Assembly (NCBI GenBank): GCA_044356015.1
Contig: JBIKXA010000002.1
Location: 173-64,172 of the forward strand
Direction of reading: 5' to 3'
From: Roseomonas sp.
GTDB lineage: Bacteria > Pseudomonadota > Alphaproteobacteria > Acetobacterales > Acetobacteraceae
Length of the DNA stretch: 64,000 nucleotides
Made by a program: the position numbers and the translations under genes
Part shown: in pieces, positions 1-64,000 of the stretch
Layout of the letters: each line of letters begins with the position of its first letter
Position numbering within the stretch: position 1 is the stretch's first letter
The notes under the pieces: model-generated
The model's database searches: none
Seen by the model: only the letters and a program-made list of their open reading frames with translations
Told to the model about the DNA's origin: nothing

Positions 1-773
1 GCATCGCAGCCGAAGCTGTGCCGCTCACCATCTACAGGCAAAGCTTTTTCATGACTGCCCCAGCCAAGTTCTGCCGGCTGGCAGCCCTCACCAGTGAAGC
101 CATCAATGGACCAGGTATTGACGAATTCACCACGGCGCTTCGGCATATTGCCAGCCACCTGGGTATCGCGTTCCGCGATATGAATGACCTTGATGCCAAG
201 GTCGCGCGCAAGGCTTGCCCAATCCGCGCGGGATTGCGGTGTGTTCACGCCATGGCCGGTATCTTGCGCGATATTCAGCAGCGCCTGCTTCACGAAATGC
301 GAAACCAGGCCGGGATTGGCGCCATGCGTCATGACCGCTGTTGGCCCCGCCCCGTTCTTGAGCGCGAGCGCGCTTTCGCGCAACGCATAATTGGAACGCT
401 GGGATGGCGAAAGCGCTGGGTCCGTATAGCCGCCGGCCCAGGGCTCCACGCAGGTATCAAGGTAAAGCGCGCCGATCTCTCGGCAGAGCTGCACCAGCGC
501 CACGGAGGAAACATCCACAGAAAGGTTCAGCAGGAAATCCCCCGCTGATAGCCGCGCGCGCAGCTCTGCCGCGTAATTATCCCGCGTCAGCGGCAGCACG
601 GTGTGGTGAATGCCAAGCTGCTTCGCAATTTCAACGCCGCGCGCGTCAGAGGTGACGATCTCAATCCTTTCCTTCGGCATATCAATATGCCGAAGGATCA
701 GCGGCAGCACGCCCTGCCCGATGGAACCAAAGCCGAGCATGACAAGCTTGCCCGCGAAAGAAGTGTGTTTCAT
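1..773 (-). CDS. hss: Homospermidine synthase (5' part; runs off the left edge)
   Basis: Not in the ORF track because it has no stop in the window. Manual translation from ATG at 773 gives MKHTSFAGKLVMLGFGSIGQGVLPLILRH (NAD-binding Rossmann motif), THGANPGLVSHFVKQAL and EFVNTWSIDGFTGEGCQPAELGWGSHE, typical HSS motifs. Confidence 0.93.
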   Translation of the reverse strand, partial: MKHTSFAGKLVMLGFGSIGQGVLPLILRHIDMPKERIEIVTSDARGVEIAKQLGIHHTVLPLTRDNYAAELRARLSAGDFLLNLSVDVSSVALVQLCREIGALYLDTCVEPWAGGYTDPALSPSQRSNYALRESALALKNGAGPTAVMTHGANPGLVSHFVKQALLNIAQDTGHGVNTPQSRADWASLARDLGIKVIHIAERDTQVAGNMPKRRGEFVNTWSIDGFTGEGCQPAELGWGSHEKALPVDGERHSFGCD

Positions 774-792
774 CTCATTCTTCCCTTGCACT

Positions 793-2016
793 TCAGGCGG
801 CCCGCGCCGCAGTGAGTGAGTATTGCGGGTTCATCAGCAAGGGCGCATCCGCGACCTCGGCGACAAAGGCCCGATCAAAGCCGTTGAAGGCCGTGCGCAA
901 GGCCGTGCCATAAGCGCCCAACTGCCCGATTTCGATCCAATCCCCTTCGCAGACATCACCCGGCAGAGTCCATGGACCTTTCATGACATCCGCCGAATCG
1001 CAGGTGGGGCCGAAAAGAATGAAATCCTCGGCACGCGCGCTGGGCTGGCAACCATTCGAAGGGACCAGCCGATGCGGAAAGCGAAAGCCTGGCGCGCCTG
1101 CGTCTGAAAGCGCGCCATAAACGCCATCATTCACATAAAGCGCATTGCCGCGGCGTTGCTGCACCTGCACCACCACCGAGGCGCCGCTGGCCACCAGGGC
1201 GCGGCCGGGTTCGGCCCAAAGCCTGGTGCCCGGGCGCAGCACCGCTACGGCATCCGTGATCGCCGCCATGAAGGCGGAAAGCGGCGGGGGAACACTTCCC
1301 GGATAGGCCACCGGAAAGCCGCCGCCAATGTCCAGAATGTCCACCGCCACACCGGAAGCCGCAATCACCGATTGCGCCAGTTGGATCGCATGCGTCCAGG
1401 CTTCGGGTTCAAGGCATTGCGACCCGACATGGAAGGAAACGCCAAGTCTTGCCGCATGCGGGCGCGCCGCGCGCAGCAAGGCCGCCGCGATGGCGGGGTC
1501 AGCGCCGAATTTGCCGGAAAGATCATAGGCCGCCTTTCCCTTGGGGAGTGCCAGGCGCACCACAAGGCCAAGATCACCGCCGCCCGTTTCGGTGCGGATC
1601 TTTTGCAGTTCTTCCGCCGTGTCCAGCACGAAATCACGCACGCCGAAATCATGCCATGCCGCACGGATCGCGCCGCGGGATTTCACCGGATGCATGAAAT
1701 GCAAGGCCGCCTTGGGGAACATGCTGCGCAGCAGCCGTATTTCCGCCTCCGAGGCACAGTCGAAATGCGTTACGCCGCCAGCGGCCACAGCCCGTAGCAT
1801 GGCCGGTTCCGCATTGCATTTCACGGCATAAAGCACATCGCCCGGAAAAGCGGCATGGAAGCGCTGTGCTGCTTCAGTGACCGCATGGGGCCGCAGGCAA
1901 TAAAGCGGTTCTTCCGGCCGCGTGCTGCGCAGCAGGGTTTCCACATTCGGCGATTGCTGACCAGTGGTGTTGCGCCGCAAAGGGGCGACAGCGCGACGCG
2001 AACGGATGTGATCCAT
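793..2016 (-). CDS. Type III PLP-dependent ornithine/lysine decarboxylase
   Basis: Motifs YAVKCN (PLP Lys), FDCAS, HVGSQ, DIGGGFP, EPGRAL, GPTCDSAD, GAYG. Start taken at MDHIRS (2016) rather than the track start 2115. Confidence 0.93.
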   Translation of the reverse strand: MDHIRSRRAVAPLRRNTTGQQSPNVETLLRSTRPEEPLYCLRPHAVTEAAQRFHAAFPGDVLYAVKCNAEPAMLRAVAAGGVTHFDCASEAEIRLLRSMFPKAALHFMHPVKSRGAIRAAWHDFGVRDFVLDTAEELQKIRTETGGGDLGLVVRLALPKGKAAYDLSGKFGADPAIAAALLRAARPHAARLGVSFHVGSQCLEPEAWTHAIQLAQSVIAASGVAVDILDIGGGFPVAYPGSVPPPLSAFMAAITDAVAVLRPGTRLWAEPGRALVASGASVVVQVQQRRGNALYVNDGVYGALSDAGAPGFRFPHRLVPSNGCQPSARAEDFILFGPTCDSADVMKGPWTLPGDVCEGDWIEIGQLGAYGTALRTAFNGFDRAFVAEVADAPLLMNPQYSLTAARAA

Positions 2017-2487
2017 CGGATGAACCTTCCAGGGAAACGGAGACGCGTCCCGCCGCCGCACCACGGCCACTAAGGCCGGGCGCAGCGGCGGGAATGAGGA
2101 AGCCCGCCGGGCCAAAGCCGCATGCCCCCGCCCAAGCCCGATGGGCTTTGGGTCAGGCGCAAGCGCGCAGCAAATCGCCCCTAGGGCGCTGCGTTCAAAG
2201 CGATGAGGAGGTCATCGCAGAGCGGCAGACAGGCGACACAGGCGGCTCCCTCGAACATTCCGGCCCACAAGGCCGGATCGAACAAAGGACGCGTCCCGTC
2301 GTTGCTTGTGGCCCGTAAAGCGGGCCTCGCGGCACGTGCGATGGCGTCAGCGCAGCTCCAATGATCTGCGCTGACAGTTATATATCCGGCCATGACGCCG
2401 GATGCAAGAGTATTTTTGCGCATCACCCATGAAAAACGCGCATATCGGCGCGATGAAAAGCTGATTCAGCGGGAATTTATCCGGAAA
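2017..2487 (-). promoter_or_regulatory. Long structured 5' leader of the decarboxylase-hss transcript (possible cis-regulatory RNA)
   Basis: Perfect stems at 2176-2188, 2200-2218, 2259-2277, 2310-2326 and 2346-2375; GACGCGTCCCG repeated at 2042-2052 and 2288-2298. Confidence 0.45.
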
Positions 2488-3384
2488 TCAGCCCTTCTGG
2501 CTCATAAGACAGAGATATTCCCAGGCCATGGTGGCGGCGGCGAGAGCGGTAATTTCCGCCACATCATAGGCCGGCGCCACTTCCACGATATCGGCGCCCC
2601 GAAAATCCACGCCCGCCATGCCGCGCAGGATCATCTGCGCCTGCCAGCTTGCCAGCCCACCGATTTCGGGTGTGCCGGTGCCCGGCGCAAAGGCCGGGTC
2701 CAGCCCATCAATATCAAAGGAAAGATAACAGGGGCCGCTCCCCAGCACCGCCCGCGCCTTGGCAATGGTGGCCGAGAGAGGGGCTTCGTGGATTTCATGC
2801 GCCATGATCGTGGTGACACCCTGTTCGCGAGTCCAGGCGAACATTTCTGGCCACGCCGGGGAACGGATGCCAAGCTGAACCATCCGCCGCGGGTCTATCA
2901 AGCCTTCGGTAATGGCATGCCAAAACACGGCGCCATGGGCAAAGCGTTGCCCGAAATTATCCTCGGAAGTGTCGAGATGCGCATCTATATGCAGCACCCC
3001 AACAGGCCCACCCAACCGCTTCGTCAGCGCGCGCAACAAAGCCAGGGTGACGCCATGCTCGCCACCAAAGGCAAGCAGGTGGGCCAGCCCCGCTGCCTGA
3101 TCTTCGATCATAGCAAGGCTTTTTTCGATATCCCCAAGCGCAATGTCAAATTCGCCAAGATCAGAAAGATCAAGCCGAGAGGGATCAGCGCCCGTGATCG
3201 GGTGCCGCCCATCGGTCAGCATGCGTGCTGCTGCGCGTATGGCGCGCGGCCCATCACGGGAACCCGCCCGGTTCGTTGTGCCAATATCAAGCGGCACGCC
3301 CGCCACACAAAAGCTGGCGCCCCGATCATTCGGACGCGCACCAAGGAATGAATGGGGAGAAGCAAAGGTGACGGGAACTGCCAT
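2488..3384 (-). CDS. speB: Agmatinase / ureohydrolase family
   Basis: GVPLDIGTTNRAGSRDGPRAIR, GGEH, HIDAHLDT, SFDIDGLDPAFAPGTGTPEIGGL (binuclear Mn ligands); adjacent to polyamine genes. Confidence 0.88.
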   Translation of the reverse strand: MAVPVTFASPHSFLGARPNDRGASFCVAGVPLDIGTTNRAGSRDGPRAIRAAARMLTDGRHPITGADPSRLDLSDLGEFDIALGDIEKSLAMIEDQAAGLAHLLAFGGEHGVTLALLRALTKRLGGPVGVLHIDAHLDTSEDNFGQRFAHGAVFWHAITEGLIDPRRMVQLGIRSPAWPEMFAWTREQGVTTIMAHEIHEAPLSATIAKARAVLGSGPCYLSFDIDGLDPAFAPGTGTPEIGGLASWQAQMILRGMAGVDFRGADIVEVAPAYDVAEITALAAATMAWEYLCLMSQKG

Positions 3385-3621
3385 GGGTGTCTTCTGCGAG
3401 GTTATGACACGGTTCTTCTAGACCAATAACTAAACCCAATCCACGCTTGGTCTGTAGCTTCAACCGCGTTCTTCGTCGTCTTCCATATGACCGGAAGCGC
3501 GCCACAACGAGCTTCATCACGCCAATACCTAGCGCAAGCGATGGTGAATAAGCAGTGAAGAAGATCGGATCGGTCGCGCTGTACAATGCGCGTTCCGCCT
3601 CAAAATCTGCCAGCGCGCCAT

Positions 3622-4063
3622 TGAAGGGGGGCAGCTCGCCCTTAATGTGGCCGCAGGTGAATTTGTGGCCCTTGTCGGGCCTTCAGGTTGTGGCAAATCC
3701 ACCCTCATGCGGATCGTGGCCGGGATTGAAACCGCCGACGATGGAAGCATCTCTATCAATTCACGAGACGTAACGGCCCTGCGCGCGGCCGAACGCAATG
3801 TCGCCATGGTATTCCAGAATTATGCACTTTATCCGCACTTGACCGTGCGTGAGAATATCGCCGTGCCCTTGGCCATGCGGCGGGTTTCTGCACTTGAAGG
3901 GCTCGCTCTTTCGGGTCGCATCAAGGCCAGTTTTTCGCATAAGCGCGCAGCCATTGCGGAGGCATCGACCTTCGATTATTGGTCGGTGCATCCGCAAGCG
4001 CGCGGCACGCTGAAGTCATTGCTGATCCATCCCGGCTTGCGGCTTCCGGCATTTCTGGCGTGA
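3622..4063 (+). pseudogene. Truncated UgpC/MalK-like ABC ATP-binding subunit
   Basis: Walker [10 protein letters not shown] and [20 protein letters not shown] are present, but similarity ends before the LSGGQ signature and Walker B; the N-terminus appears frameshifted. Confidence 0.8.
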
Positions 4064-4097
4064 CGCCGAAAACTTCGGCACTGATTGGGAGGATGTT

Positions 4098-5519
4098 ATG
4101 ACACGCGTGATCATGGTTGCCCTTGATGGGCTGCGCCCGGATATGGTGGACCCCGTGGCGACGCCGCATCTGCATGCGTTGGGCGCTGCCGGTGCGCGCT
4201 TTGCGCGGGCACGCAGCATCTTCCCCTCGGAAACACGGGTGGCCACGCCATCGCTCATCACAGGCTGCCGCCCTGGCGGGCATGGGCTGGTCGCCAATAC
4301 GCTTTTCGATGCCTCGGTCGCGCCTGAACGTCTCATCCGCACCAAGCTTGTTGAAGATGTCATCACGCTGGCCGCCGGCGCGGAATCGCCCCTGCAACGC
4401 CCAAGCCTTGCAGAGCGCCTGGCACCGCATGGAATGAGTTTTGCGCTTGTGAGCGCCGGCACGGCGGGGGCGGCGCGCTTGCTCCACCCCGCAGCGGAAC
4501 GGCTTGGCGGCTTTCGCTGGAATGTCGAGGATACGTCAGGCGAGACAGCGGAGCGTGTGGTTGCAGCGCTAGGCGTAACGCCGGCCGCTGCCGTGCCGAA
4601 TATTGCGCGGGTAGAATTTGCCGGCCGCGTTTTGCTTGAACACGTATTGCCCCAAATCAAGCCGGATGTGGCGCTGCTTTGGCTTTCCGAACCCGATGTT
4701 TCCTTCCATTGGGGCGGGTTGCGGGCTGAGCATACGCAACGCGCGCTGAAAGCCGCCGATGCGGTGCTTGGGCAAATCATCGCCTGGCGTGATGCGCAGG
4801 CAGATGCGCAGGAAATCGCAATCATTGTGCTTTCGGATCACGGCCATGTGACCGGGCGCGGCAAGACCTGCCTGCGGAGCGAATTGCAGCGCGCCGGCTT
4901 CCGCGCTGGCACTGGCATGGCGCCCGATGTGGATATTGTGGTGGCGCCGGCTGCCGCGCCTGGCCTTTGGCTGAGGAATCCATCGCTTGCGTCTCAGGTG
5001 GCGGATTTCCTGGCCATGCAGAACTGGGCTGGTCCTTTATTGGCACGTGATCCTGCGATCCTGGCGCCCGGGCGTGCGGCGCCGCTCGCCTTGCTTGGTT
5101 CGGCGCATGCGCGCAGCGCCGATCTGGTGGCGACATTCGCGGGTGATGAAGGCTTGGATGAATGGGGCCTGCCAGGCACGGCCCCCTTCGACGCGCCGGA
5201 TGTACCGGAAGGCGGCGGCATGCATGGCGGTCTGCATCGTGCCGAACTTGCGACCGTTCTTGTCATGCAGGGCGGCCCCTTCCGGCAAGGCGCGGTGATC
5301 CAAGAACCCGCAGATTTGACCGATATTGTGCCGACCATTCTGCATATGCTCGGCATTGATGGCGCCGGCATGGAAGGGAGGCCATTGCGGGGTGCTTTGG
5401 ATGCCGCGGGCGATTTGCCGCCCACTGAAGAATTGCACGATCTACCGGGCGATTTCGTCCTGGAAGCCATGCGGGCAGAAAATGGACGGCTTTACCCGAC
5501 CGCGATGCGCCGGCGCTAG
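4098..5519 (+). CDS. Alkaline phosphatase superfamily, NPP/phosphodiesterase type
   Basis: ALDGLRPDM, FPSETRV (Thr nucleophile position), SEPDVSFH, SDHGH, GMHGG. Confidence 0.88.
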   Translation: MTRVIMVALDGLRPDMVDPVATPHLHALGAAGARFARARSIFPSETRVATPSLITGCRPGGHGLVANTLFDASVAPERLIRTKLVEDVITLAAGAESPLQRPSLAERLAPHGMSFALVSAGTAGAARLLHPAAERLGGFRWNVEDTSGETAERVVAALGVTPAAAVPNIARVEFAGRVLLEHVLPQIKPDVALLWLSEPDVSFHWGGLRAEHTQRALKAADAVLGQIIAWRDAQADAQEIAIIVLSDHGHVTGRGKTCLRSELQRAGFRAGTGMAPDVDIVVAPAAAPGLWLRNPSLASQVADFLAMQNWAGPLLARDPAILAPGRAAPLALLGSAHARSADLVATFAGDEGLDEWGLPGTAPFDAPDVPEGGGMHGGLHRAELATVLVMQGGPFRQGAVIQEPADLTDIVPTILHMLGIDGAGMEGRPLRGALDAAGDLPPTEELHDLPGDFVLEAMRAENGRLYPTAMRRR

Positions 5520-5556
5520 TATGCGCGCTCCGCACTAACGGCTGCGGTGCATTCCT

Positions 5557-6435
5557 TCACCGCAGCGTGGGGTCAAGCCCATCGCGCAGCCAATCACCAA
5601 TCAGCGAAACGGAGAGCGTCGTCAGCACAATCGTGCTGGCGGGGGCGAGCAGAATCCAGGGCGCCCGCGTGAGATATTCGCGCCCATAGCCCACCATGGA
5701 ACCGAGCGATGTCTCTGGCGGCTGCACACCAAGACCCAGAAAGGAAAGCCCGGATTCCAGCAGAATCACTTCCGGAAAAGCGAGTGTCATGGAAACAATG
5801 AGTGTTGAGGCGATATTGGGCAGCACATGCCGGCCATAAATGCGCCATGGTGAAGCGCCGAGCCCCCTGACCGCGGCCGCATAGCCCTGCGCGCCTGCGG
5901 CCAATGCAAGGCCACGCGCGATCCGTGCATATCTTTCCCAGGCATGCAGCCCAAGCAGACAAACCAGCAGCACAAGCGAATTGCCGAAAAACGCGAGCAC
6001 CGCCAAGGCAAGAATAAGAAAGGGAAGTGAGGCCGAGAAATCCACCAGTGCAAGCACGGCCTGTTCCACCAATCCCCTGAAATGCGCGGCAAGAAATCCA
6101 AGTGATGTGCCGATTACTGCGCCGATGATGGTGGCGCCGAAGGCGATCAAAAGGCTGGTGCGGATGGAATAGATCAGCCGTGAGAGCACATCGCGCCCAA
6201 GCTCATCCGTGCCGAGCGGGTGCAGCCAGGTGCCGCCAAGCAGGATGGGCGGTGAAAGGCGATTGCGCAAATCAAGCGCCGTATAGGCATAGGGGGCGAG
6301 AATATCCGCGAGCAACGCGACCATAAGCATCAATAACAGCCAGCCAATGCCAAAAATGACCAAGGCCGGCGGCGCCTTGCGCCGTATTTTTGGGGGCGCT
6401 GTCGGCGCGGCGATAACCAGAGGAGCTTCGGGCAT
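5557..6435 (-). CDS. Opp/Dpp-type ABC permease (DppC-like)
   Basis: HPLGTDELGRDVLSRL and LSFLGLGVQPPETSLG; start MPEAPL at 6435. Confidence 0.92.
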   Translation of the reverse strand: MPEAPLVIAAPTAPPKIRRKAPPALVIFGIGWLLLMLMVALLADILAPYAYTALDLRNRLSPPILLGGTWLHPLGTDELGRDVLSRLIYSIRTSLLIAFGATIIGAVIGTSLGFLAAHFRGLVEQAVLALVDFSASLPFLILALAVLAFFGNSLVLLVCLLGLHAWERYARIARGLALAAGAQGYAAAVRGLGASPWRIYGRHVLPNIASTLIVSMTLAFPEVILLESGLSFLGLGVQPPETSLGSMVGYGREYLTRAPWILLAPASTIVLTTLSVSLIGDWLRDGLDPTLR

Positions 6436-6436
6436 A

Positions 6437-7369
6437 TCAGGCGGCCTTTCGCGGCGCCGCGCGCAAGCGCGGATCAAGCAAGCCATACAGCAAATCAACA
6501 ATCAGATTGGCGCAGACCATGGTGATGGCGACCAGCAGCAAGATGCATTGCACCACGGCCAAATCTCGATTGGCGACTGCGACCACGAGCAACCGACCAA
6601 CGCCTGGCCAGGAAAAAACGCTTTCGACCACCACCGCCCCCGCGATCAAAGTGCCCACCATGAAGCCAATGATGGTGACGGTGGGAATGGCGGCATTCGG
6701 CAAGGCATGCCCCGTCACAACCGCGCGCCATGGCACACCCTTCGCGCTGGCGGTGCGGATATAGGGCTGGCCCAGAACCTCAAGCATGGCGCTGCGCGTA
6801 AAGCGCGCCAGCACCGCGGCACCGCCAAGCCCAAGCGTAATGACGGGCAGAATGCCGTGGCGCCAGCTTTCCTGCCCGCCCGAGGGCAGCCAGCCAAGTT
6901 GTACGGCAAAAACCAGCACAAGCAGCAGGCCCAAAACAAAGGAGGGCACGGTAAAGCCGGCCACGGCGATGATCATCACCACCCGATCTGCCAGGGAATT
7001 GCGATGCAAAGCGGCATAAATCCCCGCCGGAATGCCAAGGCAAATCTTGATCGCCAGCGCGGGCAGCGTCAGCGCCAAAGTCGCCGGAATGCGTTCCGTC
7101 ACCAGCACGATCGCATCACGCCCATCGCGCATGGACCGCCCCAAATCACCCTGCAGGATCGCCCAGAAATAGGAGAAATACTGCACCCAAATCGGCTCAT
7201 CCAAGCCCCAGGCGGTCCGGAAGGCATCCACCGCTTCCGGCGGCGCATCCGCACCCATGATGATTTGCGCAGGATCACCCGAAAGGCGCAGCACCACAAA
7301 GGCAAAGGTTACGACCATGGCGATGGTCAAGCCGGCGCGCGCAAGGCGAGAGGCGATAAAACGGAGCAT
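6437..7369 (-). CDS. Opp/Dpp-type ABC permease (DppB-like)
   Basis: LSGDPA, GDLGRS, YIRTASAKG, VVESVFSWPGVG, ANLIVDLLYGLLDPR. Confidence 0.93.
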   Translation of the reverse strand: MLRFIASRLARAGLTIAMVVTFAFVVLRLSGDPAQIIMGADAPPEAVDAFRTAWGLDEPIWVQYFSYFWAILQGDLGRSMRDGRDAIVLVTERIPATLALTLPALAIKICLGIPAGIYAALHRNSLADRVVMIIAVAGFTVPSFVLGLLLVLVFAVQLGWLPSGGQESWRHGILPVITLGLGGAAVLARFTRSAMLEVLGQPYIRTASAKGVPWRAVVTGHALPNAAIPTVTIIGFMVGTLIAGAVVVESVFSWPGVGRLLVVAVANRDLAVVQCILLLVAITMVCANLIVDLLYGLLDPRLRAAPRKAA

Positions 7370-8379
7370 CAGGCGGCCTCCTGCCGGGCTATGCCTTGCC
7401 CTGCGGCGATCTCTCCATGGGCGACATGGCAGGCGACAAGCCGCCCATCGGGGCGCGGCTTCAGAACGGGTGCCTCACGCGCGCAAAGATGGCTGGCGAC
7501 AGGGCAGCGCGGATGAAAGGCGCAGCCGGCAGGGCGATCGGCCGGGTTGGGCGGGTCGCCCTGCAAGACAATGCGCTGGCCCGCGCGGCCCGGATGCGGA
7601 ATGGCGGAGACAAGGGCGCGAGAATAAGGATGCGCTGGTTCATGCAGCACACCATCCGGTTCGCCTTCCTCAACAATGCGGCCAAGATACATCACCGCGA
7701 CACGGTGGCTCACTTGCCGAACGGCCCTTAGGTCGTGGCTGACAAACAGCATGGCGGTGCCGAATTCTTCCTGCAAATCCAACAGCAAATTCATGACCTG
7801 CGCCTGAATGGAAACATCAAGCGCGCTGATCGGTTCGTCACACACCAGCAGCGCGGGATCGGTTGCCAAGGCGCGTGCCAGAACCGCGCGTTGGCGCTGG
7901 CCGCCGGAAAGTTCATGCGGGTAGCGAATGCCCTGGTCAGGCCGCAACCCGACCGCGCGCAACAGGGCTTCTACCCGCGCGACCCTTTCGGAAGCACCGC
8001 CAATCCCATGAATATCGAGCGGTTCGGCGATTTGTGTTGCGATGGATAGCCGACGGTCAAGCGCGCCCAAGGGATCCTGAAACACCATTTGCATGCGCGC
8101 CCGCAGGCCACGCCAGGCCGCACTGCCCGGCGGCGGCATCACCGCACCATCGAAGCTGACACGCCCCGCATCTGGCGTTTCCATCCCAAGCACGAGACGT
8201 CCGGTGGTTGACTTTCCGCAACCGGATTCACCCACCAGCCCAAGGGTGCGCCCCCGTTCCAATTGCAGCGAAACGCCATCCACGGCGCGCACTTCCACGA
8301 TGCGCCCGAACATGCCGCGGCGCATGGCATAGCGACGAACCAGCCCTTCGGCTTCCAGCAAGGGGCCACCGGGCTTCAT
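7369..8379 (-). CDS. Opp/Dpp-type ABC ATP-binding subunit
   Basis: [28 protein letters not shown]-terminal GCAFHPRC; start MKPGG at 8379 with ATGA overlap. Confidence 0.93.
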   Translation of the reverse strand: MKPGGPLLEAEGLVRRYAMRRGMFGRIVEVRAVDGVSLQLERGRTLGLVGESGCGKSTTGRLVLGMETPDAGRVSFDGAVMPPPGSAAWRGLRARMQMVFQDPLGALDRRLSIATQIAEPLDIHGIGGASERVARVEALLRAVGLRPDQGIRYPHELSGGQRQRAVLARALATDPALLVCDEPISALDVSIQAQVMNLLLDLQEEFGTAMLFVSHDLRAVRQVSHRVAVMYLGRIVEEGEPDGVLHEPAHPYSRALVSAIPHPGRAGQRIVLQGDPPNPADRPAGCAFHPRCPVASHLCAREAPVLKPRPDGRLVACHVAHGEIAAGQGIARQEAA

Positions 8380-9353
8380 GCGGGTATTCTTTCCAGCGAT
8401 AATGCCGCAGGTGCAACGCGAATACAGGCGGCGCGATGTGCAGCGGAAATGCCCATCAGGTCCGGGGTGGCGGCATCGCAAGCGGCGGTGCGAAATTGGC
8501 AGCGCGGTGCAAAGCCGCAACCCGGCGGCATGGCCCAGGGTTCCGGCACGCCGCCCGGAATGGCGGCCAAGCGTCGGCGAGGGCCATCCATGGGCGGTAA
8601 GGCGCCGATCAAGCCTTGCGTATAGGGATGTGCTGCTGCATCAAAAAGCTGCGCTACCGGTGCTTCTTCCACGATACGGCCGGCATACATCACCGCCACA
8701 CGATCACAGGCTTCGGCAATCACCCCCAGATCATGGCTGATCAGCACCAGCGCCATGCCCATCTGCCGGCGTATGGATTGCAGCAATTCCAGAATCTGCG
8801 CCTGGATCGTCACATCAAGGGCGGTTGTGGGTTCATCCGCCACCAGCAATTCCGGCTGGCCGGCAAGCGCAATGGCAATCATCACGCGCTGATTCTGCCC
8901 GCCTGAAAGTTCATGCGGATAGGCATCCAGGCGCCGCGCCGCATCAGGGATGCCGACCAGATCAAGCAAGCGCTTCGCCTCAGCGCGCGCCGCGCCGCCT
9001 TCCATGCCGCGATGCAGCTTGAGTGCTTCCACAATCTGCTTGCCGATGCGATGGACAGGATTGAGGCTGCTGGCGGGGTCCTGGAAGATCATCGCAATCC
9101 TCCCGCCGCGCACGCGTTCCAATACGGATGCCGGGGCGCCGAGAAGTTCCTGCCCATCCAGCATGACGCTGCCGGTAATGCGCGCCTTGGATGGCAGCAA
9201 CCCAAGGGCTGCCAACCAGGTCACGGATTTGCCGCAGCCACTTTCACCAACAAGCCCAACCGCCTCACCCTTGGTGATGGAAAGGTCTATGCCCCGCAGT
9301 GCGGGCGCCCCATCAAAGGCAACCGAAAGCCCGGTCAGGCGGATCAGCGCCAT
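8376..9353 (-). CDS. Opp/Dpp-type ABC ATP-binding subunit
   Basis: [38 protein letters not shown]; start MALIRL at 9353. Confidence 0.93.
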
Positions 9354-10957
9354 CACGCACCCACGCGCAAATTGCCGGGCCCAAACATCATCGCCCAACC
9401 GGATGAGGCACGCCATTCGATATTGCGCCGCTTTGCGGTGAAGGCTGCCGCGTGGTGCAGGGTGATGTAGCCGGGATCGTCACGTTCCAAGGTGGTGAGG
9501 ATCCGACGGAAAAGATCGCGCCGACGGGTCAAATCCGTCTCGGTTTCGAAAGACGCCACGATCTGGTTGAAGGCTTCATTCACCCATTCCCCGGTGCGTT
9601 CTGCTTCCGTATTCCGGCCATAGGCGCGCAATATGCCAGCGACCGGATCGCCAAAGACCGAGGTATTGGACCAATCCCGCAAGCCGCGGCCCGGCGTACG
9701 TTCATGCACCTGCGCGAAATTTTCCTTCATTTCGATGGTGACATTGAGACCCACCGCGCGCCACATCTCCACCATGATCTGCGCATTGGCCACTTGATTG
9801 GTGTAGTAATTGTTCAATAGCCGATATGGGATGGGCTGACCGCGATAATTTGCCTCACGCAGCAAACGGCGCGCTTCAGCGGGATCAAAGCGCGGATTCT
9901 CCCAATCAGCCAGATACATCTGCCCATAGCTTTCCATCTGGACGCCGCGCGGGATTTTGGTGCGCCCTGCCCAAAGCGTATCCACGAGCATTTGCCGATC
10001 AATCCCATGCGTCATGGCGCGACGGATGCGAGCATCCGCAAGCACCGGGTTCGTCTTGTCGAAGGCGAGCTGACGGATATTATTGATCGAGCTGCCCAGC
10101 ACTTCAAAGCGGGGATTGCGTTCAACAACCGTGATCTGATCGGGCGGGATATCACAGGCGAAATCATATTCGCCCGAGAATAGCCCATTGACCCGCCCTG
10201 AAACCTCCGGCACCTCAATGAACCGCAGGCGACGCGCCGGTGGCCGGCCACCCCAATATTCGTCATGCGCTTCCAGGATCAGCGACGTATCGGGCCGAAA
10301 CTCCGCAATGCGATAGGGGCCGGTACCGATCGGCGCGCGGCCCCAGGCAAGCCAGCTTTCCGCGCGCCCGAAGGCTGCGCGTGAGAAAATGGCGCCGACA
10401 CTTTGCGCAATGCGCCCTTCCAGCGTGACATCCGGCAGGCGATTAACGAAGCGCACCGTTTGCGCGTTGAGCACTTCCACACGTTCAAGCCCAGGATAGG
10501 TGCGACGCCCAACCGCAATTACCTCAGCGGGGGGTTCCTTGGTGGCGGTTCCGGCCAGCACGGTAGTGCGCCCGGCACCGGTCGCGCCCTGCGTGCCAAA
10601 CAGGCGATCCGCGAAGGAGAAGGCGATATCCTCGGCGGTCAGCACGCTGCCATCATGGAATTTCACGCCTTGGCGCAGCGTGAGATCCAGCGTGCGCGCA
10701 TCCACGCGCCGCCATTCAGTGGCAAGCCCCGGCATCAGCGCCGCATTGCCAAGCCAATCGGTCGCGATCAATTGTTCCGAATAAAGCCCATGAATACGAA
10801 AGCCGACATTGGATTGTTCGCGTGGCGGTTCGAAGGTGTTGGAATTGGACAGGCGCTGAACCGCGATGGTGAGCGTGGGCCTGTTATCCGCCTGCGCCAG
10901 GGCAGGCGCGGCGAGAAGACTTGGCGCCAGCAATGCGGCGCGGCGAGAGATCAACAT
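9353..10957 (-). CDS. ABC substrate-binding protein, family 5 (copy 1)
   Basis: Tat-like SRRAALL, LRQGVKFHDG, PIGTGPY, LLNNYYTNQ. Confidence 0.92.
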   Translation of the reverse strand: MLISRRAALLAPSLLAAPALAQADNRPTLTIAVQRLSNSNTFEPPREQSNVGFRIHGLYSEQLIATDWLGNAALMPGLATEWRRVDARTLDLTLRQGVKFHDGSVLTAEDIAFSFADRLFGTQGATGAGRTTVLAGTATKEPPAEVIAVGRRTYPGLERVEVLNAQTVRFVNRLPDVTLEGRIAQSVGAIFSRAAFGRAESWLAWGRAPIGTGPYRIAEFRPDTSLILEAHDEYWGGRPPARRLRFIEVPEVSGRVNGLFSGEYDFACDIPPDQITVVERNPRFEVLGSSINNIRQLAFDKTNPVLADARIRRAMTHGIDRQMLVDTLWAGRTKIPRGVQMESYGQMYLADWENPRFDPAEARRLLREANYRGQPIPYRLLNNYYTNQVANAQIMVEMWRAVGLNVTIEMKENFAQVHERTPGRGLRDWSNTSVFGDPVAGILRAYGRNTEAERTGEWVNEAFNQIVASFETETDLTRRRDLFRRILTTLERDDPGYITLHHAAAFTAKRRNIEWRASSGWAMMFGPGNLRVGA

Positions 10958-10960
10958 TCT

Positions 10961-12535
10961 TCAGGCCCCCCAATTGGATGCACGGAAATCCATCACGAAG
11001 CTTTGGCTCGATTTCCAGCGAATATCACGGCGTTTGGCGGTAAAATTCCCATTGCGATGCAGCACCGTATAGCCGGGGTCTTCCCGTTCAACGATCTGCA
11101 GCATGCGTGCCCAGGCTTGGCGCCGCGCCGGCCTGTCCACGCTGGTTTGGAGAAAATCGCCGAGCGTGGCGAATTCGTCATTGCGCCACTCGCCATTATT
11201 CCAGGTGGCGCCATTGCGCCCCCAATTCGGCACGATTTGCGCAACCGGATCAGGCAGAGACGCAGTTTGTGACCAATCGCGAATGGCGCGCGTTGGCGTA
11301 CGGGCCGTGATCTGTCCCCAATTTTCCTGCATTTGCAGCTGCACATTCAGCCCCGCAGCGCGCCATCCTTCCACCAGGATCTGTGCAGTCGCGGTCTGGT
11401 TGGTGTAGTAATTGTTCAAGGCGCGATAAGGGATCGGCTCGCCCCGGTAATTCGCCTCACGCAAAAGCCGCCGCACCTCGGCAAGGTCGAAGCGCGGCAC
11501 TTCATGTTCGGCGATGAACATATCCGCGTAAAATTCCCAGTTGAGACCACGCGGCACATTCACCCGCCCACCCCAGAGCGCTTCAATGATCGCCTGGCGA
11601 TCAATGCTGTGGCTCAAGGCGCGCCGGATCAGGGGGTTGGAGAGCACAGCATGGGTTTTGTCAAACACCATGATGCGCGAATTATTGATGACACCGCCGG
11701 TCACCTCAAAGCGGGGATTGCGTTCGATGCTGGCAATCTGATCGGGCGGGATATCGCAGGCGAAATCCACCTCGCCCGAAATCAATGCATTGATCCGGCT
11801 TGATACTTCAGGAATTTCCAGAAAGCGCAGGCGCCGAATGGGCGGCCGCCCGGCCCAATGCCCGTCAAAGGCGTCAAGCACCAGGATGCGGTCCGGATTG
11901 AACTCGCTCACCATATAGGGGCCGGTGCCAATGGGCCGGCGCGCCCAATCGCGCCAGCTTTGGGCGGCGGCAAAGGCGCGCGGATTGGCAATCACGCTCG
12001 CGGTCCGCGCCATTTGCCCTTCCAAGGTCAGGTCAGGTGTGCGGTTCACGAAGCGAACCGTGTGGCTATCCACCACCTCCATACGCTCAAAACCCGGGAA
12101 GCTGCGCCGCGCGATTTGCGTAGCACCAGGGGGCGGTTCCTTGCCGAGCGGCCCGCCACCCCACATGCGATCCGGCCCGAAGGAAAAGACTACATCTTCG
12201 GCGGTGAAGGCATCGCCATTATGGAACTTCACATCCCGGCGCAGGGAGAATTCCACGATACTATCGCTGATACGCCGCCACCCGGTCGCAAGACCCGGTT
12301 GCAGTGACATGTCGCCGATCCAATCCGTATCCACGAGCGGCTCGACAAAATTGCGGAAGATGCGCGTGCCGACATTGGATTGTTCGGCGATCATCTCCAG
12401 CATATTGCTGGTGGTGATTTCCTGGACGGCAATGTTGATGACAGGGCGCGTATCGGATTGACCAAGGGCCGGGGCTGCAAGCCCCGCCGGCATCAGGGCC
12501 AGCGGGGCGGTCAATAAGTGGCGGCGGCGCAGCAT
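10961..12535 (-). CDS. ABC substrate-binding protein, family 5 (copy 2)
   Basis: Start MLRRRHLL at 12535; LRRDVKFHNG, PIGTGPY, ALNNYYTNQ. Confidence 0.92.
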   Translation of the reverse strand: MLRRRHLLTAPLALMPAGLAAPALGQSDTRPVINIAVQEITTSNMLEMIAEQSNVGTRIFRNFVEPLVDTDWIGDMSLQPGLATGWRRISDSIVEFSLRRDVKFHNGDAFTAEDVVFSFGPDRMWGGGPLGKEPPPGATQIARRSFPGFERMEVVDSHTVRFVNRTPDLTLEGQMARTASVIANPRAFAAAQSWRDWARRPIGTGPYMVSEFNPDRILVLDAFDGHWAGRPPIRRLRFLEIPEVSSRINALISGEVDFACDIPPDQIASIERNPRFEVTGGVINNSRIMVFDKTHAVLSNPLIRRALSHSIDRQAIIEALWGGRVNVPRGLNWEFYADMFIAEHEVPRFDLAEVRRLLREANYRGEPIPYRALNNYYTNQTATAQILVEGWRAAGLNVQLQMQENWGQITARTPTRAIRDWSQTASLPDPVAQIVPNWGRNGATWNNGEWRNDEFATLGDFLQTSVDRPARRQAWARMLQIVEREDPGYTVLHRNGNFTAKRRDIRWKSSQSFVMDFRASNWGA

Positions 12536-12539
12536 CGGC

Positions 12540-14159
12540 TCAGGCGCCAAAATTGCCGGGGCGGAAATCCATCGCGAAGGCCGGGCTGGCCTTCCAAGTC
12601 GTATCACGCCGCTTGGCTGTGAAGGTGGCGTTCTGATGCAGCACGGTGAAGGCCGGGTCTTCACGTTCCGCAATCTCCAGCATCCGGCGGAAGACCGCGC
12701 GGCGGCGTGCACGATCCGTGCTGGTTTCCAATTCCACCGACAGACGATTGAATTCCTCATTCGTCCATTCGCCAACCTGTTGCTGCTGGCCGCTGGGACC
12801 GTGCTGATTCACGATGGACGAAACAGGATCATTAAAGGGCGCGCTATTGGACCAGTCACGCAGCGCGCGCGGCGTCTCGCGAGAGAAGATTTGCGCCCAA
12901 TTCTCGCGCATTTCGATCTGCACATTAAGCCCGGCCTGCCGCCACATCTCGACCAAGATCTGCGCTGTGGCATTCTGATTGGTGTAGTAATTATTCAGCA
13001 GACGATAGGGGATGGGCTCACCACGGTAATTCGCTTCCCGCAGCAGGCGCCGCGCCTCATTCAGATTAAAGGCGGGGACGGACCAATCCGCGTGGAACAT
13101 CTCACCATAATACTCCCATTGCAGCCCCTTCGGCACAACGGTGCGGCCGGCCCAAAGGCTGTCCACAATGGCCTGACGATCAATGGCATGCGTCATGGCG
13201 CGGCGTACACGCGGGTCGCGGAGTTGCGGATGGTTCTTGTCGAAAACTGTCAGACGATGGTTCAGGATCGTGCCGCCCTGCACTTCAAAGGCGCGGTTGC
13301 GCTCAATGCCGGCGATCTGATCGGGGGGCATATCGCAGGCGAATTGATATTCACCCGAGAGCAGGCCATTCACGCGAGAGGCCACTTCAGGCACTTCCAC
13401 AAAGCGGATTTGCCGCAAGGGCGGGCGGCCGCCCCAATATTCATCATGCGCAACCAGTGTCAGTGATACATCGGGGCGGAATTCCGCGACCATATAGGGC
13501 CCGGTGGTGATTGGCTTGCGCGCCCAATCCAGCCAGCTTGCGGCTTCGTTGAAGCCACGGCGAGAGCAGATATCGCTGCCATAGCGCGCAAGGCGGCCTT
13601 CCAGGGTGACATCGGGCGTGCGGTTGATGAAGCGCACGGTGTAGCGGTCAACCGCTTCTACCCTCTCGAGCGCGGGCCAGATGCGCCGGGATACCGCCAC
13701 CACTTCAGGCGGCAATTCCTTGCCCTGCGGGCCTTGACCCGGAATGCGGGAAAATAATGTGCCAGTGGCGGGCGCGGCTGGCGTACCAGTGCCGAACATG
13801 CGTTCCGGCCCGAAGGTGAAGACCACATCTTCCGCGGTCATTTCATCGCCGTTATGGAATTTCACGCCGCGGCGCAGTGACAGTTCAACCGTGCGGTCAT
13901 CAATGCGGCGCCATTCGGTGGCAAGCCCCGGCATGGTTTCAAGATTGCCGAGCCAATTGCGGCCAATCAGCCCTTCCCAAAGGGAGGTGAAGAAAACCCT
14001 TTCCCCCACATTGGATTGTTCGCGCAAAACCTCAAGCGTATTGCTGTTGACAATCTTTTGCACCGCAACCGTGATGGAAGGGCGTTGATCCGCCTGTGCA
14101 ATGGCAAAGCGCGGTAAAAGGGCAAGGCCTGGGATGGCAAGAATCTCACGGCGCAGCAT
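12540..14159 (-). CDS. ABC substrate-binding protein, family 5 (copy 3)
   Basis: MLRREIL, LRRGVKFHNG, PITTGPY, LLNNYYTNQ. Confidence 0.92.
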   Translation of the reverse strand: MLRREILAIPGLALLPRFAIAQADQRPSITVAVQKIVNSNTLEVLREQSNVGERVFFTSLWEGLIGRNWLGNLETMPGLATEWRRIDDRTVELSLRRGVKFHNGDEMTAEDVVFTFGPERMFGTGTPAAPATGTLFSRIPGQGPQGKELPPEVVAVSRRIWPALERVEAVDRYTVRFINRTPDVTLEGRLARYGSDICSRRGFNEAASWLDWARKPITTGPYMVAEFRPDVSLTLVAHDEYWGGRPPLRQIRFVEVPEVASRVNGLLSGEYQFACDMPPDQIAGIERNRAFEVQGGTILNHRLTVFDKNHPQLRDPRVRRAMTHAIDRQAIVDSLWAGRTVVPKGLQWEYYGEMFHADWSVPAFNLNEARRLLREANYRGEPIPYRLLNNYYTNQNATAQILVEMWRQAGLNVQIEMRENWAQIFSRETPRALRDWSNSAPFNDPVSSIVNQHGPSGQQQQVGEWTNEEFNRLSVELETSTDRARRRAVFRRMLEIAEREDPAFTVLHQNATFTAKRRDTTWKASPAFAMDFRPGNFGA

Positions 14160-14201
14160 GGGGGTCTCTCCTGCGTTGATGATGGGGAAATGGTGGGCGG
14201 G

Positions 14202-15746
14202 TCAGGTTGGGGGCGCGCGCTCCTCAAGGCCGAGCGGCGTTGCGCGAAAATGGGTCAGCGTGCGTTCGGCATGGCGCATGCGCTTCGACAATGCCTTTTG
14301 CGCATAGGCCTTCACCAGATCGGCATAGGCTGGATCATCGGCAAGATTCGTGAATTGATGCGGATCCTGCGCAAGGTCGTAGAACAGCGGCGGCAATGCG
14401 GTGAAATGAACGTATTTGAACCGCGCATCCTGCACCACACAAAGCGCGCTTTCATCCATTGAAAGACCAAGCGCGGTCTCCGGCTTGGAATAATGGACGT
14501 CGCGGAAATCATATTCATAGAAAAGCATGTCGCGCCAGGAATCGGGGGGCATATGTTCCAGCAAGGGCAGCAATGAACGCCCATCGCTGGACCGCGGCGC
14601 GGCACCGCCAAGCGCTTCAAGAATGGTCGGCATCACATCCACGCTTTCGGTAAAGGCATCTTCAATGGCACCGGCGCGCGTGGTCCGCCCGGCATCCTTG
14701 ATCACCAGCGGGATGCGGAAACTCTCGTCAAAATAACCGATCTTGCCCAGCAACCAGTGATCGCCAAGCTGCTCACCATGATCAGAGGTGAAGATGATCA
14801 TGGTATTTTCCCATTGGCCATTCTCCTCCAACCAGGTGAAGACACGGCCAAGGCAATCATCAATTTCAGTAATCAGCCCGGCATAGGTTGCACGCATTTG
14901 GCGGATGGAAGCCTCATCCAGGGTGCTCGCGGTGCCGCCGGCACCATGGAAGAAGGAACCCTGCTTGATGTCGCGCAGGTAATGGCGCAGCAGCGGGTGC
15001 TGCTCCGCTTCTTCCTCCCAATGCGGCTTTCGAACAGGCGCCGGCATGTCCTCTGGGCGGTACATCTTGTGATAGGGCGCGGGCGCGATGAAGGGCGGAT
15101 GCGGGCGATAATAGCCGAGATGCAGGAACCATGGCTTGCCATTGCGGCCTTTGAGATAGGTAAGTGCCCTTTCAGTGAAGAAGGTGCTGTCGGACAAGGC
15201 AGAGGGAATCCGGCACGGCCGGTCCGTGACACCTGGCACGGCATCCTCACCTTCTGGCAGCCAGATATCTTCTCGCCGCGGCGGCAGGTGGTAGCCCTGA
15301 TGCGCAAGCCAGCCGAAATAGCCATCCATATTGGGTTCAAAGGCGCCAACGCTGCGGAAGCCATCCATCAGATCGCCAAGCGTCGTGAAGCGCGGATCGC
15401 GCGGGCCAGAGGTGCGCGGGTCCGGCGTGGTGGTCGTATAGCCGATCAGGGCCGGATCATAGCCGAGAAGGCGCAATTGCTTGGCGAGATTGGTATGGCG
15501 CGCATCAAGCGGCACCGTATTCTGCACGGCGCGGTGGTTCATCAGATAAAGCCCAGTCAGCAGGCTGGCGCGCGCCGGGCCGCAGGGCACCGCATTCGTC
15601 ACATGATTGCGGAATGTCACACCTTCTCGGCACAGACGATCGAGATTCGGTGTCCGCAAGAAACTTGCCCCGAGATGGGGGACGAAATCGGCGCGCCATT
15701 GATCAACGACAATAAGAAGGATGTTTTTCGGGGGGGTCATCGGCAC
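14202..15746 (-). CDS. pehA: Phosphonate monoester hydrolase / phosphodiesterase (sulfatase-like, formylglycine enzyme)
   Basis: VDQWRAD, CGPARASLLTGLYLMNHRAVQN (CxPxR), GYTTTTPDPR, YYRPHPPF and SDHGEQLGDH match my recollection of the PehA/PMH family. Confidence 0.88.
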   Translation of the reverse strand: MPMTPPKNILLIVVDQWRADFVPHLGASFLRTPNLDRLCREGVTFRNHVTNAVPCGPARASLLTGLYLMNHRAVQNTVPLDARHTNLAKQLRLLGYDPALIGYTTTTPDPRTSGPRDPRFTTLGDLMDGFRSVGAFEPNMDGYFGWLAHQGYHLPPRREDIWLPEGEDAVPGVTDRPCRIPSALSDSTFFTERALTYLKGRNGKPWFLHLGYYRPHPPFIAPAPYHKMYRPEDMPAPVRKPHWEEEAEQHPLLRHYLRDIKQGSFFHGAGGTASTLDEASIRQMRATYAGLITEIDDCLGRVFTWLEENGQWENTMIIFTSDHGEQLGDHWLLGKIGYFDESFRIPLVIKDAGRTTRAGAIEDAFTESVDVMPTILEALGGAAPRSSDGRSLLPLLEHMPPDSWRDMLFYEYDFRDVHYSKPETALGLSMDESALCVVQDARFKYVHFTALPPLFYDLAQDPHQFTNLADDPAYADLVKAYAQKALSKRMRHAERTLTHFRATPLGLEERAPPT

Positions 15747-15796
15747 GCCTTGAACTAGTGAACAATCGCCAAATAAGGACCGTGATTTTCAGACGC

Positions 15797-15825
15797 ATGA
15801 CGTTTCCGCGTCATCTTCGTGACGT
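15797..15825. promoter_or_regulatory. Three heptamers at an 11-bp period upstream of pehA (Pho-box-like operator candidate)
   Basis: ATGACGT at 15797, GCGTCAT (inverted ATGACGC) at 15808, GTGACGT at 15819. Confidence 0.35.
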
Positions 15826-16084
15826 CTTGATCAGCCTTGCCGAAAGATAGGGCGACTTGAAGCGCGCATGACAAATGTCATCTTCCGAAAGCCGCGCACT
15901 GGCAGAAAAATTCCGGGCTGAAGCCCCAGCGGCTTAGGGGGCGGATACGCCAAGCCCGGCAAGAATATTGGCCGCCACCTCTGCCTCGATTGCTTGGCGT
16001 GCGGCGCGCGTTGCCGAGCCAAGATGCGGTGTGAACACGCTATGCGGATGATCCAGCAGAGCGCTTGGAATCACCTGCAGGCCG

Positions 16085-16113
16085 GTCCGTCGTCAAATGA
16101 TTTGACGACGGAC
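16085..16113. repeat. Perfect palindrome; boundary motif copy 1
   Basis: GTCCGTCGTCAAAT-G-ATTTGACGACGGAC (14-bp arms). Confidence 0.9.
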
Positions 16114-16231
16114 AGGCTGACCCTAAAATTGGTCGCACAGGAGTTAGGGTGAGGTAGGCGCACAAAGGGGCTGGCGAAGAGATTTGGCAAAAAGGTCTGA
16201 AATTTCCGTGCCCCCGTCTCGTGATTCCTGA

Positions 16232-17161
16232 TTAACGGCGAATCTCGCCACGCGGGGGCGGAGGAGGGGGGGTGGGTCTCAAGGTTGGGGGCGCCGGGCG
16301 TTGTTGGGTCGCCGGGTTGATGTCTCGGCAGCTCAAATACGGTTCTGCCCCCCTGGCGCGCCGGATCTTAACCGGTACTCTGGTGCGCTCGGTTGTGCCT
16401 TCGCTGGTCCAAATTGCAAGATAGGTGGTCACTTCCTCGAAGTTGGATTGCATGGAACTCTGGCCCTGCGGCGAAGAGCGTTCCAGGACAGAGGGGTGAT
16501 TTACACATTCAAATTCCGCAATAATGCCGCGCATGTCAGGCAGGACCCTGATGCGATCCGCCGGCTGCCCGCCAAGCGTGACTGTGGTGCTGCGCCATAA
16601 GCGGCCCCCGCTCAATCGAAAACTGGCGGGGCGGCCTTCATAGGCGAACATTTCCTCGTCCCGGCTTATGTTCAAATAAGGGGTACGCAGGATTTCAAGG
16701 TTGAGGCCGCGTTCAATCTCAGCTTCAGACCCGGGAATACGCATGCGAAAATCAGTCAATTCACATCCCGCACGCTGCGGAAGTGTTTTCTTTTCCCAAT
16801 CATCAAGCTTGAAAAAATCCTTATGGAAAAGGCTTCTGACGGCTTCGAATTGACCCTCATGCGACCAACACCGTGCCAGTTTGATATGCGCGCGCCGCCA
16901 AAAAGCCGGGAGCGAAAGTATCGCCTGAAGCGTGCGCATTTCCAGCCGATGCCTTTCTTCAAGCCCCAAGCGGGTAGGCAAAAAAATCCAGCCGAAGCTT
17001 TTGTCATGGCTGAACCCGGCAATTGAAATACGCTCCTGAATTCCCTGTGCACGTTCAACGGCAGAATACCAGGCATCGGCATCCAGGCCACCGGCACTCG
17101 CGGTTGGAACCGCAAGCCGCGCCTGAAGCAGCGCTTCAGTCACGGTTTCAAAGCGCTTCAT
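16232..17161 (-). CDS. Hypothetical protein with Pro-rich C-terminus
   Basis: 309-aa ORF of globular-looking composition (GGRLWRSTTVTLGGQPADRIRVLPDMRGIIAEF); ATGA overlap with the upstream ORF. Confidence 0.65.
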   Translation of the reverse strand: MKRFETVTEALLQARLAVPTASAGGLDADAWYSAVERAQGIQERISIAGFSHDKSFGWIFLPTRLGLEERHRLEMRTLQAILSLPAFWRRAHIKLARCWSHEGQFEAVRSLFHKDFFKLDDWEKKTLPQRAGCELTDFRMRIPGSEAEIERGLNLEILRTPYLNISRDEEMFAYEGRPASFRLSGGRLWRSTTVTLGGQPADRIRVLPDMRGIIAEFECVNHPSVLERSSPQGQSSMQSNFEEVTTYLAIWTSEGTTERTRVPVKIRRARGAEPYLSCRDINPATQQRPAPPTLRPTPPPPPPRGEIRR

Positions 17162-17766
17162 TTCGTTGCGGGGGGAGAGTCCGTAGGTAAGATCTCTCGA
17201 TGCCTTTTCTGAAGAAACTCATAAAGCTTCTCTGCGCCATGCGGGGTCGGTTGGACTTGCAACTGGCAGTCCTTCGGAAAGGGCTCTGCAACCGTCAGCT
17301 GGACGAAATCCGAGAGTCGAAAATTGTCGCCTTGTGCGCCTTGACTGCGCCCAGCATCTGCAAGTGACGGCAGTAAAGCCAATTCATGCGCCGTCTGATA
17401 GCGCGCATAGACAGCCGCACATAAAGGGGCATCTGTCTCGATTTTTCTGACCTCAATATAAGAAGAAAGCTGCTCGTTCGGAAATACCTGAAAGGTATAG
17501 GTAAAGTTTCCTAACTCTCGCGCGCCTGGACGGCGATGAAGATCGAGCAGGATGGCTGCCTCAATCGCGGGCAGGTAGCGCGCTGGGCAAGGAAAAAAAA
17601 GAGGCATCAATTTTGGCTGTGGTGGTCTGGGGGGCTGGCTCTGACCCTGGCCGCCGCTCTGCGGTGCTTCGCCGCCTGGCTGGCTTGAAGTATTGCTCGG
17701 CGGTGTGCCGCCAAGTGCTTCGATCAAATCACCATCCTTGCTCCCGATGATCCGCCGTTCTTCGAG
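17158..17766 (-). pseudogene. 3' remnant of a hypothetical gene cut off by the IS3 relic
   Basis: The frame of ORF 17158-17727 stays open upstream (LEERRIIGSKDGDLIEALGG) up to the IS3 end at 17767. Confidence 0.6.
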
Positions 17767-18086
17767 TGGACCTGTCCCGGTTTTGTGCCGCTCCTTTGAT
17801 CACATATTGTGCAGCAAAAGGGATGAACCATGGGCACAGGCAGGACGGATGAATTTCGCAAAGAAGCGGTGCGTATAGCGCTGACCAGCGGGCTTTCGCG
17901 GCGCCAGGTTGCGGATGACCTTGGGGTTGGCTTTTCGACCTTGAACAAATGGGTGAGCGCGCATCGAGGCACGGATGTGGTTTCGGCCGAGGACCGTGAT
18001 CTTGCGCGGGAGAATGAACGACTTCGTCGCGAGGTCCGTATCCTGAAGGAGGAGAGGGACATCCTAAAAAAAGCCACCCAGTATTG
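17767..18086 (+). mobile_element. IS3-family relic (left end plus OrfA only)
   Basis: 5'-TG end (TGGACCTGTCCCGG); OrfA DEFRKEAVRIAL...VADDLGVGFSTLNKWV...ENERLRREVRILKEERDILKKAT with an A7 run at its end; no OrfB/DDE follows. Confidence 0.85.
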
Positions 18087-18148
18087 CGCGACAATCATCC
18101 CAAAATCCAGCCGCGCAATCTCATCCTGATTGTCGCTGCTCTCTCAGC

Positions 18149-18424
18149 TTGATTGTCGGCGGTCACAAGGCCGACCCGGCCCGAGTGAAGGCCCTGGCGC
18201 GGGCGTTCCGCTATCAGAAGCTGCTGGACGAGGGCCGCTATGATAGCATCAGCGAAATGGCAGCGGGGCAGAGGATCGAGTGGGGGTACCTCGGCACCCT
18301 ACTGCGACTGACGCTGCCGGCACTGCTGGAGGGGGTGCCGTTGGGGTGGTCACATCAGCGGGAACATCTTTTGTCCGGCGCGCCGACACGGCTTACGAAA
18401 CAGGAGGTCCGGGTCGAGGCGTGA
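18149..18424 (+). pseudogene. Fragment of a conserved hypothetical gene typical of alphaproteobacterial prophage/ICE recombinase modules (copy 1)
   Basis: ADPARVKALARAFRYQKLLDEGRYDSISEMAA...GYLGTLLRLTL; N-terminus missing and an apparent internal deletion. Family link is recalled, not searched. Confidence 0.55.
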
Positions 18425-18433
18425 TGTCCAGTC

Positions 18434-19342
18434 CTATCGCTTCGGGAGCCAACGCTTGGCAATGCAGCAGGCCACCGTGAAGGCGGGATTGAAGACATTA
18501 CCCACATCATAGCGCACCACCTGGCCCATCAAATGGCTGGCAGCGCGGGCGTCCAAACCATAATCTTCGCCGAGCCAACGCGACATCTCGGTCGTGGCGT
18601 GCTGCAGAGCCTGGTCCAGCGGTCGCGCATTACCAATAGTGAAGATATCGTCGGATGTCTCGCCCCGCGGCCAGGTGATCTTCCGCTTCAGCACGCGGAA
18701 CGTCACCTCCATCTCAAAGGATGTTTCAATGCCGGTGCCAACGATCTCGCCATCGCCTTGGCAGGCATGCCCATCGCCCAGATAAAACAGCGCGCCGGGC
18801 ACCGCGACGGGAAACCAAGCCGTCGTGCCGGGCGCGAACAGCCGATAGTCCATGTTGCCGCCATTCTGCGCGCTGGTCGCGGTGGACAGCGCCTGCCCGC
18901 CAGCCGGCGCGACCCCGAAGCAGCCGATCATCGGCTGGATGGGTGGGGCAAAATCCTCAAGCCCTTTCACATTCTCCTGCAGCCGCACCGTCCCGGCCGC
19001 GTGGTCAATATTCCAGACGACGCGCTGCTGCGGGGGCCGGTCCAGGATGGCCGCCGGGTCCAGCACGGTCAGGGCGAGCGGCGAATAGGTCCAGCCGGTC
19101 GCTCGGCTCGGTGTCAGCCGATCGATCCGCACGGCGAGCGTGTCCCCGGGTTCGGCGCCCTCAATGAAGAACGGACCTGTCATTGGATTTGGCCGGCTGG
19201 CGACAGTCACCTCCCGCGCATCCAGGCCGGACGCATCGATGGTGTCGGTGACCACTGTGTCGCCATCGGCAACGCGCAGGCAGGGCTCTGCAATGCCGAT
19301 CGCGTTGTAGTATCGTGTGGGGTGAAAGCGGTGCTTGGCCAT
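18434..19342 (-). CDS. Acetamidase/formamidase family protein
   Basis: NPMTGPFFIEGAEPGDTLAVRI, PMIGCFGVAP, GGNMD, LGDGHACQGDGEI. Confidence 0.9.
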   Translation of the reverse strand: MAKHRFHPTRYYNAIGIAEPCLRVADGDTVVTDTIDASGLDAREVTVASRPNPMTGPFFIEGAEPGDTLAVRIDRLTPSRATGWTYSPLALTVLDPAAILDRPPQQRVVWNIDHAAGTVRLQENVKGLEDFAPPIQPMIGCFGVAPAGGQALSTATSAQNGGNMDYRLFAPGTTAWFPVAVPGALFYLGDGHACQGDGEIVGTGIETSFEMEVTFRVLKRKITWPRGETSDDIFTIGNARPLDQALQHATTEMSRWLGEDYGLDARAASHLMGQVVRYDVGNVFNPAFTVACCIAKRWLPKR

Positions 19343-19475
19343 GGGCTTCCTGGAAGACCTCGCTGAGATGTGCCGCCTGGTCCGCGCCAGGGCCTGCGTC
19401 CATCACGTTAGGAACCGGGGCGCGCGGCGGTCAAGCAGCAGCATAGGCGGGGGCTTGGCGCCGGTTACTACGCGA

Positions 19476-19544
19476 GCCGACCTGGCGCTGGCAAAGGCTA
19501 TGGCGCAGGCGTTACGGGCCCAGAAGCTGCTGGATGAGGGGCGC
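19476..19544 (+). pseudogene. Second fragment of the same recombinase-module gene (copy 2)
   Basis: ADLALAKAMAQALRAQKLLDEGR, colinear with 18170-18238. Confidence 0.6.
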
Positions 19545-20050
19545 CGGGTCTTCGGAAAGACTTGGACCGCTGGAAGAAGATTATATCTCCCTCGCAGAAG
19601 GAAAATCCTGGAAAACCCGATTTTATGAAAAAAATACCCTGCAAACTTTCACAAGCACGATTCTAACGAAAGCCAGCTTTCCCAACCATGCCGCACCGCA
19701 GCATGAAAAAACCATTTTATATCAATGCGTTACGCCTTGTTGGAAAAATCGGCTTACCCTCAAGCTTTGGAGAGACTTCGCCGGTTCGGAGAAAAAACGG
19801 CGGAATGTTGCGCCCATGCACCATCAAAGCGTGCCAGAAAAAGCCTTGTTTTCAACGGCAATTAGTGGCTGGTTCGGGAAGGCGAGCCGGTTCAGCCAGG
19901 TAGTGACTGGAGCAGCAGTGGCGACCAAAAAGGCGAAACTCTCTGGGGGGAGGGGCCCTCGGACGCCAGTTTGGCTTTAACCGTCATACCGAGGCAACCT
20001 CAGTTGACCGCAAACAGCCATGGAAATCTGGCGCAGCATGGGTTATGTAT

Positions 20051-20060
20051 ATTACGTAAT
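20051..20060. promoter_or_regulatory. Palindromic operator candidate for the TA operon
   Basis: ATTACGTAAT in an AT-rich patch just upstream of the GGAGGT RBS of the antitoxin. Confidence 0.45.
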
Positions 20061-20076
20061 TTGCGGAGGTCTTCCC

Positions 20077-20343
20077 ATGTCCGAGCCCATGCTCAAAGTC
20101 GGCGCTGCAGAAGCCCAGCGAAATTTCGGCCTCTACCAGGACAAGGCCTTGGTCCAACCTGTTGCTATCACTCGCAATGGTCGGCCACGGACGGTGATGA
20201 TCTCCATCGAGGAATATGAGCGCCTAAAGCGCCGGGACCGCCAGGTGATGCGGAGTGAAGACATGCCGCAGGACCTCGCCGACGCTATCCTTCACGCTGA
20301 ACCGTCAGAGGAGAGCAAGCACTACGATCATGAAGTCCGCTAG
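20077..20343 (+). CDS. Phd/YefM-family antitoxin
   Basis: VGAAEAQRNFG...QPVAITRNGRPRTVMISIEEYERL; GGAGGT RBS. Confidence 0.88.
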   Translation: MSEPMLKVGAAEAQRNFGLYQDKALVQPVAITRNGRPRTVMISIEEYERLKRRDRQVMRSEDMPQDLADAILHAEPSEESKHYDHEVR

Positions 20344-20773
20344 GCCGGTGCTTCCGGCTGTCGGCGATGTCATCCGTTATGCCTATCTTTGGAGCCATGA
20401 GAGTGGGGCCGGGCGCGAGGAAGGTACCAAGGATCGTCCTGCCGCTATTGTTGCGCTGCTGCGCGGGGATGATGGTCGTGACGAAGTTGTGGTTTTCCCG
20501 GTCACCTCCTCGCACCCGACTGACGCTGCTGCCGGTGTCGAGATACCGGCGGCGACACGCGATAGGCTTGGACTACAGGATGGACCCTGTTGGGTGATCG
20601 TGACTGAGGTGAACATCTTTGTCTGGCCTGGCCCGGATCTGCGCCGTCCGGAGAACGCCAATGATGGCTTCGTTTACGGTAGTCTGCCGCATGCACTGAT
20701 GCTGAGAATCAAGCAAAGCTTCGCCGCGTGGCGCGCGCGTGGGCGTGTTCGCGCAATCCGGCGTAGTGAGTAG
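20330..20773 (+). CDS. PemK/MazF-like toxin
   Basis: GDVIRYAYLW...EEGTKDRPAAIV...VVFPVTS; overlaps the antitoxin by 14 nt. Confidence 0.7.
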   Translation: MKSARPVLPAVGDVIRYAYLWSHESGAGREEGTKDRPAAIVALLRGDDGRDEVVVFPVTSSHPTDAAAGVEIPAATRDRLGLQDGPCWVIVTEVNIFVWPGPDLRRPENANDGFVYGSLPHALMLRIKQSFAAWRARGRVRAIRRSE

Positions 20774-20987
20774 GGCCCTTTTCATTGAGACGCCCCTAAA
20801 TGGTTCTCCAAGACAATGGAATACGCAACTCTGGAATTGATGATCGAGCTCAGTAGCAGGCGCTCGGCGCAGCGATTGGGTAGGTCTCATGCGCTGAATT
20901 GGACGCGCGCCACTATGCGTCATTGGATCAATGGGTGGGATGGCAGCGTAACTCAAATGCAGCAGCCGCCTACAAACTCAGAGAAAA

Positions 20988-23900
20988 TCATCCCATGCGC
21001 CGCGCGCGCCCTTTAATCCTCGCAAGCCCTGCGGCCACTAGTTCTACCTCCGGCCGCATGCCAAGCTCCTCGGCGATGTCAGCCGCCTGCCGGTAATGTG
21101 ATCCTGCCTCGCGCGGTGCTTCCGCCGAAAGTACGTCGCCCAAAACGCGCCCCGCCCAGGCCAAATGCCCGCGCTCCTCCTGCGATTCAGCAGCATCGCG
21201 GCCGGCGCGGGCCGCCGCCAAGGCGTCCCCCGAAAGGCCCAGATGGTGCGTTGCCTCAGCCAGGCGCAGATAAGTGTGTGCATACATTGGCCCACGTGCC
21301 CGCACCTCCGGCATCACAGCTTGGCGCAGCAGTGCCAGCCCGCGTTCCGTATCGCCGCGCATCACCCGCACATAACCAAGCCCCGCTGCAATCCATGGAT
21401 AGGTCGCTGGCACTTCAACAACGCGGTAGAGTTCGAGGCCCCGTTCCAGCACTGCCTCTGCCTCCTCCAGCGTGCCGGCGCGGATCAGGGCGTGGCCGTG
21501 ACCAAAACTCATCACCGCTTGGGAATAGCTGTTGCCAAGCTGGGCCGCTGCCGCCCAGCCGCGCGCACCTTCATCCCGGGCCGCCGCATCCTCGCCAAGT
21601 TCGGCAAGTGACCAGGCAAGGAAGGAATGGCAAAACACAAATGGATAGCCGCCAAAGGCGAAGGCATCCTGTTCACCGCGCCGATCCAGCAGCGCAATGG
21701 CCTCGCGCAGGACTTTCACTGCCTCCCGATAAGCGCCAACCGCCTGAAGGATGGTACCGCGACGATAAAGGCCAAGCGCCGTGGTCAGATCGCCTTCGCC
21801 GGTTGAAGCGATCGCCATGGCGCTATCGGCAGCCGCTGCCGCAAGCCGATGCTGGGCGCTCTGCCAGTACCAGCCCGAGAGCAGCAATCCGGCACGCATC
21901 TGGCGTGGCTTGTCGCCGACCCCCTCGGCAATCCTGGCGGCCTCTTCCAGGCGCGACGGTATCGCGTCATGCTCTCCAATAATGAATAGGGCGTTACGGA
22001 TTTCAATGTTGAGATCCGCTTCTGCCGCGGCGCGATCCGGTCCATCCGGCAGCCGGCGCAGCGCGTCAAGCGCCCGACTGTAATGGCCAATCGCCTCCCG
22101 GTTCGCTGATCGTGCCGCGGCGCGCAGGCCGGCTTTGCGTCCGTAATCTGCCGCAGCCTCCCAGTCCTCTGCCCGCGCGGCGTGGAAGGCCAGCATTTCA
22201 ACGGGCGATTCTGTGGCACGCTGGGTCGCCTTCGTGCCTTGGCTCCGCTCCATGGCACGCAGGACGCGCAGATGCAGTTCGCGGCGGTCCTGTCGCAGTA
22301 GCGAACCATAGACAACCTCATGCGTTAGCGCGTGCTTGAAACGGTGGACCGGCTCAGGCACCACACGCAGCGGCAGCAAGAACTCACCGGTATGCAGGCG
22401 CGCCATGGCGCGTCCGAAGGCCTCATCCGAAAGGTCACTAACGGCGCGCAGCAGCGGTCCGGGGCCTTCGGCGCCAATCACTGCGGCCATCTGCAGCAGG
22501 CGTTTATCGTCCAGCGCCAACCGATCCAACCGCGCAGCGATAACAGCCTGCACTGTCGCCGGCAGCACCAATCGATCCGGGTTGCCATCCAGGCGATAGG
22601 CGCCTGGCTCGCCGCGCAGCAGCCCGCTTGCTTCGGCAGCGCGCGCGCATTCCTCCAGAAAGAACGGATTGCCGCCCGCACGCGCCGTCAGCTGCTGCTT
22701 CAAAGGTTCGAGTGTCGCATCCGTGCCAAGCGCGCGGTCCAGCAGCGCGCGTGCACCGTCTTGGGTAATCGGTTCAAGCCTGATTTGCCGGTAATGCCCA
22801 AGGCTTGCCCAAGCATGCGCGAATTCGGGACGGTAATTCACCAGCAGCGCAAGGCGGGATGCCGGCAGGGTTTCGATCACGCTTTCCAGAACATCCCGGC
22901 TTGCCGCGTCAATCCAATGCAAGTCTTCGAGCAACGCAAGCAGCGGCTGGTCCGCCGCGTGGCGGTGCAGCAGCGCCTTTACCGCTTCAACCAGCCTGCG
23001 GCCACGCTGCGCCGGTTCCAACTTATCCCAGGGGGATTCAATGTCTGAAGTCGCCACGCTGTCGCCGAGAAGTGCGAGCAGCGCCTCCATCACCGCCGGG
23101 GCGAGCGCAAGCGTATTGCCGGTTGCGACAACGCGTGCCCGGGCGATCTTGGCATCTTCCCCCTGGGCAATGCCAAAATAAGCGCGGATCAGCCCGGCGA
23201 CCGCTGCATAGGCAACATCGCCAGATTGTGAATCCGCAGCAAAGGCAATGGCGCGCCAATCCGGCGGCAGCCTTCCGCTCAGAAATTCCCGCGCAAGGCG
23301 CGATTTGCCGACACCTGCCTCGCCCACGATGGCGACGATCCTGCCCGAACCGACTGACGTCGGCGCCAAAGCGGTGGCCAGGGCATCCAATTCATCCTGC
23401 CGTTCAACGAAGCCGGCTGCCGTTGTCTGCGCCGCACCCTCAGTGGGCGCTTCCAGCCGGTAAAGCGCCGGTCCGGGGAGCCCGGAATCGGAAAGCTGCT
23501 GTTCAGTCTCGGTAAAGCGCATCTTGCCGCGAGTGAGCACCATGCTGGCTTCGGTCGCCAAAGCCGTTCCCGGCAGGGCTGAAGCAGCAAGCCGCGCGGC
23601 GCGTTGCAGGGCGGGGCCTGAAAGGGCACCGCTGCGCAGCAGAACCTCGGCAGAATCGAGCCCGATGGCCAAGACAATGGCGCGATCACCTTCCTGCGCC
23701 GTCATGAGCGCGGTGAGCGCCGCGCGGCAGGCACGCACCGCATGATCTTCGAAGGCCACTGGCGCGCCGAAAGCGGCCGAAACGCCTTCGGCCGAGCAGC
23801 GCAGCACCTGCCCACCATGGGCGCGCACCGCTTCCGCCACGCGCCGCGCCGCCGCTTCAAGCAAGGGCTCCAGATCTTCCAGGTCCGGCGTCATGCCCGG

Positions 23901-24704
23901 GCCCATCGCCAGGCTGGCGGCAAAGGCCGTTACCTGTTTCCGCTCCCCCTCCATGCCATCGGCTGCGATGGGCGGGGCTGGCTGCGGCGCCAGCGCTTCC
24001 CGCCGGAGTGCCGCGAGTTCCGGGCCTGGCTCCACTTGAAGTTCACGGCGCAACAGATCGGCGCAGGCGGCATATTGCCGTGCGGCATCGGCCGCGCGCC
24101 CTTCATCAAGGTGAAGGCGGATCAGGTCGCGATTGGCTTCTTCCGATAGCGGCTCAAGCGTCACGGCCCTTTCCAACGCTGTTCTTGCCGTTACCGAATC
24201 GCGCCGCGCCCTTGCGGCCTGCCCAAGCCGCAAAAGGCCTGACAGCGCGATATTGTGCAGCCGCCGCCGTTCCGTGAGCAGCCATTCATTGAACCCTTCC
24301 TCGCGCAACGTCATGCCATCCACCAAGGGGCCTTGGTAAAGGCGCGCGGCTTCGTTTAGCGAATCGAAATCCTCAGCCGCCGCGCGTGACTGGAAATCAA
24401 GCGCATCCACGGCGACGCGGCCCAGCGCGAATGTCACCCCATCACGCGTCGCGAGCAGCCAATCTTCCCCGCCAAGCGCGGTGCGGATTGAGGTGAGGGC
24501 TTGGCTCAGGCTGTGGCGGGCTTGCGCTTCCCCACGGTCACCCCAGAGCAATTCGGCCAAGCGTTCACGCGAAACGGTCGCGCCGCCGGCGAGCACGATG
24601 ATGGCCAGCAGCGCCTCGGCCTTGCGTGTTGGCAATGCCGCGATTGTGCCGCCCGCCAGGCGGACTTCAAAGCCGCCAAGAAGGCAAATACTGGGTCCGG
24701 TCAT
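20988..24704 (-). CDS. Large SARP-type regulator: wHTH-BTAD + degenerate class III cyclase domain + AAA/STAND ATPase + TPR-like repeats
   Basis: ICLLGGFEV, SRERLAELLW, LEPLSEEA (BTAD); GERKQVTAF...AFGAPVAFEDHAVRA (cyclase fold); GEAGVGKS, LLEDLHWID, GGNPFFLEE (STAND). Start MTGPS at 24704. Confidence 0.88.
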   Translation of the reverse strand: MTGPSICLLGGFEVRLAGGTIAALPTRKAEALLAIIVLAGGATVSRERLAELLWGDRGEAQARHSLSQALTSIRTALGGEDWLLATRDGVTFALGRVAVDALDFQSRAAAEDFDSLNEAARLYQGPLVDGMTLREEGFNEWLLTERRRLHNIALSGLLRLGQAARARRDSVTARTALERAVTLEPLSEEANRDLIRLHLDEGRAADAARQYAACADLLRRELQVEPGPELAALRREALAPQPAPPIAADGMEGERKQVTAFAASLAMGPGMTPDLEDLEPLLEAAARRVAEAVRAHGGQVLRCSAEGVSAAFGAPVAFEDHAVRACRAALTALMTAQEGDRAIVLAIGLDSAEVLLRSGALSGPALQRAARLAASALPGTALATEASMVLTRGKMRFTETEQQLSDSGLPGPALYRLEAPTEGAAQTTAAGFVERQDELDALATALAPTSVGSGRIVAIVGEAGVGKSRLAREFLSGRLPPDWRAIAFAADSQSGDVAYAAVAGLIRAYFGIAQGEDAKIARARVVATGNTLALAPAVMEALLALLGDSVATSDIESPWDKLEPAQRGRRLVEAVKALLHRHAADQPLLALLEDLHWIDAASRDVLESVIETLPASRLALLVNYRPEFAHAWASLGHYRQIRLEPITQDGARALLDRALGTDATLEPLKQQLTARAGGNPFFLEECARAAEASGLLRGEPGAYRLDGNPDRLVLPATVQAVIAARLDRLALDDKRLLQMAAVIGAEGPGPLLRAVSDLSDEAFGRAMARLHTGEFLLPLRVVPEPVHRFKHALTHEVVYGSLLRQDRRELHLRVLRAMERSQGTKATQRATESPVEMLAFHAARAEDWEAAADYGRKAGLRAAARSANREAIGHYSRALDALRRLPDGPDRAAAEADLNIEIRNALFIIGEHDAIPSRLEEAARIAEGVGDKPRQMRAGLLLSGWYWQSAQHRLAAAAADSAMAIASTGEGDLTTALGLYRRGTILQAVGAYREAVKVLREAIALLDRRGEQDAFAFGGYPFVFCHSFLAWSLAELGEDAAARDEGARGWAAAAQLGNSYSQAVMSFGHGHALIRAGTLEEAEAVLERGLELYRVVEVPATYPWIAAGLGYVRVMRGDTERGLALLRQAVMPEVRARGPMYAHTYLRLAEATHHLGLSGDALAAARAGRDAAESQEERGHLAWAGRVLGDVLSAEAPREAGSHYRQAADIAEELGMRPEVELVAAGLARIKGRARRMG

Positions 24705-24789
24705 CGGCGCGGGCCACCTTTCATCATTCAACGGACCGACCATGGGGCAGCGTTATGGGCTTGTCATGTCAAAAGCGTAAGAATCCGCG

Positions 24790-24925
24790 CTTTGATAGCC
24801 GCTTGATATCACTTTTGAGCGTGATGTGAGGCGCCTTCGCCAAGGTGGTCACCGCAACGCCAGCCAATCCATGGCAGGCGTCACCGGACACAGGAGCAAG
24901 AGACCACCATGAGCACCACCACCGC
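24790..24925 (+). repeat. Duplicated promoter/5' leader, copy A
   Basis: Colinear with 27573-27710 (TTGATA.CCGCTTGAT....TTTTGAGCGT..TGTGAGGCGCCT.CGCCAAGGTG ... GGACACAGGAGCA ... CACCATGAGCAC). Confidence 0.85.
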
Positions 24926-25139
24926 ACCGATGATGCCCGTATTCCAGAAACTGCGGGCTGAGCGTTTGACTGCGCCATACACAAGCGCATCCACGCAGGA
25001 AGCAGTTTTGTCTGCGGGCGGCCAAGCCTTCTTCGGCCGGATACTGCGCATGATGGGCGAAAGCCTGTGCAAAGCCATGGACCGCCGCGCGGCGGCGCTC
25101 ACGCAGCGCAGCGCTCAGCCGGCCGCTTTACCTTGGTGA
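24909..25139 (+). CDS. Small hypothetical protein
   Basis: AGGAG RBS and MSTTT start shared with the methyltransferase leader; the rest is unrelated. Confidence 0.45.
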   Translation: MSTTTAPMMPVFQKLRAERLTAPYTSASTQEAVLSAGGQAFFGRILRMMGESLCKAMDRRAAALTQRSAQPAALPW

Positions 25140-25267
25140 GATCGGCGGCCTTGGTCGGGCGCCAGGCGCTGTCAGCCGCGACATGGCCGGAGGTTCTATC
25201 GGTGCCGACCACCGCCGCGGGATTTTCTGATCCCGCGGCATCTTTACGGATCGCACGTCTGCATCCG

Positions 25268-25552
25268 TCAGGATGCAGCCTTAGTCCCGGTTTCCGGGCC
25301 AATGACGCTTGCGATTTCGGTCACCAGATCTGCCGGAAAACCACCCTCGCGGGCATGCCGATAGATCGTTTCGGCATCCGGCGCTTCGTGGACGCAGTAG
25401 ATCTTGTCGCCGGCCACATAGCTGGTGGCCCAGACATATGGCACGCCAAGGCCGGCCACGACCGCATTCGACTTGGCGGAGATTTCCTGCAAATCCTTGG
25501 GGGACAACGTGCTTGCGCCCGGGATCACACGTTCGATAAGGTATTTTGGCAT
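25268..25552 (-). CDS. DUF4242 (SCO4226-like putative nickel-binding) protein
   Basis: MPKYLIERVIPG...SYVAGDKIYCVHEAPDAETIYRHAREGGFPAD; GGAGG RBS. Confidence 0.85.
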   Translation of the reverse strand: MPKYLIERVIPGASTLSPKDLQEISAKSNAVVAGLGVPYVWATSYVAGDKIYCVHEAPDAETIYRHAREGGFPADLVTEIASVIGPETGTKAAS

Positions 25553-25696
25553 TCCATGCCTCCATGTTTGAGTGCAACGGCGGCATGAAACACGGAACGC
25601 AAGCGACATACCGTGTGAGCTTCGGGCGGCGCGGTAAAATCTCTCACACGGTTCATCACACGCATTGGGACGGCTTCTGATCCCGGAGGAGCAGCG

Positions 25697-27415
25697 GTGC
25701 AGATCAAGCTTTTGGGAAGGCCGGCGATCCGCGGCAGCGACGGGAAGCGACGTGTGCTGCGCGGGCAGCAGGTCTGGGCCGTATTGGCCCGTATTCTCCT
25801 CACACCGCGTCCGCTGGACCGCAGGACTTTGGCGCTTGATGTATTTCCTGAGACGGATGATCCGTTGGGCGCGCTGCGCTGGTGTCTCGCGAGCCTAAGG
25901 CGGGCGCTTGACGCCCCGGAGGCCTTCGCGGGCGATCCCGTTGCTGCAAACCTTCCTGACGGTTGTCGAGTCGATGTCTTCGCGTGGTTGGAAGGCTCCA
26001 TCGACCCCGACTTTTCGAGCAACTTGCTTGAAGGCGTTGAGCCGCGGTCCAGCGCCCAATTCGCCACATGGCTGCTGGTAGAACGCGCCCGATTTGCAGG
26101 CCTTGTCGATGAGGCGCTGCGCCGCCAGTCGTTGGGCGCGCTTCAGGCCCGGGACGCTGATCGGGCCGCGCGACTTTCTGAACGCGTCGTCTCGCGCAAT
26201 CCTTTCGATGAGGGTGGACACATCCTGCTGGTGCAGAGCCTTCTACTAGCGGGGCGGCGCGATGCGGCGGTCGCGCATCTGGAAGGTGTGGAAAAGCTCT
26301 TCCTGGCCGATCTGGGGGAGATGCCATCCCCCGCCCTGAGGGCCGTTCTAAAGCCAAAACCCACTGGCGCGGGTCCCAGCGGTACATCGGCGGCAGTCGG
26401 CGCCATGATGGATGCGGGATTGGCGGCCGTTCATGCCGGTGCGGCTGACGCGGGGCTCGACCTTCTGCGCCAGGCAACTTCAGACGCCGACAAACTTGGT
26501 GACATCGCCCTGCTGGCCCAAACGACCGTGGAGCTGGGATCTGCATTGGTCCACTCGGCACGCGGGCGCGACGATGAGGGCGCCATTCTTCTCGGCGAAG
26601 CGCTGATGCTTGCGCGCCGTTCAGGCCAGGGCAGACTGGCCGTCCGAGCATTGCGTGAGCTTGGATATGTCGATTCTTTGGCAGGACGGCGCCCATCGGC
26701 CGCCGAGCACTTAAAGGCAGCGCGTGATGCGAGCGCGCCGGGCGAAAAGATCGCCAGTATCCTGGCCATCACCGCTCTCAACCTAGTGGATTGGGGACGG
26801 ATTCCGGAGGGGCTCTGGCTGTTCGAAGAGGCTCTCGATACGGCTCAGGCTGAGGAGGATGTGCGGACGGAAATCTTCGCGCTTGGCTTGGGAAGCTGGG
26901 GCTTCCTTGCCGCGGAGCGTCCGGAAGCCGCCAGGGATTGGGCTTCCAGTTGCCTCGACCGAGCCGACAAGGCGAACTGGCTCGCCTTTCGCCCCTTTCC
27001 TGCAGCCATGCTCGGGGAGGCCAGGCTCGGGCTTGGTGAAGACCCGCATGAACTACGCACCGACCTGGAGGTAGCCTTTGCCCTTGGCTGTCAGCTTCGC
27101 GATCCGTGTTGGGAAGGGGCCACCGCGCGCGCAATCGCCCTCTCTCATGCGAAGGGCGGGGACGTGCAACTTGCGGGGGAGTGGAAGGAGACTGCCTTGC
27201 GCCGCTGCACGCGTGAGACAGATATCTACATGGCGCTCCTGGTCCAGATCCTGGATGATCAGGCCAAATTCTTCCGGATAGCTGGCCATATGTCTCAAGC
27301 GGAATGGAAAACCCGCGAATTGTTGGCTACAGCTGCCAAAACGCATGCCGACCATCAGATTAGCAGGGCATTGGCCGCGCTCAGCTTCAGTGGCAAGCGC
27401 CCAGTAGGGGCGTAA
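25697..27415 (+). CDS. SARP/BTAD transcriptional regulator with TPR-like C-terminus
   Basis: MQIKLLGRP, ALRWCLASLRRAL, FATWLLVERAR, NPFDEGGH. Confidence 0.85.
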   Translation: MQIKLLGRPAIRGSDGKRRVLRGQQVWAVLARILLTPRPLDRRTLALDVFPETDDPLGALRWCLASLRRALDAPEAFAGDPVAANLPDGCRVDVFAWLEGSIDPDFSSNLLEGVEPRSSAQFATWLLVERARFAGLVDEALRRQSLGALQARDADRAARLSERVVSRNPFDEGGHILLVQSLLLAGRRDAAVAHLEGVEKLFLADLGEMPSPALRAVLKPKPTGAGPSGTSAAVGAMMDAGLAAVHAGAADAGLDLLRQATSDADKLGDIALLAQTTVELGSALVHSARGRDDEGAILLGEALMLARRSGQGRLAVRALRELGYVDSLAGRRPSAAEHLKAARDASAPGEKIASILAITALNLVDWGRIPEGLWLFEEALDTAQAEEDVRTEIFALGLGSWGFLAAERPEAARDWASSCLDRADKANWLAFRPFPAAMLGEARLGLGEDPHELRTDLEVAFALGCQLRDPCWEGATARAIALSHAKGGDVQLAGEWKETALRRCTRETDIYMALLVQILDDQAKFFRIAGHMSQAEWKTRELLATAAKTHADHQISRALAALSFSGKRPVGA

Positions 27416-27572
27416 CGGATCCCCCCGCGTCATCATGGCCTCGTAGAACGCGCCCAAGAGCTCCCGGCAGCTTGATCCTCGCCGCGCGTTTGTTCGTCCG
27501 GTTGGCCAAAACGCCTTCAGGCCGTCCATTCAATTTCCCGCATTTTTTATCTCAAAAATACTGCCCCCTGCG

Positions 27573-27710
27573 TTTTGATACCCGCTTGATGGTGGTTTTG
27601 AGCGTCCTGTGAGGCGCCTGCGCCAAGGTGCTGTCAGCAGCGCAAGCCCATTCGCGGCAGGCGCCCCCAGGACACAGGAGCACGACGTCACCATGAGCAC
27701 GACAACCACG
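27573..27710 (+). repeat. Duplicated promoter/5' leader, copy B
   Basis: Homologous to 24790-24925; TTGA at 27575, 27586 and 27598. Confidence 0.85.
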
Positions 27711-28553
27711 CCGAACATGCCGTCACCCCAAGGGGTGCCGCCTTCCACCCCGCCCGACCTTTCAGCGGTCAAAGCCAAGCAGCAGGCAGCCTGGTCTGCC
27801 GGTGATTACGCTATTGTTGGCAGAACGCTGCAGATTGTCGGCGAAAACCTTTGTGAGGCCGTAAACCTCCGCGCTGGGGAGCGCGTGCTGGACGTGGCCG
27901 CCGGGAACGGCAATGCAACACTGGCCGCGGCGCGCCATTTCGCCGAAGTCACCTCAACGGATTACGTACCAGCATTGCTCGAGCGCGGCCGTGCGCGCGC
28001 CGAGGCCGAGGGCCTGCAAGTCACCTTCCGCGAAGCGGATGCCGAGGCGCTGCCCTTCGCGGATAGCACCTTTGATGTCGTCCTTTCGACCTTCGGTGTC
28101 ATGTTCACCCCTGACCAGGCACGGGCTGCGCGCGAAATGTTGCGCGTGTGCCGCCCAGGTGGGCGGATCGGGTTGGCGAATTGGACGCCAGGCAGCTTCA
28201 TCGGCGAATTGTTCAAGGTGCTTGGCCGTTACCTGCCGCCCGCGGCTGGCCTGCGTTCCCCAGCACTCTGGGGCACTGAGGAACGGCTGAAGGAGCTGTT
28301 CAGCGATGCTGAGGCTTCCATCCAAGCGACGCCGCGTATTTTCAACTTCCGCTACCGTTCACCGGCGCATTGGATGGAGGTGTTCCGCACCTTCTATGGC
28401 CCAGTGAACCGCGCCTTCCTCGCGCTCGATACGCCGCGCCAGGACGAATTGGAGCGCGACATTCTGAACCTGCTGGCGCGCTTCGACCGTGGCGGCGCCG
28501 GCGGCCTTGTTGTGCCCAGCGAATACCTCGAGGTCGTGGTGACACGCAGGTAA
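27693..28553 (+). CDS. Class I SAM-dependent methyltransferase
   Basis: VLDVAAGNGNA, EADAEALPFADSTFDVV, FGVMF; start MSTTTT at 27693. Confidence 0.92.
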   Translation: MSTTTTPNMPSPQGVPPSTPPDLSAVKAKQQAAWSAGDYAIVGRTLQIVGENLCEAVNLRAGERVLDVAAGNGNATLAAARHFAEVTSTDYVPALLERGRARAEAEGLQVTFREADAEALPFADSTFDVVLSTFGVMFTPDQARAAREMLRVCRPGGRIGLANWTPGSFIGELFKVLGRYLPPAAGLRSPALWGTEERLKELFSDAEASIQATPRIFNFRYRSPAHWMEVFRTFYGPVNRAFLALDTPRQDELERDILNLLARFDRGGAGGLVVPSEYLEVVVTRR

Positions 28554-28589
28554 GTGCCTAAAACAAATCCAAACCCAAGGAGACTATCC

Positions 28590-29060
28590 ATGAAGAAATC
28601 CATGCTGTTGTTCTGCGCCCTTTCTCTTTCCATCCCTGTTGCCGTGGCGCAGCAGGCGCCGCCCGCCGCCATGCCGCAAGCTGGCGCGCATGCCGGGCAT
28701 CATGCCCCCGCCGCCGCAAGTGCCACCTTCAAGGCCACTGTGCTTTATGAAGCACCGCTGCTGGGAACCGAGGCGCGCATCTATCGGCTCTACACGATTG
28801 ATCTTGGGCCGAGCGGTGCCACGCCACGGCATATGCATCCGGGCGACGAAATCGCGCAGGTTATCGAAGGTTCCGTCACGCTTGAGATGGAAGGCGACCA
28901 GCCGCGTACTTTCCAGGCAGGCCAGACTTTTCATCCGCGGCCTATGACGCCGCATATCGCGCGCAACGCGTCGGCCAGCGCGCCGGCGCGTCTGATCGTG
29001 AGCAGCATCACTGAGGCCGGTAAGCCAAGCACCATCATGTTGCCACCGGTCACCAACTGA
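28590..29060 (+). CDS. Exported cupin-domain protein
   Basis: Signal peptide MKKSMLLFCALSLSIPVAVA; His-rich linker GAHAGHH; cupin motifs HMHPGDE..VIEG and PHIARN. Confidence 0.85.
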   Translation: MKKSMLLFCALSLSIPVAVAQQAPPAAMPQAGAHAGHHAPAAASATFKATVLYEAPLLGTEARIYRLYTIDLGPSGATPRHMHPGDEIAQVIEGSVTLEMEGDQPRTFQAGQTFHPRPMTPHIARNASASAPARLIVSSITEAGKPSTIMLPPVTN

Positions 29061-29151
29061 TCGGCGCCGCGTCCGGTCACGATGGGTTCTGCGCCTTTCC
29101 TGCGCGCAGCATCGCTTCGATGGCCGGACGCCCAGCACTTTGGAGGATATC

Positions 29152-30330
29152 ATGCGTTGGTTCATGGTCATCGGCGCTGCATTGATGCTCGCGCTTGTTA
29201 TGGGCACCCTTATCAACGGGCTGGCGGCCTTCTTCATTCCGATGGAGATGGCTGAAGGCTGGAAGCGTGCTGACATCGCGGCGATCAACAGCTTTGGCCT
29301 GCTTGGTCTGGCACTTGGCAGTGCCGCCATGGGCTTCGTCGCGGAACGCGTTGGGCTGCGCGCCATCTGTGTTACTGCATCGCTGGTGATGTCAGGGTGC
29401 CTGATGCTCGCATCCCAGGTCAGCGCACCTTGGCAAGCTTCCGTTGTATTCTTCTTCGCCGGTGTATTTGCAGGCGGCGCGATTTTTGCGCCGCTATTTG
29501 CTTCGGTTGGCAATTGGTTTCCCGGCATGGCGGGACTTGCCATCGGTATCGCGGCATCGGGCCAGGCGATTGGTCAGGGCGGCGTGCCGTTCCTATCCGC
29601 ATACCTGATCGAAGCCTTCGGCTGGCGCGGGGCGATGCTGGCACTTGGTGTATTGACCTTCGTTGTCCTGGCGCCAATCGCAACCTTCATGCGCGAAGCA
29701 CCGGCGCAAGGCGCAGCCGGCGGCGTAGCTGCGGCGCCCGCGATCCCGCCGCGCATCGCAGTGCCTATTCTAAGCCTCGCAGTTTTTGCCTGCTGCACCT
29801 GCATGGCCGTACCATTAATGCATCTGATGCCGCTGATCCAAGGCTTCTGCATCTCGGCCACCGATGCAGGAGGCGTCATGTTCGCCATGCTGGTCGCGGC
29901 GATTGCGGGGCGCATCGCTTATGGCAAGCTTTGCGATGTGATCGGGCCGGTTCAATCCTGGGCTATTGCGTCTTTCCTGCAATTGCTGGGTGTTGCTGCC
30001 TTTACTCAGTTCGAGACACTGCGCGGCTTCATGGCATTCGGCATCATCTACGGTTTTGCTTATGCCGGCGTAATGACCAGTGTGCTGGTGAGTGCCCGCG
30101 CCCTGACGCCGGCGCATCGGCGGGCATCGCTGATGGGTATCATTCTGTCTTTTGCCTGGCTCGGCCATGCCTTCGGGGGCTTCCAGGGCGCAGTGACCTT
30201 CGACCTGACGGGCAGCTATGTGCCTGGCTTCGTGGCAGGTTCCGTCGCTGGCGTGGTGAACCTGTTGCTGGTTGGGCTGCTGCTGTTCCTTGGGAAGCCA
30301 CGCCAGCCTTTGCGCCTGGCGCCAGCGTGA
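29152..30330 (+). CDS. MFS transporter
   Basis: About 12 hydrophobic segments; GFVAERVGLR and GKLCDVIG loop motifs; GGAGGA RBS. Confidence 0.9.
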   Translation: MRWFMVIGAALMLALVMGTLINGLAAFFIPMEMAEGWKRADIAAINSFGLLGLALGSAAMGFVAERVGLRAICVTASLVMSGCLMLASQVSAPWQASVVFFFAGVFAGGAIFAPLFASVGNWFPGMAGLAIGIAASGQAIGQGGVPFLSAYLIEAFGWRGAMLALGVLTFVVLAPIATFMREAPAQGAAGGVAAAPAIPPRIAVPILSLAVFACCTCMAVPLMHLMPLIQGFCISATDAGGVMFAMLVAAIAGRIAYGKLCDVIGPVQSWAIASFLQLLGVAAFTQFETLRGFMAFGIIYGFAYAGVMTSVLVSARALTPAHRRASLMGIILSFAWLGHAFGGFQGAVTFDLTGSYVPGFVAGSVAGVVNLLLVGLLLFLGKPRQPLRLAPA

Positions 30331-30356
30331 AGCGGCGCCAAGCGCAGGGCTTTTAC

Positions 30357-31145
30357 TTATACCCTCTCCACCATCCTGACCGCACGCGACGCCAGCGGGA
30401 GGCTGTCCCGGCTGATGGCGGCGTCCTCACCGGGCGCGTTGATGGCACCCCAGATGGCGCGGCGGTTGCGCTCGGCCAGGCTGTCCGTGAGTTCTGCAAT
30501 CCAAAGCGTATCCCGCGCTGCGCCAAGGCGCCGCAGCATGTCGCGATGCTGATTGCGAGCCTCGGCGGTGGAAAGCGCTGGCAGGGTAAAGGCCGCCATG
30601 CGGGGGTTCACGATGGCCGGGACGGGGAATTCTGCCCCTGTGTATGGATTGCGGTCGCGCCGGTCGAGCATGACGCGGCCTTCGCGAATGCCATAGGCGG
30701 TGCCGCGCTGCAGCCGCCAGAGCTGCCCGGCGACAAGCAGCCCGATATCCATGTAGGGCGCTGCGCCATCGGTGAGATCGACGCGGAGATACCGCGCGGT
30801 CACAGGTGCGGGGAATACCAGCACAACATTCCCCTGGCTCTCACCCTGCGCCTCGGCATTCAATAGACCGGTGTCCGCAAGCGTCACGCTGAAATTCGCG
30901 GCATTCGAAAGCCGCGCCTGCACCATGGCGCCTGCGCCAAGCGTTGTGGAAATCAGCGCCACGCAATCCACCGGCACCTCGGCACCCAGATCGGCGGTGA
31001 TGGTCGCACTGCTGCCCATCAGCCTGGCGCGCCGGCGCGGCTGCGGATCCTGCAGGTTCGCGACCGGCATGGTGGCGATGGTCGCCTGCGCCGAGGCCAC
31101 GCTGCCCGTCGCCACCCGGTCCTGCTGCAAGAATGCCCCCGGCAT
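30357..31145 (-). CDS. Prophage tail-region hypothetical protein, gene A copy 1 (intact)
   Basis: MPGAFLQQD...ANLQDPQPRRRARL...GQLWRLQRGTAYGIREGRVMLDRRDRNPYTGAEFPVP...ERV*. The repeat is seen directly; the phage assignment is inference from context. Confidence 0.7.
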   Translation of the reverse strand: MPGAFLQQDRVATGSVASAQATIATMPVANLQDPQPRRRARLMGSSATITADLGAEVPVDCVALISTTLGAGAMVQARLSNAANFSVTLADTGLLNAEAQGESQGNVVLVFPAPVTARYLRVDLTDGAAPYMDIGLLVAGQLWRLQRGTAYGIREGRVMLDRRDRNPYTGAEFPVPAIVNPRMAAFTLPALSTAEARNQHRDMLRRLGAARDTLWIAELTDSLAERNRRAIWGAINAPGEDAAISRDSLPLASRAVRMVERV

Positions 31146-31146
31146 G

Positions 31147-31445
31147 TCAGCCCGCCCCCCAGAGTGTGATTTCAACCCGCCGCGCCGTCAGGCTTTCCCG
31201 CCAGCCAACGACGACACCGACAAACCCCTCATCAAAGCCAAAGGCCGGATAGGTGACGCGCCCGATCTGCCCGATCTCAATCTGCCCGAGAAACCGATCC
31301 GTCAGCACGCGGACCATGCGCGGCCCGGCTTCCAGGACGGCGCGCCATTTCTCCGCACGCGCCAGCGCCTCAGTCTCGGTCCAGTAAGCGGCAGGGAATG
31401 AGATTTCGCGCTGCTGTGCGACGCGCGAAGTGATCAGGCTGCTCT
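31147..31445 (-). pseudogene. 3' fragment of upstream prophage gene B, copy 1
   Basis: SSLITSRVAQQREISFPAAYWTE...VEITLWGAG*, homologous to 36125-36420; 5' part replaced. Confidence 0.75.
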
Positions 31446-31826
31446 GCGGGCCTTCACCGCCGCCTAAAGTGACACCGCAACGACCGCCTCCGTAAAAGCC
31501 CTTCCGCCCATCGTCTGCGGCGAGCAGAACATCCTCGACGCCGCAGTTCCGCACCCGATGACGAATCCGCTGACTGCGCGTGCAATCATCGGGTCCAGGC
31601 GCCCAAGGATTAGGCCAAATCCATAGGATGCGAGAATTTGGTACGTCGAAACGGAGTTCTTCTGTCTGCTACCTAGCTTGTCATGGGTAGCAAAAACTGG
31701 GCAAGATGTTCCTGCTGACGTCATATGATGAACAAGAGCCTTCAGGCCGCAAACGCCCAATGCCGGGATCTCATTGGCCTGTACGCTGTTTGCACGAACT
31801 ACGGCTCGTCAATGCAACCGGAGAGG

Positions 31827-32846
31827 ATGATCATGGCTCGATCCGAATGGCTCCTGGGCCGCCGAGTATTCTTGGGTGCCAGTGCAGCGGCGCTGACCAC
31901 ACCAGCCATCGCCCAGCAGCGAGCCGGGCGCGCGGATCGCGTGATCTTTGGCATCGGCCTCTCCGCACCTTTCGCGCCCTATTTGGCGCTGGTCGAGCGC
32001 GGGATCGGCACGAAGCATGGCATTCGCGCCGAATACCGCGTCTTCGAATCCTCCATCGGTGGAATGGAAGCGGTGGTGACGGGCAATGCCCATGTTGCCT
32101 TCGGAAGTGAGCTTTCCGCATTGCGTCCACGCGCTTCGGGGGCGCGGATCCTGGGCGTCGGGCGCCCACTGATTTCTGACAAGGACATCGGCATCGGTGT
32201 CAATTCCACGATCCAACGCCCGGAGGATTTCCGCGGAAAGCGTGTTGGCATGATCCGTGGCACAGCGGCCGACTATCTCTTTCATCTATTTTGTCAGCGA
32301 CATGGTCTCACTGAAGGCACAGGCCCGAACGACATCCGCGTGCTTGCGGTCCAAGCGCCTGAATGGGTGCCAGCCCTGCAGCGTGGTGACATTGACGCGT
32401 TCTTCGGATGGGAGCCTTGGCTCACGCGCCTGCCCACGATCGTGCGTGGCGCGCGTGTTTACGCCTATTCCTCGGAAGATAACCTCTATCAGCTCTGGTA
32501 CACGATGGTGTTCCGAGAGGAATGGGCGCGCGAGGATCCTGACAGTGCCGGGGCCACCTATCGGGCCGTGGCGGAAGCCATGGAGTGGGTCAACGCCAAC
32601 CGCGAGGAGGCGGTGCAGCTCGCCGCACGGATATTCCGTACGCCAGTCGCCGACATGCGGGTGCAGATGGCGGCCAACAATTATGTGCTCGATACAAAAC
32701 GCGAGCATCCGGTCCGCATTAAGCAGGTTGCCGCCTGGGCAAGGCAGCGCAACCTGATCAATGTTGACAATACGGATCGCCTTGTTGATGACTACTACTA
32801 TCCGGACATCGCCAAGCGGTACGCTCCGAACCTGACCGATTTTTGA
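31827..32846 (+). CDS. NitT/TauT (SsuA/TauA-like) ABC substrate-binding protein
   Basis: Tat-like GRRVFLG, EDFRGKRVGMIRGTAADY, ALQRGDIDAFFGWEPW. Confidence 0.88.
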   Translation: MIMARSEWLLGRRVFLGASAAALTTPAIAQQRAGRADRVIFGIGLSAPFAPYLALVERGIGTKHGIRAEYRVFESSIGGMEAVVTGNAHVAFGSELSALRPRASGARILGVGRPLISDKDIGIGVNSTIQRPEDFRGKRVGMIRGTAADYLFHLFCQRHGLTEGTGPNDIRVLAVQAPEWVPALQRGDIDAFFGWEPWLTRLPTIVRGARVYAYSSEDNLYQLWYTMVFREEWAREDPDSAGATYRAVAEAMEWVNANREEAVQLAARIFRTPVADMRVQMAANNYVLDTKREHPVRIKQVAAWARQRNLINVDNTDRLVDDYYYPDIAKRYAPNLTDF

Positions 32847-32851
32847 TTGCA

Positions 32852-33640
32852 ATGTCGTTCATCGAGTTTCGGGATGTCGGGTTCCGTTATGGCGAGCAGG
32901 AGGATGCGGGTAACAGCATCCTCCGCGGCCTGGACCTGGAGATCGCCCGTGGCACCTTCTACGTTTTGCTTGGACCATCGGGCTGCGGCAAAACGACCGC
33001 TTTGAACCTTCTTGCTGGGTTTGAAACACCGAAATCTGGCTCCGTGCTGGTTGAGGGGCGGCCGGTGCAGCAGCCGGGTATGGATCGGGTCGTCATTTTC
33101 CAGGGCGATGACAGTCTCTACCCCTGGCTAACCGCGCTCGAAAACGTGGAATTTCCCCTGCGCATGACGGGACGAGGTGCAGCGGAGCGCCGAAGCCGAG
33201 CCGAGACTTGGCTGGCGCGCGTTGGCCTTGCCAATCATGCGGCGAAGTTTCCGCACCAGCTCTCCGGGGGCATGAAGCAGCGTATCCAGATCGCACGTGC
33301 GCTCGTCTGCGACGCGCCGGTCCTGCTGATGGATGAGCCCTTCGGGGCGCTGGACGCGCAGACGCGGACGATCCTGCAGGATGAATTGGTTGATATCTGC
33401 GCCGGTTCTGGTGCGACCGTACTATTCATCACACACGATATCGCCGAGGCGATCATTCTCGCCGATCGCATCGGCGTGATGCGTGCCGGGCCAGGCAGTG
33501 CCGTCAAGGACGAGTTCGAGCTTGATCTCCCGAGACCACGCAATCGCGGTAGCGTGGAGTTTGCCGCCATTTATGATAGGATCCAACGCGTATTGAGCGA
33601 GGAGGTCCAGAAGGTGGTGATGCGCGAGGCGGCGGCGTGA
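32852..33640 (+). CDS. NitT/TauT ABC ATP-binding subunit
   Basis: GPSGCGKTT, LYPWLTALENV, LSGGMKQR, MDEPFGALDAQTR. Confidence 0.92.
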   Translation: MSFIEFRDVGFRYGEQEDAGNSILRGLDLEIARGTFYVLLGPSGCGKTTALNLLAGFETPKSGSVLVEGRPVQQPGMDRVVIFQGDDSLYPWLTALENVEFPLRMTGRGAAERRSRAETWLARVGLANHAAKFPHQLSGGMKQRIQIARALVCDAPVLLMDEPFGALDAQTRTILQDELVDICAGSGATVLFITHDIAEAIILADRIGVMRAGPGSAVKDEFELDLPRPRNRGSVEFAAIYDRIQRVLSEEVQKVVMREAAA

Positions 33641-34437
33641 GCGGCGCCATCGCCAAGCCCCCCGGCCATGGCTTTGTACACCATCTAACGTGGCTGGTGT
33701 TGCGTCTCCTTCCCTTCGTCGGGATGATCTTCCTGTGGGACTTCACCTCCCGCGTTTTTGATGTTCCTGTGTTGTTTCCAGGACCGCTGAGCACCTGGAA
33801 TAAGGCGACACAACTTATCGCCGAGGGCCAGTTGCAGGCGGACATCCTGATCAGCCTATGGCGCATCGCAGTCGGTTTCGTACTGGGCTCGCTGCTCGGC
33901 ATGACGCTTGGACTGATGATGGGATTGTCGCGCCCCATTGCCGATATTCTGGGCCCATTCGTCCACACGCTGCGCTTCATCGGACCCATCGCTTGGATTT
34001 CCGCGGTCATGATGTGGTTCGGATTAGGCGAGACCTCCAAGGTCGTTCTGATTGTCTACACGACGACCTTCGTGGTGCTGATCAGCACCATGATCGGCGT
34101 GATGACCATTCATCCGAACAAGCTGCGTGCAGCCCGGGTCTTCGGCGCCCGGGGCTTCCGTCTCTTTGCGCACGTCACCTTGCCGGCCGCATTGCCTCAT
34201 GTCCTCACGGGCGCGCGGCTCGCCATGATGAATTCTTTCATGACCATCATCGCAGCCGAGATGGTGGCAGCCCGGGAAGGGCTCGGCTTCCTGATCTTCA
34301 ATTCCCGGCAATGGATGGAGGTAGATGCGATTTTTGTAGGCATGATTACGCTCGGCCTGCTCGGGCTATTGGCTGACCGGCTCATGGTCCTGCTGACGCG
34401 GGTGCTGTTCCGCCGCTTCCGGCCGGCAGAAGCGTGA
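33637..34437 (+). CDS. NitT/TauT ABC permease
   Basis: ISLWRIAVGF, IGPIAWI, AAEMVAAREGLG. Confidence 0.9.
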   Translation: MSGAIAKPPGHGFVHHLTWLVLRLLPFVGMIFLWDFTSRVFDVPVLFPGPLSTWNKATQLIAEGQLQADILISLWRIAVGFVLGSLLGMTLGLMMGLSRPIADILGPFVHTLRFIGPIAWISAVMMWFGLGETSKVVLIVYTTTFVVLISTMIGVMTIHPNKLRAARVFGARGFRLFAHVTLPAALPHVLTGARLAMMNSFMTIIAAEMVAAREGLGFLIFNSRQWMEVDAIFVGMITLGLLGLLADRLMVLLTRVLFRRFRPAEA

Positions 34438-35198
34438 GCGTGCACGTGTCTCGCAGTGTGATGCGCGGAGGCGGTGCAATCCTGCTATTTTTGATCGCCT
34501 GGGAAATCGCCGGGCGCACCATCTTCGTTCCTGCCGTGCTCCCCGCGCCAAGTGCCATAGCCGCTGAGGGCTGGGCGAGGTCGCTTTCCGGAGCACTGCA
34601 ATGGGACGTGCTGATGAGCGCCTCCCGCCTTGCGGTTGGCTTTGCCGCCGGCAGTATTCTGGGGGCCTTCCTCGGACTGCTGTTCGGGGCCTTCGCTCCC
34701 GTGCGGCGCATCCTAGAACCCTTGGTGCAGTTTCTCCGCTTTATTCCGCCGATCGCATGGCTGACGCCAGTTCTGATTTGGTTTGGCATCGGCGAGGAGG
34801 GCAAATGGGTTCTCATTACCTACACGACTACCTTCATGGTCCTACTCAACACACTCGCGGGTTTCGCCGAACAGCATCGCGACCGGATGCGTGCTGCGCA
34901 TGTCTTTGGAGCCGGATCTTGGGAGGCATTCCTGCACGTCCGCTTGCCTGCCACAGTTCCGTGGATCCTGGGCGGCATGCGCATAGGGATGGGTAATTCC
35001 TTCCAGACGCTCATCGTCGCGGAGATGTTGGCTTCAAACGAGGGGCTGGGTCAGCTGATCCTAAATAGCCGTCTGCAGCTCTCCACCGAGGGCATGTTCG
35101 TAGGAATCGCGGGTATTGCGGTTCTGGGCATCCTGGCCGATTCTGTATTTCGAGCCACCACGCGAAGAATGTTCCATCGATATCGCCTGGGCTGGTAA
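34434..35198 (+). CDS. NitT/TauT ABC permease
   Basis: FIPPIAWL, VAEMLASNEGLG. Confidence 0.9.
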   Translation: MSVHVSRSVMRGGGAILLFLIAWEIAGRTIFVPAVLPAPSAIAAEGWARSLSGALQWDVLMSASRLAVGFAAGSILGAFLGLLFGAFAPVRRILEPLVQFLRFIPPIAWLTPVLIWFGIGEEGKWVLITYTTTFMVLLNTLAGFAEQHRDRMRAAHVFGAGSWEAFLHVRLPATVPWILGGMRIGMGNSFQTLIVAEMLASNEGLGQLILNSRLQLSTEGMFVGIAGIAVLGILADSVFRATTRRMFHRYRLGW

Positions 35199-36125
35199 AG
35201 TCCTGAGGTGTTGTCCATCGTCAAATGATTTGAGACTGATTGGCGTTTTGGGTAACAGAGTATCGGGCGCATCTGTGGGATAGGTAATGCTGCGTTTTGG
35301 TGATGCATCCGGCGGCAAAGCTATCCAACTGCCCCCTATTACCCTCTCCACGATCCTGACCGCCCGCGCCGTGAACGGAAAGCTGTCTCGGCTGGCGCTG
35401 GCTTCTTCCCCCGGTGCATTGACCGCCCCCCAAATGGCCCGGCGATTGCGCTCGGCAAGGCTGTCGCCAAGCTCCGCAATCCAAAACGCATCGCCAGTAG
35501 CCCCAAGTCGGCGCAGTAATTCGCGGTGCTGGTTGCGCGCCTCGGCAACCGACAACGCGGGCAAGGTGAAAGCCGCAAAGCGCGGGTTGATGATGGCCGG
35601 CACTGGGAATTCCGCGCCGGTGTATGGATTGCGGTCGCGGCGGTCGAGCATGACGCGGCCTTCGCGAATGCCATACGCCGTGCCGCGCTGCAGCCGCCAT
35701 AGCTGCCCCGCCACAAGCAGCCCGATATCCAGGTAAGGCGCCGCACCATCGGTGAGGTCAATCCGGAGATACCGCGCCATGACAGGCGCCGGCAGTACCA
35801 GCACAACATTCCCCTGTGCCTCATCCTGCGCCTCGGCGTTGATGGTGCCGGTATCAGCCTGCACAGTTGCAAAACTGCTCATATTGGCAAGCCGCACCCG
35901 GGTGGTGGCATTGGCGCTGAGCGTCGTGGAAAGCAACGCCACGCAATCCACCAGCAGGGCTGCCAGCAAATCCACATCGATTGTTGCATTAGCCGCATTG
36001 AGCCGCGCCCGCTGCCGCGGCTGCGCATCCTGAAGGTTTGCAAGCGGCATGCTCGGCACAGTGGCTTGTGCGCTGTTCAGCACAGCGCCCTTGGCGACAT
36101 TGTCATACAAAAACGCCCCCGGCAT
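35061..36125 (-). CDS. Prophage tail-region gene A copy 2 (normal stop lost near 35337; read-through extension)
   Basis: Colinear with copy 1 up to ERV, then GTA ATA instead of GTA TAA, so the frame runs across the boundary motif into the antisense of the permease. Confidence 0.7.
   Translation of the reverse strand: MPGAFLYDNVAKGAVLNSAQATVPSMPLANLQDAQPRQRARLNAANATIDVDLLAALLVDCVALLSTTLSANATTRVRLANMSSFATVQADTGTINAEAQDEAQGNVVLVLPAPVMARYLRIDLTDGAAPYLDIGLLVAGQLWRLQRGTAYGIREGRVMLDRRDRNPYTGAEFPVPAIINPRFAAFTLPALSVAEARNQHRELLRRLGATGDAFWIAELGDSLAERNRRAIWGAVNAPGEEASASRDSFPFTARAVRIVERVIGGSWIALPPDASPKRSITYPTDAPDTLLPKTPISLKSFDDGQHLRTLPAQAISMEHSSRGGSKYRIGQDAQNRNTRDSYEHALGGELQTAI
35213..35233 (+). repeat. 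Boundary motif copy 2
   Basis: GTCCATCGTCAAATGATTTGA, 14 nt after the permease stop; identical to 39610-39630. Confidence 0.9.
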
Positions 36126-36830
36126 CAGCCCGCCCCCCATGCCGTGATTTCAACGCGCCGTGCCGCAAGCCTCTCCCGCCAGCCGACCACCACGCCGACA
36201 AAGCCGTTCTGAAACCCAAAGGCGGGATAGGTTACGCGCCCGATTTGCCCGATTTCGATCTGCCCAAGATACCGATCCGTCACCACGCGCAGCATGCGCG
36301 GCCCGGCCTCAACCAAGGCCCGCCATTTCTCGGCACGCGCCAGCGCCGCAGCCTCGGTCCAGTATTAGGCGGGGAAAGTCATTTCGCGCTGCTGCGCGAC
36401 GCGGGAGGTAATCAGGCTGCTTTCCACCCGGGCGAAACTTCCCGCCTGGGAAAGCCGCTGCCGGTCGGCCGCCGCGATACTGCCAACCATGTTGGACAGC
36501 GGCGCATGGTTCAAGCCCCAGCGCACCGCAATGGTGCGCGGCAACAGGCGCAAGCCCGCAGGCAAGACCAAGGGCTCACAGGCCAGTACGCATTCCGCGG
36601 GCAGGTCGGCGGTGCCCGATATAGTGCTGGTAATCCGACTGGCAGCGACACCGCACAGATGATCCGGGCCAAATAACGTCCTGTCGCGCGCATCCGGTGT
36701 GCGGCAAATGGCGACCACCTCATGCGCGGCAGGGTCCGCCATGCAGAATACATTCTTGGTCCGCCGGCCAGCGCCACCCAGCCACCCGGGTCGGAGAACA
36801 CAAGGATGGTGGTGCAGATTAACTATCCCG
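36125..36830 (-). pseudogene. Prophage gene B copy 2 with in-frame nonsense codon
   Basis: TFPA*YW (TAA at 36365-36367) where copy 1 reads SFPAAYW; 5' part truncated near 36830. Confidence 0.75.
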
Positions 36831-36908
36831 GCCAGCCATCATAGAAATCACTATTAAGCTCGCCGCCATAGGAGTCGAAAACTGAGTCCTCCAGCAAGCC
36901 GTTTGATG

Positions 36909-36929
36909 TCAATTCACTTGATGACGGAC
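36909..36929 (-). repeat. Boundary motif copy 3 (inverted, degenerate)
   Basis: Reverse complement GTCCGTCATCAAGTGAATTGA matches copy 1 at 18/21; 7 nt past the TctC stop. Confidence 0.75.
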
Positions 36930-36936
36930 CGGGCCA

Positions 36937-37920
36937 CTATTCCCCCTTGATGCCTGCTGCTGCGATCACTTCGGCGAATCGCTTCTCGGCGTCCTTCAGC
37001 ACCTTGTCGAATTGCGCAGGGGTACTGGCGTGAATGACAAAACCCAAGGCCTGCAACCGCTGCTTCACACCAGGATCATCCAGTGCTACCTTCCATGCAC
37101 GATACCAAACATCCACAATATGATCCGGCGTTTCTAATGGCACTAAAATACCTTGGGTGCTTGGGACATCAAAACCTGGAATACCGCTTTCAGCAAAGGT
37201 CGGCACATTCGGCATGGCTGGATCACGCTGTAATGTTGATACTGCTAAGGGGATCAAACGTCCTTCCCGGACATAGGTCGTCACAGCCGGCAGTGTGATG
37301 ATCTGCGCATCCACTTGGCCGGCAAGTAAGTCAATCGTGGCTGGCCCACCTCCACGATAAGGAACATGCGTGACCGTAAGCCCAAGGGCTCGGTTCACCA
37401 TTTCGCTAATAATATGTGCAATGCCACCAATACCTGGGACCGCAAGGGTAACCTTGTCCCCCCGCGTTCTCAGCGCCAAGAGATAATCATCTATGTTGCG
37501 TATGCCCGAACGGGGATGCGTACAAAGCAGTTGCGCCGCAGTAATGGTCATAGTCACTGGACGAAGCTTTGACGCGGGTCGCCCGTGGCGTGCCCCAACC
37601 AGAATATCCTGTAGGATGAGACCATCACCCGATGCGACCATCTGCGTTAGGCCATCTGGCGCTGAGCGTGCCACAGTTTGTGTGGCGACCAGACCCGCGC
37701 CGCCGCCCTGATTTTCCACAATCAGCGCTTGGTTCAGGTGACTTGAGAGCACAGGTTGTGCTGCGCGCGCATGAATATCAAGCGTGCCACCAGGTGCTGC
37801 CGCAACAATGATTCGTACCGGTTGCGATGGTCGCCATGGCTGCGCCAATAACGGCCACGGGAACAGCGTCAAGGCGGATGTGGCGATCATCAAATTCCGA
37901 CGCGTCAATCCCCGGTCCAT
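36937..37920 (-). CDS. Bug/TctC tripartite tricarboxylate transporter receptor
   Basis: RRNLM, PGGTLDIHAR, VENQGGGAG, HVPYRGGGPATIDLLAGQVD, PTFAESG. Confidence 0.9.
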   Translation of the reverse strand: MDRGLTRRNLMIATSALTLFPWPLLAQPWRPSQPVRIIVAAAPGGTLDIHARAAQPVLSSHLNQALIVENQGGGAGLVATQTVARSAPDGLTQMVASGDGLILQDILVGARHGRPASKLRPVTMTITAAQLLCTHPRSGIRNIDDYLLALRTRGDKVTLAVPGIGGIAHIISEMVNRALGLTVTHVPYRGGGPATIDLLAGQVDAQIITLPAVTTYVREGRLIPLAVSTLQRDPAMPNVPTFAESGIPGFDVPSTQGILVPLETPDHIVDVWYRAWKVALDDPGVKQRLQALGFVIHASTPAQFDKVLKDAEKRFAEVIAAAGIKGE

Positions 37921-37954
37921 TGTCTTCCTCCTTGCTGGGTCTTGTTGGATTTCC

Positions 37955-39571
37955 TCAGTTTGGCCAGGCGCCAAAGGGTGCATCACCGTCCTTCTTCACC
38001 TCATGCACTAGATCAATTTCCCAGGCGAGGTAGGCGCGCATGGCTTCCTCGATGCCGTCATTATGATCGAAGGGGAGCAGATGAACATCGTCGCAGTCCC
38101 AGTCCTCCGGATTACGTCGATTGGCAACAATAGGCAGGCCACAGGCTTTCCATTCTGCCATTCCGCCAGCCAAAATTGCTATCGGCACCGCGACGAGATC
38201 CGCCAGTTCAGCATAGGCCAAGCGGGCCAGCGCCGGTTCCGGCGCCGTGATCACAAGCTGCTCCGCTGCGCCAAGTTTCGGCAGCAGGCGCGCAAGACGC
38301 CCCCTCAAACCCCAGATCGCACCAGGTGCATGGCCAGCGCGGAAACTGACCGAACGATTCAAATCAATGATCCTCACGCGGTCCCCTTGGGCCGCAACTT
38401 CGCGCGGGGATATTTGCGGTGCGGCAATCCCATTTGCTTCCGGGCAATGCAGGGGCGGCGTGCCATCTTCAAGCGCGCCATTCAGCCCACCTTCAAGAAC
38501 ATAGACTTCCCACCCCCCAAGCTCGCGCAACCATCCCGCACTCATCCGCGCGCGCGTGCCGGTATCGTCAATCAGAATGATGCGGGCATGGCGCACCGCC
38601 ACCCACATATCCACCGATTGAACAAGCTGCCCGCCCGGCGCATTCAGGCTTCCTGGCAAATGACCTTGCACATATTCTGCCGGATCTCTCACATCCAGCA
38701 GATAGCAGCTTCGGGATATATCCTTTCTCAGTGTTTCTGCCTGTTGGGCATCAATGAAACGCACGCCGCGCTTTCGTGCAAAATGATCAGCACGCTCTAG
38801 GGCCAATTCTGCCTCTCGCGGTACGCCGATACTGAAGCTTTCCGTCTTGCCGTGCGCGCATTGGTAGCCCGCCAATTCCCAGCCCATGGTTCCATTGCGC
38901 AGGGCCACAACCTGATTGGGTATGCCAGCACTACGCAGCGATTCCGCGCCCATAATGGACCGAGTGCGCCCTGCGCAATTGATAATAATGGTGGTTTCAG
39001 GATTATGGACGAAATCCCCAATCCGATAAACCAGTTCACCACCCGGCACGTTGATGCCGCCGGGAATGGACATTCTGATGAATTCGTCCTTCGGTCGACT
39101 ATCAAGAATCACCATATTGCCGCCAGTCTTCACCATCGAATCCAATTCGGCGGGATCTATTGAAGGTGTTTCGTAGTGATGTTCGACCCATTCGCCAAAA
39201 GCCTTGGATGGCACGTGCACCCCTGAGAACGCGACATATCCGGCGGCAATCCAGTTGGGCATCCCACCCTCAAGAACAGAAACATCGGCATAGCCAATGA
39301 GCAGCAGATATTTGGCGAGTGTTTCCGCGCTACCCTGCCCGCCATCCACGCAAACGATACGCACGGTTTTGGAGGGCAAAAGTGCACGCGCGCGCCATTC
39401 CATGCGAGAAACTGGGCATGGCACGGCCCAGAACAAATGACAGGGACCGAAAGCACTTTCCTCACGCGCATCAAGAATGGCCAGTTCAACACCGTCATTG
39501 ATCAAGGTCTTAACCTGCGCAGGTGTCATGTATCGCAACGCAGCTCTGCCTGATGTGCTTGCTTGGATCAT
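37955..39571 (-). CDS. Multi-domain rhodanese-type sulfurtransferase
   Basis: Repeated rhodanese starts LDARE, LDSRP, LDVRD, IDLNR; active-site-like INCAGRTRS. Start taken at MIQAS (39571). Confidence 0.85.
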   Translation of the reverse strand: MIQASTSGRAALRYMTPAQVKTLINDGVELAILDAREESAFGPCHLFWAVPCPVSRMEWRARALLPSKTVRIVCVDGGQGSAETLAKYLLLIGYADVSVLEGGMPNWIAAGYVAFSGVHVPSKAFGEWVEHHYETPSIDPAELDSMVKTGGNMVILDSRPKDEFIRMSIPGGINVPGGELVYRIGDFVHNPETTIIINCAGRTRSIMGAESLRSAGIPNQVVALRNGTMGWELAGYQCAHGKTESFSIGVPREAELALERADHFARKRGVRFIDAQQAETLRKDISRSCYLLDVRDPAEYVQGHLPGSLNAPGGQLVQSVDMWVAVRHARIILIDDTGTRARMSAGWLRELGGWEVYVLEGGLNGALEDGTPPLHCPEANGIAAPQISPREVAAQGDRVRIIDLNRSVSFRAGHAPGAIWGLRGRLARLLPKLGAAEQLVITAPEPALARLAYAELADLVAVPIAILAGGMAEWKACGLPIVANRRNPEDWDCDDVHLLPFDHNDGIEEAMRAYLAWEIDLVHEVKKDGDAPFGAWPN

Positions 39572-39609
39572 TTCGCGTTCCCTTTGCAGAATATGCTGCC
39601 ATGACAAGT

Positions 39610-39630
39610 GTCCATCGTCAAATGATTTGA
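39610..39630 (+). repeat. Boundary motif copy 4
   Basis: GTCCATCGTCAAATGATTTGA; gapless similarity to copy 2 continues a further 42 nt (GAGTATC.GGC.CATCTG). Confidence 0.9.
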
Positions 39631-39796
39631 GGTCGATTTGCGGCTTGACTAGCGGAGTATCTGGCCCATCTGCGTGTCCACCGTCAGCGCCTCTGAGACC
39701 AAACTGGCGAAGTGAGGTACGGAGAATTTCCGGCTCATCGTAATCCCAAAGAAAGTGAGGATGAACCATCTGCGGCGCCACTAGTTGGCATCCCCC

Positions 39797-40533
39797 TCAC
39801 AGTCTCTCCACCATCCTGACCGCCCGCGATGCCAGCGAAAAGCTGTCCCTGCTGGCGCTGGCCTCTTCCCCTGGCGCATTGACCGCGCCCCAAATGGCCC
39901 GGCGATTGCGTTCGGCGAGGCTGTCGCCAAGCTCAACGATCCACAGCGCATCCCCCGCCGCACCAAGCCGGCGCAGCAGGTCGCGGTGCTGGTTGCGGGC
40001 CTCGGCAACCGACAAGGCCGGCAAGGTGAAAGCCGCAAAGCGCGGATTGATGATGGCTGGCACCGGAAATTCTGCCCCGGTGAATGGATTGCGGTCGCGC
40101 CGGTCGAGCATGACGCGGCCTTCGCGAATGCCGTACGCCGTGCCGCGCAACAGCCGCCACAGCTGCCCCGCGACCAGCAGCCCGATATCCATGAAAGCCG
40201 CCGCGCCATCGGTAAGATCAATCCGGAGATACCGCGCCGTGACAGGCGCGGGCAGCACCAGCACGACATTGCCCTGTGCCTCATCTTGCGCCTCGGCATT
40301 GATGGTGCCGGTGTCAGCCAACACCGTCGCAAAGCTGCTCACATTGGCAAGGCGCACGCGGATGGTGGCCTTGGCGCTGAGTGTGGTGGAAAGCAGCTTC
40401 ACGCAATCCACCGGCAGGGCTGCCAGCAGATCCACATCGATTGTTGCGCTGGCCGCATTGAGCCGCGCCCGCCGCCGTGGCTGCGCATCCTGAAGGTTGG
40501 CAAGCGGCATGCTCGGCACATTGGCTTGTGCGC
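39797..40533 (-). pseudogene. Prophage tail-region gene A copy 3 (N-terminus lost)
   Basis: Homology to copy 2 starts at GCGCACAAGCCA (~40533) and ends ERL*; the first ~15 codons are replaced. Confidence 0.72.
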
Positions 40534-40649
40534 AACTTCCATCATCGCGAGTGGCGCCTGCGCCTCAGGATCATCCGGCTCGGCTTCGGCGCGCGCAAGG
40601 GCGGCCGCGAGTTCATTGGCATTGCTGGACGCGGCTTCGGTGATGGCCA

Positions 40650-40975
40650 CCGGTGCAACGCCAACGCAGCCCAGCGGCGTAGAAATATAGCGTGGCGGTA
40701 TGATGGATCGCCTCGTCCGAGGTGGGGCTGTAGAGAACATTGGTCAGGATTTGTGCCAGCGTCGCAACCGCGCCAGGGGTTGCCATGCTCTCCCCCAGTG
40801 TGGCCACACGCGCGGCGTTGTAATCAATAATGCCTCTCACGAGGCTGTGATCGCCGGAAAGCAGCAAAGGCACACCGCGATAAAGCTGCGCGGTGGCGGC
40901 GAAGGGTGTCGCCAACGTCAGGTCGGTAGTGGTGCCGCTTGCGGCGGAGGTGGCGGCGCCGATGGCGGTATTGGT
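40650..40975 (-). pseudogene. Internal fragment of a putative phage tail-tube/major tail protein
   Basis: AATSAASGTTTDLTLATPFAATAQLYRGVPLLL...NVLYSPTSDEAIHHTATLYFYAAGLRW; no start; family recalled from alphaproteobacterial prophages. Confidence 0.45.
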
Positions 40976-41134
40976 GTTATGCGATGACGGGCAAGAGGGG
41001 CGGGCCCTCTCATATTCCGAGCTGCAAAACGGCGATTTGATCCTCTTGGCGCCAAAACTAGATCGATCGTAATAGACATGACGATAGGGATCGTAATGGC
41101 TAACCTTGCGCCTAGGCAGTTTTGGAGGAAGGCT

Positions 41135-42262
41135 ATGGGCACGCTCAACGGCTTAACAGTGCTGGAATTGGCAGGCATCGGGCCGGGTCCCTTCTGCGCG
41201 ATGTTGCTGGCCGATATGGGGGCGCGCGTGATCCGGATTGATCGCCCCGAAGGCCCGCCCGGTGCGCGCGATGATGTCGTTCTGCGTGGGCGTCGATCCC
41301 TGGTGTTGGACCTCAAGAATCCTTCCGCTATCGAGGCAGTGAAGCGCATGTCCCTGCAAGCCGATGCGCTGATTGAAGGCTTCCGGCCAGGTGTCATGGA
41401 ACGGCTTGGCCTGGGCCCAGAAACGCTGCTCAAAGCCAATCCGCGCCTGATCTATGGCCGCATGACGGGGTGGGGCCAGGCCGGGCCACTCGCGAAACGC
41501 GCGGGGCATGACATCAATTACATCGCGCTGACCGGGGCGCTGCATGCCATTGGCACTTCGGATCGCCCGCCGCCTCCGCCACTCAATCTCATCGGTGATT
41601 ATGGCGGCGGGGGGATGCTGCTGGCATTGGGCATTCTGGGGGCGTTGATTGAGCGCAGCCATTCAGGTCGTGGCCAAGTGGTGGATGCCGCCATGGTGGA
41701 TGGCGCAGCACTGCTGATGGCACCCATTTATGGCATGCTGGCGCGCGGGCGTTGGACCCCCGAGCGGGGCGTGAATTTCCTTGATGGCACCGCGAGTTTT
41801 TATGGCAGCTACGCCTGCGCCTGTGGCGGCTATGTTGCGGTGGGCCCCATTGAGCCCGCCTTCTTCGCGGAAATGCTTGAGCGTTTGGGGCTTGATGCGT
41901 CCGATTTTGACAATCGCATGGACCCCGCAACCTGGCCCACCCATAAGGCGAGATTGGCCGAAGCATTCCTCAGCCGAACGCGTGATGCATGGGCAGCGAT
42001 CTTTGCCGATAGCGATGGCTGCGTCACACCCATCCTTTCCATGGCAGAGGCACCTTCGCATCCACATGTCGCCGCGCGAGAGACCTTCGTCACGGCGCAT
42101 GGCGCGGTGCAACCGGCCCCAGCGCCACGCTTTTCCCGCACGCCATCCGCTATTGGCGCTGCGCCACCATTGCGCGGGGAGCATGGCGCAGAAATCCTGG
42201 CTGAATTCGCGTTCTCGGCAAAGGAGATTGAAAGCCTCACCACTGCTTCGAAGCCGCAATAA
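41135..42262 (+). CDS. CaiB/BaiF family III CoA-transferase / acyl-CoA racemase
   Basis: [42 protein letters not shown]. Confidence 0.92.
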
Positions 42263-42315
42263 TTGAAGCATCAGCTACGGCAATGACGGGCGCCGCGACG
42301 ATGAAGAAACATCCC

Positions 42316-43830
42316 TTAGCGGAAGCGTTCCTTCAATACACGGCGCAGCAACTTACCCGCTTCACTGCGGGGCAATTCTTCAAGAAAATCCACCGCCACG
42401 GGAATCTTGAGCCCACCGAGATGCGCGCGACAATGGGCGATAAGGGACTCAGCCAGTGCAGCATTTCCCGTAATATTCCGCAGCACCACCAAGGCGCGTG
42501 GGCGTTCGCCCAATTCAGCATCTGGAACCCCAACCACAGCGGCTTCCAACACTGCCGGGTGCATGCCGAGCACAGCCTCGATCTCCGCAGGATAGATATT
42601 GACGCCACCTGAAAGAATCAGATCAGCCCGACGGTCTGAAAGAAACAGAAAACCTTCTTCATCCAGCCAGCCAAGATCATGCAGGGTGGCCCAGCCGCTA
42701 TCATTGTAAGCGGCCGCCGTTTTTTCCGGATCATTGTGATAGGCGAAGCGTGCGCCGCCTTCGAACCAGATGCACCCGATTTCGCCGGGCGGGAGCCTGC
42801 GCCCTTCCTCATCCAGGATATGCACGGCGCCATAGGCGGGGCGGCCAACACTGCCCGGCTTGCGAAGCCAAGTGTGACTGTCAATAAAGCAAACGCCGAT
42901 GCCTTCACTGCCAGCATAGTATTCGCGAATGATTGGCCCCCACCAATCGATCATCGCCTGCTTCACCAGAACAGGGCAGGGGGCTGCCGCATGGATGGCG
43001 CAGCGATGGCTTGAAAGATCAAAGGTTTTTCGCATTGAATCCGGCAAGGCAAGCAGGCGCACGAACATGGTGGGCACCCATTGGCTATGGGTGACACGAA
43101 ATTTTTCAATCAGCGCCAAACACGCCGCCGCATCGAATTTTCGCGTAATTACCGCTGTGCCGCCACCGTCAATCGTGCGCTGGACATAGCGATTGGGCGC
43201 TGCGTGATAGAGCGGGGCCGGAGAAAGATAGACCGTATCTGCATCAAATCCATAGAATCCCTTCCAGCTCATGTCGAATTCGGGCTTATGGCAATCCGCA
43301 AAAGGAATGAGTGGACGGCGAATACCTTTTGGCAGGCCAGTGGTGCCTGAAGAATAAAGGAACTCCCGGCCGATCGGTCTTTCGCCATCCGGCCAAGTCG
43401 TGGGCCGGCCTTCCATGAGGGACCGCAGCGGCGCAAACCCCGGAATGGCTCCGCCCACGCTGAAACGATAGGGTAGGTTCTGCAGATCCAGCGCATCGGC
43501 CAAGGTGCTGAGCGAGGCCTCAGCGGCCAGCAATACTGCGCCGGAATCGCGCAGCACATGCGCCACTTCATGCGCGCGCAAATGAATGGAAAGCGGCGTC
43601 ACCATCAAGCCGGCGCGCTTTGCCCCATAGGTCAGGATCAGGAATTCCGGCGTATTTTCCAACAATAAGGCGATTCCCTGCCCCGGGCTGAGCCCCAAGC
43701 AGACCAAGCCATGCGCGATTTGGTTCGCCGCCTCATCCAATGCGCGAAAGCTCAGGCTAGCGCCGCTATCAGGGAAGATCGCCGCGGGCTTATCGGGCGT
43801 TTCGCGCGCCAATCTGGCGAGGTGCGGCAT
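42316..43830 (-). CDS. Acyl-CoA synthetase (AMP-binding)
   Basis: YSSGTTGLPKG, YYAGSEG, DLGWLDEEGF, SGGVNIYPAEIE, GKLLRR. Confidence 0.92.
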   Translation of the reverse strand: MPHLARLARETPDKPAAIFPDSGASLSFRALDEAANQIAHGLVCLGLSPGQGIALLLENTPEFLILTYGAKRAGLMVTPLSIHLRAHEVAHVLRDSGAVLLAAEASLSTLADALDLQNLPYRFSVGGAIPGFAPLRSLMEGRPTTWPDGERPIGREFLYSSGTTGLPKGIRRPLIPFADCHKPEFDMSWKGFYGFDADTVYLSPAPLYHAAPNRYVQRTIDGGGTAVITRKFDAAACLALIEKFRVTHSQWVPTMFVRLLALPDSMRKTFDLSSHRCAIHAAAPCPVLVKQAMIDWWGPIIREYYAGSEGIGVCFIDSHTWLRKPGSVGRPAYGAVHILDEEGRRLPPGEIGCIWFEGGARFAYHNDPEKTAAAYNDSGWATLHDLGWLDEEGFLFLSDRRADLILSGGVNIYPAEIEAVLGMHPAVLEAAVVGVPDAELGERPRALVVLRNITGNAALAESLIAHCRAHLGGLKIPVAVDFLEELPRSEAGKLLRRVLKERFR

Positions 43831-43899
43831 GAGTGGTCCTTGTCGCTTTCTTTTTTCTATTCATGAGATTCCATGCACAAGAAGGACGCGCGCTGTGCC

Positions 43900-44883
43900 T
43901 CAACCCAACTCCATGACCAGCCCTTCGCGACGGATGACGTCGCGCCATTTCGCTACCTCGCGTCCGACGAATGCAGTGAATTCTTCGGGCGTTGTCATAT
44001 GGGGTATGGACCCGGTCTGGGCGAATCGTGCTGCGGTTTCCGGGGTACTCAAAGCGGCGCGCACTTCGGCATTGATCGCTGCAATGGCTTCAGGCGGTGC
44101 GGCGGCATGGGCAAAAAGGCCCACCCAGGTGGAAACATCATAACCGGCCATCTCTGGCGCGGTTTCGCGCAGTGCGGGCACATCGGGAAGCAGCGGGCTC
44201 CGCTCGGCAGAGGTGACGGCCAGCGCCCTAAGCCGACCCGCCTGAACATGCTGACTGGCAGCAATGAGATTTTCAAACATGAATTGCACATTCCCGGCCA
44301 GTAATTCCACCAAAGCTGGCGCCGAACCACGGAACGGCACATGTGTCGCTTCCGCCTGCGCCAATTGCAGAAACCAAACGCCGGCAAGATGCGGCGATTG
44401 GCCAATTCCCGAAGAAGCATAGTTCAATTCGCGTGGGCGCCGCCGCAGCAATGCAATGAATTCCGCCACAGTAGACGCCTGTACCGAAGGATGCACCACC
44501 AGAATATTTGGGCCGCGGATAAGGCCGGATACGGGTGCAAAGGCCGAAGCTTCATATGGCAAGCCGCGGAAAAGCGTATAAGCAATGGCCTGTGGACCGA
44601 TATTTCCAACAAGCAACGTATGCCCGTCTGCCGGCGCGCGAAGGAATTCCACGGTGCCTGTTACGCCCCCACCACCGGAACGATTTTCCACGACCACCGG
44701 CTGGCCCCATGCGGCCTGTAGTTGTGCGGCTACGATACGCCCACCAATATCGGTGATGCCTCCCGGCGGAGCGGGGACGATGATCCGCATTTGCCGTGTT
44801 GGACGCCAGGTGGAGGCAGTAGCAGCAGGGGCAAGGCTGGCCGCGGCAAGGGCCAGCGCAAGACGGCGTTGCAATAGGGGCAT
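43900..44883 (-). CDS. Bug/TctC receptor
   Basis: PPGGITDIGGR, VENRSGGGG, HVPFRGSAPA, PDVPAL. Confidence 0.92.
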   Translation of the reverse strand: MPLLQRRLALALAAASLAPAATASTWRPTRQMRIIVPAPPGGITDIGGRIVAAQLQAAWGQPVVVENRSGGGGVTGTVEFLRAPADGHTLLVGNIGPQAIAYTLFRGLPYEASAFAPVSGLIRGPNILVVHPSVQASTVAEFIALLRRRPRELNYASSGIGQSPHLAGVWFLQLAQAEATHVPFRGSAPALVELLAGNVQFMFENLIAASQHVQAGRLRALAVTSAERSPLLPDVPALRETAPEMAGYDVSTWVGLFAHAAAPPEAIAAINAEVRAALSTPETAARFAQTGSIPHMTTPEEFTAFVGREVAKWRDVIRREGLVMELG

Positions 44884-44900
44884 CTGGCGTCCTCCTTTTC

Positions 44901-46463
44901 TTATGGGATTACGGTTTCGGAAATGCGGCGGGCAGCACGAAGCTCAGCCTTGCGAATCTTCCCTGTCGGGCTTCTCGGCAGAGCTTGCTTCAGAAATTCA
45001 ATCGTTTTCGGGCATTTGTATCCGGCAATTCGCGCGCGACAATGCAGAAGAAGCTGATCTTCCGTGAGTGTCGCTTCAGGACGCAGCACGGTAATGGCAT
45101 GCACCGCCTCTCCCCACCGGGGATGCGGGATGCCAATCACCGCACATTCCATCACCTCAGGATGTTCGAGAATGGCGAGTTCGACCTCTGCCGAATAGAT
45201 GTTCTCACCGCCGCTGATAATCATATCCTTCAGCCGATCCACCAGATAAAGAAAGCCATTTTCGTCGAGATAGCCGGCATCGCCGGTATGCATCCAGCCG
45301 CCGCGCAGCGCTGTAGCGGTTTCTTCAGGCCGGTTCCAGTATTCCTTCATGACCGTAGGACCACGAACCTGTACTTCGCCAATCTTCCCTATTGGCAAGG
45401 GCCGATCTTCTGCATCTGCGATGCGCAGTTCCACATTGGGCACGGCCTGACCAACGGACCGAAGACGCGGTGAGTGAAGGCGATGCTCTTCGGGTGGCAG
45501 CATGGTGGCCACGGGCGAAAGCTCCGTCTGGCCATAGGATTGCAGCAGTTCAACGCCTGGCAAGCGTTCCATCAATGCCGCAATAAGCGGTTGGGGCATC
45601 GGCGCCGCGCCATAGCTGAGCATGCGTAGTCTTGAGAGGTCATGCTGGCCAAGTGCTGGATGATCCAGCAGTGCTGTCACCATGGCAGGGACCGTGACGG
45701 CATGAGTCACGCCTTCCGCGGCCATGGTGCGGATGACATCACCTGCATCGAAGCGCGGCATAACAACGTGGCACCCACCATGCAGACTGGTGGAAAACAC
45801 CCGTGCACCGGCACCCATATGGAACAGGGGGCCGCAATGCAAATGCACCATCGCTGGGTTCATGCGCAAAAGTGCTGTGGTGTTCAGCGCATTCAGGATC
45901 AGACCCTGATGCGTCAGCGCCACGCCCTTTGCCCGGCCCGTTGTGCCGCCGGTGTAGAAAAGACAGGCAATATCCTCCCCACCGCGCCCAGCATCTTCCA
46001 CCGGTTCTTGCGTTTTGATCAGCGCTTCGGCCGCTTCAACGTCGAGAATATGGGGCGGGTTTTTCAGCGACCGGACAAGATCACGCGCGATCCCGGCATG
46101 CGCAGTATCTGCGAGCAAGACGCGTGGGCTGGAATCCGCCAATATTTCCAGCATTTCGGGCCAAGCGAAGCGGCTATTCACCGGGGCAAGGATGGCGCCG
46201 GCCCAGGGCACAGCATGATAGGCTTCGATGTAGAAATGGCTGCCATCGGCAAGGATCGCAACGCGCTCGCCAAAAGTTGCTCCAAGAGATTGAAGACATC
46301 CGGCCAGGCGCGCCACACGCTCTGCGTGCTCTCGCCAGGTGAAGCGCCGGGTACCGTCAACCACGGCAAAGAATGCACCGCGATCCCTTGCCGCGCGGCG
46401 CACAGAAGACGTCACGGAAATGCCGGGATTGCTCACGCGTGCCTCGGCCTTGCCGCCTGCCAT
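44901..46463 (-). CDS. Long-chain acyl-CoA ligase (AMP-binding)
   Basis: YTGGTTGRAKG, SYGQTE, HTGDAG, SGGENIYSAEVE, GKIRK. Confidence 0.92.
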   Translation of the reverse strand: MAGGKAEARVSNPGISVTSSVRRAARDRGAFFAVVDGTRRFTWREHAERVARLAGCLQSLGATFGERVAILADGSHFYIEAYHAVPWAGAILAPVNSRFAWPEMLEILADSSPRVLLADTAHAGIARDLVRSLKNPPHILDVEAAEALIKTQEPVEDAGRGGEDIACLFYTGGTTGRAKGVALTHQGLILNALNTTALLRMNPAMVHLHCGPLFHMGAGARVFSTSLHGGCHVVMPRFDAGDVIRTMAAEGVTHAVTVPAMVTALLDHPALGQHDLSRLRMLSYGAAPMPQPLIAALMERLPGVELLQSYGQTELSPVATMLPPEEHRLHSPRLRSVGQAVPNVELRIADAEDRPLPIGKIGEVQVRGPTVMKEYWNRPEETATALRGGWMHTGDAGYLDENGFLYLVDRLKDMIISGGENIYSAEVELAILEHPEVMECAVIGIPHPRWGEAVHAITVLRPEATLTEDQLLLHCRARIAGYKCPKTIEFLKQALPRSPTGKIRKAELRAARRISETVIP

Positions 46464-46652
46464 GCTTTAGTGGCTGGAATTTCCTCCATGCGCTGAGGCT
46501 AGGGCAAATGGATGGCCAAATTCAAGAACCGTTTCCCGCGCGGCCGAGGTAATGGGCGCCGCAATCCGTGGATGTCCTTTTCCTGGACAGCGCGCCCAAG
46601 GATCATCACAATCCCCTGGCAGTAACGTCACCAAAACCCCATGAGGCGTCGC

Positions 46653-47831
46653 ATGATTCCCCGTACCGTCTTTTCCGCAGCCCATGAACAGTTTCGCGAA
46701 CAGGTGTGCCGTTTCGTTGCGCGCGAAATCCTGCCCCATCACGGCGCCTGGGAAGAAGCGGGGGTGGTGCCGCGCGAAGCCTGGCGTAAGGCGGGCGAAG
46801 CCGGGCTATTGCTCTGCAATGTTCCGGAAGAATTTGGCGGCATGGGGGGCGATTTCCTGCATAGCGCCATTGTCATTGAAGAAATGTCGCGCGCCGGCGC
46901 CACTGGTCCTGCGTTTTCGCTCCACTCCGATATTGTGGCGCCTTATCTTCTTCATTACGGCACAGAAGCGCAAAAACGCCGTTGGTTACCGGCCATGGCA
47001 CGTGGTGAGGCATTGGCTGCCGTTGCTATGACAGAACCGCAAGGCGGTAGTGACCTTCAAGCCATCCGCACCACGGCGATTCGTGATGGTGACAGCTATG
47101 TGATCAGCGGTCAGAAAATCTATATCACCAATGCGCAGGGGGCGGATGTGATTGTCGTCGCCGCCAAGACCGACCCAACAGCGCGCGGACGCGGCGTTAG
47201 CCTGATCCTGGTGGAGACTGATCGGCCTGGCTTTGCACGCGGCAAGCCACTCAAGAAGGTCGGCTGCAAGGCGATGGATACATCAGAGCTTTTCATGGAC
47301 CAGGTACGTGTGCCTGTCTCGAATTTATTGGGGGAGGAAGGGCGCGGCTTTGTACAGCTTATGACAGAGCTTGCCCAGGAACGCTTGGTGCAGGCGGTGC
47401 GCGCAGTGGCGTCGGCAGAGGCTGCGCTTGAGCAGACCATTGCCTATGTCACCACACGCCCGGCTTTTGGCCAGACAGTGGCGGATTTCCAGAATACGCA
47501 GTTCCGCCTTGCAGAAATGCGCTCAGAGATCGCGGTTTTGCGCGTTTATGTGGACCGCTGCCTTGAGGTGCATTTGACCGGAGGCTTGGATGCGGTGGAT
47601 GCTGCCATCGCCAAAATGCAGGCAACCGAAATGCAGGGCCGCGTGATGGATCAATGCGTCCAATTACACGGTGGCGCCGGTTATATGTGGGAATATCCCA
47701 TCGCGCGCGCCTGGGCCGATGCGCGCATGGCGCGCATTGCTGGCGGTTCCATCGAAGTCATGAAACAGATCATCGCGCGTTCGCTATTGCCGAAGCAAGA
47801 AAAACGCCATGGCCGGGCTGCCGCTGAATAA
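46653..47831 (+). CDS. Acyl-CoA dehydrogenase
   Basis: AMTEPQGGSDL, ISGQKIYITN, DTSELF, QLHGGAGY, RIAGGSIEVM. Confidence 0.93.
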   Translation: MIPRTVFSAAHEQFREQVCRFVAREILPHHGAWEEAGVVPREAWRKAGEAGLLLCNVPEEFGGMGGDFLHSAIVIEEMSRAGATGPAFSLHSDIVAPYLLHYGTEAQKRRWLPAMARGEALAAVAMTEPQGGSDLQAIRTTAIRDGDSYVISGQKIYITNAQGADVIVVAAKTDPTARGRGVSLILVETDRPGFARGKPLKKVGCKAMDTSELFMDQVRVPVSNLLGEEGRGFVQLMTELAQERLVQAVRAVASAEAALEQTIAYVTTRPAFGQTVADFQNTQFRLAEMRSEIAVLRVYVDRCLEVHLTGGLDAVDAAIAKMQATEMQGRVMDQCVQLHGGAGYMWEYPIARAWADARMARIAGGSIEVMKQIIARSLLPKQEKRHGRAAAE

Positions 47832-47915
47832 TCTTCACGGTAAACGACCATGGTGATGATTTGCTGGCGCGCCAGGAAGCGCTTACGCCCCCAAGGCGCG
47901 CCAGCAATATGACGG

Positions 47916-48719
47916 CTAGACTGGGCTTGTTTCTGGAAATTGGGGCTTGGTCTTGCCCTTGATGGCTGCGATACCTTTGGGCAATTCTGGGCCGGTAAAA
48001 CCCAGGAACTCCATGGCAACCGCAGCCTCGAAAATTGGACGTGCCTGTTGCAGCCATAGGTTCATGCTGTGCTTGGTCCAGCGCAAGGCGCTTTGCGGCC
48101 CTTCTGCCAGGCGGACCGCAGTTTCAAGCGCTTTTGCCTGTAATTCGTCATCCGGCACCGCCAGCGAGACAAGGCCAATGCGCTCCGCTTCCTTTCCATC
48201 CAGCGGCTCACAGGTGAGCAGATAGTATTTGCTTTTTGCCATGCCACAAAGCAATGGCCAGATGATGGGCGCATGATCACCCGCTGCAACGCCAAGCTTC
48301 GTATGCCCATCTATCAACTTGGCCGAATATCCTGCGATGGAGATATCCGCCATAATCGCAAGCACAATTCCTGCACCAACCGCAGGACCATTGATGGCGG
48401 AAATGATTGGCTTGGAACAGCCAATCATGTTGTACACCATATCGCGCGCTTCTTTCCAAACCTGAATGCGCGTTGGAAAATCTTCCATCATCCGGCTGAC
48501 GAGATCGAGATCGCCGCCAGCCGAAAATCCCCGCCCTGCACCAGTGATGATGACCACTGAGACGGCCGGATCGGCATCAATCTCCCGCCACACTTCGGTA
48601 AGCACGCGATGCATTTCGGGCGTCAGGCTATTCAGCGCATCCGGCCGGTTGAGTGTCAGGCGCAGCACGCGTGGATGCGGCCAATCGGCCAGGATATGGG
48701 GAAGATTATCGTAGCTCAC
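47916..48719 (-). CDS. Crotonase-superfamily enzyme (His/Asp-type subgroup)
   Basis: LNRPDALN, FSAGGDL, INGPAVGAG, DGHTKLGVAAGDHAPIIWP. Confidence 0.9.
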   Translation of the reverse strand: MSYDNLPHILADWPHPRVLRLTLNRPDALNSLTPEMHRVLTEVWREIDADPAVSVVIITGAGRGFSAGGDLDLVSRMMEDFPTRIQVWKEARDMVYNMIGCSKPIISAINGPAVGAGIVLAIMADISIAGYSAKLIDGHTKLGVAAGDHAPIIWPLLCGMAKSKYYLLTCEPLDGKEAERIGLVSLAVPDDELQAKALETAVRLAEGPQSALRWTKHSMNLWLQQARPIFEAAVAMEFLGFTGPELPKGIAAIKGKTKPQFPETSPV

Positions 48720-50350
48720 GCTTGTTTCTCCATTGAATCAGCATGCAGGATATCCTTGACGAGGCGATGGCGCTGAATTTTGCCGGTAGGTGTGAAGGGC
48801 AGTTCCTTCATCACAACAAGACGCTCCGGAAGCTTATAGGTCGCAAAACCATCACCAAGGAATGCGAGAATCTGCTCAAGCCTTGGCGCCGACTGTCCTT
48901 CGCGTGGCACGACGCATAAGCAGGAACGTTCACCAAGGCGGCTATCAGGCAACCCAACAATGGCGCAGTACAGGATGGCGGGATGGCCATAGAGCACTTC
49001 CTCAACCTCGCGCGGAAAATATTTCATGCCGCCGCGGTTGATCATCTCCTTGACGCGGCCGCTGATCCGGAGATTCCCGAGTGTATCAATAAAGCCAAGG
49101 TCACCACTACGGAACCAGCCATCGGTTGTAAACGCATCAGCATTGGCCTGAGGATTGGCGTGATAACCAAGATGAACCGAAGGTCCTTCGGCACAGATTT
49201 CACCTTCCTGTCCCGCCGGCACATCGCGCCCTTCAGGGTCGAGAAGCCGCAATCCCATATGGCTTCCAACACGCCCCACCGAACCAGCTACCGCTTCAGG
49301 ATCATCGCCCGGGCGCGTATAGGTTTGATAGCCATCCTCCAGCATGCCATAGAGTTCAAGGAAGTGCCCAGGGGCAACTACTCGCCAGGCGCGGATTGTC
49401 TCAACCGGGGCTGAAGCGCCACCTGAAACAACAAGCCGGAGGGCTGCAAGATTCGCCTGCCTGATTTCAGGCAAAGCCAGAAGCGCAGTCAGCGAAGCGG
49501 GCGCGGTCGGCACATAGGTGCAGCCTTCGCGTGCAAGTAGTGCCAAGGCGGGCGCAGCCGAAAAGCGTTCCAGCAGCACCGCAGTGGCACCTGCAATGAT
49601 AGATTGCACCAGCGTCAGATAACCCCAGTTCAGCCCAAGTGGCAGCCAGATCATCATGCGATCCGCAGCACCAAGGCCAATATCACCATTAAGGATACGC
49701 GCAGCCGCAAGCGTTGTATTGTGGCTATGCATGACACCCTTGGGATTACCCGTGGTGCCAGACGTAAAGGCCATGCGCATGACGGCATCAGGCGATTGGC
49801 AATAGGGTGTGAAATCCGCAGGCCCCGACCGACCGACGATGATATCATCTAAAGTTGTAACGCCCGGGCGAGACGAAGCGCGAAAACTGCCAACCAGACT
49901 CAAGCCTGGCAAATGGGGTTGCAATTCAAGCGCCATGCCCAGATGATCGAAACCACGGTATTCACCAGTAGTAACAATACCTTTTGCCTCACTGAAGCGC
50001 AGGATATATTCAAGCTCTCGCGCGCGAAAATCTGTTGACACCGTAACCGCGACAGCGCCGATACGTTCAAGGGCGAAAAAGGCAGGCGCGAATTCCAGCC
50101 AATTGGGTAGCTGCAACACCACAACATCATCGGCGCCAATGCCAAGGGCACGATACCGCGCTGCCATGCGATCAATCATGTCTCGCAACGCCTGATAGGT
50201 CACGCTATGCGTACCGTCTGTAATCGCGATCTTGTCCGGCGCCGTGGCGGCGTTGGATGAAAGCAATTCAAACAGCGTCTCATCCTTCCATTGGCCAGAG
50301 GCGCGCCAGCGGGCCGCGCGTTCCGGATCATGCCTGATGTCAAAGCGCAT
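48716..50350 (-). CDS. Acyl/aryl-CoA ligase (cyclohexanecarboxylate-CoA-ligase-like)
   Basis: FTSGTTGNPKG, LYGMLE, FRSGDLG, RGGMKY, GKIQR. Confidence 0.88.
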   Translation of the reverse strand: MRFDIRHDPERAARWRASGQWKDETLFELLSSNAATAPDKIAITDGTHSVTYQALRDMIDRMAARYRALGIGADDVVVLQLPNWLEFAPAFFALERIGAVAVTVSTDFRARELEYILRFSEAKGIVTTGEYRGFDHLGMALELQPHLPGLSLVGSFRASSRPGVTTLDDIIVGRSGPADFTPYCQSPDAVMRMAFTSGTTGNPKGVMHSHNTTLAAARILNGDIGLGAADRMMIWLPLGLNWGYLTLVQSIIAGATAVLLERFSAAPALALLAREGCTYVPTAPASLTALLALPEIRQANLAALRLVVSGGASAPVETIRAWRVVAPGHFLELYGMLEDGYQTYTRPGDDPEAVAGSVGRVGSHMGLRLLDPEGRDVPAGQEGEICAEGPSVHLGYHANPQANADAFTTDGWFRSGDLGFIDTLGNLRISGRVKEMINRGGMKYFPREVEEVLYGHPAILYCAIVGLPDSRLGERSCLCVVPREGQSAPRLEQILAFLGDGFATYKLPERLVVMKELPFTPTGKIQRHRLVKDILHADSMEKQA

Positions 50351-50363
50351 GCTCTGCTCTCCG

Positions 50364-51059
50364 TCAGAGTGTCAGCCAGCGATGGCGAAGTGCGTCCTCC
50401 GCCGCGCGAAAGGCGGCGGCCGTATCGTCATGCACAATTTGCCCACGTGCCATGATGGCGATGCGGTCTGCAACGGCCTCCGTAAGTCGGAGATTTTGCT
50501 CAACAAGCAACACTGCCACACCTTCCTGCGCCAATTGTCGCAATACGCGCGCAAGCTCTCGGACTACCATTGGCGCCAGGCCCTGGCTTGGTTCATCCAG
50601 CACCAGAACACGCGGATCGGTGACCAGGGCTCGGCCGATGGCCAGCATCTGCTGCTCACCCCCCGAAAGCGCGCGCCCCGCATTGCGCCTGCGTTCCTTC
50701 AAATTGGGCAGCAAGGTAAAGAGCCGGTCCTCGGGCCAGAGACGCGAAGGTTTTCTCTGTGCTACCGCAAGATTTTCCATAACTGTCAGTTCAGGAAAAA
50801 CCTGCCGCCCTTCTGGAACATAACCAATGCCAGCCCGCGCCACATGATGACTGGCGAGCCCTGACAGCACTGTATCATTAAGCAGGATACGGCCATCCAG
50901 CCGCGGCAGCATGCCCATCAGCCCACGCAGCAGGGTGGTTTTACCAACGCCATTACGCCCGATGATTGCCGTAATCTCAGCCGCTCGCGCGGTGAAACTG
51001 ACGCCTTGAAGCACCTGTGCAGCCGCGTAACCGCCTGAAACCTCGGAGAAGGAGAGCAT
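50364..51059 (-). CDS. livF: Branched-chain-type ABC ATP-binding subunit
   Basis: GRNGVGKTT, VPEGRQVF, LSGGEQQM, DEPSQGLAP. Confidence 0.88.
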   Translation of the reverse strand: MLSFSEVSGGYAAAQVLQGVSFTARAAEITAIIGRNGVGKTTLLRGLMGMLPRLDGRILLNDTVLSGLASHHVARAGIGYVPEGRQVFPELTVMENLAVAQRKPSRLWPEDRLFTLLPNLKERRRNAGRALSGGEQQMLAIGRALVTDPRVLVLDEPSQGLAPMVVRELARVLRQLAQEGVAVLLVEQNLRLTEAVADRIAIMARGQIVHDDTAAAFRAAEDALRHRWLTL

Positions 51060-51811
51060 CAGTCAAGCTCCCCAAGATAGGCCTGCTGTACCTGTGTATC
51101 CGCACGCACAATATCCGCCGGGCCATCGGCAATCTTGCGACCGCGATGGAGCACAACAATACGCGGCGCCAAGGCAAAGACAACCTCCATATCATGTTCA
51201 ACCAGCAGGACTGCTGTGTTGGTTTCACTGATCACACGCCGCAACAGGTCAACCGTACGCCGTGTTTCCTCGATCGACATCCCTTGCGTAGGTTCATCCA
51301 GGATCAGCAGCCTGGGCTCCTGCGCAAGGGCCACTGCAACTTCCAGCAATCGCTGATCGCCATGAGAAAGCTCACCGGCGAGAATCCCAGCCGTGCCAGT
51401 GAGACCCAGCTGATCCAACCATGCCATGGCGCGCTCTTCGCCGCGCCGCAGCGCGGCAGCGCCACCAAAGGGCCGCCAACGGATAGGGTCGCGGGCTTGT
51501 ACACCCAGCCGAACATTTTCTAGCGCTGTCAGCCCCGGGCAGATCGCTGTTACCTGAAAGGAACGCGCCATCCCACGCGCTGCAAGCACGGGTGCGGTGA
51601 GTTTGGTGACATCTTCTCCCGCAAAGCGCACCGAGCCCGAGGTTTTCGCAAGATTACCGGCGATCATGGCAAAAAGGGTAGATTTGCCGGCGCCATTCGG
51701 GCCGATTACGGCACAGATTTCCCGTTCTGCCACATCAAGATTAACCTCCGAAACGGCAAAAAACGCGCCCCAGGCACGGCTCAATCCACGGCATTCCAGC
51801 AATGCCGTCAT
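51059..51811 (-). CDS. livG: Branched-chain-type ABC ATP-binding subunit
   Basis: GPNGAGKST, LSHGDQR, DEPTQG, VQQAYLG. Confidence 0.88.
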   Translation of the reverse strand: MTALLECRGLSRAWGAFFAVSEVNLDVAEREICAVIGPNGAGKSTLFAMIAGNLAKTSGSVRFAGEDVTKLTAPVLAARGMARSFQVTAICPGLTALENVRLGVQARDPIRWRPFGGAAALRRGEERAMAWLDQLGLTGTAGILAGELSHGDQRLLEVAVALAQEPRLLILDEPTQGMSIEETRRTVDLLRRVISETNTAVLLVEHDMEVVFALAPRIVVLHRGRKIADGPADIVRADTQVQQAYLGELD

Positions 51812-52731
51812 GTGCGACGCAAGCCTTGCAGCACGCCCATCAGGCCGCGCGGCGCGAATATCACGACAAAGATGAACATGATGCCAAGCGCGAGCCCCCA
51901 GCTTTCGGTCAGTGCAGAAAGCTCATGCTCCACGTAGAAGAAAGCAAGCGCGCCAAGCATCGGGCCAACCAATGTGCCGGCGCCACCAAGGACCACCATG
52001 ACAAGAATATGGCCGGAAACCGTCCAGAAGAAGAGCTCAGGCGATACATAGCGCGCGAAACCTGCATAAAGCGCACCCGCAACGCCTGCCAGAAAATAGG
52101 AGAGTACAAAGACAATAAGGCGAATACGGCGCGGGTCATGGCCGAGTGCTTCTGCACGCTGCTCATTCTCCCGCACGGCGGCAACAACGCGCCCGAGGGG
52201 CGAATGCACGAATGCCCAGGCCAGCACATAGGCGGCCGCCAAAACGACTGTGACAAGAAGGTGATAGCCTTCACGGCTTGCCATGAAGTCGCTAAGGCCT
52301 GCACGCGGAATACCAGGCAACCCATCAGAACCACCGGTAACCGCATTCCATTTGAAAACCACAGCATAGCCAAGCTGCGCAAAAGCCAGTGACAGCATCG
52401 CAAAAGTGACGCCACCGGTCCGGACGCAAAGCCATCCGACCGGGATCGCAAGCAGTGCCGTGACCAGCCCTGCCGCCAGCACCGCCAGCGGCAAAGGAAC
52501 CTGCCAAGCCAGCATCATGCCCGCTGCCATGTAAGCGCCAAAACCCCAAGGCCCCGCATGACCGAATGAGGTGAGGCGCGCATGCCCAACCAGCAAGTCA
52601 AGACTAAGCGCAAAAAGGCAAAGGATCAGTGCTTCGGTCAGCAATGTCGTTGCGTGATTGGGCAAAACAAATCCAAGCACACCGCCAAAAGCGATAAAGG
52701 CAAGAACAAATCGTGGATTGGCCGCGTTCAT
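51808..52731 (-). CDS. livM: Branched-chain-type ABC permease
   Basis: SFGHAG, TGGSDGL, VLGGAGTLVGP. Confidence 0.87.
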   Translation of the reverse strand: MNAANPRFVLAFIAFGGVLGFVLPNHATTLLTEALILCLFALSLDLLVGHARLTSFGHAGPWGFGAYMAAGMMLAWQVPLPLAVLAAGLVTALLAIPVGWLCVRTGGVTFAMLSLAFAQLGYAVVFKWNAVTGGSDGLPGIPRAGLSDFMASREGYHLLVTVVLAAAYVLAWAFVHSPLGRVVAAVRENEQRAEALGHDPRRIRLIVFVLSYFLAGVAGALYAGFARYVSPELFFWTVSGHILVMVVLGGAGTLVGPMLGALAFFYVEHELSALTESWGLALGIMFIFVVIFAPRGLMGVLQGLRRT

Positions 52732-53597
52732 TCGGATCTTCCGAAAAGTCCACCAGGGCGCAGCACCAGTACCGCGATCATCACCGCATAGGTCATGCCA
52801 AGCGAAAGCTCAGGCAAATAGAAATTCCCAAAAGTCTGCGCAAAACCCAGCAGAAGGCTACCAGCGGCCGTGCCGATGAAACTGCCCATGCCACCGATCA
52901 TGACAATGACGAAAGCGTCAATGATGACATTGGATCCAAGCCCGAGTGAAGCGGAAAGAAGTGGCGCAGCCAGCGCACCACCCAATGCCGCCAGCGCGCA
53001 GGCAAGCGCAAAGACCAACGCCCTGATGCGGGCAACATCATTGCCAAGTGCAGCAGTCATGCCGGCATTCTGTGATGCTGCCCGAAGCAGAAGACCAATC
53101 CGCGTACGCTGCAGCCCTGCCCAGCATGCAAGCGCACACATGACGCCAGCCCCAATCAAAAACAGGCGATAGACAGGAAACGGTTCATCCATCACGAAGA
53201 TGATGCCGGCAAGATAAACAGGAAGTTCTGCCTGCCGTGCATCTGCGCCCCAAATCAGACGAATTGCCTCAGTAAGCGCAAGCGCGAGACCAAAGGTGAC
53301 CAAAAGAAAAGCCGAATGTTCCCGCGCATAGAGCCGAGACAAGGCGCTTCGTTCAAAAGCAATCCCCAGAAGGCCGGCTGCAAGTGGCGCTGCCACAAGA
53401 GAAAATATGAAGGACCCGCTTAGAGTCTGCGCTACCACACCAACATAGGCGCCAAACATGAACAAGGCACCATGGGCGAAATTAACCACCCGCATGATAC
53501 CAAAAATCAGCGTGAGCCCAACTGCCAGGAAGAAAAACAATGCCGAAAGCGAAAGGGCATTGAGCAATTGCAGGGCGAATAGCGCGAGCGGGTCCAT
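52728..53597 (-). CDS. livH: Branched-chain-type ABC permease
   Basis: GLTLIFGIMRVVNFAHG, IGGMGSFIG, RPGGLFG. Confidence 0.87.
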   Translation of the reverse strand: MDPLALFALQLLNALSLSALFFFLAVGLTLIFGIMRVVNFAHGALFMFGAYVGVVAQTLSGSFIFSLVAAPLAAGLLGIAFERSALSRLYAREHSAFLLVTFGLALALTEAIRLIWGADARQAELPVYLAGIIFVMDEPFPVYRLFLIGAGVMCALACWAGLQRTRIGLLLRAASQNAGMTAALGNDVARIRALVFALACALAALGGALAAPLLSASLGLGSNVIIDAFVIVMIGGMGSFIGTAAGSLLLGFAQTFGNFYLPELSLGMTYAVMIAVLVLRPGGLFGRSE

Positions 53598-53604
53598 TCG
53601 TTCC

Positions 53605-54801
53605 TCAGGCGAAATTGGCAGCGCGGCAGGCTGGCGTCACCTCAGACGGTGCATAGGTTGCGATGACTTCCGGCACCGGATGCGGCATGCCGTCACGGCG
53701 ATCGACGCGCACCACCAGACCCGCCTGTTCCGCCTGACCATCACAGGCGCGGATCTTGAGCGGTCCTTTGATAGAGCTCATTTCCAGGTCGCGTAGCGCA
53801 GCCACCACCGCTTCTGTATCGGTGCGTCTGGCTTTGCGAACCGCCGTCGCCAGAACCTCACAGGCCTGCCACTGCTCACCGTCATAAGTATCGGGCAATT
53901 CATTGAGCTCACTGCGAAAGCGCTGAACGAAGGCGGCATTGGCCGGGTTATTGAGCGTGAAGGTATAGCGGCTACCACCGACCAGGCCGATCGCGGCATC
54001 ACCTGCCGGGCGTGTGAACAGCATGTCTACTGTTTCCGTCACAACCGGCATCCGTTCAAAAAGCCGGAACTGCGCTGCCTGACGGAGGAAGGCAGTACCA
54101 TCATCGCCGGTCAGGGCAATATAAAGTGCCTGCGGATTGGCCTGCCGAATGCGCGTGATGAAGGAGGAATAGTCGCGCGTACCGACCGGCGCGAAAACAC
54201 TTCCTATTGATCTTTTACCGATGCCACGGAGCAAACCCTCAAAGGTCTCAACCGACGAACGTCCCCAGGCATAGTCAAGCGACAATGAGAAAAATTCCGT
54301 CTGCGGTGCAGCCCGCAGCCATAATGCCAAGGCCCGCGCCCCCATGGGGCCAGAGGTATTGGCGCGGAACGCATTCGGCACCCAGTGTTCTGCGGTGATG
54401 GATCCAGCACCATTCACTGAGGAGATGAACAGCGCATTCCATTCCGCGAGCTTCGGCATGACCGCAAGCGCTTCGGAAGATGCCATCAGGCCGAGCAGGA
54501 TATTCACGCGGTCCCGCTCCACCATTTCTTGTGCCTTGCGCAGACAATTTGCCGGCACGCCTTGCGTATCTTCAAAGAGAAATTCGACAGGTCGACCGAG
54601 CAGGCCGCCTTCGGCATTCACTGTGCGTGCCCAAAGGCGGCAGGTACGAACAACCTGCGCGCCTAGCACTGCCCAGGTGCCGGTCATGGCGGTTGGTACA
54701 CCAATGCGGATTGGGCCGCTTTGTGCAGCCGCTGGGCGGATCAATGCAGGTGCTGCCAGCAAACCAAGAGCCGTACGACGGCCCATCGTCAAATTACGCA
54801 T
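53605..54801 (-). CDS. Branched-chain-type ABC substrate-binding protein
   Basis: Tat-like GRRTALG, IRIGVPTAMTG, DYAWG; start MRNLT at 54801. Confidence 0.88.
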   Translation of the reverse strand: MRNLTMGRRTALGLLAAPALIRPAAAQSGPIRIGVPTAMTGTWAVLGAQVVRTCRLWARTVNAEGGLLGRPVEFLFEDTQGVPANCLRKAQEMVERDRVNILLGLMASSEALAVMPKLAEWNALFISSVNGAGSITAEHWVPNAFRANTSGPMGARALALWLRAAPQTEFFSLSLDYAWGRSSVETFEGLLRGIGKRSIGSVFAPVGTRDYSSFITRIRQANPQALYIALTGDDGTAFLRQAAQFRLFERMPVVTETVDMLFTRPAGDAAIGLVGGSRYTFTLNNPANAAFVQRFRSELNELPDTYDGEQWQACEVLATAVRKARRTDTEAVVAALRDLEMSSIKGPLKIRACDGQAEQAGLVVRVDRRDGMPHPVPEVIATYAPSEVTPACRAANFA

Positions 54802-54844
54802 TATCGTTTTCCTCCCGTATTGTGCCGCGGCGTCGCGGCCGGTT

Positions 54845-55612
54845 TCAACCAGAGATGATTTGACCCCCATCGAGTTGCAGCACCTTGCCAGTGAGGTAAC
54901 TGCATTCCTTGCTAAGCATGAAGCAGGCAACGCCCGCTACTTCCTTAGGGGTTGCGATGCGGCCAAGCGGTATTCCCTTGACGATGCGCGCAGAAGTCTC
55001 AGGTCCCCAGGCATCGAATGCGGTCTGCGCCATATCCGTCGCGGTGAGACCGATGGCGAGCGCATTGGCACGAATGCCATGGCGCGCTTCTTCCTTGGCG
55101 GTCACCCTTATCAGTGCTTCGACACCTGCCTTTGCCGCGGCGCCTTGCGCGTTACGCGCTTGGCACATTTGCGCCGCGATGGACGAAATGGCGAGGATCG
55201 CACCTCCGCCGGCTTTTCTCACATGCGGAATCGCTGCGCTCAAGGCGAAAAAACATCCATTCAGATCGACAGAGATATATCGCTGCCACTCAGCATCTTG
55301 CATCTCCGCAACGCTCGCCCATTGGCCCATCGCGCCTGCCGCGTGGGCCAGAAGCGAAATGCCACCGAGTGCCTCCGCCGCGGCGTTCACGGCGCTACGC
55401 GTTTGCACGGGGTCAGCAAGATCGGCACGGACACCACAAGCGTTTCTGCCCTCCGCACGGATGGCGGTCAGAACGGCTTCAGCTTCCTCCATGCGACTGC
55501 GATAGAGAATCGCTACGTCTGCGCCCCGTTTGGCGCCTTCAATGGCGATGGCACGCCCGACGCCGCGGCTTCCGCCAATCACCAAAAGTCGTTCGCCATT
55601 AAACTGCATCAA
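54845..55612 (-). CDS. SDR oxidoreductase (FabG-like)
   Basis: IGGSRGVG, ISSI; the YxxxK position reads GAAAK (catalytic Tyr apparently absent); PLGRIA. Confidence 0.85.
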   Translation of the reverse strand: MMQFNGERLLVIGGSRGVGRAIAIEGAKRGADVAILYRSRMEEAEAVLTAIRAEGRNACGVRADLADPVQTRSAVNAAAEALGGISLLAHAAGAMGQWASVAEMQDAEWQRYISVDLNGCFFALSAAIPHVRKAGGGAILAISSIAAQMCQARNAQGAAAKAGVEALIRVTAKEEARHGIRANALAIGLTATDMAQTAFDAWGPETSARIVKGIPLGRIATPKEVAGVACFMLSKECSYLTGKVLQLDGGQIISG

Positions 55613-56228
55613 TCACCCCCAAACCGCGCAGAAGAAACTGCACGACCTCCGCCTCGGCCTCCTCACCAGGCATGCTGTCCTTCAGGCGCCATCTGCGTAG
55701 GGCCAACATAATGGGCAGAAAGGTCACTATATCGCCGGCTAATTTGCCTGCGCCGGGCAACTCCATACCGGCAGCACGCGCTTCGTCGATGAGACCAGAG
55801 AAGAATTGAATAAATTGCTCCGTCTGCGCCAGAACCGCGCGGCGCGACTCCGGACCCAGCGCATGCGTTTCCTGATAAATTAGCGCAATATCGCCGCTCC
55901 GCCGACGCATCGCACGTGTGAAGGCGGCAACCGCAGCACGAAACCTTTTGCGGGGCTCGTGCACAGTGGCAATCGCGGCCTCAACCTCACGCGTGTAGCC
56001 TTCAGTCAGATCCTTGTGCACAAGATAAAGAATATCATCCTTTGTACGCACATAGTTATAGAGGCTGCCTTGGGAAAGTCCCGCCTCGATCGCGACATCA
56101 CGGATGGTTGCGCCGTGGAAGCCCTTGGCGCGAAAGACACGCGCCGCTGCACGAACGATATGCGCGCGTCGTTCAGACACGAGGTCGGCATCTTTAACCT
56201 GCGTCGCGATGTGTCGCGTTTGCGACAT
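55599..56228 (-). CDS. TetR/AcrR-family regulator
   Basis: AARVFRAKGFHGATIRDVAIEAGLSQGSLYNY..TKDDIL. Confidence 0.92.
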   Translation of the reverse strand: MSQTRHIATQVKDADLVSERRAHIVRAAARVFRAKGFHGATIRDVAIEAGLSQGSLYNYVRTKDDILYLVHKDLTEGYTREVEAAIATVHEPRKRFRAAVAAFTRAMRRRSGDIALIYQETHALGPESRRAVLAQTEQFIQFFSGLIDEARAAGMELPGAGKLAGDIVTFLPIMLALRRWRLKDSMPGEEAEAEVVQFLLRGLGVIDAV

Positions 56229-56327
56229 GGACTATTTCTCCCTACAGGCAGCCTCCTCTGTTCGAAATGGCTTTGTCAAGGAAAAAATGAGTGAGGGCTC
56301 ATTCAGGCAAGCAAGAAGGTTTAACTA

Positions 56328-56720
56328 GGCCGTGAAGTCATAAACGGGATTGCCAAGGGCGCCTGCTTCTCATTCAAGGCTTCCGGAAGGAGTGTCTTGT
56401 ATGAGCCGTTATGATCTGACCGAATTCGAGTGGCGAGTGATTTCGCCCCTGTTACCGAACAAGCCATGTGGTCTCGCGCTAGTGGCTGACCGGCGCGTAG
56501 TGAGTGGTATTTTCTAAGTATTGCGTTTAGGCTCACGATGACGAGATTTGCCGGAACGCTACGGCCCTTACAACACCCGCTACAGTCGCTTCCGTAGCTG
56601 GACCAAAGCGGGCCTATGGGATCGGATTATAGATGCGATTAAAGATGCTTATGGCGGCGCTGTGCGGATGATCGAATGCACAAGTGTGCGTGTCCACCAT
56701 GCTGCCGCCATTTAAAAAAC
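56328..56720 (+). mobile_element. IS5-family (IS427-like) relic, inactive OrfA
   Basis: CTAG|GCCGTGAAGTCATAAA end; ATG at 56401 gives MSRYDLTEFEWRVISPLLP...GIF*VLRLGSR*RDLPERYG...WTKAGLW...SVRVH with two in-frame stops. Confidence 0.82.
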
Positions 56721-56973
56721 GTATGGCCCGCTCCGTTTGCAAGTGAGATTTTGAGGTGCCTTGATCAGACTGCGTCAACGTATACAGTTTTGTGCGGGAA
56801 GCTACGGCCACGATGGACATTTGCGCGCCCGGAGTCACAATAAAGCGATCGGCAGCGAGTGCCATTTGTTTTGATCGGGCTTTCCAGACGCCGATCGACT
56901 GTCAGGCCATCTCTACGATCCTTTGCGGAAATACTTGTGGCGCATGCAAGCAGGTGCATGCAGCTGATCCGGC

Positions 56974-57045
56974 TATGCCGTGACGACATGGCCGCGCACA
57001 TGTTCACGCGTGCGGCCTTCATTCGCCGCCGATGCCGGGAGGGTC
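56974..57045 (-). pseudogene. Possible N-terminal stub of a terminase large subunit
   Basis: A frame overlapping the end of the upstream gene reads PASAANEGRTREHVR then diverges and stops; expected position of terL. Motif recalled, not searched. Confidence 0.35.
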
Positions 57046-57519
57046 GAAGCGATCTGAAGCCTCCGTCAGAAGCTCATTGATGTGCTGCTGCAGGATGGTT
57101 TGCAGCAGATGGGGCTCGACATTCAGTTCGGCGGCGATGACGCCCGCCACGCGCGCGGGCCAATTCAGCAGCGCGTCGCGCATAGTGCTGGCGATTTCAT
57201 CAATCGTCGCATTGGCGGTCGCGACATCGAGCAGGCGGCCCTTGCTTTCATCCAGTGCGAGGCGCTGGGCTTCGACCTTCAGGGCAAGCTGCGCGACCTT
57301 GAGCCGGGCGAAAGGGGTGCCCTCGGCATTAGTGCTGCCGTTGAGCGAGGACCGCTGCGGGTCTGCGGTGTCCAGCAGCCGAGCGCGTGTCTTGGTGATA
57401 TCCCATTGGCCATCCGGTTCGCGCGTAATGCGCCCGGAGCGTTCGGCCTTGTGCATGGTGGTGTCGCTGACGCCAAGGCGTCGCGCGGCTTCGCGGGTGG
57501 AGGGTGTCAGTTCAGCCAT
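57019..57519 (-). CDS. Putative terminase small subunit (Nu1-like HTH plus coiled coil)
   Basis: STREAARRLGVSDTTMHKAERSGRI...WD, then LKVAQLALKVEAQRL...RDALLNWPARV. Confidence 0.65.
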   Translation of the reverse strand: MAELTPSTREAARRLGVSDTTMHKAERSGRITREPDGQWDITKTRARLLDTADPQRSSLNGSTNAEGTPFARLKVAQLALKVEAQRLALDESKGRLLDVATANATIDEIASTMRDALLNWPARVAGVIAAELNVEPHLLQTILQQHINELLTEASDRFDPPGIGGE

Positions 57520-57561
57520 GGCGGCGACCTCCCGCCGCGCGTTGGTGAGGGTTCAGAAGCG

Positions 57562-57840
57562 TCAGTGAGTGGCGCGCTGCCGCGCTGCGTGGAATGCGGC
57601 GACGGCGGCTTGCCAGTCGGCTTCATGTTCGGCGCCGATGCTCTGGAGGGGTTCGAGCGTCACTTTCCGCCGGCTGTAGTAGTCGCCCTGCATGCGTGCC
57701 AACCAACCGGAAAGCCCCTGCGCGGCAAGGGCGTCGCTGGCGGCGGTGATTTCCGCCTCGCTGGGTTCGGTGCGTCCAAGTGAAATATGCCGACCATCTG
57801 CGCCAAGCAATATCCATCTGGTTTCAGTTTCTGCGTGCAT
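57562..57840 (-). CDS. Small prophage hypothetical protein
   Basis: MHAETETRWILLGADGRHISLGR; GGAGAG RBS; prophage context. Confidence 0.65.
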   Translation of the reverse strand: MHAETETRWILLGADGRHISLGRTEPSEAEITAASDALAAQGLSGWLARMQGDYYSRRKVTLEPLQSIGAEHEADWQAAVAAFHAARQRATH

Positions 57841-57856
57841 CGTCACTCTCCGTCTT

Positions 57857-57896
57857 GCGTGACGGACGCTTCGCGCTGTGTTGCGCGCGAGCCAAG
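57857..57896 (-). promoter_or_regulatory. Conserved upstream element (copy 1 of 2)
   Basis: GCGTGAC.GAC..TTCGCGCTGTG.TG.G.GC(T)GAGCCAAG also occurs at 59235-59275; both lie upstream of small prophage genes. Confidence 0.6.
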
Positions 57897-57967
57897 GCAA
57901 TAATGCGCCAGGGATCGCGATGATCCCTGGCTGATGCAATCATTCATACCGCTGTGGCTGCGAAGCT

Positions 57968-58735
57968 TCATTCCGCTACGCGGTAGACGGTGTAGGAGCC
58001 TTTTGCGCCCTGCTTGTTTGGCCCCACTTGCCGAATGCGCTCGGCAATCTCCACCGTGATGCCCTGGCGCTTTTTCAGCCCGGCGAAAAACCCGCGCACC
58101 GTATGCTGCGCCCAGCCGGTGGCCTCGGCAATTTGCGCCACCGTCGCGCCCTCAGGGCGGCGGAGCATTGCAAGCACCACTTCTTGCTTCGTGCCCTCGC
58201 GTGGCTTGCGTGGCGCGCCCGTGGCGCGCGTGCTGCGGCGTGAGAGCGCGTTGCGCAGCATGTCCATCGCGCGCGTGATCGGGTCTTTATCCGCGTTGGC
58301 CGGTGGCGTTTCTTCCCAAGCAGCCAGCAAGCGCTCGGCGGCTTCGCGCAGGTTCACGCTTCCCATGTTGGGCGCCTCGGGCGCGGCCTGGGCGGGTTGT
58401 TCCGCCACCGCGTCGTCCTGCTGCGGTGTCTTGTTGTCTCCGCCCTGTGGCGCCGTGTCTGGCACCGCGCGCCCCTCATTAGGGTCAATGCCAATGGCGC
58501 GCAGCCCTTCATCCGTCACCTGGATCAGGATCGGCGTGCCATCGCCATCCTTGCGCCACACCATCGCCAATTGATCGCGCGGCGCAGCCACCTCAATCAG
58601 CAGGCGGCTTTTGATCAGGCTGTTGACCACCGCGCGGCAGGCAGCGACTGGCAAATGCTTCGGCGCAATCGCCAGCAATTGCGGGTGCTGCGCGCCATGG
58701 CTCAATACAATCCGCTGCGTGTCAGAAAGCTTCAT
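57968..58735 (-). CDS. DUF3489-domain protein
   Basis: MKLSDTQRIVLS and GTKQEVVLAMLRRPEGATVAQIAEATGWAQHTVRGFFAG. Confidence 0.85.
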   Translation of the reverse strand: MKLSDTQRIVLSHGAQHPQLLAIAPKHLPVAACRAVVNSLIKSRLLIEVAAPRDQLAMVWRKDGDGTPILIQVTDEGLRAIGIDPNEGRAVPDTAPQGGDNKTPQQDDAVAEQPAQAAPEAPNMGSVNLREAAERLLAAWEETPPANADKDPITRAMDMLRNALSRRSTRATGAPRKPREGTKQEVVLAMLRRPEGATVAQIAEATGWAQHTVRGFFAGLKKRQGITVEIAERIRQVGPNKQGAKGSYTVYRVAE

Positions 58736-58841
58736 CGTCTTCGTCTCCGGTTGCGGGCGCCGACCATCGGCCCCTACTGCCGGGAGCCCCGCGGGCGGAC
58801 CCTGCGGGGCAGTGCGGCGCCGCCTCGCGGCGGGCTGCGCT

Positions 58842-59198
58842 TCAATCCTGCGCTTCGGCGGCGATGCCTTCGTTGATCACGAAGCCCGTCAGGTAGGGCA
58901 GGCCGGCGGGGATGCCCGTCTCGCGGCTGGTGCGTTGCGTGATGCGCCAGCCCATCCATTCCGCGGTGGTTTTCGCGATGGCATCCGCCAGGCTCGCGCC
59001 GTGATGCATCTGGCTGTTCACCCCATCCGCGAAGTGGCGCCCGTAGCGGCTGTCGAGGAAGGCGCGGACCGAGGCGGGATCCGTGCTGGTCGCGTTGTGG
59101 ATCGCGGTGAAAGCAATCGGCCAAGCTTGCTGCGCGTGTTCGCGCATGGTGCCCCAGAAACCCCAGTCTTGGTTTTCGGTGGGAAGGATCGTGGTCAT
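58842..59198 (-). CDS. Prophage hypothetical protein
   Basis: TENQDWGFWGTM...VRAFLDSRYGRHFAD...TGIPAGLPYLTGFV; GGAGA RBS. Confidence 0.7.
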   Translation of the reverse strand: MTTILPTENQDWGFWGTMREHAQQAWPIAFTAIHNATSTDPASVRAFLDSRYGRHFADGVNSQMHHGASLADAIAKTTAEWMGWRITQRTSRETGIPAGLPYLTGFVINEGIAAEAQD

Positions 59199-59234
59199 CT
59201 GTTTGTCTCCGTCATCGGCGGGGGAAATCCCTGC

Positions 59235-59275
59235 GCGTGACAGACCATTCGCGCTGTGATGGGGGCTGAGCCAAG
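59235..59275 (-). promoter_or_regulatory. Conserved upstream element (copy 2 of 2)
   Basis: Homologous to 57857-57896. Confidence 0.6.
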
Positions 59276-59971
59276 CGAAATAGAGCGTTATTTCATTGCT
59301 ATGTTCAGCAGGGTTTGATCATGATGTGAGGGCCAAATGGCAGCACCATTCGGCCCTCGCATTCTCTTATCGACTGCGCTTTGCGATTTCGAGGCAAAGC
59401 TGATCTGTTGGCCTCGACCACCCTTCAAGCCATTCAGACAGGGCAGTGTGGCCGGAGATGCCTGGCTATCGCGCCAACCTGGTGCCGATATCGCCAAAAG
59501 GTGATAAGGTTCCTTGCGTTTAGCCCCTCCAATATGCTGGAAATTCTCAGTCATTGAAGCGACTGGGGCCTCGCCGCGAGCCTCCAACGGGCGGTGCTCA
59601 GACGTGGCAATTTGCCGAGTGATGAGGCAGCCATAAAGCAGTAATATTTACCTGCAACAGAGCGACAGAAGAACGATGAAAGCTGCCTCGCGCCTTGTGC
59701 GAGGCCAAAATCCGATTTGCTATCCTGTTCGACGATAAGACATGGTTTAAGGGGCGAAACCGACCGGCACACAAAGTTTCCGATACCTCCCTTGACGCGT
59801 AACGCTTTACCAGTTTAGCTTTTGATTTGAATTTTGCCGTCTGGTCATCAGGAATCGCTCTGCGTAATTCTTTGTTCGTCTGTTTCAGTCCAGCGAGCGA
59901 TTTCACTTGGCTTTTAAAATGAACCAATCAAGAACACCGGATAATCCGGCCACGCATGGGAGAAGAAACAC

Positions 59972-60961
59972 ATGGATCGCTTTACTCGACGCAACCTGTT
60001 TGTCGCCTCTGGCGCTGGGCTTGCCGCCGGCCTAGCCGCGCCCGCGTTCGCGCAAGCGCGTTATCCCAGCCGCCCAGTCCAGATGATTGTGCCCTGGGGC
60101 GCTGGTGGCGGTACGGATGCCACCGCCCGCATCGTTGCCAGCCTGCTTGAACGCGACCTTGGGCAACCCTTCAATGTCGTCAACCGTACCGGTGGCTCTG
60201 GCGTGGTGGGGCATAGCGCCATCGCGACCGGGGCGGCTGATGGCTATACCATCGGCATGATCACGGTTGAGATCACCATGATGCATTGGCAGGGCCTGAC
60301 CGACCTCAAGCCGACCAGCTATACGCCGCTTGCGCTGATGAACTCTGACCCGCCCGGCGTGACTGTTGCGCAGAACGCCCCCTTCGCCGATATCCGTGCC
60401 TTGGCTGAGGCAATCCGTTCGCGTCCGCCCGGGAGTTTCCGCGCCTCTGGCACGGGCCAGGGCGGCATCTGGCATTTGGCGCTGGTTGGCTGGCTGCAGG
60501 CCATGGGCCTGCGCGGTGATCATGTTCGTTGGGTACCTTCGAACGGTGCGGCGCCAGCCATGCAGGAACTCGCCGCTGGCGGGGTGGATATCGTCACCTG
60601 CTCAATCCCCGAAGCGCGCGCGATGATTGATGCGAACCGCGCCCGCGCACTCGCCATCATGGCGCCGGCGCGGAACCCGATGTTCGCGCAAGTGCCCACA
60701 CTGAATGAAACACTCGGCATCAATTATTCGGTTGGTGCCTGGCGCGGCATTGCCGGGCCGCGCAATATGCCGGCCGAAATCGCGAATACGCTCGGTGCCG
60801 CACTGAAGCGCGCCTTTGACAATCGCGAATTCCAGGATTTCATGGCCTCACGCGGCTTTGGCACAGTCTGGGGTGATGCGGCGCAATTCGCTGCCTTCAT
60901 GGCGCAGAGCGATACCTCCATGGGCGAGGCGATGCGGGGCGCCGGCCTGGCGCGTGGCTGA
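59972..60961 (+). CDS. tctC: Tripartite tricarboxylate transporter receptor
   Basis: TRRNLF, PWGAGGGTD, NRTGGSG, VPSNGAAPA, VPTL. Confidence 0.9.
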   Translation: MDRFTRRNLFVASGAGLAAGLAAPAFAQARYPSRPVQMIVPWGAGGGTDATARIVASLLERDLGQPFNVVNRTGGSGVVGHSAIATGAADGYTIGMITVEITMMHWQGLTDLKPTSYTPLALMNSDPPGVTVAQNAPFADIRALAEAIRSRPPGSFRASGTGQGGIWHLALVGWLQAMGLRGDHVRWVPSNGAAPAMQELAAGGVDIVTCSIPEARAMIDANRARALAIMAPARNPMFAQVPTLNETLGINYSVGAWRGIAGPRNMPAEIANTLGAALKRAFDNREFQDFMASRGFGTVWGDAAQFAAFMAQSDTSMGEAMRGAGLARG

Positions 60962-60984
60962 TCGCTGACCTGGGGAGCGATGCG

Positions 60985-61449
60985 TTGCGTCTGAACGATG
61001 CGCTCCTTGGCGCTCTCCTGATTGGCTTTGCCGGCTGGGTCTGGTGGCTGACGGGGTTTTTTCCGCGCTTTCCCGGCCAGGATTACGGGCCAAATCTCTT
61101 TCCACGTATTCTTGCGGCGGGGATCGGTCTTTGTGGCTTGGCGCTGGTGTTACGCGGCCTGCGCGCGCGCGGGCCGCTGATCAGCCTTGAAGATTGGGTG
61201 CGCGATCCCGCCCGCCTATTATCCTTCCTGCTTATGCCGGGCGCGATCTTGTTCTATATTTTCGTCTCGGGCTGGCTTGGCTTCATCCCGACCGCTTTTG
61301 TGCTGCTTTTCGCGTTGTTCCTGTGGTTTCGCGCGCGACCGGTAGTGGCGCTGCCGGTTGCGGCGGGAATGACGCTGCTGATGCATTGGCTATTCGCTGG
61401 GCTGATGCGTGTGCCGCTGCCGCGCGGCCTGATGGAAAGCTTCTTGTGA
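60985..61449 (+). CDS. tctB: Tripartite tricarboxylate transporter small membrane subunit
   Basis: Four hydrophobic segments, GPNLFPRIL, LGFIP, LPRG; lies between tctC and tctA. Confidence 0.87.
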   Translation: MRLNDALLGALLIGFAGWVWWLTGFFPRFPGQDYGPNLFPRILAAGIGLCGLALVLRGLRARGPLISLEDWVRDPARLLSFLLMPGAILFYIFVSGWLGFIPTAFVLLFALFLWFRARPVVALPVAAGMTLLMHWLFAGLMRVPLPRGLMESFL

Positions 61450-61459
61450 GGTCCCTTCC

Positions 61460-62956
61460 ATGGAACCGCTGATCCAGGCCTTCGGTCTTGTTTTTGATCC
61501 CTTTGTCCTGGCGGTGATTGCTGTCTCGGCGGTATTCGGCGTGTTTGTCGGCGCGATGCCAGGGCTCACCGCCACCATGGCGACAGCATTGCTGGTGCCG
61601 GTGACCTTCTTCATGCCACCAGTGCCCGCGCTTGGCGCGATTGTCACTGCGACGACCATGGCGATTTTCGCCGGCGATATTCCAGCGGCGATGCTTCGCA
61701 TGCCGGGCACGCCAGCCTCAGCCGCCTATACCGATGAATCCTACGCCATGACCCAAAAGGGCCAGTTGAACCTGAATATGGGGGTCAATCTGGTCTTCTC
61801 GGTAGCGGGTGGCCTGATTGGCGTTGCAGTGCTGATCGCAGCCGCGCCGGCGCTCGCGGAAGTCGCACTGAATTTTTCGTCCTTCGAGTATTTCTGGCTT
61901 GCCTGCCTGGGCCTGACCTGCGCGGTGTTTCTCACCAATGCCGATCCGGTGAAGGGCTTCCTCAGTCTTTTCATCGGCCTGTTGCTGGCGACCATCGGCA
62001 TTGATCCTTCCGCAGGTTTTCCGCGCTTCACCTTTGGCGAGGTGGAGCTGATGCAGGGTGTGAATTTCATCGCGACGATGATCGGCGTATTTGCAGTGAG
62101 CGAATTGCTGCGCGGCGCTACCTCCCTGCGCGATACGGGTCAGGTTATTGTGCAGCAGGTCGGCAATATGTTCCGTGGCCTGGGTGAGGTTGCGCGGCGC
62201 TACTGGTTCAATTTCCTGCGTGGGAGTGCAATTGGCACGGTGATTGGCGCGCTGCCAGGCGCGGGTGCCGATATCGCGGCCTGGATCAGCTATGCTGTTT
62301 CCAAGCGCTTTTCGAAGGAGCCGGAGAAATTCGGCACCGGCCATGTTGAGGGGATTGTGGACAGTACCTCGGCGAATAATTCGGCGCTTGGCGGTGCCTG
62401 GATACCGGCCCTTGTCTTTGGCATTCCCGGAGATTCCATCACGGCCATTGTCATTGGCGTGCTTTACATGAAGGGTATGAACCCAGGCCCGACGGTATTC
62501 ACCGAAAACCCACAGCTGATCTACGCCGTCTTCCTGATTTTCATCCTGGCCAATCTGATCATGCTGCCGCTTGGCTGGGCCGCGATCAAAAGCGCGCGCC
62601 AGGTGCTGCGCACGCCGCGCAATATCCTGCTGCCGGTCATTCTATTGTTCTGCATCGTGGGCAGCTTCGCTATGACGAACAGCCTTTATGGCGTTGCGAT
62701 CATGCTGGTGATGGGGCTGTTTGGCTGGTTCCTGGAAAGCCACGGCATCCCTGTAGCGCCGCTGATCCTGGGCCTGGTGCTTGGCGAAATGCTGGAACAG
62801 ACTTTTGTGCAGAACATGATCAAGACAGATGGTGATTTCATCGCCTTCTTTGGTCGGCCCATTGGGGGGGCGCTTGGCATTGCGACGGTGCTGATCTGGG
62901 CGATCATGATCCTGCGCGTGCTGCGCCCGACGCGGCGGGGCGCCATGCGTGGCTAA
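61460..62956 (+). CDS. tctA: Tripartite tricarboxylate transporter large membrane subunit
   Basis: GAMPGLTATMA, MPGTPASAA, IGALPGAGADIA, ANNSALGG, GIPGD. Confidence 0.93.
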   Translation: MEPLIQAFGLVFDPFVLAVIAVSAVFGVFVGAMPGLTATMATALLVPVTFFMPPVPALGAIVTATTMAIFAGDIPAAMLRMPGTPASAAYTDESYAMTQKGQLNLNMGVNLVFSVAGGLIGVAVLIAAAPALAEVALNFSSFEYFWLACLGLTCAVFLTNADPVKGFLSLFIGLLLATIGIDPSAGFPRFTFGEVELMQGVNFIATMIGVFAVSELLRGATSLRDTGQVIVQQVGNMFRGLGEVARRYWFNFLRGSAIGTVIGALPGAGADIAAWISYAVSKRFSKEPEKFGTGHVEGIVDSTSANNSALGGAWIPALVFGIPGDSITAIVIGVLYMKGMNPGPTVFTENPQLIYAVFLIFILANLIMLPLGWAAIKSARQVLRTPRNILLPVILLFCIVGSFAMTNSLYGVAIMLVMGLFGWFLESHGIPVAPLILGLVLGEMLEQTFVQNMIKTDGDFIAFFGRPIGGALGIATVLIWAIMILRVLRPTRRGAMRG

Positions 62957-63009
62957 GGTGGAGTGATCGCGCGGAGTTGGATCCGCTCGGCCATCCAGGG
63001 AAGCGTCAT
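62953..63009 (-). pseudogene. 18-codon stub of a probable ParB-like/DNA methyltransferase gene
   Basis: MTLPWMAERIQLRAITPP*; its stop overlaps the tctA stop. The N-terminus resembles prophage ParB-methylases as recalled. Confidence 0.45.
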
Positions 63010-63058
63010 TGGGGATATCCGGGAAGGGTTGGACGGGGATGCGCGGCGCGATGCGCTG

Positions 63059-63200
63059 AGGTTTGCACCTAAGCTGCTGAAATCACGCTGAAAGGGTGCA
63101 AACCATGCGAGGGTTGGGTGCAAACCAGGTGCAAACCTGAGGGCCCTGGGTTTGCACCTAAGTCATTGAATTCACGTCGCTATGGTGCAAACTGCAACCC
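63059..63200. repeat. GGTGCAAACC repeat cluster (6 copies, both orientations)
   Basis: Inverted at 63060 and 63149 (both GGTTTGCACCTAAG); direct at 63095, 63117, 63128 and 63184. Confidence 0.85.
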
Positions 63201-63519
63201 ATATTTTTATTCTGACGCTAGAGAGGTCGGGCGCGTCTGCTCCCCGCATACAATATCGCCAGGAAGGAACCATGAGGTCAAAAGCCACAGTGGCTGATCA
63301 TCTGCAGAATGGCTGACGAGCCACTATGCTCGACGCGCCTTCTCGACGATTCATCATCATAGCAAACTCGATTTGCGCGCCGCAATGGGGAGAATTGTAA
63401 CACAGCATCAGCACGACAATTCCCCCGATTGCGCAGCACTTCAGGCCGCGCGTGAACTTGGCTGAAAGTCGAAGAGGCTCCGCATTGCAAAAGATGAAGG
63501 ATCGCTGCCCATACACGGC

Positions 63520-63831
63520 GGGTCCGGGTTGATCTGGAACTGGGGCCGACTTGGGTCCGGGTTTGCCGCGTAAAAAAACCAGGGATATCGGCCATGGGTC
63601 CGGGTGGTCCGGGTGGGTCCAGGTTTTTGCCCAACACCTCTTATACCCCCGTAATGCCTACCCCATGTCACGTGCATGTCGCGCGTAATGATTTTATGGG
63701 CTGATACGAAAGAGAAAATGAGATACCCGGACCACCCGGACCCACCCGGACCCAGCCAGCATTTTCGCGGCTCTTGCGGTACCGAGAGACCCTGACCCTG
63801 ACCTGGACCCACCCAATCAGACCCGGACCCA
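63520..63831. repeat. Inverted clusters of GGTCCGGG iteron-like repeats
   Basis: Five GGTCCRGG on + (63520-63623) and five reverse complements (63726-63831) around a ~100-bp spacer. Confidence 0.85.
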
Positions 63832-64000
63832 CGACGCGGCCGGCTCACGGCTGACGCCCCGAGGTGGGCTGTCGCCGATAACGGCGTTCGCGTCTCGCCT
63901 GCGGGCCGTGCCCACCCTTGCGCGAGCGACAAAGCTTGAAGCCCATGCTGACGAGGCTACGGACAACGCGGTTCTGGTCAGCCTGGGTCCAGCGCGCCTT

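Follow-up and report, generated by a model that had tools for sequence, protein, structure and literature searches.

Relics of the right end of an IS3-family insertion sequence as the probable source of a recurrent dyad motif in Roseomonas sp.

The motif (T)GTCCGTCGTCAAATGATTTGAGAC, which recurs across the window (the entire 64,000-nucleotide stretch of Roseomonas sp. DNA analyzed here), is in all probability (roughly 0.93) the right-end inverted repeat (IRR) of an IS3-family insertion sequence (IS) of approximately 1.51 kb, the copies in the window being relics of old insertions and deletions. These scars do not represent a novel type of site for cassette recombination, and the main value of the finding is one of annotation: the motif should be labeled as IS3-family terminal repeat relics, while the regions at 16 to 20 kb and 30 to 41 kb should be read as IS-scarred, rearranged DNA, which harbors a truncated ptxD-like gene and three decayed phage tail remnants. 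The mechanism involved is already known, and current understanding of transposition is unchanged by any of these findings.

A sequence-only reading of this DNA had reported four copies of the motif, and a search with GTCCRTCGTCAAATGATTTGA, in which up to three mismatches were allowed, returned exactly those sites, namely, 16085, 35213, and 39610 (all plus strand, no mismatches) and 36909 to 36929 (minus strand, three mismatches), in addition to a minus-strand mirror match at 16093 to 16113 which forms part of the 16085 site. At the same threshold, none of 100 dinucleotide-preserving shuffles contained a match. The corresponding features are as follows.

16085 to 16113, no strand assigned: perfect 29-nt palindrome, GTCCGTCGTCAAAT-G-ATTTGACGACGGAC.
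35212 to 35327, plus strand: relic B, an IS right end with its TGTCC tip at 35212 and its interior running rightwards.
36909 to 36930, minus strand: degenerate IRR tip, at 36929/36930, the interior of which would run leftwards.
39609 to 39674, plus strand: relic C1, 66 nt of an IS right end with its tip at 39609 and its interior running rightwards.
39675 to 39767, plus strand: relic C2, an IS left end nested directly after relic C1.

The closeness of the copies to gene ends, also remarked upon in that reading, holds at distances of 14, 8, and 38 nt, as the copy at 35213 lies 14 nt past the permease stop codon (35198), that at 36909 to 36929 lies 8 nt from the TctC stop codon (36937), and that at 39610 is separated by 38 nt from the rhodanese start codon (39571), on its upstream side. 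It is likewise true that no matching transposase is located near the copies, since a tblastn search of the whole window with OrfA and OrfB of a full-length IS produced zero matches. The suggested likeness to an IS5 end at 56327 proved spurious: the two share the hexamer AGGCCG only, and the 56327 locus is an unrelated IS5-family (DUF4096) pseudogene. A near-identity search of positions 35000 to 40000 against plasmids, an exact-protein look-up of the rhodanese gene product, and a full-text literature search with the motif sequence returned no match, no record, and no paper, respectively.

That the motif is an IS end is a matter of direct observation. A scan of a genome collection, in which one genome per species was taken, identified 96 instances of the motif, of which 82 ran on into 35 nt or more of conserved IS-end interior while the outer flank was unrelated between loci; TGT preceded the motif in 77 of these 82. 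Among the 80 instances of the TGTCC type, 35 were located no more than 160 nt from the end of the stored sequence and pointed outwards, as expected where assemblies break in repeats. The homology to IS ends extends 64 to 117 nt past the motif and covers the last transposase codons. A search for the mirrored motif no farther than 6 kb from each genome locus was positive only in L092, a near-empty result which is explained by the true left repeat (IRL) differing from the right one. Of the alternatives originally offered, it is thus the terminal repeat of an IS or miniature element (MITE) that was right: many other genomes contain intact copies of the IS3-family element of which the motif is the IRR, and the existence of such copies points, by the refuting condition set out in the sequence-only reading itself, to a known mechanism.

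The boundaries of the IS were set by comparing copies whose flanks are unrelated. Three full-length copies of 1,512 to 1,513 bp (L053, L066, and L089) are 98.6% identical over exactly that span, and three more (L076, L010, and L056) measure 1,469 to 1,517 bp. All contain orfA and orfB, encode an rve DDE transposase, and possess TG...CA termini with an imperfect IRL; the left and right repeats (TGTCCGGCGTCAGCACCTGTGAGACA and TGTCCGTCGTCAAATGATTTGAGACA) are identical at 18 of 26 positions, in keeping with the imperfect TG...CA repeats of the IS3 family. OrfA of a full-length relative carries an HTH_Tnp_1 domain, while OrfB of L053 matches PF00665 rve (E = 2.7e-25) and rve_3 (1e-14), also contains an HTH domain, and reaches 190 bits with the NCBIfam IS3 model NF033516 (cutoff, 160). 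In all three copies examined (L053, L076, and L010), the A-AAA-AAG slippery site is present at the orfA/orfB overlap, within CTN-AAA-AAA-AGC at nucleotides ~421 to 428, where the end of orfA is overlapped by the orfB frame; the two open reading frames are thus predicted to be joined by a -1 frameshift, as in the IS3 family.

In two respects, these copies depart from the usual IS3 pattern, as the left and right termini are similar over ~70 nt and as the clean target duplications are long. Perfect 9-bp duplications flank L089 (CTCAGTGAC) and L076 (GTCGGTGAT), and none was found at the remaining five of the seven full-length copies examined. Target duplications of the IS3 family are usually 3 to 5 bp, and a 9-bp duplication is, therefore, atypical. 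On the NCBIfam IS481 model, the transposase does nearly as well, at 215.7 bits (cutoff, 224), which places the element at the border of the IS3 and IS481 families. Members of the IS481 family possess TGT termini and make duplications that are longer and variable (4 to 15 bp), and the resemblance further includes an OrfB-like protein with its own N-terminal HTH plus an rve domain; IS481 elements, however, encode a single open reading frame, whereas a separate orfA and a frameshift site are present here. Membership of IS481 was rejected on the basis of this separate orfA and the subthreshold score.

The four window copies are homologous to IS3 termini, those at 16085 and 36909 matching at the tip only. 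Relic B, in which the IRR, the subterminal region, and traces of the final orfB codons survive, matches positions 1 to 117 of a right-end profile (nhmmer, E = 1.9e-28) and is 80 to 85% identical over ~105 nt to IS ends at more than 40 loci. The likeness between the 35212 and 39609 copies was upheld, in that their first 23 nt are identical and positions 35212 to 35275 and 39609 to 39672 share 81% identity over 64 nt; relic C1 matches the right-end profile with an E value of 3.1e-15 (39609 to 39704). Relic C2 comprises the IRL TGTCCACCGTCAGCGCCTCTGAGAC (regex match with no mismatches), the 5' untranslated region, and the start codon of orfA. Its sequence lines up with full-length copies at their left ends, matches positions 1 to 93 of a left-end profile (E = 6e-22), and is followed by a joint of ~30 nt and then the stop codon of a phage-derived gene, gene X-C. 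The degenerate tip shares 18 of 21 positions with the motif (19 of 25 with flanks) and matches at the tip only, its interior homology not being significant (13 of 300 shuffles score as well, with no nhmmer match).

As no window copy has a properly oriented partner end with a target duplication, no single insertion event can be reconstructed. The earlier suggestion that the element mobilized the cassettes was not borne out: no end pair with target duplications brackets cargo, and the window contains no intact IS. The relics do coincide with a truncated gene and with a breakpoint, as a metagenome contig which is 98.8% identical to positions 35332 to 40140 parts from the window sequence precisely at the inner edge of relic B. 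We consider it probable that the presence of relics beside "cargo" genes reflects IS-driven rearrangement of a decayed phage tail remnant and not cassette-specific recombination.

The truncated gene adjoins the palindrome.

15934 to 16083, minus strand: 3' end of a PtxD-like phosphite/D-2-hydroxyacid dehydrogenase gene, comprising the last ~48 codons and the stop codon.

The ~275 N-terminal codons of this gene are missing, and its truncation point is exactly the palindrome. While a Pfam search with the 49-amino-acid (aa) fragment gave no match, its identity was obtained from a phmmer search against PDB sequences (residues 276 to 317 of the 329-aa phosphite dehydrogenase 4e5m, E = 6.6e-8). The palindrome itself, a 14+1+14 hairpin as previously described, corresponds to the outermost 14 nt of the IRR plus their mirror image; the IS interior is absent, and the right-end profile matches on both strands at positions 1 to 22 only. 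It occurs at this single locus and is carried unchanged in all eight related metagenome contigs of the same population, among which no empty-site allele was found.

In the active element, the transposase would bind the IRR and cut at the terminal CA, an imperfect second repeat (IRL, TGTCCGGCGTCAGCACCTGTGAGAC) being situated at the other end. The four window scars are presumed to have arisen from past insertions followed by deletion, nesting, or recombination, which would have left the right-end stumps at 35212 and 39609, the left-end stump at 39675 nested in the second of these, the decayed tip at 36929, and the palindrome at 16085. The palindrome probably derives from two inward-facing right ends, as in the 225-bp IRR-IRR element of L092, and we propose as the route either deletion between the 6-nt TCAAAT/ATTTGA repeats within each IRR or a template switch at this quasi-palindrome. 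The relics are presumably inert at present unless an intact copy elsewhere in the genome provides the transposase.

Two of the relics adjoin copies of a phage tail-module gene, here designated gene X, and a third copy is situated at lower coordinates in the window.

30360 to 31665, minus strand: unit A, gene X-A (30360 to 31145) plus the C-terminal third of a 519-aa phage gene (31156 to 31665).
35340 to 36125, minus strand: gene X-B, a 262-aa phage tail-module protein (PHROG 8610).
36134 to 36607, minus strand: upstream phage gene fragment, the C-terminal third (residues ~360 to 519) of a 519/526-aa gene.
39800 to 40537, minus strand: gene X-C, residues 17 to 262 only, 5' truncated (tblastn).

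Homologues of gene X lie in phage context. Gene X-B, which displays weak F5/8 type C similarity and is 88% identical to gene X-C at the DNA level, lies ~5 to 12 nt from where relic B stops, and its frame extends through relic B to 35061 because its stop codon is mutated. The adjacent fragment carries an in-frame stop and is thereby a pseudogene (tblastn with L107_519 and L096_526; open reading frame list). Relic B and the tip at 36909 bracket a 1.72-kb unit composed of gene X-B and this fragment (unit B, 35212 to 36930). Unit A is truncated at the same 5' point as unit B and has no IS end attached; past the phage gene fragment, the distal flanks of the two units showed no homology when aligned. 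No orthology was found between the ABC transporter that neighbors gene X in L107 and that of the window.

This arrangement raises the possibility that the relics arrived as parts of IS-derived MITEs or mobile insertion cassettes which carried gene X or its 3' part and were moved in trans by the IS transposase, with unit B as one example. Short, transposase-less elements with IS ends do exist (L092, 225 bp; L007/L019, 282 to 288 bp; L162, ~680 bp), and their occurrence in differing contexts suggests that elements of this type are mobile. The element of L007 and L019 consists of the IRR, ~135 nt of the gene X 3' end, and the IRL, and is found in two genomic contexts, while L162 holds gene X residues 112 to 262 between two inverted left ends. 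The joint between the IS right end and gene X recurs in L012, L033, L006/L052, and L156 to L159, and that between the left end and gene X recurs in L007, L019, L124 to L126, and L148; approximately 30 of 54 metagenome loci contain 5'-truncated gene X fragments, all of which retain the C terminus. The upstream phage gene is cut at almost the same 5' position in units A and B and in L119, which lie in differing contexts, and unit B is enclosed by outward-facing tips. Against this, neither unit B nor the three MITEs examined (L092, L007, and L019, of 225 to 288 bp with both ends) show a flanking target duplication, one of the enclosing tips, that at 36929, is degenerate and lacks supporting interior homology, unit A is without any IS ends, phage contigs and L107/L108 likewise carry gene X free of IS ends, and the joints could have been spread by homologous recombination between gene X paralogues, with no transposition involved. 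On balance, we regard such an origin of the window relics as doubtful, though worthy of consideration. A broader version is slightly less probable again and is offered as speculation: a non-autonomous IS3-derived lineage may have captured gene X (PHROG 8610) and spread it, whole or 5' truncated, in freshwater Roseomonas-like genomes, the dispersed IS-end/gene X units serving as portable homology which shuffles transporter operons, and the IRR-IRR and IRL-IRL elements, together with collapse to the 29-nt palindrome, arising as a by-product of IS end chemistry. Were this the case, such capture and shuffling would give rise to the cassette-like layout at 30 to 41 kb.

A role for the dyad TCAAAT-G-ATTTGA as a transcription factor operator or as a structural hairpin, for example a terminator, of neighboring genes is very improbable. 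Its symmetry, its position 38 nt upstream of the rhodanese start codon, and its proximity to three gene ends would suit such a role. As single-stranded DNA, the 16085 palindrome folds at -19.2 kcal/mol (z = -8.2), whereas the other three of the four copies fold no better than shuffled sequence, and the genes around the copies have no common function or orientation. The dyad is probably incidental, as it is not conserved in the related IS ends of Agrobacterium vitis and Methylorubrum (M.) extorquens AM1, and the extended IS homology accounts for the conservation of the motif without an operator or hairpin role.

A tyrosine recombinase core site, with 11-bp arms GTCCGTCGTCA and TGACGACGGAC around a 7-bp spacer defining exchangeable cassettes, is strongly disfavored. 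As with XerCD/pdif and integron attC sites, a short dyad-containing sequence falls between functionally unrelated gene sets, and the 16085 palindrome can be parsed as 11-7-11, but two arms are present in only one of the four copies, the copies are in mixed orientation, unlike what cassette excision needs, no 11-6-11 Xer consensus is evident, and no integrase or Xer-type gene or domain was detected in the neighboring open reading frames scanned. The recombination site originally proposed is, therefore, unsupported, given that the motif is a DDE transposon terminus at 82 genome loci and continues as 64 to 117 nt of IS-end homology which includes transposase codons. Three further candidates were rejected: a composite transposon (36931 to 39608, TctC-rhodanese, between two IRR tips), because neither IS is intact and there is no duplication; a TnpB/omega-RNA-like reading of gene X with the conserved ~130-nt end, because gene X is absent from intact elements and the end encodes the OrfB C terminus; and a Mu-like transposable phage end (tail-module gene X beside TG...CA), because the adjoining 125 nt is IS3 orfB/IRR sequence.

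The closest known systems to the IS of the motif are the ~1.51-kb IS3 elements of an alphaproteobacterial clade, which share with it orfA (HTH_Tnp_1), orfB (rve DDE), the A-AAA-AAG site, and imperfect TG...CA repeats; in contrast, the window holds relics only, without a transposase. Proteins with 76 to 78% identity are annotated as "IS3 family transposase" on plasmids of A. vitis, Yoonia, Ruegeria, and Paracoccus, and a match of 76% on the megaplasmid of M. extorquens AM1 has no annotated feature there. The A. vitis and AM1 copies have near-identical ends, and the AM1 copy is 1,510 bp long with the IRR TGTCCGTCGTCAGATGATTTGAGAC, one base different from the motif. ISMex37 and ISMex16 are 1,510 and 1,511 bp, respectively (Table S4, PMC2680597), and the named relative is likely ISMex16/37 of AM1, a match by length and family only. 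MiniMdi3 of Methylobacterium exemplifies an IS-derived MITE or mobile insertion cassette (PMC2680597). The short elements described above resemble this class in being IS-bounded and transposase-less, some with a gene X fragment as passenger, and differ from it in that some related elements are bounded by two right or two left ends and that no target duplications were seen. For the mobile element field, this clade at the IS3/IS481 border, with its 9-bp target duplications and ~70-nt end similarity, is of minor interest, as are its foldback derivatives with two identical ends and its MITEs carrying a fragment of a phage structural gene.

The repeated palindromic motif of the window is a known mechanism, the terminal repeat of an insertion sequence (IS) of the IS3 family, of which the window holds relics only. 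A motif search recovered exactly the four sites of the sequence-only reading, namely 16085 (where the opposite strand bears its mirror), 35213, 39610 and, inverted and with three mismatches, 36909-36929, and returned no match in 100 shuffled windows. That reading had offered either a recombination site or the terminal repeat of an IS or MITE, and the second proposal was right. When one genome per species was scanned for CCNTCGTCAAATGATTTGA, 96 instances were retrieved from 95 loci, mostly of Alphaproteobacteria and including Roseomonas, Methylocystis, Bradyrhizobium, Rhizobium, Asaia and Micavibrio metagenome-assembled genomes (MAGs). The aligned loci had unrelated sequence on the left side of (T)GTCC and, on the right, conservation extending beyond 110 nt; in 82 of the 96 instances, this conserved stretch continued for 35 nt or more. 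Among the other 14, approximately 11 resembled chance matches inside unrelated DNA (approximately 17 matches being the chance expectation for 18 specified bases), and the remaining three (L031, L049 and L085) displayed the TGT…GAGAC form, yet were cut short or diverged. As is expected where assemblers break inside multicopy repeats, 35 of 80 TGTCC-type instances were located no more than 160 nt from the end of the stored sequence, always pointing outwards.

The limits of the full-length element were set by comparing three copies within one MAG (L053, L066 and L089), which share 98.6% identity over exactly their 1512- to 1513-bp span; related copies measure 1469 to 1517 bp. In standard orientation, its left terminal inverted repeat (IRL) is TGTCCGGCGTCAGCACCTGTGAGACA. 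The element encompasses orfA (124 aa, HTH_Tnp_1 domain), whose overlap with orfB carries an A-AAA-AAG slippery site, and orfB itself (approximately 326 aa, HTH and rve domains), which scored 190 bits on the NCBIfam IS3 model (cut-off, 160) and 215.7 bits on the IS481 model (cut-off, 224). The orfB stop codon is positioned 77 nt before the end of the element, which reads ...GTCTCAAATCATTTGACGACGGACA, and the motif therefore represents the right terminal inverted repeat (IRR), read from the tip inwards. Perfect 9-bp target duplications flank two full-length copies (L089 and L076), and the two ends of the element are alike over approximately 70 nt, both of which are unusual for the IS3 family.

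Proteins with 76 to 78% identity, annotated as "IS3 family transposase," are encoded on plasmids of cultured Alphaproteobacteria, and the copies of A. vitis (1515 bp) and of the M. extorquens AM1 megaplasmid (1510 bp) possess ends near-identical to those of the element. Two IS3-family types of this size appear in the inventory of AM1 insertion sequences (PMC2680597, Table S4), ISMex37 at 1510 bp and ISMex16 at 1511 bp, one of which is the likely match by length and family alone.

The window was scanned with profiles built separately from the IS right ends and left ends.

IS-end remnants in the window and the gene fragment at the palindrome
35212-35327: relic B, right-end profile positions 1-117 (E = 2e-28)
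39609-39674: relic C1, right-end nt 1-66 (E = 3e-15)
39675-39767: relic C2, left-end profile positions 1-93 (E = 6e-22)
16085-16113: palindrome, right-end profile matched at its tip only, both strands
36909-36930: match limited to a degenerate IRR tip
15934-16083, minus strand: PtxD-like fragment, C-terminal ~48 residues only of a phosphite/2-hydroxyacid-dehydrogenase-like protein

Over 64 nt, the right ends at 35212-35275 and 39609-39672 are 81% identical. Relic C2 is nested directly after the 66-nt stump C1 in the same direction, and similar nested arrangements are present in L042 and L057/L088. At 36909-36930, a colinear alignment further inward was suggestive, not significant, as 13 of 300 shuffles scored equally well. 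The earlier remark that no matching transposase lies beside the copies held true across all 64 kb, tblastn searches with OrfA and OrfB yielding zero matches; the window has a G+C content of approximately 60%, and comparison of 35000-40000 with plasmids produced no near match.

A role for the motif dyad as an operator or hairpin is unlikely: three of the four motif copies do not fold, and related IS ends do not conserve the dyad. A cassette site of the tyrosine-recombinase or Xer type is excluded in practice, since IS homology stretches far past the motif, no recombinase is encoded by the neighboring ORFs scanned and two arms occur in one copy only. The suspected likeness to an IS5 end proved to be a mere common hexamer, the feature at 56402-56715 (plus strand) being an unrelated, stop-broken IS5-family (DUF4096) transposase pseudogene.

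The palindrome at 16085-16113 is perfect (14+1+14), joins the outermost 14 nt of the IRR to their mirror image and is placed exactly at the point where a gene is cut off, the PtxD-like fragment aligning to residues 276 to 317 of the 329-aa PDB 4e5m (E = 6.6e-8). Deletion between the 6-nt TCAAAT/ATTTGA repeats within two inward-facing IRRs, as found in L092, a 225-bp element with a right end at both sides, would generate precisely this palindrome; alternatively, it may have arisen through template switching at the IRR, itself a quasi-palindrome. In eight same-population metagenome contigs the palindrome is fixed, and hence none of them provided an empty site.

Neighboring the PtxD-like fragment are a sulfatase gene and three tandem paralogous substrate-binding protein genes (9353-14159, minus strand; 65 to 72% DNA identity to one another, period of approximately 1.6 kb), whose SBP_bac_5 label was taken from the annotation of related contigs. 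The other side of the palindrome is a patch of mobile-DNA debris, including an orfA fragment (HTH_Tnp_1) of a different, unrelated IS3-type element (17830-18129, plus strand). A pair of overlapping ORFs (309 and 189 aa; 16232-17727, minus strand) is 100% identical in at least eight metagenome contigs and has no match in Pfam or PHROG, and repeat D10, a short piece of coding sequence with "...AFRYQKLLDEGRY...", is present in two copies (18149-18424, plus strand, and 19476-19544). The debris patch also harbors a Phd/YefM-type antitoxin gene (20020-20343, plus strand) overlapping a downstream 141-172-aa ORF with zero Pfam matches; together, 20020-20773 probably constitute a toxin-antitoxin pair. 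Contigs L112 and L111 differ upstream of the 17830-19544 patch, and the population therefore varies in this region.

At 30 to 41 kb, three paralogous minus-strand units (unit A, 30360-31665; unit B, gene part 35340-36607; unit C, gene at 39800-40537), with mutual identity of 77 to 88%, are spaced approximately 4.5 to 5 kb apart among transporter operons. Every unit contains gene X (262 aa; PHROG 8610 match, weak F5/8 type C similarity), and units A and B, with an identical 5′ truncation point, also carry the C-terminal third of an upstream 519/526-aa gene. In metagenome contigs of approximately 37 kb, this gene pair forms part of a phage tail module with Collar, Laminin_G_3 and Gp77 domains, and the units are therefore decayed phage remnants; in unit B, the upstream fragment has an in-frame stop and gene X has lost its stop codon. 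The 3′ ends of the gene X copies in units B and C adjoin relics B and C2, respectively, and the DNA between units simply happens to contain an ABC-transporter operon (31725-35198) and the pair of TctC and rhodanese genes (36937-39571). One contig matches 35332-40140 at 98.8% identity, and its similarity breaks off precisely where the interior side of relic B lies, showing that this joint was recently rearranged. L107/L108 have a different, non-orthologous ABC transporter after gene X, and no IS end. Across metagenomes, gene X occurs in many contexts, and approximately 30 of 54 loci contain 5′-truncated fragments of it, each of which retains the C terminus.

Joints between IS ends and gene X are not confined to this genome, the right-end joint being present also in L012, L033, L006/L052 and L156-L159 and the left-end joint in L007, L019, L124-L126 and L148. 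In L007 and L019, whose contexts differ, a 282- to 288-bp element consists of IRR, approximately 135 nt from the 3′ end of gene X and IRL, and in L162 two inverted left ends enclose a gene X fragment. These structures suggest that some such units may be mobilized in trans as non-autonomous elements; no target duplication was seen at unit B or at the three MITEs examined. The 9-bp duplications, elements with two identical ends and MITEs with a phage-gene fragment are slightly unusual features.

Other repeats were also observed in the window. A direct repeat of approximately 150 nt (24787-24937 versus 27570-27721; 78 to 81% identical) spans the upstream region and first codons of two small genes, both of which adjoin large BTAD/TPR/AAA regulator genes (20988-24743 and 25697-27415). 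At 63060-63192/63595-63754, two hairpin-like 44-nt units, which start with GGTTTGCACC and end with GGTGCAAAC, are situated 89 nt apart, and a nearby run of GGTCCGGGTGG-type repeats forms an inverted pair.

What the first reader, a model, noticed from the sequence alone, without database searches (positions are those of the whole stretch)
30357..40975. Array of three diverged phage tail-gene copies, each followed by a different metabolic cassette
Seen: one minus-strand gene recurs at 30357-31145, ~35337-36125 and 39797-40533 (periods ~5.0 and ~4.5 kb). The 39-aa block GQLWRLQRGTAYGIREGRVMLDRRDRNPYTGAEFPVPAI is identical in copies 1 and 2 and differs at two residues in copy 3. Just downstream of each copy lies unrelated, intact cargo: rhodanese+TctC after copy 3, a NitT/TauT ABC system after copy 2, the MFS end of the SARP module after copy 1. 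The upstream phage gene is cut at a different point in each unit. Inference: the distal tail locus of a prophage family works as a repeated capture site, and units of tail gene plus cassette accumulate by homologous recombination between related prophages, giving an integron-like nutrient-gene array without an integron integrase.
Basis: partly seen in the sequence, partly recalled or inferred. Interest (0 to 1): 0.85.

Follow-up and report, generated by a model that had tools for sequence, protein, structure and literature searches.

The report
Prophage tail-gene relics scrambled by IS3
Three diverged leftovers of a phage tail-tip gene really do sit between transporter and enzyme genes in a freshwater Roseomonas genome. 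They look like decayed prophage stubs cut and joined by an IS3-family insertion sequence, not an integron-like gene-capture device.

Summary
Three minus-strand copies of one gene lie at 30357-31145, 35340-36125 and 39797-40537. They are 77-88% identical in DNA. At least ten independent metagenome contigs reproduce the array.

The gene is phage-derived. It matches PHROG 8610, has an N-terminal CBM32/discoidin lectin fold, and lies downstream of the tape-measure and tail-collar genes in intact relatives.

The integron-like reading is not supported.
- Each unit is a collapsed, collinear patchwork of prophage scraps.
- The copies diverged under purifying selection (dN/dS 0.13-0.24, dS 0.41-0.96). 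They therefore descend from distinct phages, not from duplication in place.
- Three cassette borders (35212, 39609, 36930) are exact termini of a 1518-bp IS3-family element that is multicopy in these genomes.
- For every cassette, a relative carries it without "its" tail-gene copy. In one relative the rhodanese-TctC pair follows an amidase gene that is missing here.
- The window has no integrase, no attC-like sites and no transposase.

Best explanation: a cluster of prophage relics remodelled by IS3 insertion, recombination and deletion.

Two things remain unexplained. Relics cluster in one orientation, and transporter cassettes lie between relics in two other Roseomonas genomes.

The parts
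30357..31145 (-). Gene A copy 1: intact, 262 codons, stop TAA at 30357-30359. The phage-derived sequence ends 6 nt past the stop, next to the 3' flank of the MFS gene.
   Evidence: (phrog_8610, E 2.6e-26).
31150..31665 (-). Relic 1: C-terminal piece of the 519-570-aa phage protein X, which precedes gene A in intact prophages.
   Evidence: tblastn to L005 X residues 472-570 (96%) and to L039 X residues 354-517 (54%); phrog_8917 C-terminal end.
31725..35198 (+). ABC importer operon: NMT1-type binding protein, ATPase and two permeases. It is convergent with gene A copy 2.
   Evidence: The same operon plus relic 1 is 95.5% identical in L019, which diverges beyond 35209.
35212..35324 (+). 'Alpha': fossil right end (IRR plus about 105-113 nt) of the IS3-family element. 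The terminus 5'-TGTCC is at 35212 and the IS interior points toward gene A copy 2.
   Evidence: IS nt 1-105, 80% identical; 30 of 34 IR positions.
35340..36125 (-). Gene A copy 2. The stop codon is lost (TGA to ATA), so the frame runs on to 35061, across alpha and into the antisense of the permease gene.
36128..36607 (-). Relic 2: C-terminal 160 residues of phage protein X.
   Evidence: L005 X residues 411-570, 82.5% identical.
36613..36810 (-). Relic 2: two short scraps of phage genes that lie 3-4.5 kb further upstream in intact prophages. One is a tail-collar protein fragment at 36614-36700.
36878..36930 (-). Degenerate IS3 right-end fossil. Its terminus is at 36930, 7 nt past the TctC stop, and its interior points toward relic 2. 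L249 shares it.
   Evidence: (24 of 34 IR positions; 0 expected by chance).
36937..39541 (-). TctC-family binding protein (36937-37986) and a triple-rhodanese protein (37955 to about 39541). Outward-facing IS termini bracket this piece of a longer gene cluster.
39609..39674 (+). IS3 right-end fossil (IS nt 1-66). Its terminus is at 39609, about 50 nt upstream of the rhodanese start.
39675..39768 (+). 'Beta': IS3 left-end fossil (IS nt 1518-1424, including the first codons of OrfA). Its terminus abuts the preceding right-end fossil.
   Evidence: 30 of 35 IR positions.
39797..40537 (-). Gene A copy 3: residues 17-262 only, 5'-truncated.
40538..40939 (-). Relic 3 scraps. A 58-nt piece matches DNA 10 kb upstream of gene A in L005 (40538-40595). 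A fragment of a minor tail protein lies at 40649-40939.
   Evidence: phrog_290 minor tail protein for the L041 homologue.

Best explanation
The three copies are the surviving tail-end stubs of three different but related siphovirus-type prophages of freshwater Roseomonas (Acetobacteraceae).

Gene A encodes a lectin-like protein: a CBM32/discoidin N-domain plus a conserved C-domain. It closes the tail-tip module, whose order is tape measure, collar protein, 189-aa protein, Laminin_G-like protein, protein X, gene A. In intact relatives, whatever follows its stop codon varies: a ParB-ParB-serine-integrase module, defence genes or toxin-antitoxin genes.

In the window, each prophage has been whittled down by deletions to a collinear patchwork ending in gene A. 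A 1.5-kb IS3-family element that is multicopy in these genomes then reshaped the region. It did so by insertion, by recombination between IS copies or IS fossils, and by adjacent deletion. This left only IS end fossils at the borders and placed the stubs next to ordinary chromosomal transporter and enzyme genes.

Shown: phage origin; independent descent of the copies; the patchwork structure; exact IS termini at three cassette borders; cassettes existing without the adjacent relic in relatives; contiguity.

Inferred: the order of events; that IS-IS recombination and deletion rather than transposition made each join; and why the relics cluster. A likely reason is repeated integration of related phages at or beside an earlier prophage.

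The array has no function of its own. Copy 1 may still encode a protein, copy 2 has lost its stop codon, and copy 3 is truncated.
For: Phage identity:
- PHROG 8610 and 8917 hits.
- A 69%-identical homologue lies inside about 37-kb phage contigs with an integrase.
- Intact relatives carry TMP_3, Collar and Laminin_G_3 genes upstream.
- The fold matches CBM32 modules (Foldseek E 1e-7), and the full-length model matches a Caulobacter phage Sansa protein (TM 0.73).

Patchwork relics.

Independent descent:
- dS 0.41-0.96 with dN/dS 0.13-0.24 between copies.
- Copy 1 is closer to copies in other genomes (about 89% nt) than to copies 2 and 3.
- Host DNA in L019 differs by only 4.5%.

The IS:
- Full copy at L127 336-1853 with OrfA and OrfB. 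The NCBIfam IS3 score is 182.6 against a cut-off of 160.
- The terminus pattern was found in more than 117 stretches of public genomes. Many lie 100-140 nt from a contig end, as expected for a multicopy repeat.
- Window fossils lie at 35212, 39609, 39675 and 36930, with 0 expected by chance.

Cassettes without their relic:
- L019 matches through the ABC operon and diverges at 35209-35211, which is the IS terminus.
- L249 has amidase-rhodanese-TctC, and homology to the window stops at about 39600 and at 36878.
- L023 has the MFS block followed by other genes.

The window has no integrase or transposase.

IS-mediated rearrangement by recombination between IS copies is well documented (PMC5009759, PMC4173774).
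Against: - Three relics of one family within 10 kb, all in one orientation, is more clustering than decay plus random IS activity predicts. Similar same-strand clusters occur in other genomes: L001, L025, L026 and L049/L122.
- In L026 and L025 the DNA between two relic fragments is again a transporter or metabolic cassette: a TRAP transporter, and TctC plus enzymes.
- The same junction between the gene A stop, a 14-nt linker and the IS end recurs with different outer flanks in at least 7 loci. The 26-nt terminal repeat is better conserved than the rest of the fossil. This hints that the piece may be moved or repeatedly recombined rather than merely decaying.
- No target-site duplications were found, so no single IS event is reconstructed.
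- The border of copy 1 (30355) and the three 5' edges carry no IS trace.
Confidence: 0.58

Rival explanations
1. Recombination-driven accretion. Gene A relics act as portable homology. Circles or linear fragments carrying a gene A copy plus neighbouring genes integrate by RecA-dependent crossover at a resident relic. Arrays of relic-cassette-relic therefore grow over time.
For: - All copies share one orientation, and the units are kilobase-sized.
- Relics cluster in several genomes, and transporter or metabolic cassettes lie between relic fragments in L026 and L025.
- The orthologous relics L023, L024 and L028 share a left junction but have three different right-hand neighbours starting at or just after the gene A stop.
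- Exact shared words of 32-49 nt are about the minimum needed for RecA.
Against: - Each cassette occurs in a relative without its gene A copy.
- Borders are IS termini, not anonymous homology ends.
- The rhodanese-TctC segment is a cut piece of a longer gene cluster.
- Copies are 12-23% diverged, and copies 2 and 3 show no reciprocal mosaic pattern.
- The 5' edges are irregular deletions that differ in every locus.
Confidence: 0.2
2. IS3-bounded non-autonomous mobile units. A gene A fragment fused to an IS3 right end, together with a second IS end in inverted orientation, forms a MITE-like or composite element. The IS3 transposase moves it in trans and so scatters tail-gene fragments.
For: - Relic 2 (35212-36930) is bracketed by inverted IS termini whose interiors face each other.
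- L023 has a 635-bp element: an inverted IS end, gene A residues 111-262, then an IS end.
- The identical gene A/IS junction has at least 7 different outer flanks.
- The terminal repeat is conserved: 0-3 mismatches in 26 nt, against about 20% divergence elsewhere in the fossil.
Against: - There are no target-site duplications.
- The 36930 end is degenerate and is shared with L249, which has no relic there.
- Relics 1 and 3 have no second IS end.
- No two loci show the same complete unit in different flanks.
- Recombination or gene conversion with resident full-length IS copies could explain both the precise borders and the conserved repeat.
Confidence: 0.12
3. The cassettes are phage cargo. 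Related prophages integrated in tandem, each carrying a transporter or enzyme cassette in the variable locus downstream of gene A. Later decay removed everything except tail stubs and cargo.
For: - The locus downstream of gene A is variable and carries accessory genes in intact relatives: methyltransferases and a CARF-like protein in L162, and PDC-S41, JukA-like and ZacB-like genes in L037.
- The order of pieces in each unit is collinear with a prophage map.
Against: - Cargo seen in intact relatives is defence, toxin-antitoxin or integration genes, never transporters.
- IS fossils separate the cassettes from gene A.
- L249 shows rhodanese-TctC behind an amidase gene with no phage genes on its 4.8-kb contig.
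- The ABC operon's far side differs in L019.
Confidence: 0.05

Closest known systems
Cryptic (defective) prophages and prophage relics
   Same: Phage structural genes are stranded in a chromosome, truncated and missing the integration, replication, lysis and packaging modules. Different copies descend from related phages.
   Different: Only the last 0.7-1.7 kb of the tail module survives. It survives three times in a row on one strand, with non-phage operons in between. The same clustered pattern recurs in other genomes of the genus.
IS-mediated genome rearrangement (IS3 family; recombination between IS copies, adjacent deletion, solo-end fossils)
   Same: Synteny with relatives breaks at exact IS termini (5'-TGTCC...GGACA-3'). 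The IS is multicopy and breaks assemblies. The leftovers include solo ends, abutted ends and a 31-bp palindromic scar (PMC5009759, PMC4173774).
   Different: No intact IS remains in the window, and no target duplications could be paired. One particular junction, between a phage gene end and an IS end, is old and widespread.
Prophage hotspots of accessory or defence genes (e.g. the P2/P4 hotspots, PMC9122126)
   Same: In intact relatives, a fixed point right after a conserved phage gene holds different accessory genes in different prophages, including defence-type genes.
   Different: Here only one conserved flank was identified. In the window, the DNA after gene A is IS fossils plus chromosomal transport and enzyme genes rather than phage cargo.
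Integron cassette arrays
   Same: Superficially similar: a repeated element alternates with unrelated gene cassettes.
   Different: There is no IntI and no attI or attC. The repeats are 0.7-1.7-kb decayed coding sequences. The cassettes are multigene operons in both orientations, and one is a cut piece of a longer gene cluster.

Membership tests
Integron | IntI-type tyrosine recombinase next to the array | tested here: not met
   tblastn with a phage tyrosine integrase and a large serine integrase finds nothing in the window. Pfam on the large ORFs shows no recombinase. Small ORFs were not all scanned.
Integron | Short attC recombination sites flanking each cassette | tested here: not met
   The repeats between cassettes are 0.7-1.7-kb coding relics. 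The only short palindromic elements are IS3 terminal repeats.
Integron | Mostly single, promoterless ORF cassettes in one orientation | tested here: not met
   One cassette is a four-gene ABC operon on the opposite strand. The other is a two-gene piece of a longer gene cluster.
Defective prophage / prophage relic | Genes homologous to phage structural genes, in phage gene order | tested here: met
   PHROG 8610, 8917 and 290 hits. Homologues lie downstream of the tape-measure, Collar and Laminin_G_3 genes in L005, L162 and L039. Pieces are collinear in each unit.
Defective prophage / prophage relic | Lacks the modules needed for an autonomous cycle; genes truncated | tested here: met
   Only fragments of X, the Collar protein, a minor tail protein and gene A match. 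There is no integrase or ParB, and no tape-measure or other upstream structural gene of the relatives tested. Terminase and capsid genes were not searched for directly. Copy 2 lost its stop codon and copy 3 is 5'-truncated.
IS3-family insertion sequence (fossil ends) | OrfA (helix-turn-helix) plus OrfB (DDE rve) transposase | tested here: met
   Met in the reference copy L127 336-1853 (HTH_Tnp_1; rve; NCBIfam IS3 182.6 bits, cut-off 160; the IS481 model scored 215 bits, below its cut-off of 224). No transposase sequence is left in the window.
IS3-family insertion sequence (fossil ends) | Terminal inverted repeats ending 5'-TG...CA-3' | tested here: met
   TGTCCGTCGTCAAAT...GGACA. Window ends lie at 35212, 39609, 39675 and 36930.
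IS3-family insertion sequence (fossil ends) | 3-5-bp target-site duplication | tested here: not met
   Flanks of the window ends do not match each other. This is expected if the ends come from different IS copies or from recombination.
Composite transposon / MITE-like unit | Two inverted IS ends bounding the unit, a target duplication, and the same unit at other sites | tested here: inconclusive
   Inverted ends bracket 35212-36930 and a 635-bp unit in L023. There is no duplication. The 36930 end predates the relic, since L249 shares it. No identical unit was seen elsewhere.
Prophage accessory-gene hotspot | Variable gene content at a fixed position between two conserved phage genes across related prophages | tested here: inconclusive
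   Content just after the gene A stop differs in nearly every locus, even among copies at least 88% identical. A second conserved flank was not identified.

The most novel reading that the evidence does not exclude
In freshwater Roseomonas, the end of this tail gene together with a fossil IS3 end forms a recurrent scaffold. It is a dispersed, same-oriented repeat that nucleates the stepwise gathering of transporter and catabolic cassettes. The mechanism would be relic-relic or IS-fossil recombination, or trans-mobilisation of IS-end-bounded units. This would explain why relic-cassette-relic arrays appear in at least three genomes with different cassettes.
Probability: 0.18. Interest if true: 0.6.

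Novelty: new member of a known kind. Interest (0 to 1): 0.3.

Why it matters
It corrects an attractive but unsupported reading. The alternation of a repeat with unrelated cassettes does not mark a capture system here. It is the footprint of prophage decay plus IS3 activity.

It is also a clear natural example of two processes: related phages repeatedly leaving tail-end stubs in one accessory region, and a single IS family cutting gene clusters and joining unrelated pieces. The example is reproducible across many metagenomes.

The open point is modest but real. Relics cluster, and transport genes lie between them in several genomes. Population time-series data could test whether such relic repeats steer where accessory genes accumulate.

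Tried and rejected
- **Transposable (Mu-like) phage or Tn7/Tn5053-like end.** The conserved 125 nt after copy 2 starts with 5'-TGT. This was rejected once the same end was found all over Alphaproteobacteria, unlinked to gene A, and traced to a 1518-bp IS3-family element.\n- **attR or att core downstream of gene A.** Downstream sequences share nothing beyond TGAGG(G). No inverted copy of the gene end was found.\n- **tRNA or known RNA at the borders.** None in the whole window.\n- **Homologues in deposited phage genomes (INPHARED, tblastn).** No match.\n- **Same ABC cassette next to gene A in L035, L036 and L028.** Rejected: the ATPase is only 29-41% identical, so it is a different system.\n- **Co-divergence of the IS fossil with the adjacent gene A piece.** No correlation (r = -0.04, n = 21). 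The fossils are all about 75-85% alike, which is uninformative.\n- **Target-site duplications at IS ends.** None.\n- **Mosaic or crossover signal between copies 2 and 3.** None.\n- **Look-ups of the window's CoA-transferase and MFS proteins.** Not on record, probably because of start-codon choice.\n- **Orthologue of the rhodanese gene in reference genomes.** Only 56-68%-identical core copies were found, so the window copy is a divergent second copy.


Full report
**1. The observation**

Direct-repeat search and self-BLAST confirm three same-strand copies.
- Copy 2 vs copy 3: 88.5% over 730 nt.
- Copy 1 vs copy 2: 76.9% over 1092 nt, including the end of the upstream gene.
- Copy 1 vs copy 3: 76.7% over 711 nt.
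- Spacings: 4980 and 4460 nt.

Copy 1 (30357-31145) is an intact 262-codon gene. Copy 2 (35340-36125) has its stop codon changed from TGA to ATA and reads through to 35061. Copy 3 (39797-40537) lacks the first 16 codons.

Along the gene, copy 1 is only 61-68% identical to copies 2 and 3 in the N-terminal third, but 87-91% identical around that block.

The array is not an assembly artefact.
- The exact copy-2 reading frame is on 19 contigs.
- Six JGI contigs from different samples are 99.5-100% identical to the window from as far as 29061 to about 42140. L250 and L251 span all three copies in full; the other four end inside or short of copy 1.
- Four Logan contigs confirm 36110-39983.
- The longest exact word shared by any two copies is 32-49 nt.

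**2. What the gene is**

All three copies hit PHROG 8610 (E 1e-26 to 1e-30). They hit the F5/8 type C domain weakly, below the Pfam cut-off. The upstream fragment hits the C-terminal end of PHROG 8917.

There are 269 homologues, mostly 262 aa, and almost all come from freshwater Roseomonas/Acetobacteraceae metagenome-assembled genomes. A 69%-identical homologue lies in about 37-kb phage contigs with a tyrosine integrase.

In closer relatives (L005, L162) the gene order is DUF6441, a 1240-aa tape-measure protein (TMP_3), a Collar-domain tail protein, a 189-aa protein, a Laminin_G_3 protein, protein X (519-570 aa), then gene A.

An AlphaFold model has mean pLDDT 64. Residues 1-145 are confident and the C-terminal part is poor. 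The N-domain matches CBM32/discoidin carbohydrate-binding modules (Foldseek E about 1e-7, TM 0.75 on the target). The whole model matches an uncharacterised protein of Caulobacter phage Sansa (TM 0.73).

So 'phage tail-region gene' is supported by position and fold. Its exact role, probably glycan recognition at the tail tip, is inferred.

**3. What follows gene A in relatives**

Homology between loci stops within a few bases of the stop codon, even among copies at least 88% identical. Three kinds of neighbour were seen.
- In five loci, two ParB-like genes and a 516-aa large serine recombinase (PHROG 95 integrase, E 3e-63) are convergent with gene A, and toxin-antitoxin genes lie beyond them.
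- In L162, DNA methyltransferases and a CARF-like protein follow.
- In L037, PDC-S41, JukA-like and ZacB-like genes follow.

So the gene A stop codon is a module boundary with variable accessory content. This resembles known prophage hotspots (PMC9122126), although I identified only one conserved flank.

**4. Anatomy of the three units**

Each unit is a collinear patchwork of prophage scraps ending in gene A.
- Unit 1: X' (31150-31665) plus gene A.
- Unit 2: two scraps from 3-4.5 kb further upstream in intact prophages (36613-36810, including a Collar-protein fragment), then X' (36128-36607), then gene A.
- Unit 3: a minor-tail-protein fragment (40649-40939), a 58-nt piece that lies 10 kb upstream of gene A in L005 (40538-40595), then gene A from residue 17.

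These are independent internal deletions, as expected of decaying prophages.

**5. The copies are not duplicates made in place**

Pairwise values:

| Pair | dN/dS | dS |
|---|---|---|
| Copy 2 vs copy 3 | 0.13 | 0.41 |
| Copy 1 vs copy 2 | 0.24 | 0.87 |
| Copy 1 vs copy 3 | 0.18 | 0.96 |

Copy 1 is closer to copies in other genomes (about 89% nt, dN/dS 0.06-0.10) than to its neighbours. Host DNA in the closest relative differs by only 4.5%. The divergence therefore built up while the genes were working phage genes. The three stubs come from at least two, and probably three, phage lineages.

**6. The key to the borders: an IS3-family element**

The 125 nt after copy 2 recur after gene A in many loci and end sharply at ...GACGATGGACA. 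They were mostly Roseomonas and other Alphaproteobacteria, unlinked to gene A. Very many lie 100-140 nt from a contig end, the signature of a multicopy repeat that breaks assemblies.

A full copy (L127 336-1853, 1518 bp) encodes OrfA (HTH_Tnp_1) and OrfB (rve). It passes the NCBIfam IS3 cut-off and has 5'-TGTCC...GGACA-3' ends.

The window contains no transposase but does contain end fossils:
- a right end at 35212 (105-113 nt);
- a right end at 39609 (66 nt) that abuts a left end at 39675 (95 nt, including the OrfA start);
- a degenerate right end at 36930 (24 of 34 positions);
- a 31-bp perfect palindrome of the terminus at 16084-16114.

None of these is expected by chance.

Consequences for the borders:
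- The join between the ABC operon and unit 2 is an exact IS terminus.
- The rhodanese-TctC segment (36931-39608) is bracketed exactly by two outward-facing IS termini.
- Unit 2 (35212-36930) lies between two IS ends whose interiors face each other.
- No target duplications pair up.

**7. Comparative tests of the 'tail gene plus cassette' unit**

- **L019** is 95.5% identical over 30664-35209. It has copy 1 (there interrupted by another IS), X' and the whole ABC operon. It diverges within 3 nt of the IS terminus at 35212 and has no copy 2.
- **L249** is 87% identical over 36878-39579. It has amidase-rhodanese-TctC. Homology stops about 10 nt from the IS terminus at 39609. On the other side it includes the degenerate IS end. 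There L249 carries a miniature IS of about 250 bp where the window has relic 2.
- **L023** has the regulator-methyltransferase-cupin-MFS block followed by 4.4 kb of other genes before a gene A fragment.

So each cassette exists without 'its' tail-gene copy, and one cassette is a cut piece of a longer gene cluster. The rest of the window is ordinary accessory metabolism, with no further phage genes, integrase or tRNA: peptide ABC transporter, sulfatase, formamidase, acyl-CoA enzymes and a branched-chain ABC system.

**8. Best explanation and what it leaves open**

The array is a cluster of prophage tail-end relics remodelled by IS3 insertion, recombination and deletion (confidence about 0.58). 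IS-mediated rearrangement through recombination between IS copies is well documented (PMC5009759, PMC4173774).

Three things are not explained.

*Clustering and orientation.* Same-strand multi-relic clusters also occur in L001, L025, L026 and L049/L122. Their copies are again 76-87% alike. This is more than a few relics scattered over several megabases should give. I did not compute a formal expectation.

*Transport genes between relics.* In L026 a TRAP transporter lies between two relic fragments. In L025, TctC plus enzymes do. These genomes are rich in such genes, so this is suggestive only.

*A widespread, old junction.* One old junction (gene A stop, a 14-nt linker, then the IS end) occurs with at least 7 different outer flanks. 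Its 26-nt terminal repeat is better preserved than the rest of the fossil. Either trans-mobilisation or repeated recombination with resident IS copies would explain this.

These points keep the recombination-accretion model (0.2) and an IS-bounded mobile-unit model (0.12) alive. The phage-cargo model is weak (0.05).

**9. Comparison with known systems, and verdict**

The array fails every integron criterion tested. It meets the criteria for defective prophage relics, and the sequence criteria for IS3 end fossils (transposase genes in the reference copy, TG...CA terminal repeats), though no target-site duplications were found. The composite-transposon/MITE and prophage-hotspot descriptions are inconclusive.

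The finding is real and reproducible, but its kind is known: prophage decay plus IS-mediated mosaicism. Novelty is 'new member of a known kind' and interest is about 0.3. A more novel reading, relic and IS-fossil repeats as a scaffold for accessory-gene accretion, has a probability of roughly 0.18.

Noticed in passing
window 16084-16114: A 31-bp perfect palindrome, GGTCCGTCGTCAAATGATTTGACGACGGACA, made of two IS3 termini joined at the repeat's internal 13-bp palindrome (TCAAATSATTTGA). It looks like the scar left when a whole IS was deleted by recombination between its two ends.
   Followed up: partly
window 9353-14159: Three tandem paralogous SBP_bac_5 solute-binding genes, 65-68% identical in DNA, lie next to an oligopeptide-type ABC transporter. 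This accounts for the other large internal repeat in the window.
   Followed up: partly
window 24787-24937 and 27570-27721: A 150-nt repeat (78% identical). One copy lies upstream of the 1251-aa BTAD/AAA/TPR regulator gene and the other at the start of the methyltransferase gene. Both copies are also present in L023. Possibly a shared regulatory or leader region.
   Followed up: no
window 35061-35339: Loss of the copy-2 stop codon creates a 359-aa reading frame. It runs across the IS fossil and overlaps the 3' end of the convergent permease gene. Gene callers annotate it on 19 contigs.
   Followed up: partly
L162 10992-18121; L037 1733-9889: In intact or longer relatives, defence-type genes lie right after gene A. 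L162 has two cytosine methyltransferases and a CARF-like protein. L037 has PDC-S41, JukA-like and ZacB-like proteins plus an HsdM methylase.
   Followed up: partly
L249 4390-4640: A miniature IS3 derivative of about 250 bp (right end plus left end, interior deleted) sits directly after the TctC stop codon. The window has relic 2 at this position. Internally deleted, MITE-like copies of this IS therefore exist.
   Followed up: partly
L019 10482-10740: The orthologue of copy 1 in a sister genome is interrupted at about codon 160 by a different IS3-like element, whose end is TGAACCGCACTGGG.... The same element is seen in L063, L075, L077 and L091.
   Followed up: no
L023 209-847; L024 9930-10440; L028 1030-1540: At an orthologous locus in three genomes, an inverted 70-nt IS3 right end is fused to gene A at about residue 115. 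The three loci have three different right-hand neighbours. The L024 and L028 copies carry a stop codon or a frameshift, while the L023 copy looks intact.
   Followed up: partly
window 37955-39541: The triple-rhodanese gene is a divergent second copy. Close Roseomonas genomes carry a core copy that is only about 63% identical. Copies 88-100% identical occur only on a few short metagenome contigs.
   Followed up: partly
L002, L004, L049, L073, L083, L100, L118 (bin JADCCX, labelled Methylocystis): Several contigs of a bin labelled Methylocystis carry Roseomonas-type gene A relics and the same IS3 element at high identity. This suggests mis-binned Roseomonas contigs.
   Followed up: no

What the first reader, a model, noticed from the sequence alone, without database searches (positions are those of the whole stretch)
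56974..64000. Prophage packaging module with large genes reduced to stubs at cargo junctions
Seen: the small genes (terS-like, DUF3489, two hypotheticals) and cis-repeats are intact. The two large genes expected here survive only as 5' stubs that end where cargo begins: MTLPWMAERIQLRAITPP* against tctA, and ...NEGRTREHVR against the IS5/CoA block. Inference: cargo replaced the methylase and the head genes while cis-acting packaging/replication sites were kept. That is the pattern expected of a helper-dependent, satellite-like element or a lateral-transduction substrate.
Basis: inference. Interest (0 to 1): 0.7.

Follow-up and report, generated by a model that had tools for sequence, protein, structure and literature searches.

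The report
Defective prophage carrying a captured transporter operon
This is the leftover left arm of a common lake-bacterium (Roseomonas-type) prophage: it has lost its methylase, terminase and head genes, it carries a transcribed host-derived tricarboxylate transporter operon, and nothing shows it is a true phage satellite.

Summary
Alignment to intact relatives shows a 15-codon stub of a ParB-methylase gene abutting tctA. At most 7 codons of the large-terminase region abut insertion-sequence debris. TerS, DUF3489 and two small genes are full length, and both repeat sets are intact.

The element is a deletion derivative of a widespread, often multi-copy, roughly 45-kb lambda-like temperate phage family of Acetobacteraceae. 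Three blocks are missing:
- the 50-aa and DUF6456 genes;
- both methylases plus DUF6900, replaced by tctCBA;
- terL and everything after it.

The tctCBA swap is old. A relative that is 11% diverged has the same junction and still has the start of terL. The operon is under strong purifying selection and appears in lake metatranscriptomes. The terL loss is recent.

The GGTCCGGGT arrays are a replication origin that co-varies with the adjacent primase. The TGCAAACC repeats are a family-wide site in front of the late operon.

The satellite reading is not excluded: integrase, primase, origin and TerS remain, and intact relatives with 99% identical TerS exist. But no conserved reduced family was found, no right-hand attachment site was found, and packaging is cos-type, which argues against lateral transduction. 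Ordinary prophage decay plus cargo capture is the best explanation.

The parts
56350..56715 (+). IS5-family transposase N-terminal fragment, read as two 55-aa ORFs split by a stop. Insertion-sequence debris.
   Evidence: Pfam DUF4096 hits, E 0.0059 and 2e-7. ORFs.
56715..56984 (.). IS110-family element fragment: the 3' non-coding end plus the last 12 nt of the transposase gene. The transposase itself is absent.
   Evidence: About 80% identity to IS110 elements on sphingomonad plasmids.
56990..57018 (-). All that remains of the terS-terL junction and terL 5' region. It holds 0-7 codons of terL, depending on which start is real.
   Evidence: Homology to L002, L168, L098 and L251 ends at 56990. 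Frame comparison.
57019..57519 (-). Small terminase subunit (TerS), 166 aa, with an N-terminal helix-turn-helix.
   Evidence: PHROG 57, E 1e-24. It lies directly upstream of a GpA-type terL in 125+ relatives. The 166-aa form (stop at codon 167) also occurs in contigs with a complete terL, L168/L169.
57562..57939 (-). Small conserved phage ORF of unknown function (92 aa from the internal start, 125 aa as the longest ORF).
   Evidence: Syntenic in relatives. dN/dS about 0.2.
57968..58735 (-). DUF3489 protein, 255 aa, with a C-terminal winged-helix-like domain.
   Evidence: Pfam PF11994, E 1e-22. PHROG 10315, E 2e-33. dN/dS 0.07-0.16.
58842..59198 (-). 118-aa conserved phage protein of unknown function.
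   Evidence: PHROG 8020, E 4e-41. 69% nt identity to AcaML1 gp28. dN/dS about 0.1.
59199..59382 (-). Conserved phage intergenic region plus the last nucleotides of the DUF6900 gene. This is the right edge of phage homology at the cargo.
   Evidence: blastn to L002 ends at 59382. Junction alignment. An 83-nt segment is repeated on both sides of DUF6900 in L002.
59383..59971 (+). Cargo leader with lower G+C (51%). 59383-59855 has no homolog found. 59856-59971 is conserved with L098, and RNA contigs start at 59849.
59972..62956 (+). tctC (59972-60961), tctB (60985-61449) and tctA (61460-62956): a complete tripartite tricarboxylate transporter operon. This is the cargo.
   Evidence: Pfam TctC E 1e-33, TctB E 1e-17, TctA E 4e-133. 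dN/dS 0.03-0.09 against L098. About 90% aa homologs sit in a core chromosomal locus of Falsiroseomonas. Covered by freshwater metatranscriptome contigs.
62953..63009 (-). 15-codon stub of the ParB-like N6/N4 DNA methyltransferase gene 1, followed by 3 foreign codons and a stop. The junction lies at 62965/62966.
   Evidence: Alignments. L098 has the same junction. L087 has an independent junction 10 nt further in.
63061..63192 (.). Six GGTGCAAAC(C) sites in both orientations, upstream of the late-operon start. Either an operator for a phage DNA-binding protein or a TerS recognition (cosB-like) site.
   Evidence: Conserved in L002. TGCAAACC-type repeats occur at this position across the family whatever the replication module, with a TGCGAACC variant in Elioraea-type members.
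63252..63281 (-). Sigma-70-like promoter match (TTGACC-18-GATATT) pointing into the repeats and the methylase start.
   Evidence: This is a consensus match only; the number found equals the chance expectation.
63279..63480 (-). Segment that in relatives follows the DUF6456 gene. Its upstream edge (about 63480) is the junction of a third deletion, which removed the 50-aa and DUF6456 genes.
   Evidence: L040, with a 96% identical primase, carries both genes after the origin.
63521..63829 (.). Iteron-type replication origin candidate. Five GGTCCGGGT sites on + (63521-63624) and seven on - (63725-63829) flank a 100-nt spacer of 46% G+C.
   Evidence: About 12 copies lie downstream of the primase gene in 24 relatives (65-99% aa identity). 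The motif is switched to GGTCCCAGT in L015/L038. Absent from relatives that have the other replication protein.
63845..64000 (-). 3' end of the 827-aa DUF7146-Toprim-VapE primase/helicase gene. It continues beyond the window.
   Evidence: Contigs extending the window (L004, L079). Pfam.

Best explanation
The region is the surviving left arm, about 12.4 kb, of a temperate phage of a family that is widespread and often multi-copy in Acetobacteraceae.

The canonical gene order of that family is:
1. serine recombinase
2. DUF2924
3. orf228
4. primase plus iteron origin (or a DUF3987-type replication protein instead)
5. 50-aa gene
6. DUF6456
7. two ParB-methylases
8. DUF6900
9. orf118
10. DUF3489
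11. orf92
12. TerS
13. GpA-type TerL
14. portal
15. protease
16. capsid

Three events shaped the window's copy.

(1) In an ancestral phage or prophage, the methylase block was replaced by a host tctCBA operon. The operon was copied from a core chromosomal tctCBA-maoC locus. The capture ends at the start codon of the next host gene.

(2) The 50-aa and DUF6456 genes were lost.

(3) Recently, everything from the start of terL onward was removed, and the end was joined to truncated insertion-sequence debris next to ordinary chromosomal genes. This probably happened through breakage or recombination in the terL 5' region, which is a disruption hotspot in this family.

Shown:
- homology, junction positions and synteny;
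- purifying selection on tctCBA;
- co-variation of the iterons with the primase;
- RNA contigs over tctCBA only.

Inferred:
- the cargo now works as a host transporter, a form of lysogenic conversion;
- the phage genes are silent passengers kept 'fresh' by recombination with resident or incoming relatives;
- the element cannot form particles on its own.
For: - Synteny and junction mapping against intact relatives.
- No terL, portal, capsid or other phage genes in the rest of the window or in the 9 kb beyond it.
- Insertion-sequence fragments sit at the right junction. The junction lies inside the IS110 copy, not at its terminus.
- The same methylase/tctA junction occurs in L098, which is 89% identical in nucleotides and continues into terL.
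- L251 is 100% identical over 57290-63863, then shows 8% divergence and runs into terL.
- The window's terS 5' half is 100% identical to contigs L168/L169 that carry a complete terL, which indicates recent recombination.
- Independent, differently truncated remnants sit beside intact copies in sister MAGs.
- tctCBA has dN/dS 0.03-0.09, and its closest non-phage homologs lie in a conserved chromosomal locus.
- Metatranscriptome contigs cover tctCBA but none of the phage-derived DNA.
Against: - The parts that survive (recombinase, primase, origin, repeat cluster, TerS) are the set a helper-dependent element would need.
- The retained genes carry no private substitutions at conserved sites.
- The contig holding the tct cargo is 1.4-1.7 times deeper than the chromosomal flank in four metagenomes. 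A second, possibly intact or mobile, carrier of the same module is therefore likely.
- L251 could be a chimeric assembly.
- Absence of RNA contigs is weak evidence of silence.
- The rest of the genome was not available, so the missing right arm could lie elsewhere.
Confidence: 0.7

Rival explanations
1. A nascent helper-dependent (satellite-like) element. The 12.4-kb unit excises with its serine recombinase and replicates from its own primase/origin. Its TerS and recognition site direct a co-resident relative's TerL and capsids to package it, probably as multimers, which spreads tctCBA.
For: - The recombinase, DUF2924, primase (827 aa, full length) and iteron origin are all intact just outside and inside the window.
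- TerS is intact.
- Contigs with a complete terL and 99% identical TerS occur in lake metagenome-derived viral contigs from IMG/VR.
- Sister MAGs hold remnants and intact copies together.
- Size is in the satellite range.
- No decay in the retained genes.
Against: - Gene stubs and insertion-sequence debris mark recent accidental deletions.
- No independent family shares this architecture. The only copies are one near-clonal population in one chromosomal context.
- The right-hand attachment site should have gone with the right arm.
- No capsid-size or helper-interference genes were recognised.
- Gene intactness is explained by recency and recombination.
- No RNA from the phage genes.
Confidence: 0.1
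2. A lateral-transduction platform. In-situ packaging starts at the retained site near 63.1 kb and runs into the neighbouring chromosome.
For: A repeat cluster that could be a terminase recognition site is retained next to chromosomal DNA. Related intact phages are abundant in the same communities.
Against: - The relatives' TerL is GpA_ATPase + GpA_nuclease, with a lambda-type portal. That is cos-type packaging, which needs a second cos site at capsid-length distance (PMC9006064).
- The role of the repeats as a packaging site is unproven.
Confidence: 0.03
3. The prophage is split, not truncated. An inversion or translocation through insertion sequences or between co-resident related prophages moved terL-to-tail genes elsewhere in the same genome.
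For: - Insertion-sequence fragments at the break.
- A recombination signature inside terS.
- Multi-copy related prophages in sister genomes give ample homology for rearrangement.
Against: The IS copies at the junction are themselves truncated. No second breakpoint was seen. The genome outside the extended contigs was not available to check.
Confidence: 0.12
4. A domesticated module. The host keeps TerS/DUF3489/orf118 because they interfere with superinfecting relatives, for example as a packaging decoy.
For: Breaks in independent remnants cluster just after terS, so remnants regularly keep this block. dN/dS is low.
Against: - No match to known defence families.
- No RNA detected.
- The clustering is better explained by a break hotspot in terL.
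- The search was made with TerS, so only remnants that keep it could be seen.
Confidence: 0.05

Closest known systems
Cryptic (defective) lambdoid prophages of E. coli K-12 such as Rac, DLP12 and Qin (from my own knowledge)
   Same: An integrated phage arm keeps some early, replication or packaging genes. Morphogenesis genes are lost by deletion or insertion-sequence activity. The remnant carries genes useful to the host and recombines with incoming relatives.
   Different: The host clade differs (freshwater Acetobacteraceae). The integrase is a serine recombinase with DUF2924. The cargo is a complete host transporter operon placed exactly in the methylase slot, and that swap predates the decay.
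Acidithiobacillus phage AcaML1 (JX507079), the only sequenced phage record with DNA similarity
   Same: It shares the orf118 homolog (gp28; 69% nt identity over 340 nt), two DNA methylases, Nu1-like TerS, GpA TerL, portal and ClpP-type protease.
   Different: The similarity is very distant and the gene order and orientation differ. AcaML1 is a complete 59-kb phage.
SaPI/PICI phage satellites, including cos-type SaPIbov5
   Same: Integrase, primase/replication module with iteron origin, own TerS or helper cos site, 10-15 kb, no tail or lysis genes.
   Different: PICIs form conserved families with dedicated regulators and capsid-redirection or interference genes, and they have two attachment sites. 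Here the architecture is a one-off deletion product with gene stubs and IS debris, and no interference genes were recognised.
Satellite phage P4 (alpha primase-helicase with ori/crr iterons; cos shared with P2)
   Same: A primase-helicase sits next to arrays of short iterons that it presumably binds. Packaging would depend on a helper terminase of the cos type.
   Different: No Sid/Psu/delta/epsilon analogues. The primase here is DUF7146-Toprim-VapE. Helper dependence is untested.
Phage morons / auxiliary metabolic genes (tctA was reported once as a putative AMG domain hit on SUP05 viral contigs, PMC4164917)
   Same: A host-type transport function is carried inside a phage genome slot that is dispensable for growth.
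   Different: Here it is a whole three-gene operon with about 90% aa identity to the host clade's core copy. It replaces the methylases rather than sitting between genes. Linkage to a demonstrably complete phage is only partly shown (L098, L251).

Membership tests
Defective prophage of the Acetobacteraceae lambda-like (GpA terminase) temperate phage family | Collinear homology with intact members of the family | tested here: met
   90% nt identity over 2.4 kb and 87% over 0.3 kb to L002. Same gene order in 160 loci.
Defective prophage of the Acetobacteraceae lambda-like (GpA terminase) temperate phage family | Essential morphogenesis genes missing or broken | tested here: met
   terL is reduced to 0-7 codons. 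No terL, portal or capsid homolog in the window or in the 9 kb beyond it.
Defective prophage of the Acetobacteraceae lambda-like (GpA terminase) temperate phage family | Integrase at one end | tested here: met
   A 446-aa Resolvase+Recombinase protein with a DUF2924 partner lies about 5 kb beyond the window end, on contigs identical to the window. L035 has the same left end.
Defective prophage of the Acetobacteraceae lambda-like (GpA terminase) temperate phage family | Attachment sites / empty site | not tested
No empty-site contig was seen.
Phage satellite (PICI / P4-like) | Own integrase and replication module with origin | tested here: met
Phage satellite (PICI / P4-like) | Packaging determinant matching a helper (TerS or helper cos/pac site) | tested here: inconclusive
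   TerS is present and 99% identical to that of contigs with a complete terL. The packaging site itself was not identified. The TGCAAACC repeats are only a candidate.
Phage satellite (PICI / P4-like) | A conserved reduced architecture shared by independent members in different sites or hosts | tested here: not met
   Only near-identical copies in one context. L098 and L251 run into terL. Other remnants are truncated differently.
Phage satellite (PICI / P4-like) | Helper-interference or capsid-redirection genes and a helper-responsive repressor | tested here: not met
   No PHROG, Pfam or PADLOC match of that kind among the retained ORFs. Small ORFs of unknown function remain.
Phage satellite (PICI / P4-like) | Helper-dependent excision, replication and encapsidation | not testable with these tools
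   Needs induction experiments.
Lateral-transduction donor locus | Headful (pac-type) terminase initiating in situ | tested here: not met
   The relatives' TerL has GpA_ATPase + GpA_nuclease, and the portal is Phage_portal_2. The cos type is inferred by homology. Cohesive ends were not shown.
Iteron-type replication origin paired with a primase-helicase initiator | Clustered short repeats in helical phase flanking an A+T-richer spacer, next to the initiator gene | tested here: met
   12 sites with 9-10 nt spacing within sub-arrays. The spacer is 46% G+C against 59-65% around it. The cluster starts 16 nt after the primase stop codon.
Iteron-type replication origin paired with a primase-helicase initiator | Repeats co-inherited and co-varying with the initiator | tested here: met
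   About 12 copies in 24 relatives. The motif is switched in L015/L038. Absent from loci with the DUF3987-type protein.
Iteron-type replication origin paired with a primase-helicase initiator | Origin activity | not testable with these tools
   Needs a replication assay.
Tripartite tricarboxylate transporter (TTT) operon | TctC receptor, TctB small and TctA large membrane subunits, all intact | tested here: met
   Pfam hits over full profile lengths. dN/dS 0.03-0.09. RNA contigs. The substrate is unknown.

The most novel reading that the evidence does not exclude
The remnant is a satellite caught at birth. It would be a 12-kb deletion derivative that still excises and replicates from its own primase/origin. 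Using its TerS and the conserved repeat cluster, it would be packaged by co-resident intact relatives, moving a functional tctCBA operon between lake Roseomonas strains. The extra depth of the tct-bearing contig relative to the chromosomal flank would then reflect extrachromosomal or second-site copies.
Probability: 0.08. Interest if true: 0.7.

Novelty: new member of a known kind. Interest (0 to 1): 0.33.

Why it matters
As it stands this is an ordinary defective prophage, and it mainly corrects a more exciting reading.

It does document a few useful things:
- A phage family that is very common, and present in several copies per genome, in freshwater Acetobacteraceae.
- A dispensable 'methylase slot' in that family that repeatedly picks up host transport and metabolism genes. 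Examples are tctCBA here and in L098, a TctC-GAF-amidase-cyclase set in L087, and a lone TctC in L002/L101/L190.
- A clear primase-iteron pair that can be tested as a replication origin.
- A striking clustering of gene-killing breaks in the first 100 codons of terL, next to the site where an intein with a homing endonuclease is inserted.

If that last link is causal, it would give a concrete mechanism for how prophages in multiply lysogenic hosts are turned into remnants.

Tried and rejected
- Rfam scan of 55500-64000 at E <= 0.1: no hit, so no known RNA and no bridge-RNA model match in the IS110 fragment.
- tRNA scan of the whole window: none, so no tRNA-type attachment site.
- PADLOC on the retained ORFs: only noise.
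- PDB sequence search with TerS and DUF3489: nothing usable.
- NCBIfam: only weak helix-turn-helix hits.
- Plasmid collection: only IS110 and a TctC hit, so no sign that the window is a plasmid.
- Phage collection: only a weak AcaML1 hit.
- Selection test inside the population (window against MAG contig L008): no power. 150 of the 165 differences sit in a recombination tract at 47.0-50.0 kb, and the phage genes are almost identical.
- I first read the 166-aa TerS (CGA to TGA at codon 167) as a decay lesion. I rejected this because contigs L168/L169, which carry a complete terL, have the same stop.
- Literature: DUF3489 appears in one survey paper only. 'TctC + prophage' hits were mostly DNA strings.
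- Assembly chimera as an explanation for the window's junctions: rejected.

Full report
**What is in the window**

On the minus strand, 57019-59198 holds four closely packed genes:
- a TerS-like protein (PHROG 57, E 1e-24);
- a 92/125-aa ORF;
- a DUF3489 protein (Pfam E 1e-22; PHROG 10315);
- a 118-aa protein (PHROG 8020, E 4e-41).

On the plus strand, 59972-62956 is a complete tctC-tctB-tctA operon.

Left of 56990 lie a 270-nt IS110-family 3'-end fragment and an IS5-family N-terminal fragment. A TetR/SDR/branched-chain ABC/acyl-CoA block follows.

The rest of the window encodes ordinary metabolism and transport and no phage genes. Examples are ornithine decarboxylase, peptide ABC systems, a sulfatase, two orphan TctC receptors, a CoA transferase and acyl-CoA ligases.

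**Where it comes from**

The sequence occurs at 81-87% k-mer share in many lake metagenomes.
- Contigs from more than 20 JGI lake samples and one NCBI MAG (GCA_020249245.1) carry the same arrangement at 98.6-100% identity.
- Exact contigs span every junction in four independent runs.
- The closest named genomes are freshwater Roseomonas MAGs.

**Intact relatives and the deletion map**

TerS homologs are 76-99% identical across Acetobacteraceae. In 160 fetched loci they sit in one conserved order:

replication protein (DUF3987-type, or the DUF7146-Toprim-VapE primase) - 50-aa - DUF6456 - ParB-methylase 1 - ParB-methylase 2 - DUF6900 - orf118 - DUF3489 - orf92 - TerS - GpA-type TerL - small protein - lambda-type portal - protease - capsid.

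Near-complete viral contigs are 44-48 kb. Several MAGs hold three to five copies.

Against L002, the window matches 56990-59382 (90.4%) and 62966-63278 (87%).

*Methylase stub.* It is the first 15 codons of methylase 1. It joins, 9 nt after the tctA stop, to 'AAGGTGGAGTG'. In the native host locus that sequence is the ribosome-binding site and GTG start of the next gene.

*Right cargo junction.* It is at 59382, in the last nucleotides of DUF6900.

*terL junction.* It is at 56990. That is 22 nt past L002's annotated terL start and 12 nt before the conserved start MLRPPPQL. It lies inside, not at the end of, the IS110 copy.

*Third deletion.* Contigs that extend the window (L004, L079) show that the window ends inside an 827-aa primase gene. 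Beyond it lie orf228, a 72-aa ORF, DUF2924 and a 446-aa serine recombinase. L035 has the same left end followed by the canonical order. L040, whose primase is 96% identical, has the 50-aa and DUF6456 genes right after the origin region. The window lacks them, which gives a third junction near 63480.

**Age and origin of the cargo**

L098, from another Roseomonas MAG, is 89% identical in nucleotides across stub, tctA, tctB and tctC. It has the same methylase/tctA junction to the base and runs on past TerS into terL. So the swap predates about 11% divergence and was made in an element that still had terL.
- Window against L098 gives dN/dS 0.03 (tctA, tctC) and 0.09 (tctB).
- The nearest non-phage TctA proteins (about 90% aa) lie in a conserved Falsiroseomonas locus, DctPQM-HPF-Band7/NfeD-tctCBA-MaoC-EF-G. 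That marks the cargo as a captured core operon.
- Freshwater metatranscriptome contigs at 97% identity or more cover 59849-62544 and nothing else in 54.4-64.0 kb. This is weak, contig-based evidence that the cargo is transcribed and the phage genes are not.

**State of the retained genes**

Against ten relatives, dN/dS is 0.07-0.13 for TerS, 0.07-0.16 for DUF3489, about 0.1 for orf118 and about 0.2 for orf92. The window's copies have 0, 0, 0 and 2 private changes at positions invariant in 14-27 close relatives, which is no more than the copies in the other fetched loci.

The stop at TerS codon 167 (relatives have 171 aa) looked like a lesion. It is shared by contigs L168/L169, which carry a complete terL.

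Intactness does not require selection on the remnant.
- L251 is 100% identical to the window over 57290-63863. It then differs at 25 sites in 300 nt and continues into terL.
- The window's terS 5' half is 100% identical to L168/L169, while its 3' half is 96% identical.

That is the pattern of very recent recombination among relatives. For L251 alone it could instead be a chimeric assembly. Either way the terL loss is recent.

**The repeats**

*GGTCCGGGT arrays.* They start 16 nt after the primase stop and form two facing arrays around a 46% G+C spacer.
- About 12 copies lie in the same place in 24 relatives whose primase C-termini are 65-99% identical.
- In L015/L038 the repeat is GGTCCCAGT instead.
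- Loci with the other replication protein lack it.

This is good comparative evidence for an iteron origin bound by the primase.

*GGTGCAAAC cluster (63061-63192).* It sits 50-180 nt upstream of the methylase start, downstream of a promoter-like match. Repeats of the TGCAAACC type, or TGCGAACC in Elioraea-type members, occupy this position across the family whatever the replication module. The cluster therefore belongs to the late/packaging side. It could be an operator or a TerS recognition site. I could not decide between the two.

**Why the satellite and lateral-transduction readings are weak**

What remains is what a satellite would need, and possible helpers exist. Against the satellite reading:
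- The architecture is a single near-clonal deletion product.
- L098 and L251 continue into terL.
- Other genomes hold other truncations.
- The right attachment site should be gone.
- No interference genes were recognised.

Against lateral transduction, the family's terminase and portal are of the lambda cos type. Cos packaging needs two cos sites at capsid spacing (PMC9006064).

**A by-product: a break hotspot in terL**

Among the 160 loci:
- 125 have a complete terL;
- 11 carry an in-frame insert of about 1084 nt at residue 75-76, with a LAGLIDADG domain (an intein);
- the disruptions fall at residues 0 (window), 0, 23, 37, 47, 58, 73, 98, 100 and 551 of 641.

Nine of ten breaks lie in the first 100 residues. 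For uniform breaks along terL, P is about 5e-7 by my calculation.

MAGs with truncated copies also hold intein-bearing copies (JADCFN: L093 with L097; JADCGF: L092 with L096). Cleavage of intein-free alleles by the homing endonuclease, followed by faulty repair, would explain this. That is inference. The breaks at residues 98-100 do not fit simple resection from residue 75.

**Verdict**

The 'satellite / lateral transduction' part is unsupported but not excluded. The most likely reading is an ordinary, recently truncated prophage arm carrying a transcribed, captured transporter operon.

Noticed in passing
Loci L084, L096, L097, L116, L121, L124, L147, L196 (truncated terL); L092, L093, L105, L107, L115, L188, L194, L199, L204, L213, L237 (intein); window 56990: Disruptions of terL in independent remnants cluster in its first 100 codons (residues 0, 0, 23, 37, 47, 58, 73, 98, 100; one at 551). 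Eleven otherwise complete terL genes carry an in-frame 361-aa LAGLIDADG intein at residue 75-76. Homing-endonuclease breaks may drive prophage truncation in multiply lysogenic hosts.
   Followed up: partly
L002/L101/L190/L214 (TctC between DUF6456 and methylase 1); L087:1949-6028; L098:179-3780: The region around the methylases repeatedly carries host transport or metabolism genes. There is a lone TctC receptor in several contigs whose fetched segments show the full canonical gene order. L087 has a TctC-GAF-amidase-cyclase set replacing the methylases, with an independent junction only 10 nt from the window's. L098 and the window have tctCBA.
   Followed up: partly
L015 and L038, 700 nt downstream of the primase gene: In two relatives whose primase C-terminus is 73% identical to the window's, the dozen GGTCCGGGT iterons are replaced by about eight GGTCCCAGT-type repeats. 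This looks like a switch of origin specificity.
   Followed up: partly
L016-L033 (IMG/VR contigs of 14-18 kb): Small predicted viral elements carry tyrosine integrase, the same primase type with iterons, TerS, TerL, portal and capsid within about 15 kb. They could be small phages or capsid-forming satellite-like elements. Tails were not looked for.
   Followed up: no
window 59331-62994 against 55500-57033: In four lake metagenomes the exact contig holding both cargo junctions is 1.4-1.7 times deeper than the exact contig holding the terL/IS/chromosome junction. This suggests a second carrier of the same tct-bearing module. L251 may be it.
   Followed up: partly
window 56715-56984: An orphan non-coding 3' end of an IS110-family element, about 80% identical to copies on Novosphingobium, Sphingobium and Sphingopyxis plasmids. 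Its transposase is missing. No Rfam model matched it.
   Followed up: partly
window 59383-59855: A 473-nt stretch of 51% G+C between the phage edge and the conserved tctC leader. It has no homolog in any fetched locus, and L098 has a different 400 nt here.
   Followed up: no
window 47000-50000: 150 of the 165 differences between the window and MAG contig L008 fall in this 3-kb stretch (enoyl-CoA hydratase and acyl-CoA synthetase genes). It looks like a homologous-recombination tract in an otherwise near-identical region.
   Followed up: no
L097:3434-7263: Directly after a terL truncated at residue 98 lie a TIR-domain protein and an nSTAND1 NTPase. This is a defence-like pair sitting in a prophage remnant.
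   Followed up: no
L002:11721-12665 and the same place in L094, L168, L169, L174, L195, L201, L207, L218, L229: An Mrr-type restriction endonuclease gene on the opposite strand is inserted between terL and the portal gene in a subset of relatives.
   Followed up: no
window 36937-37986, 43900-44883; 9353-14159; 20988-24743: Two further orphan TctC receptors, three tandem family-5 solute-binding proteins next to a sulfatase, and a 1251-aa BTAD + AAA_16 regulator. This is ordinary chromosomal context.
   Followed up: no
window 63381-63433: An 18-nt inverted repeat (89% complementary, 17-nt loop) lies in the segment that in relatives follows DUF6456. Its role is unknown.
   Followed up: no
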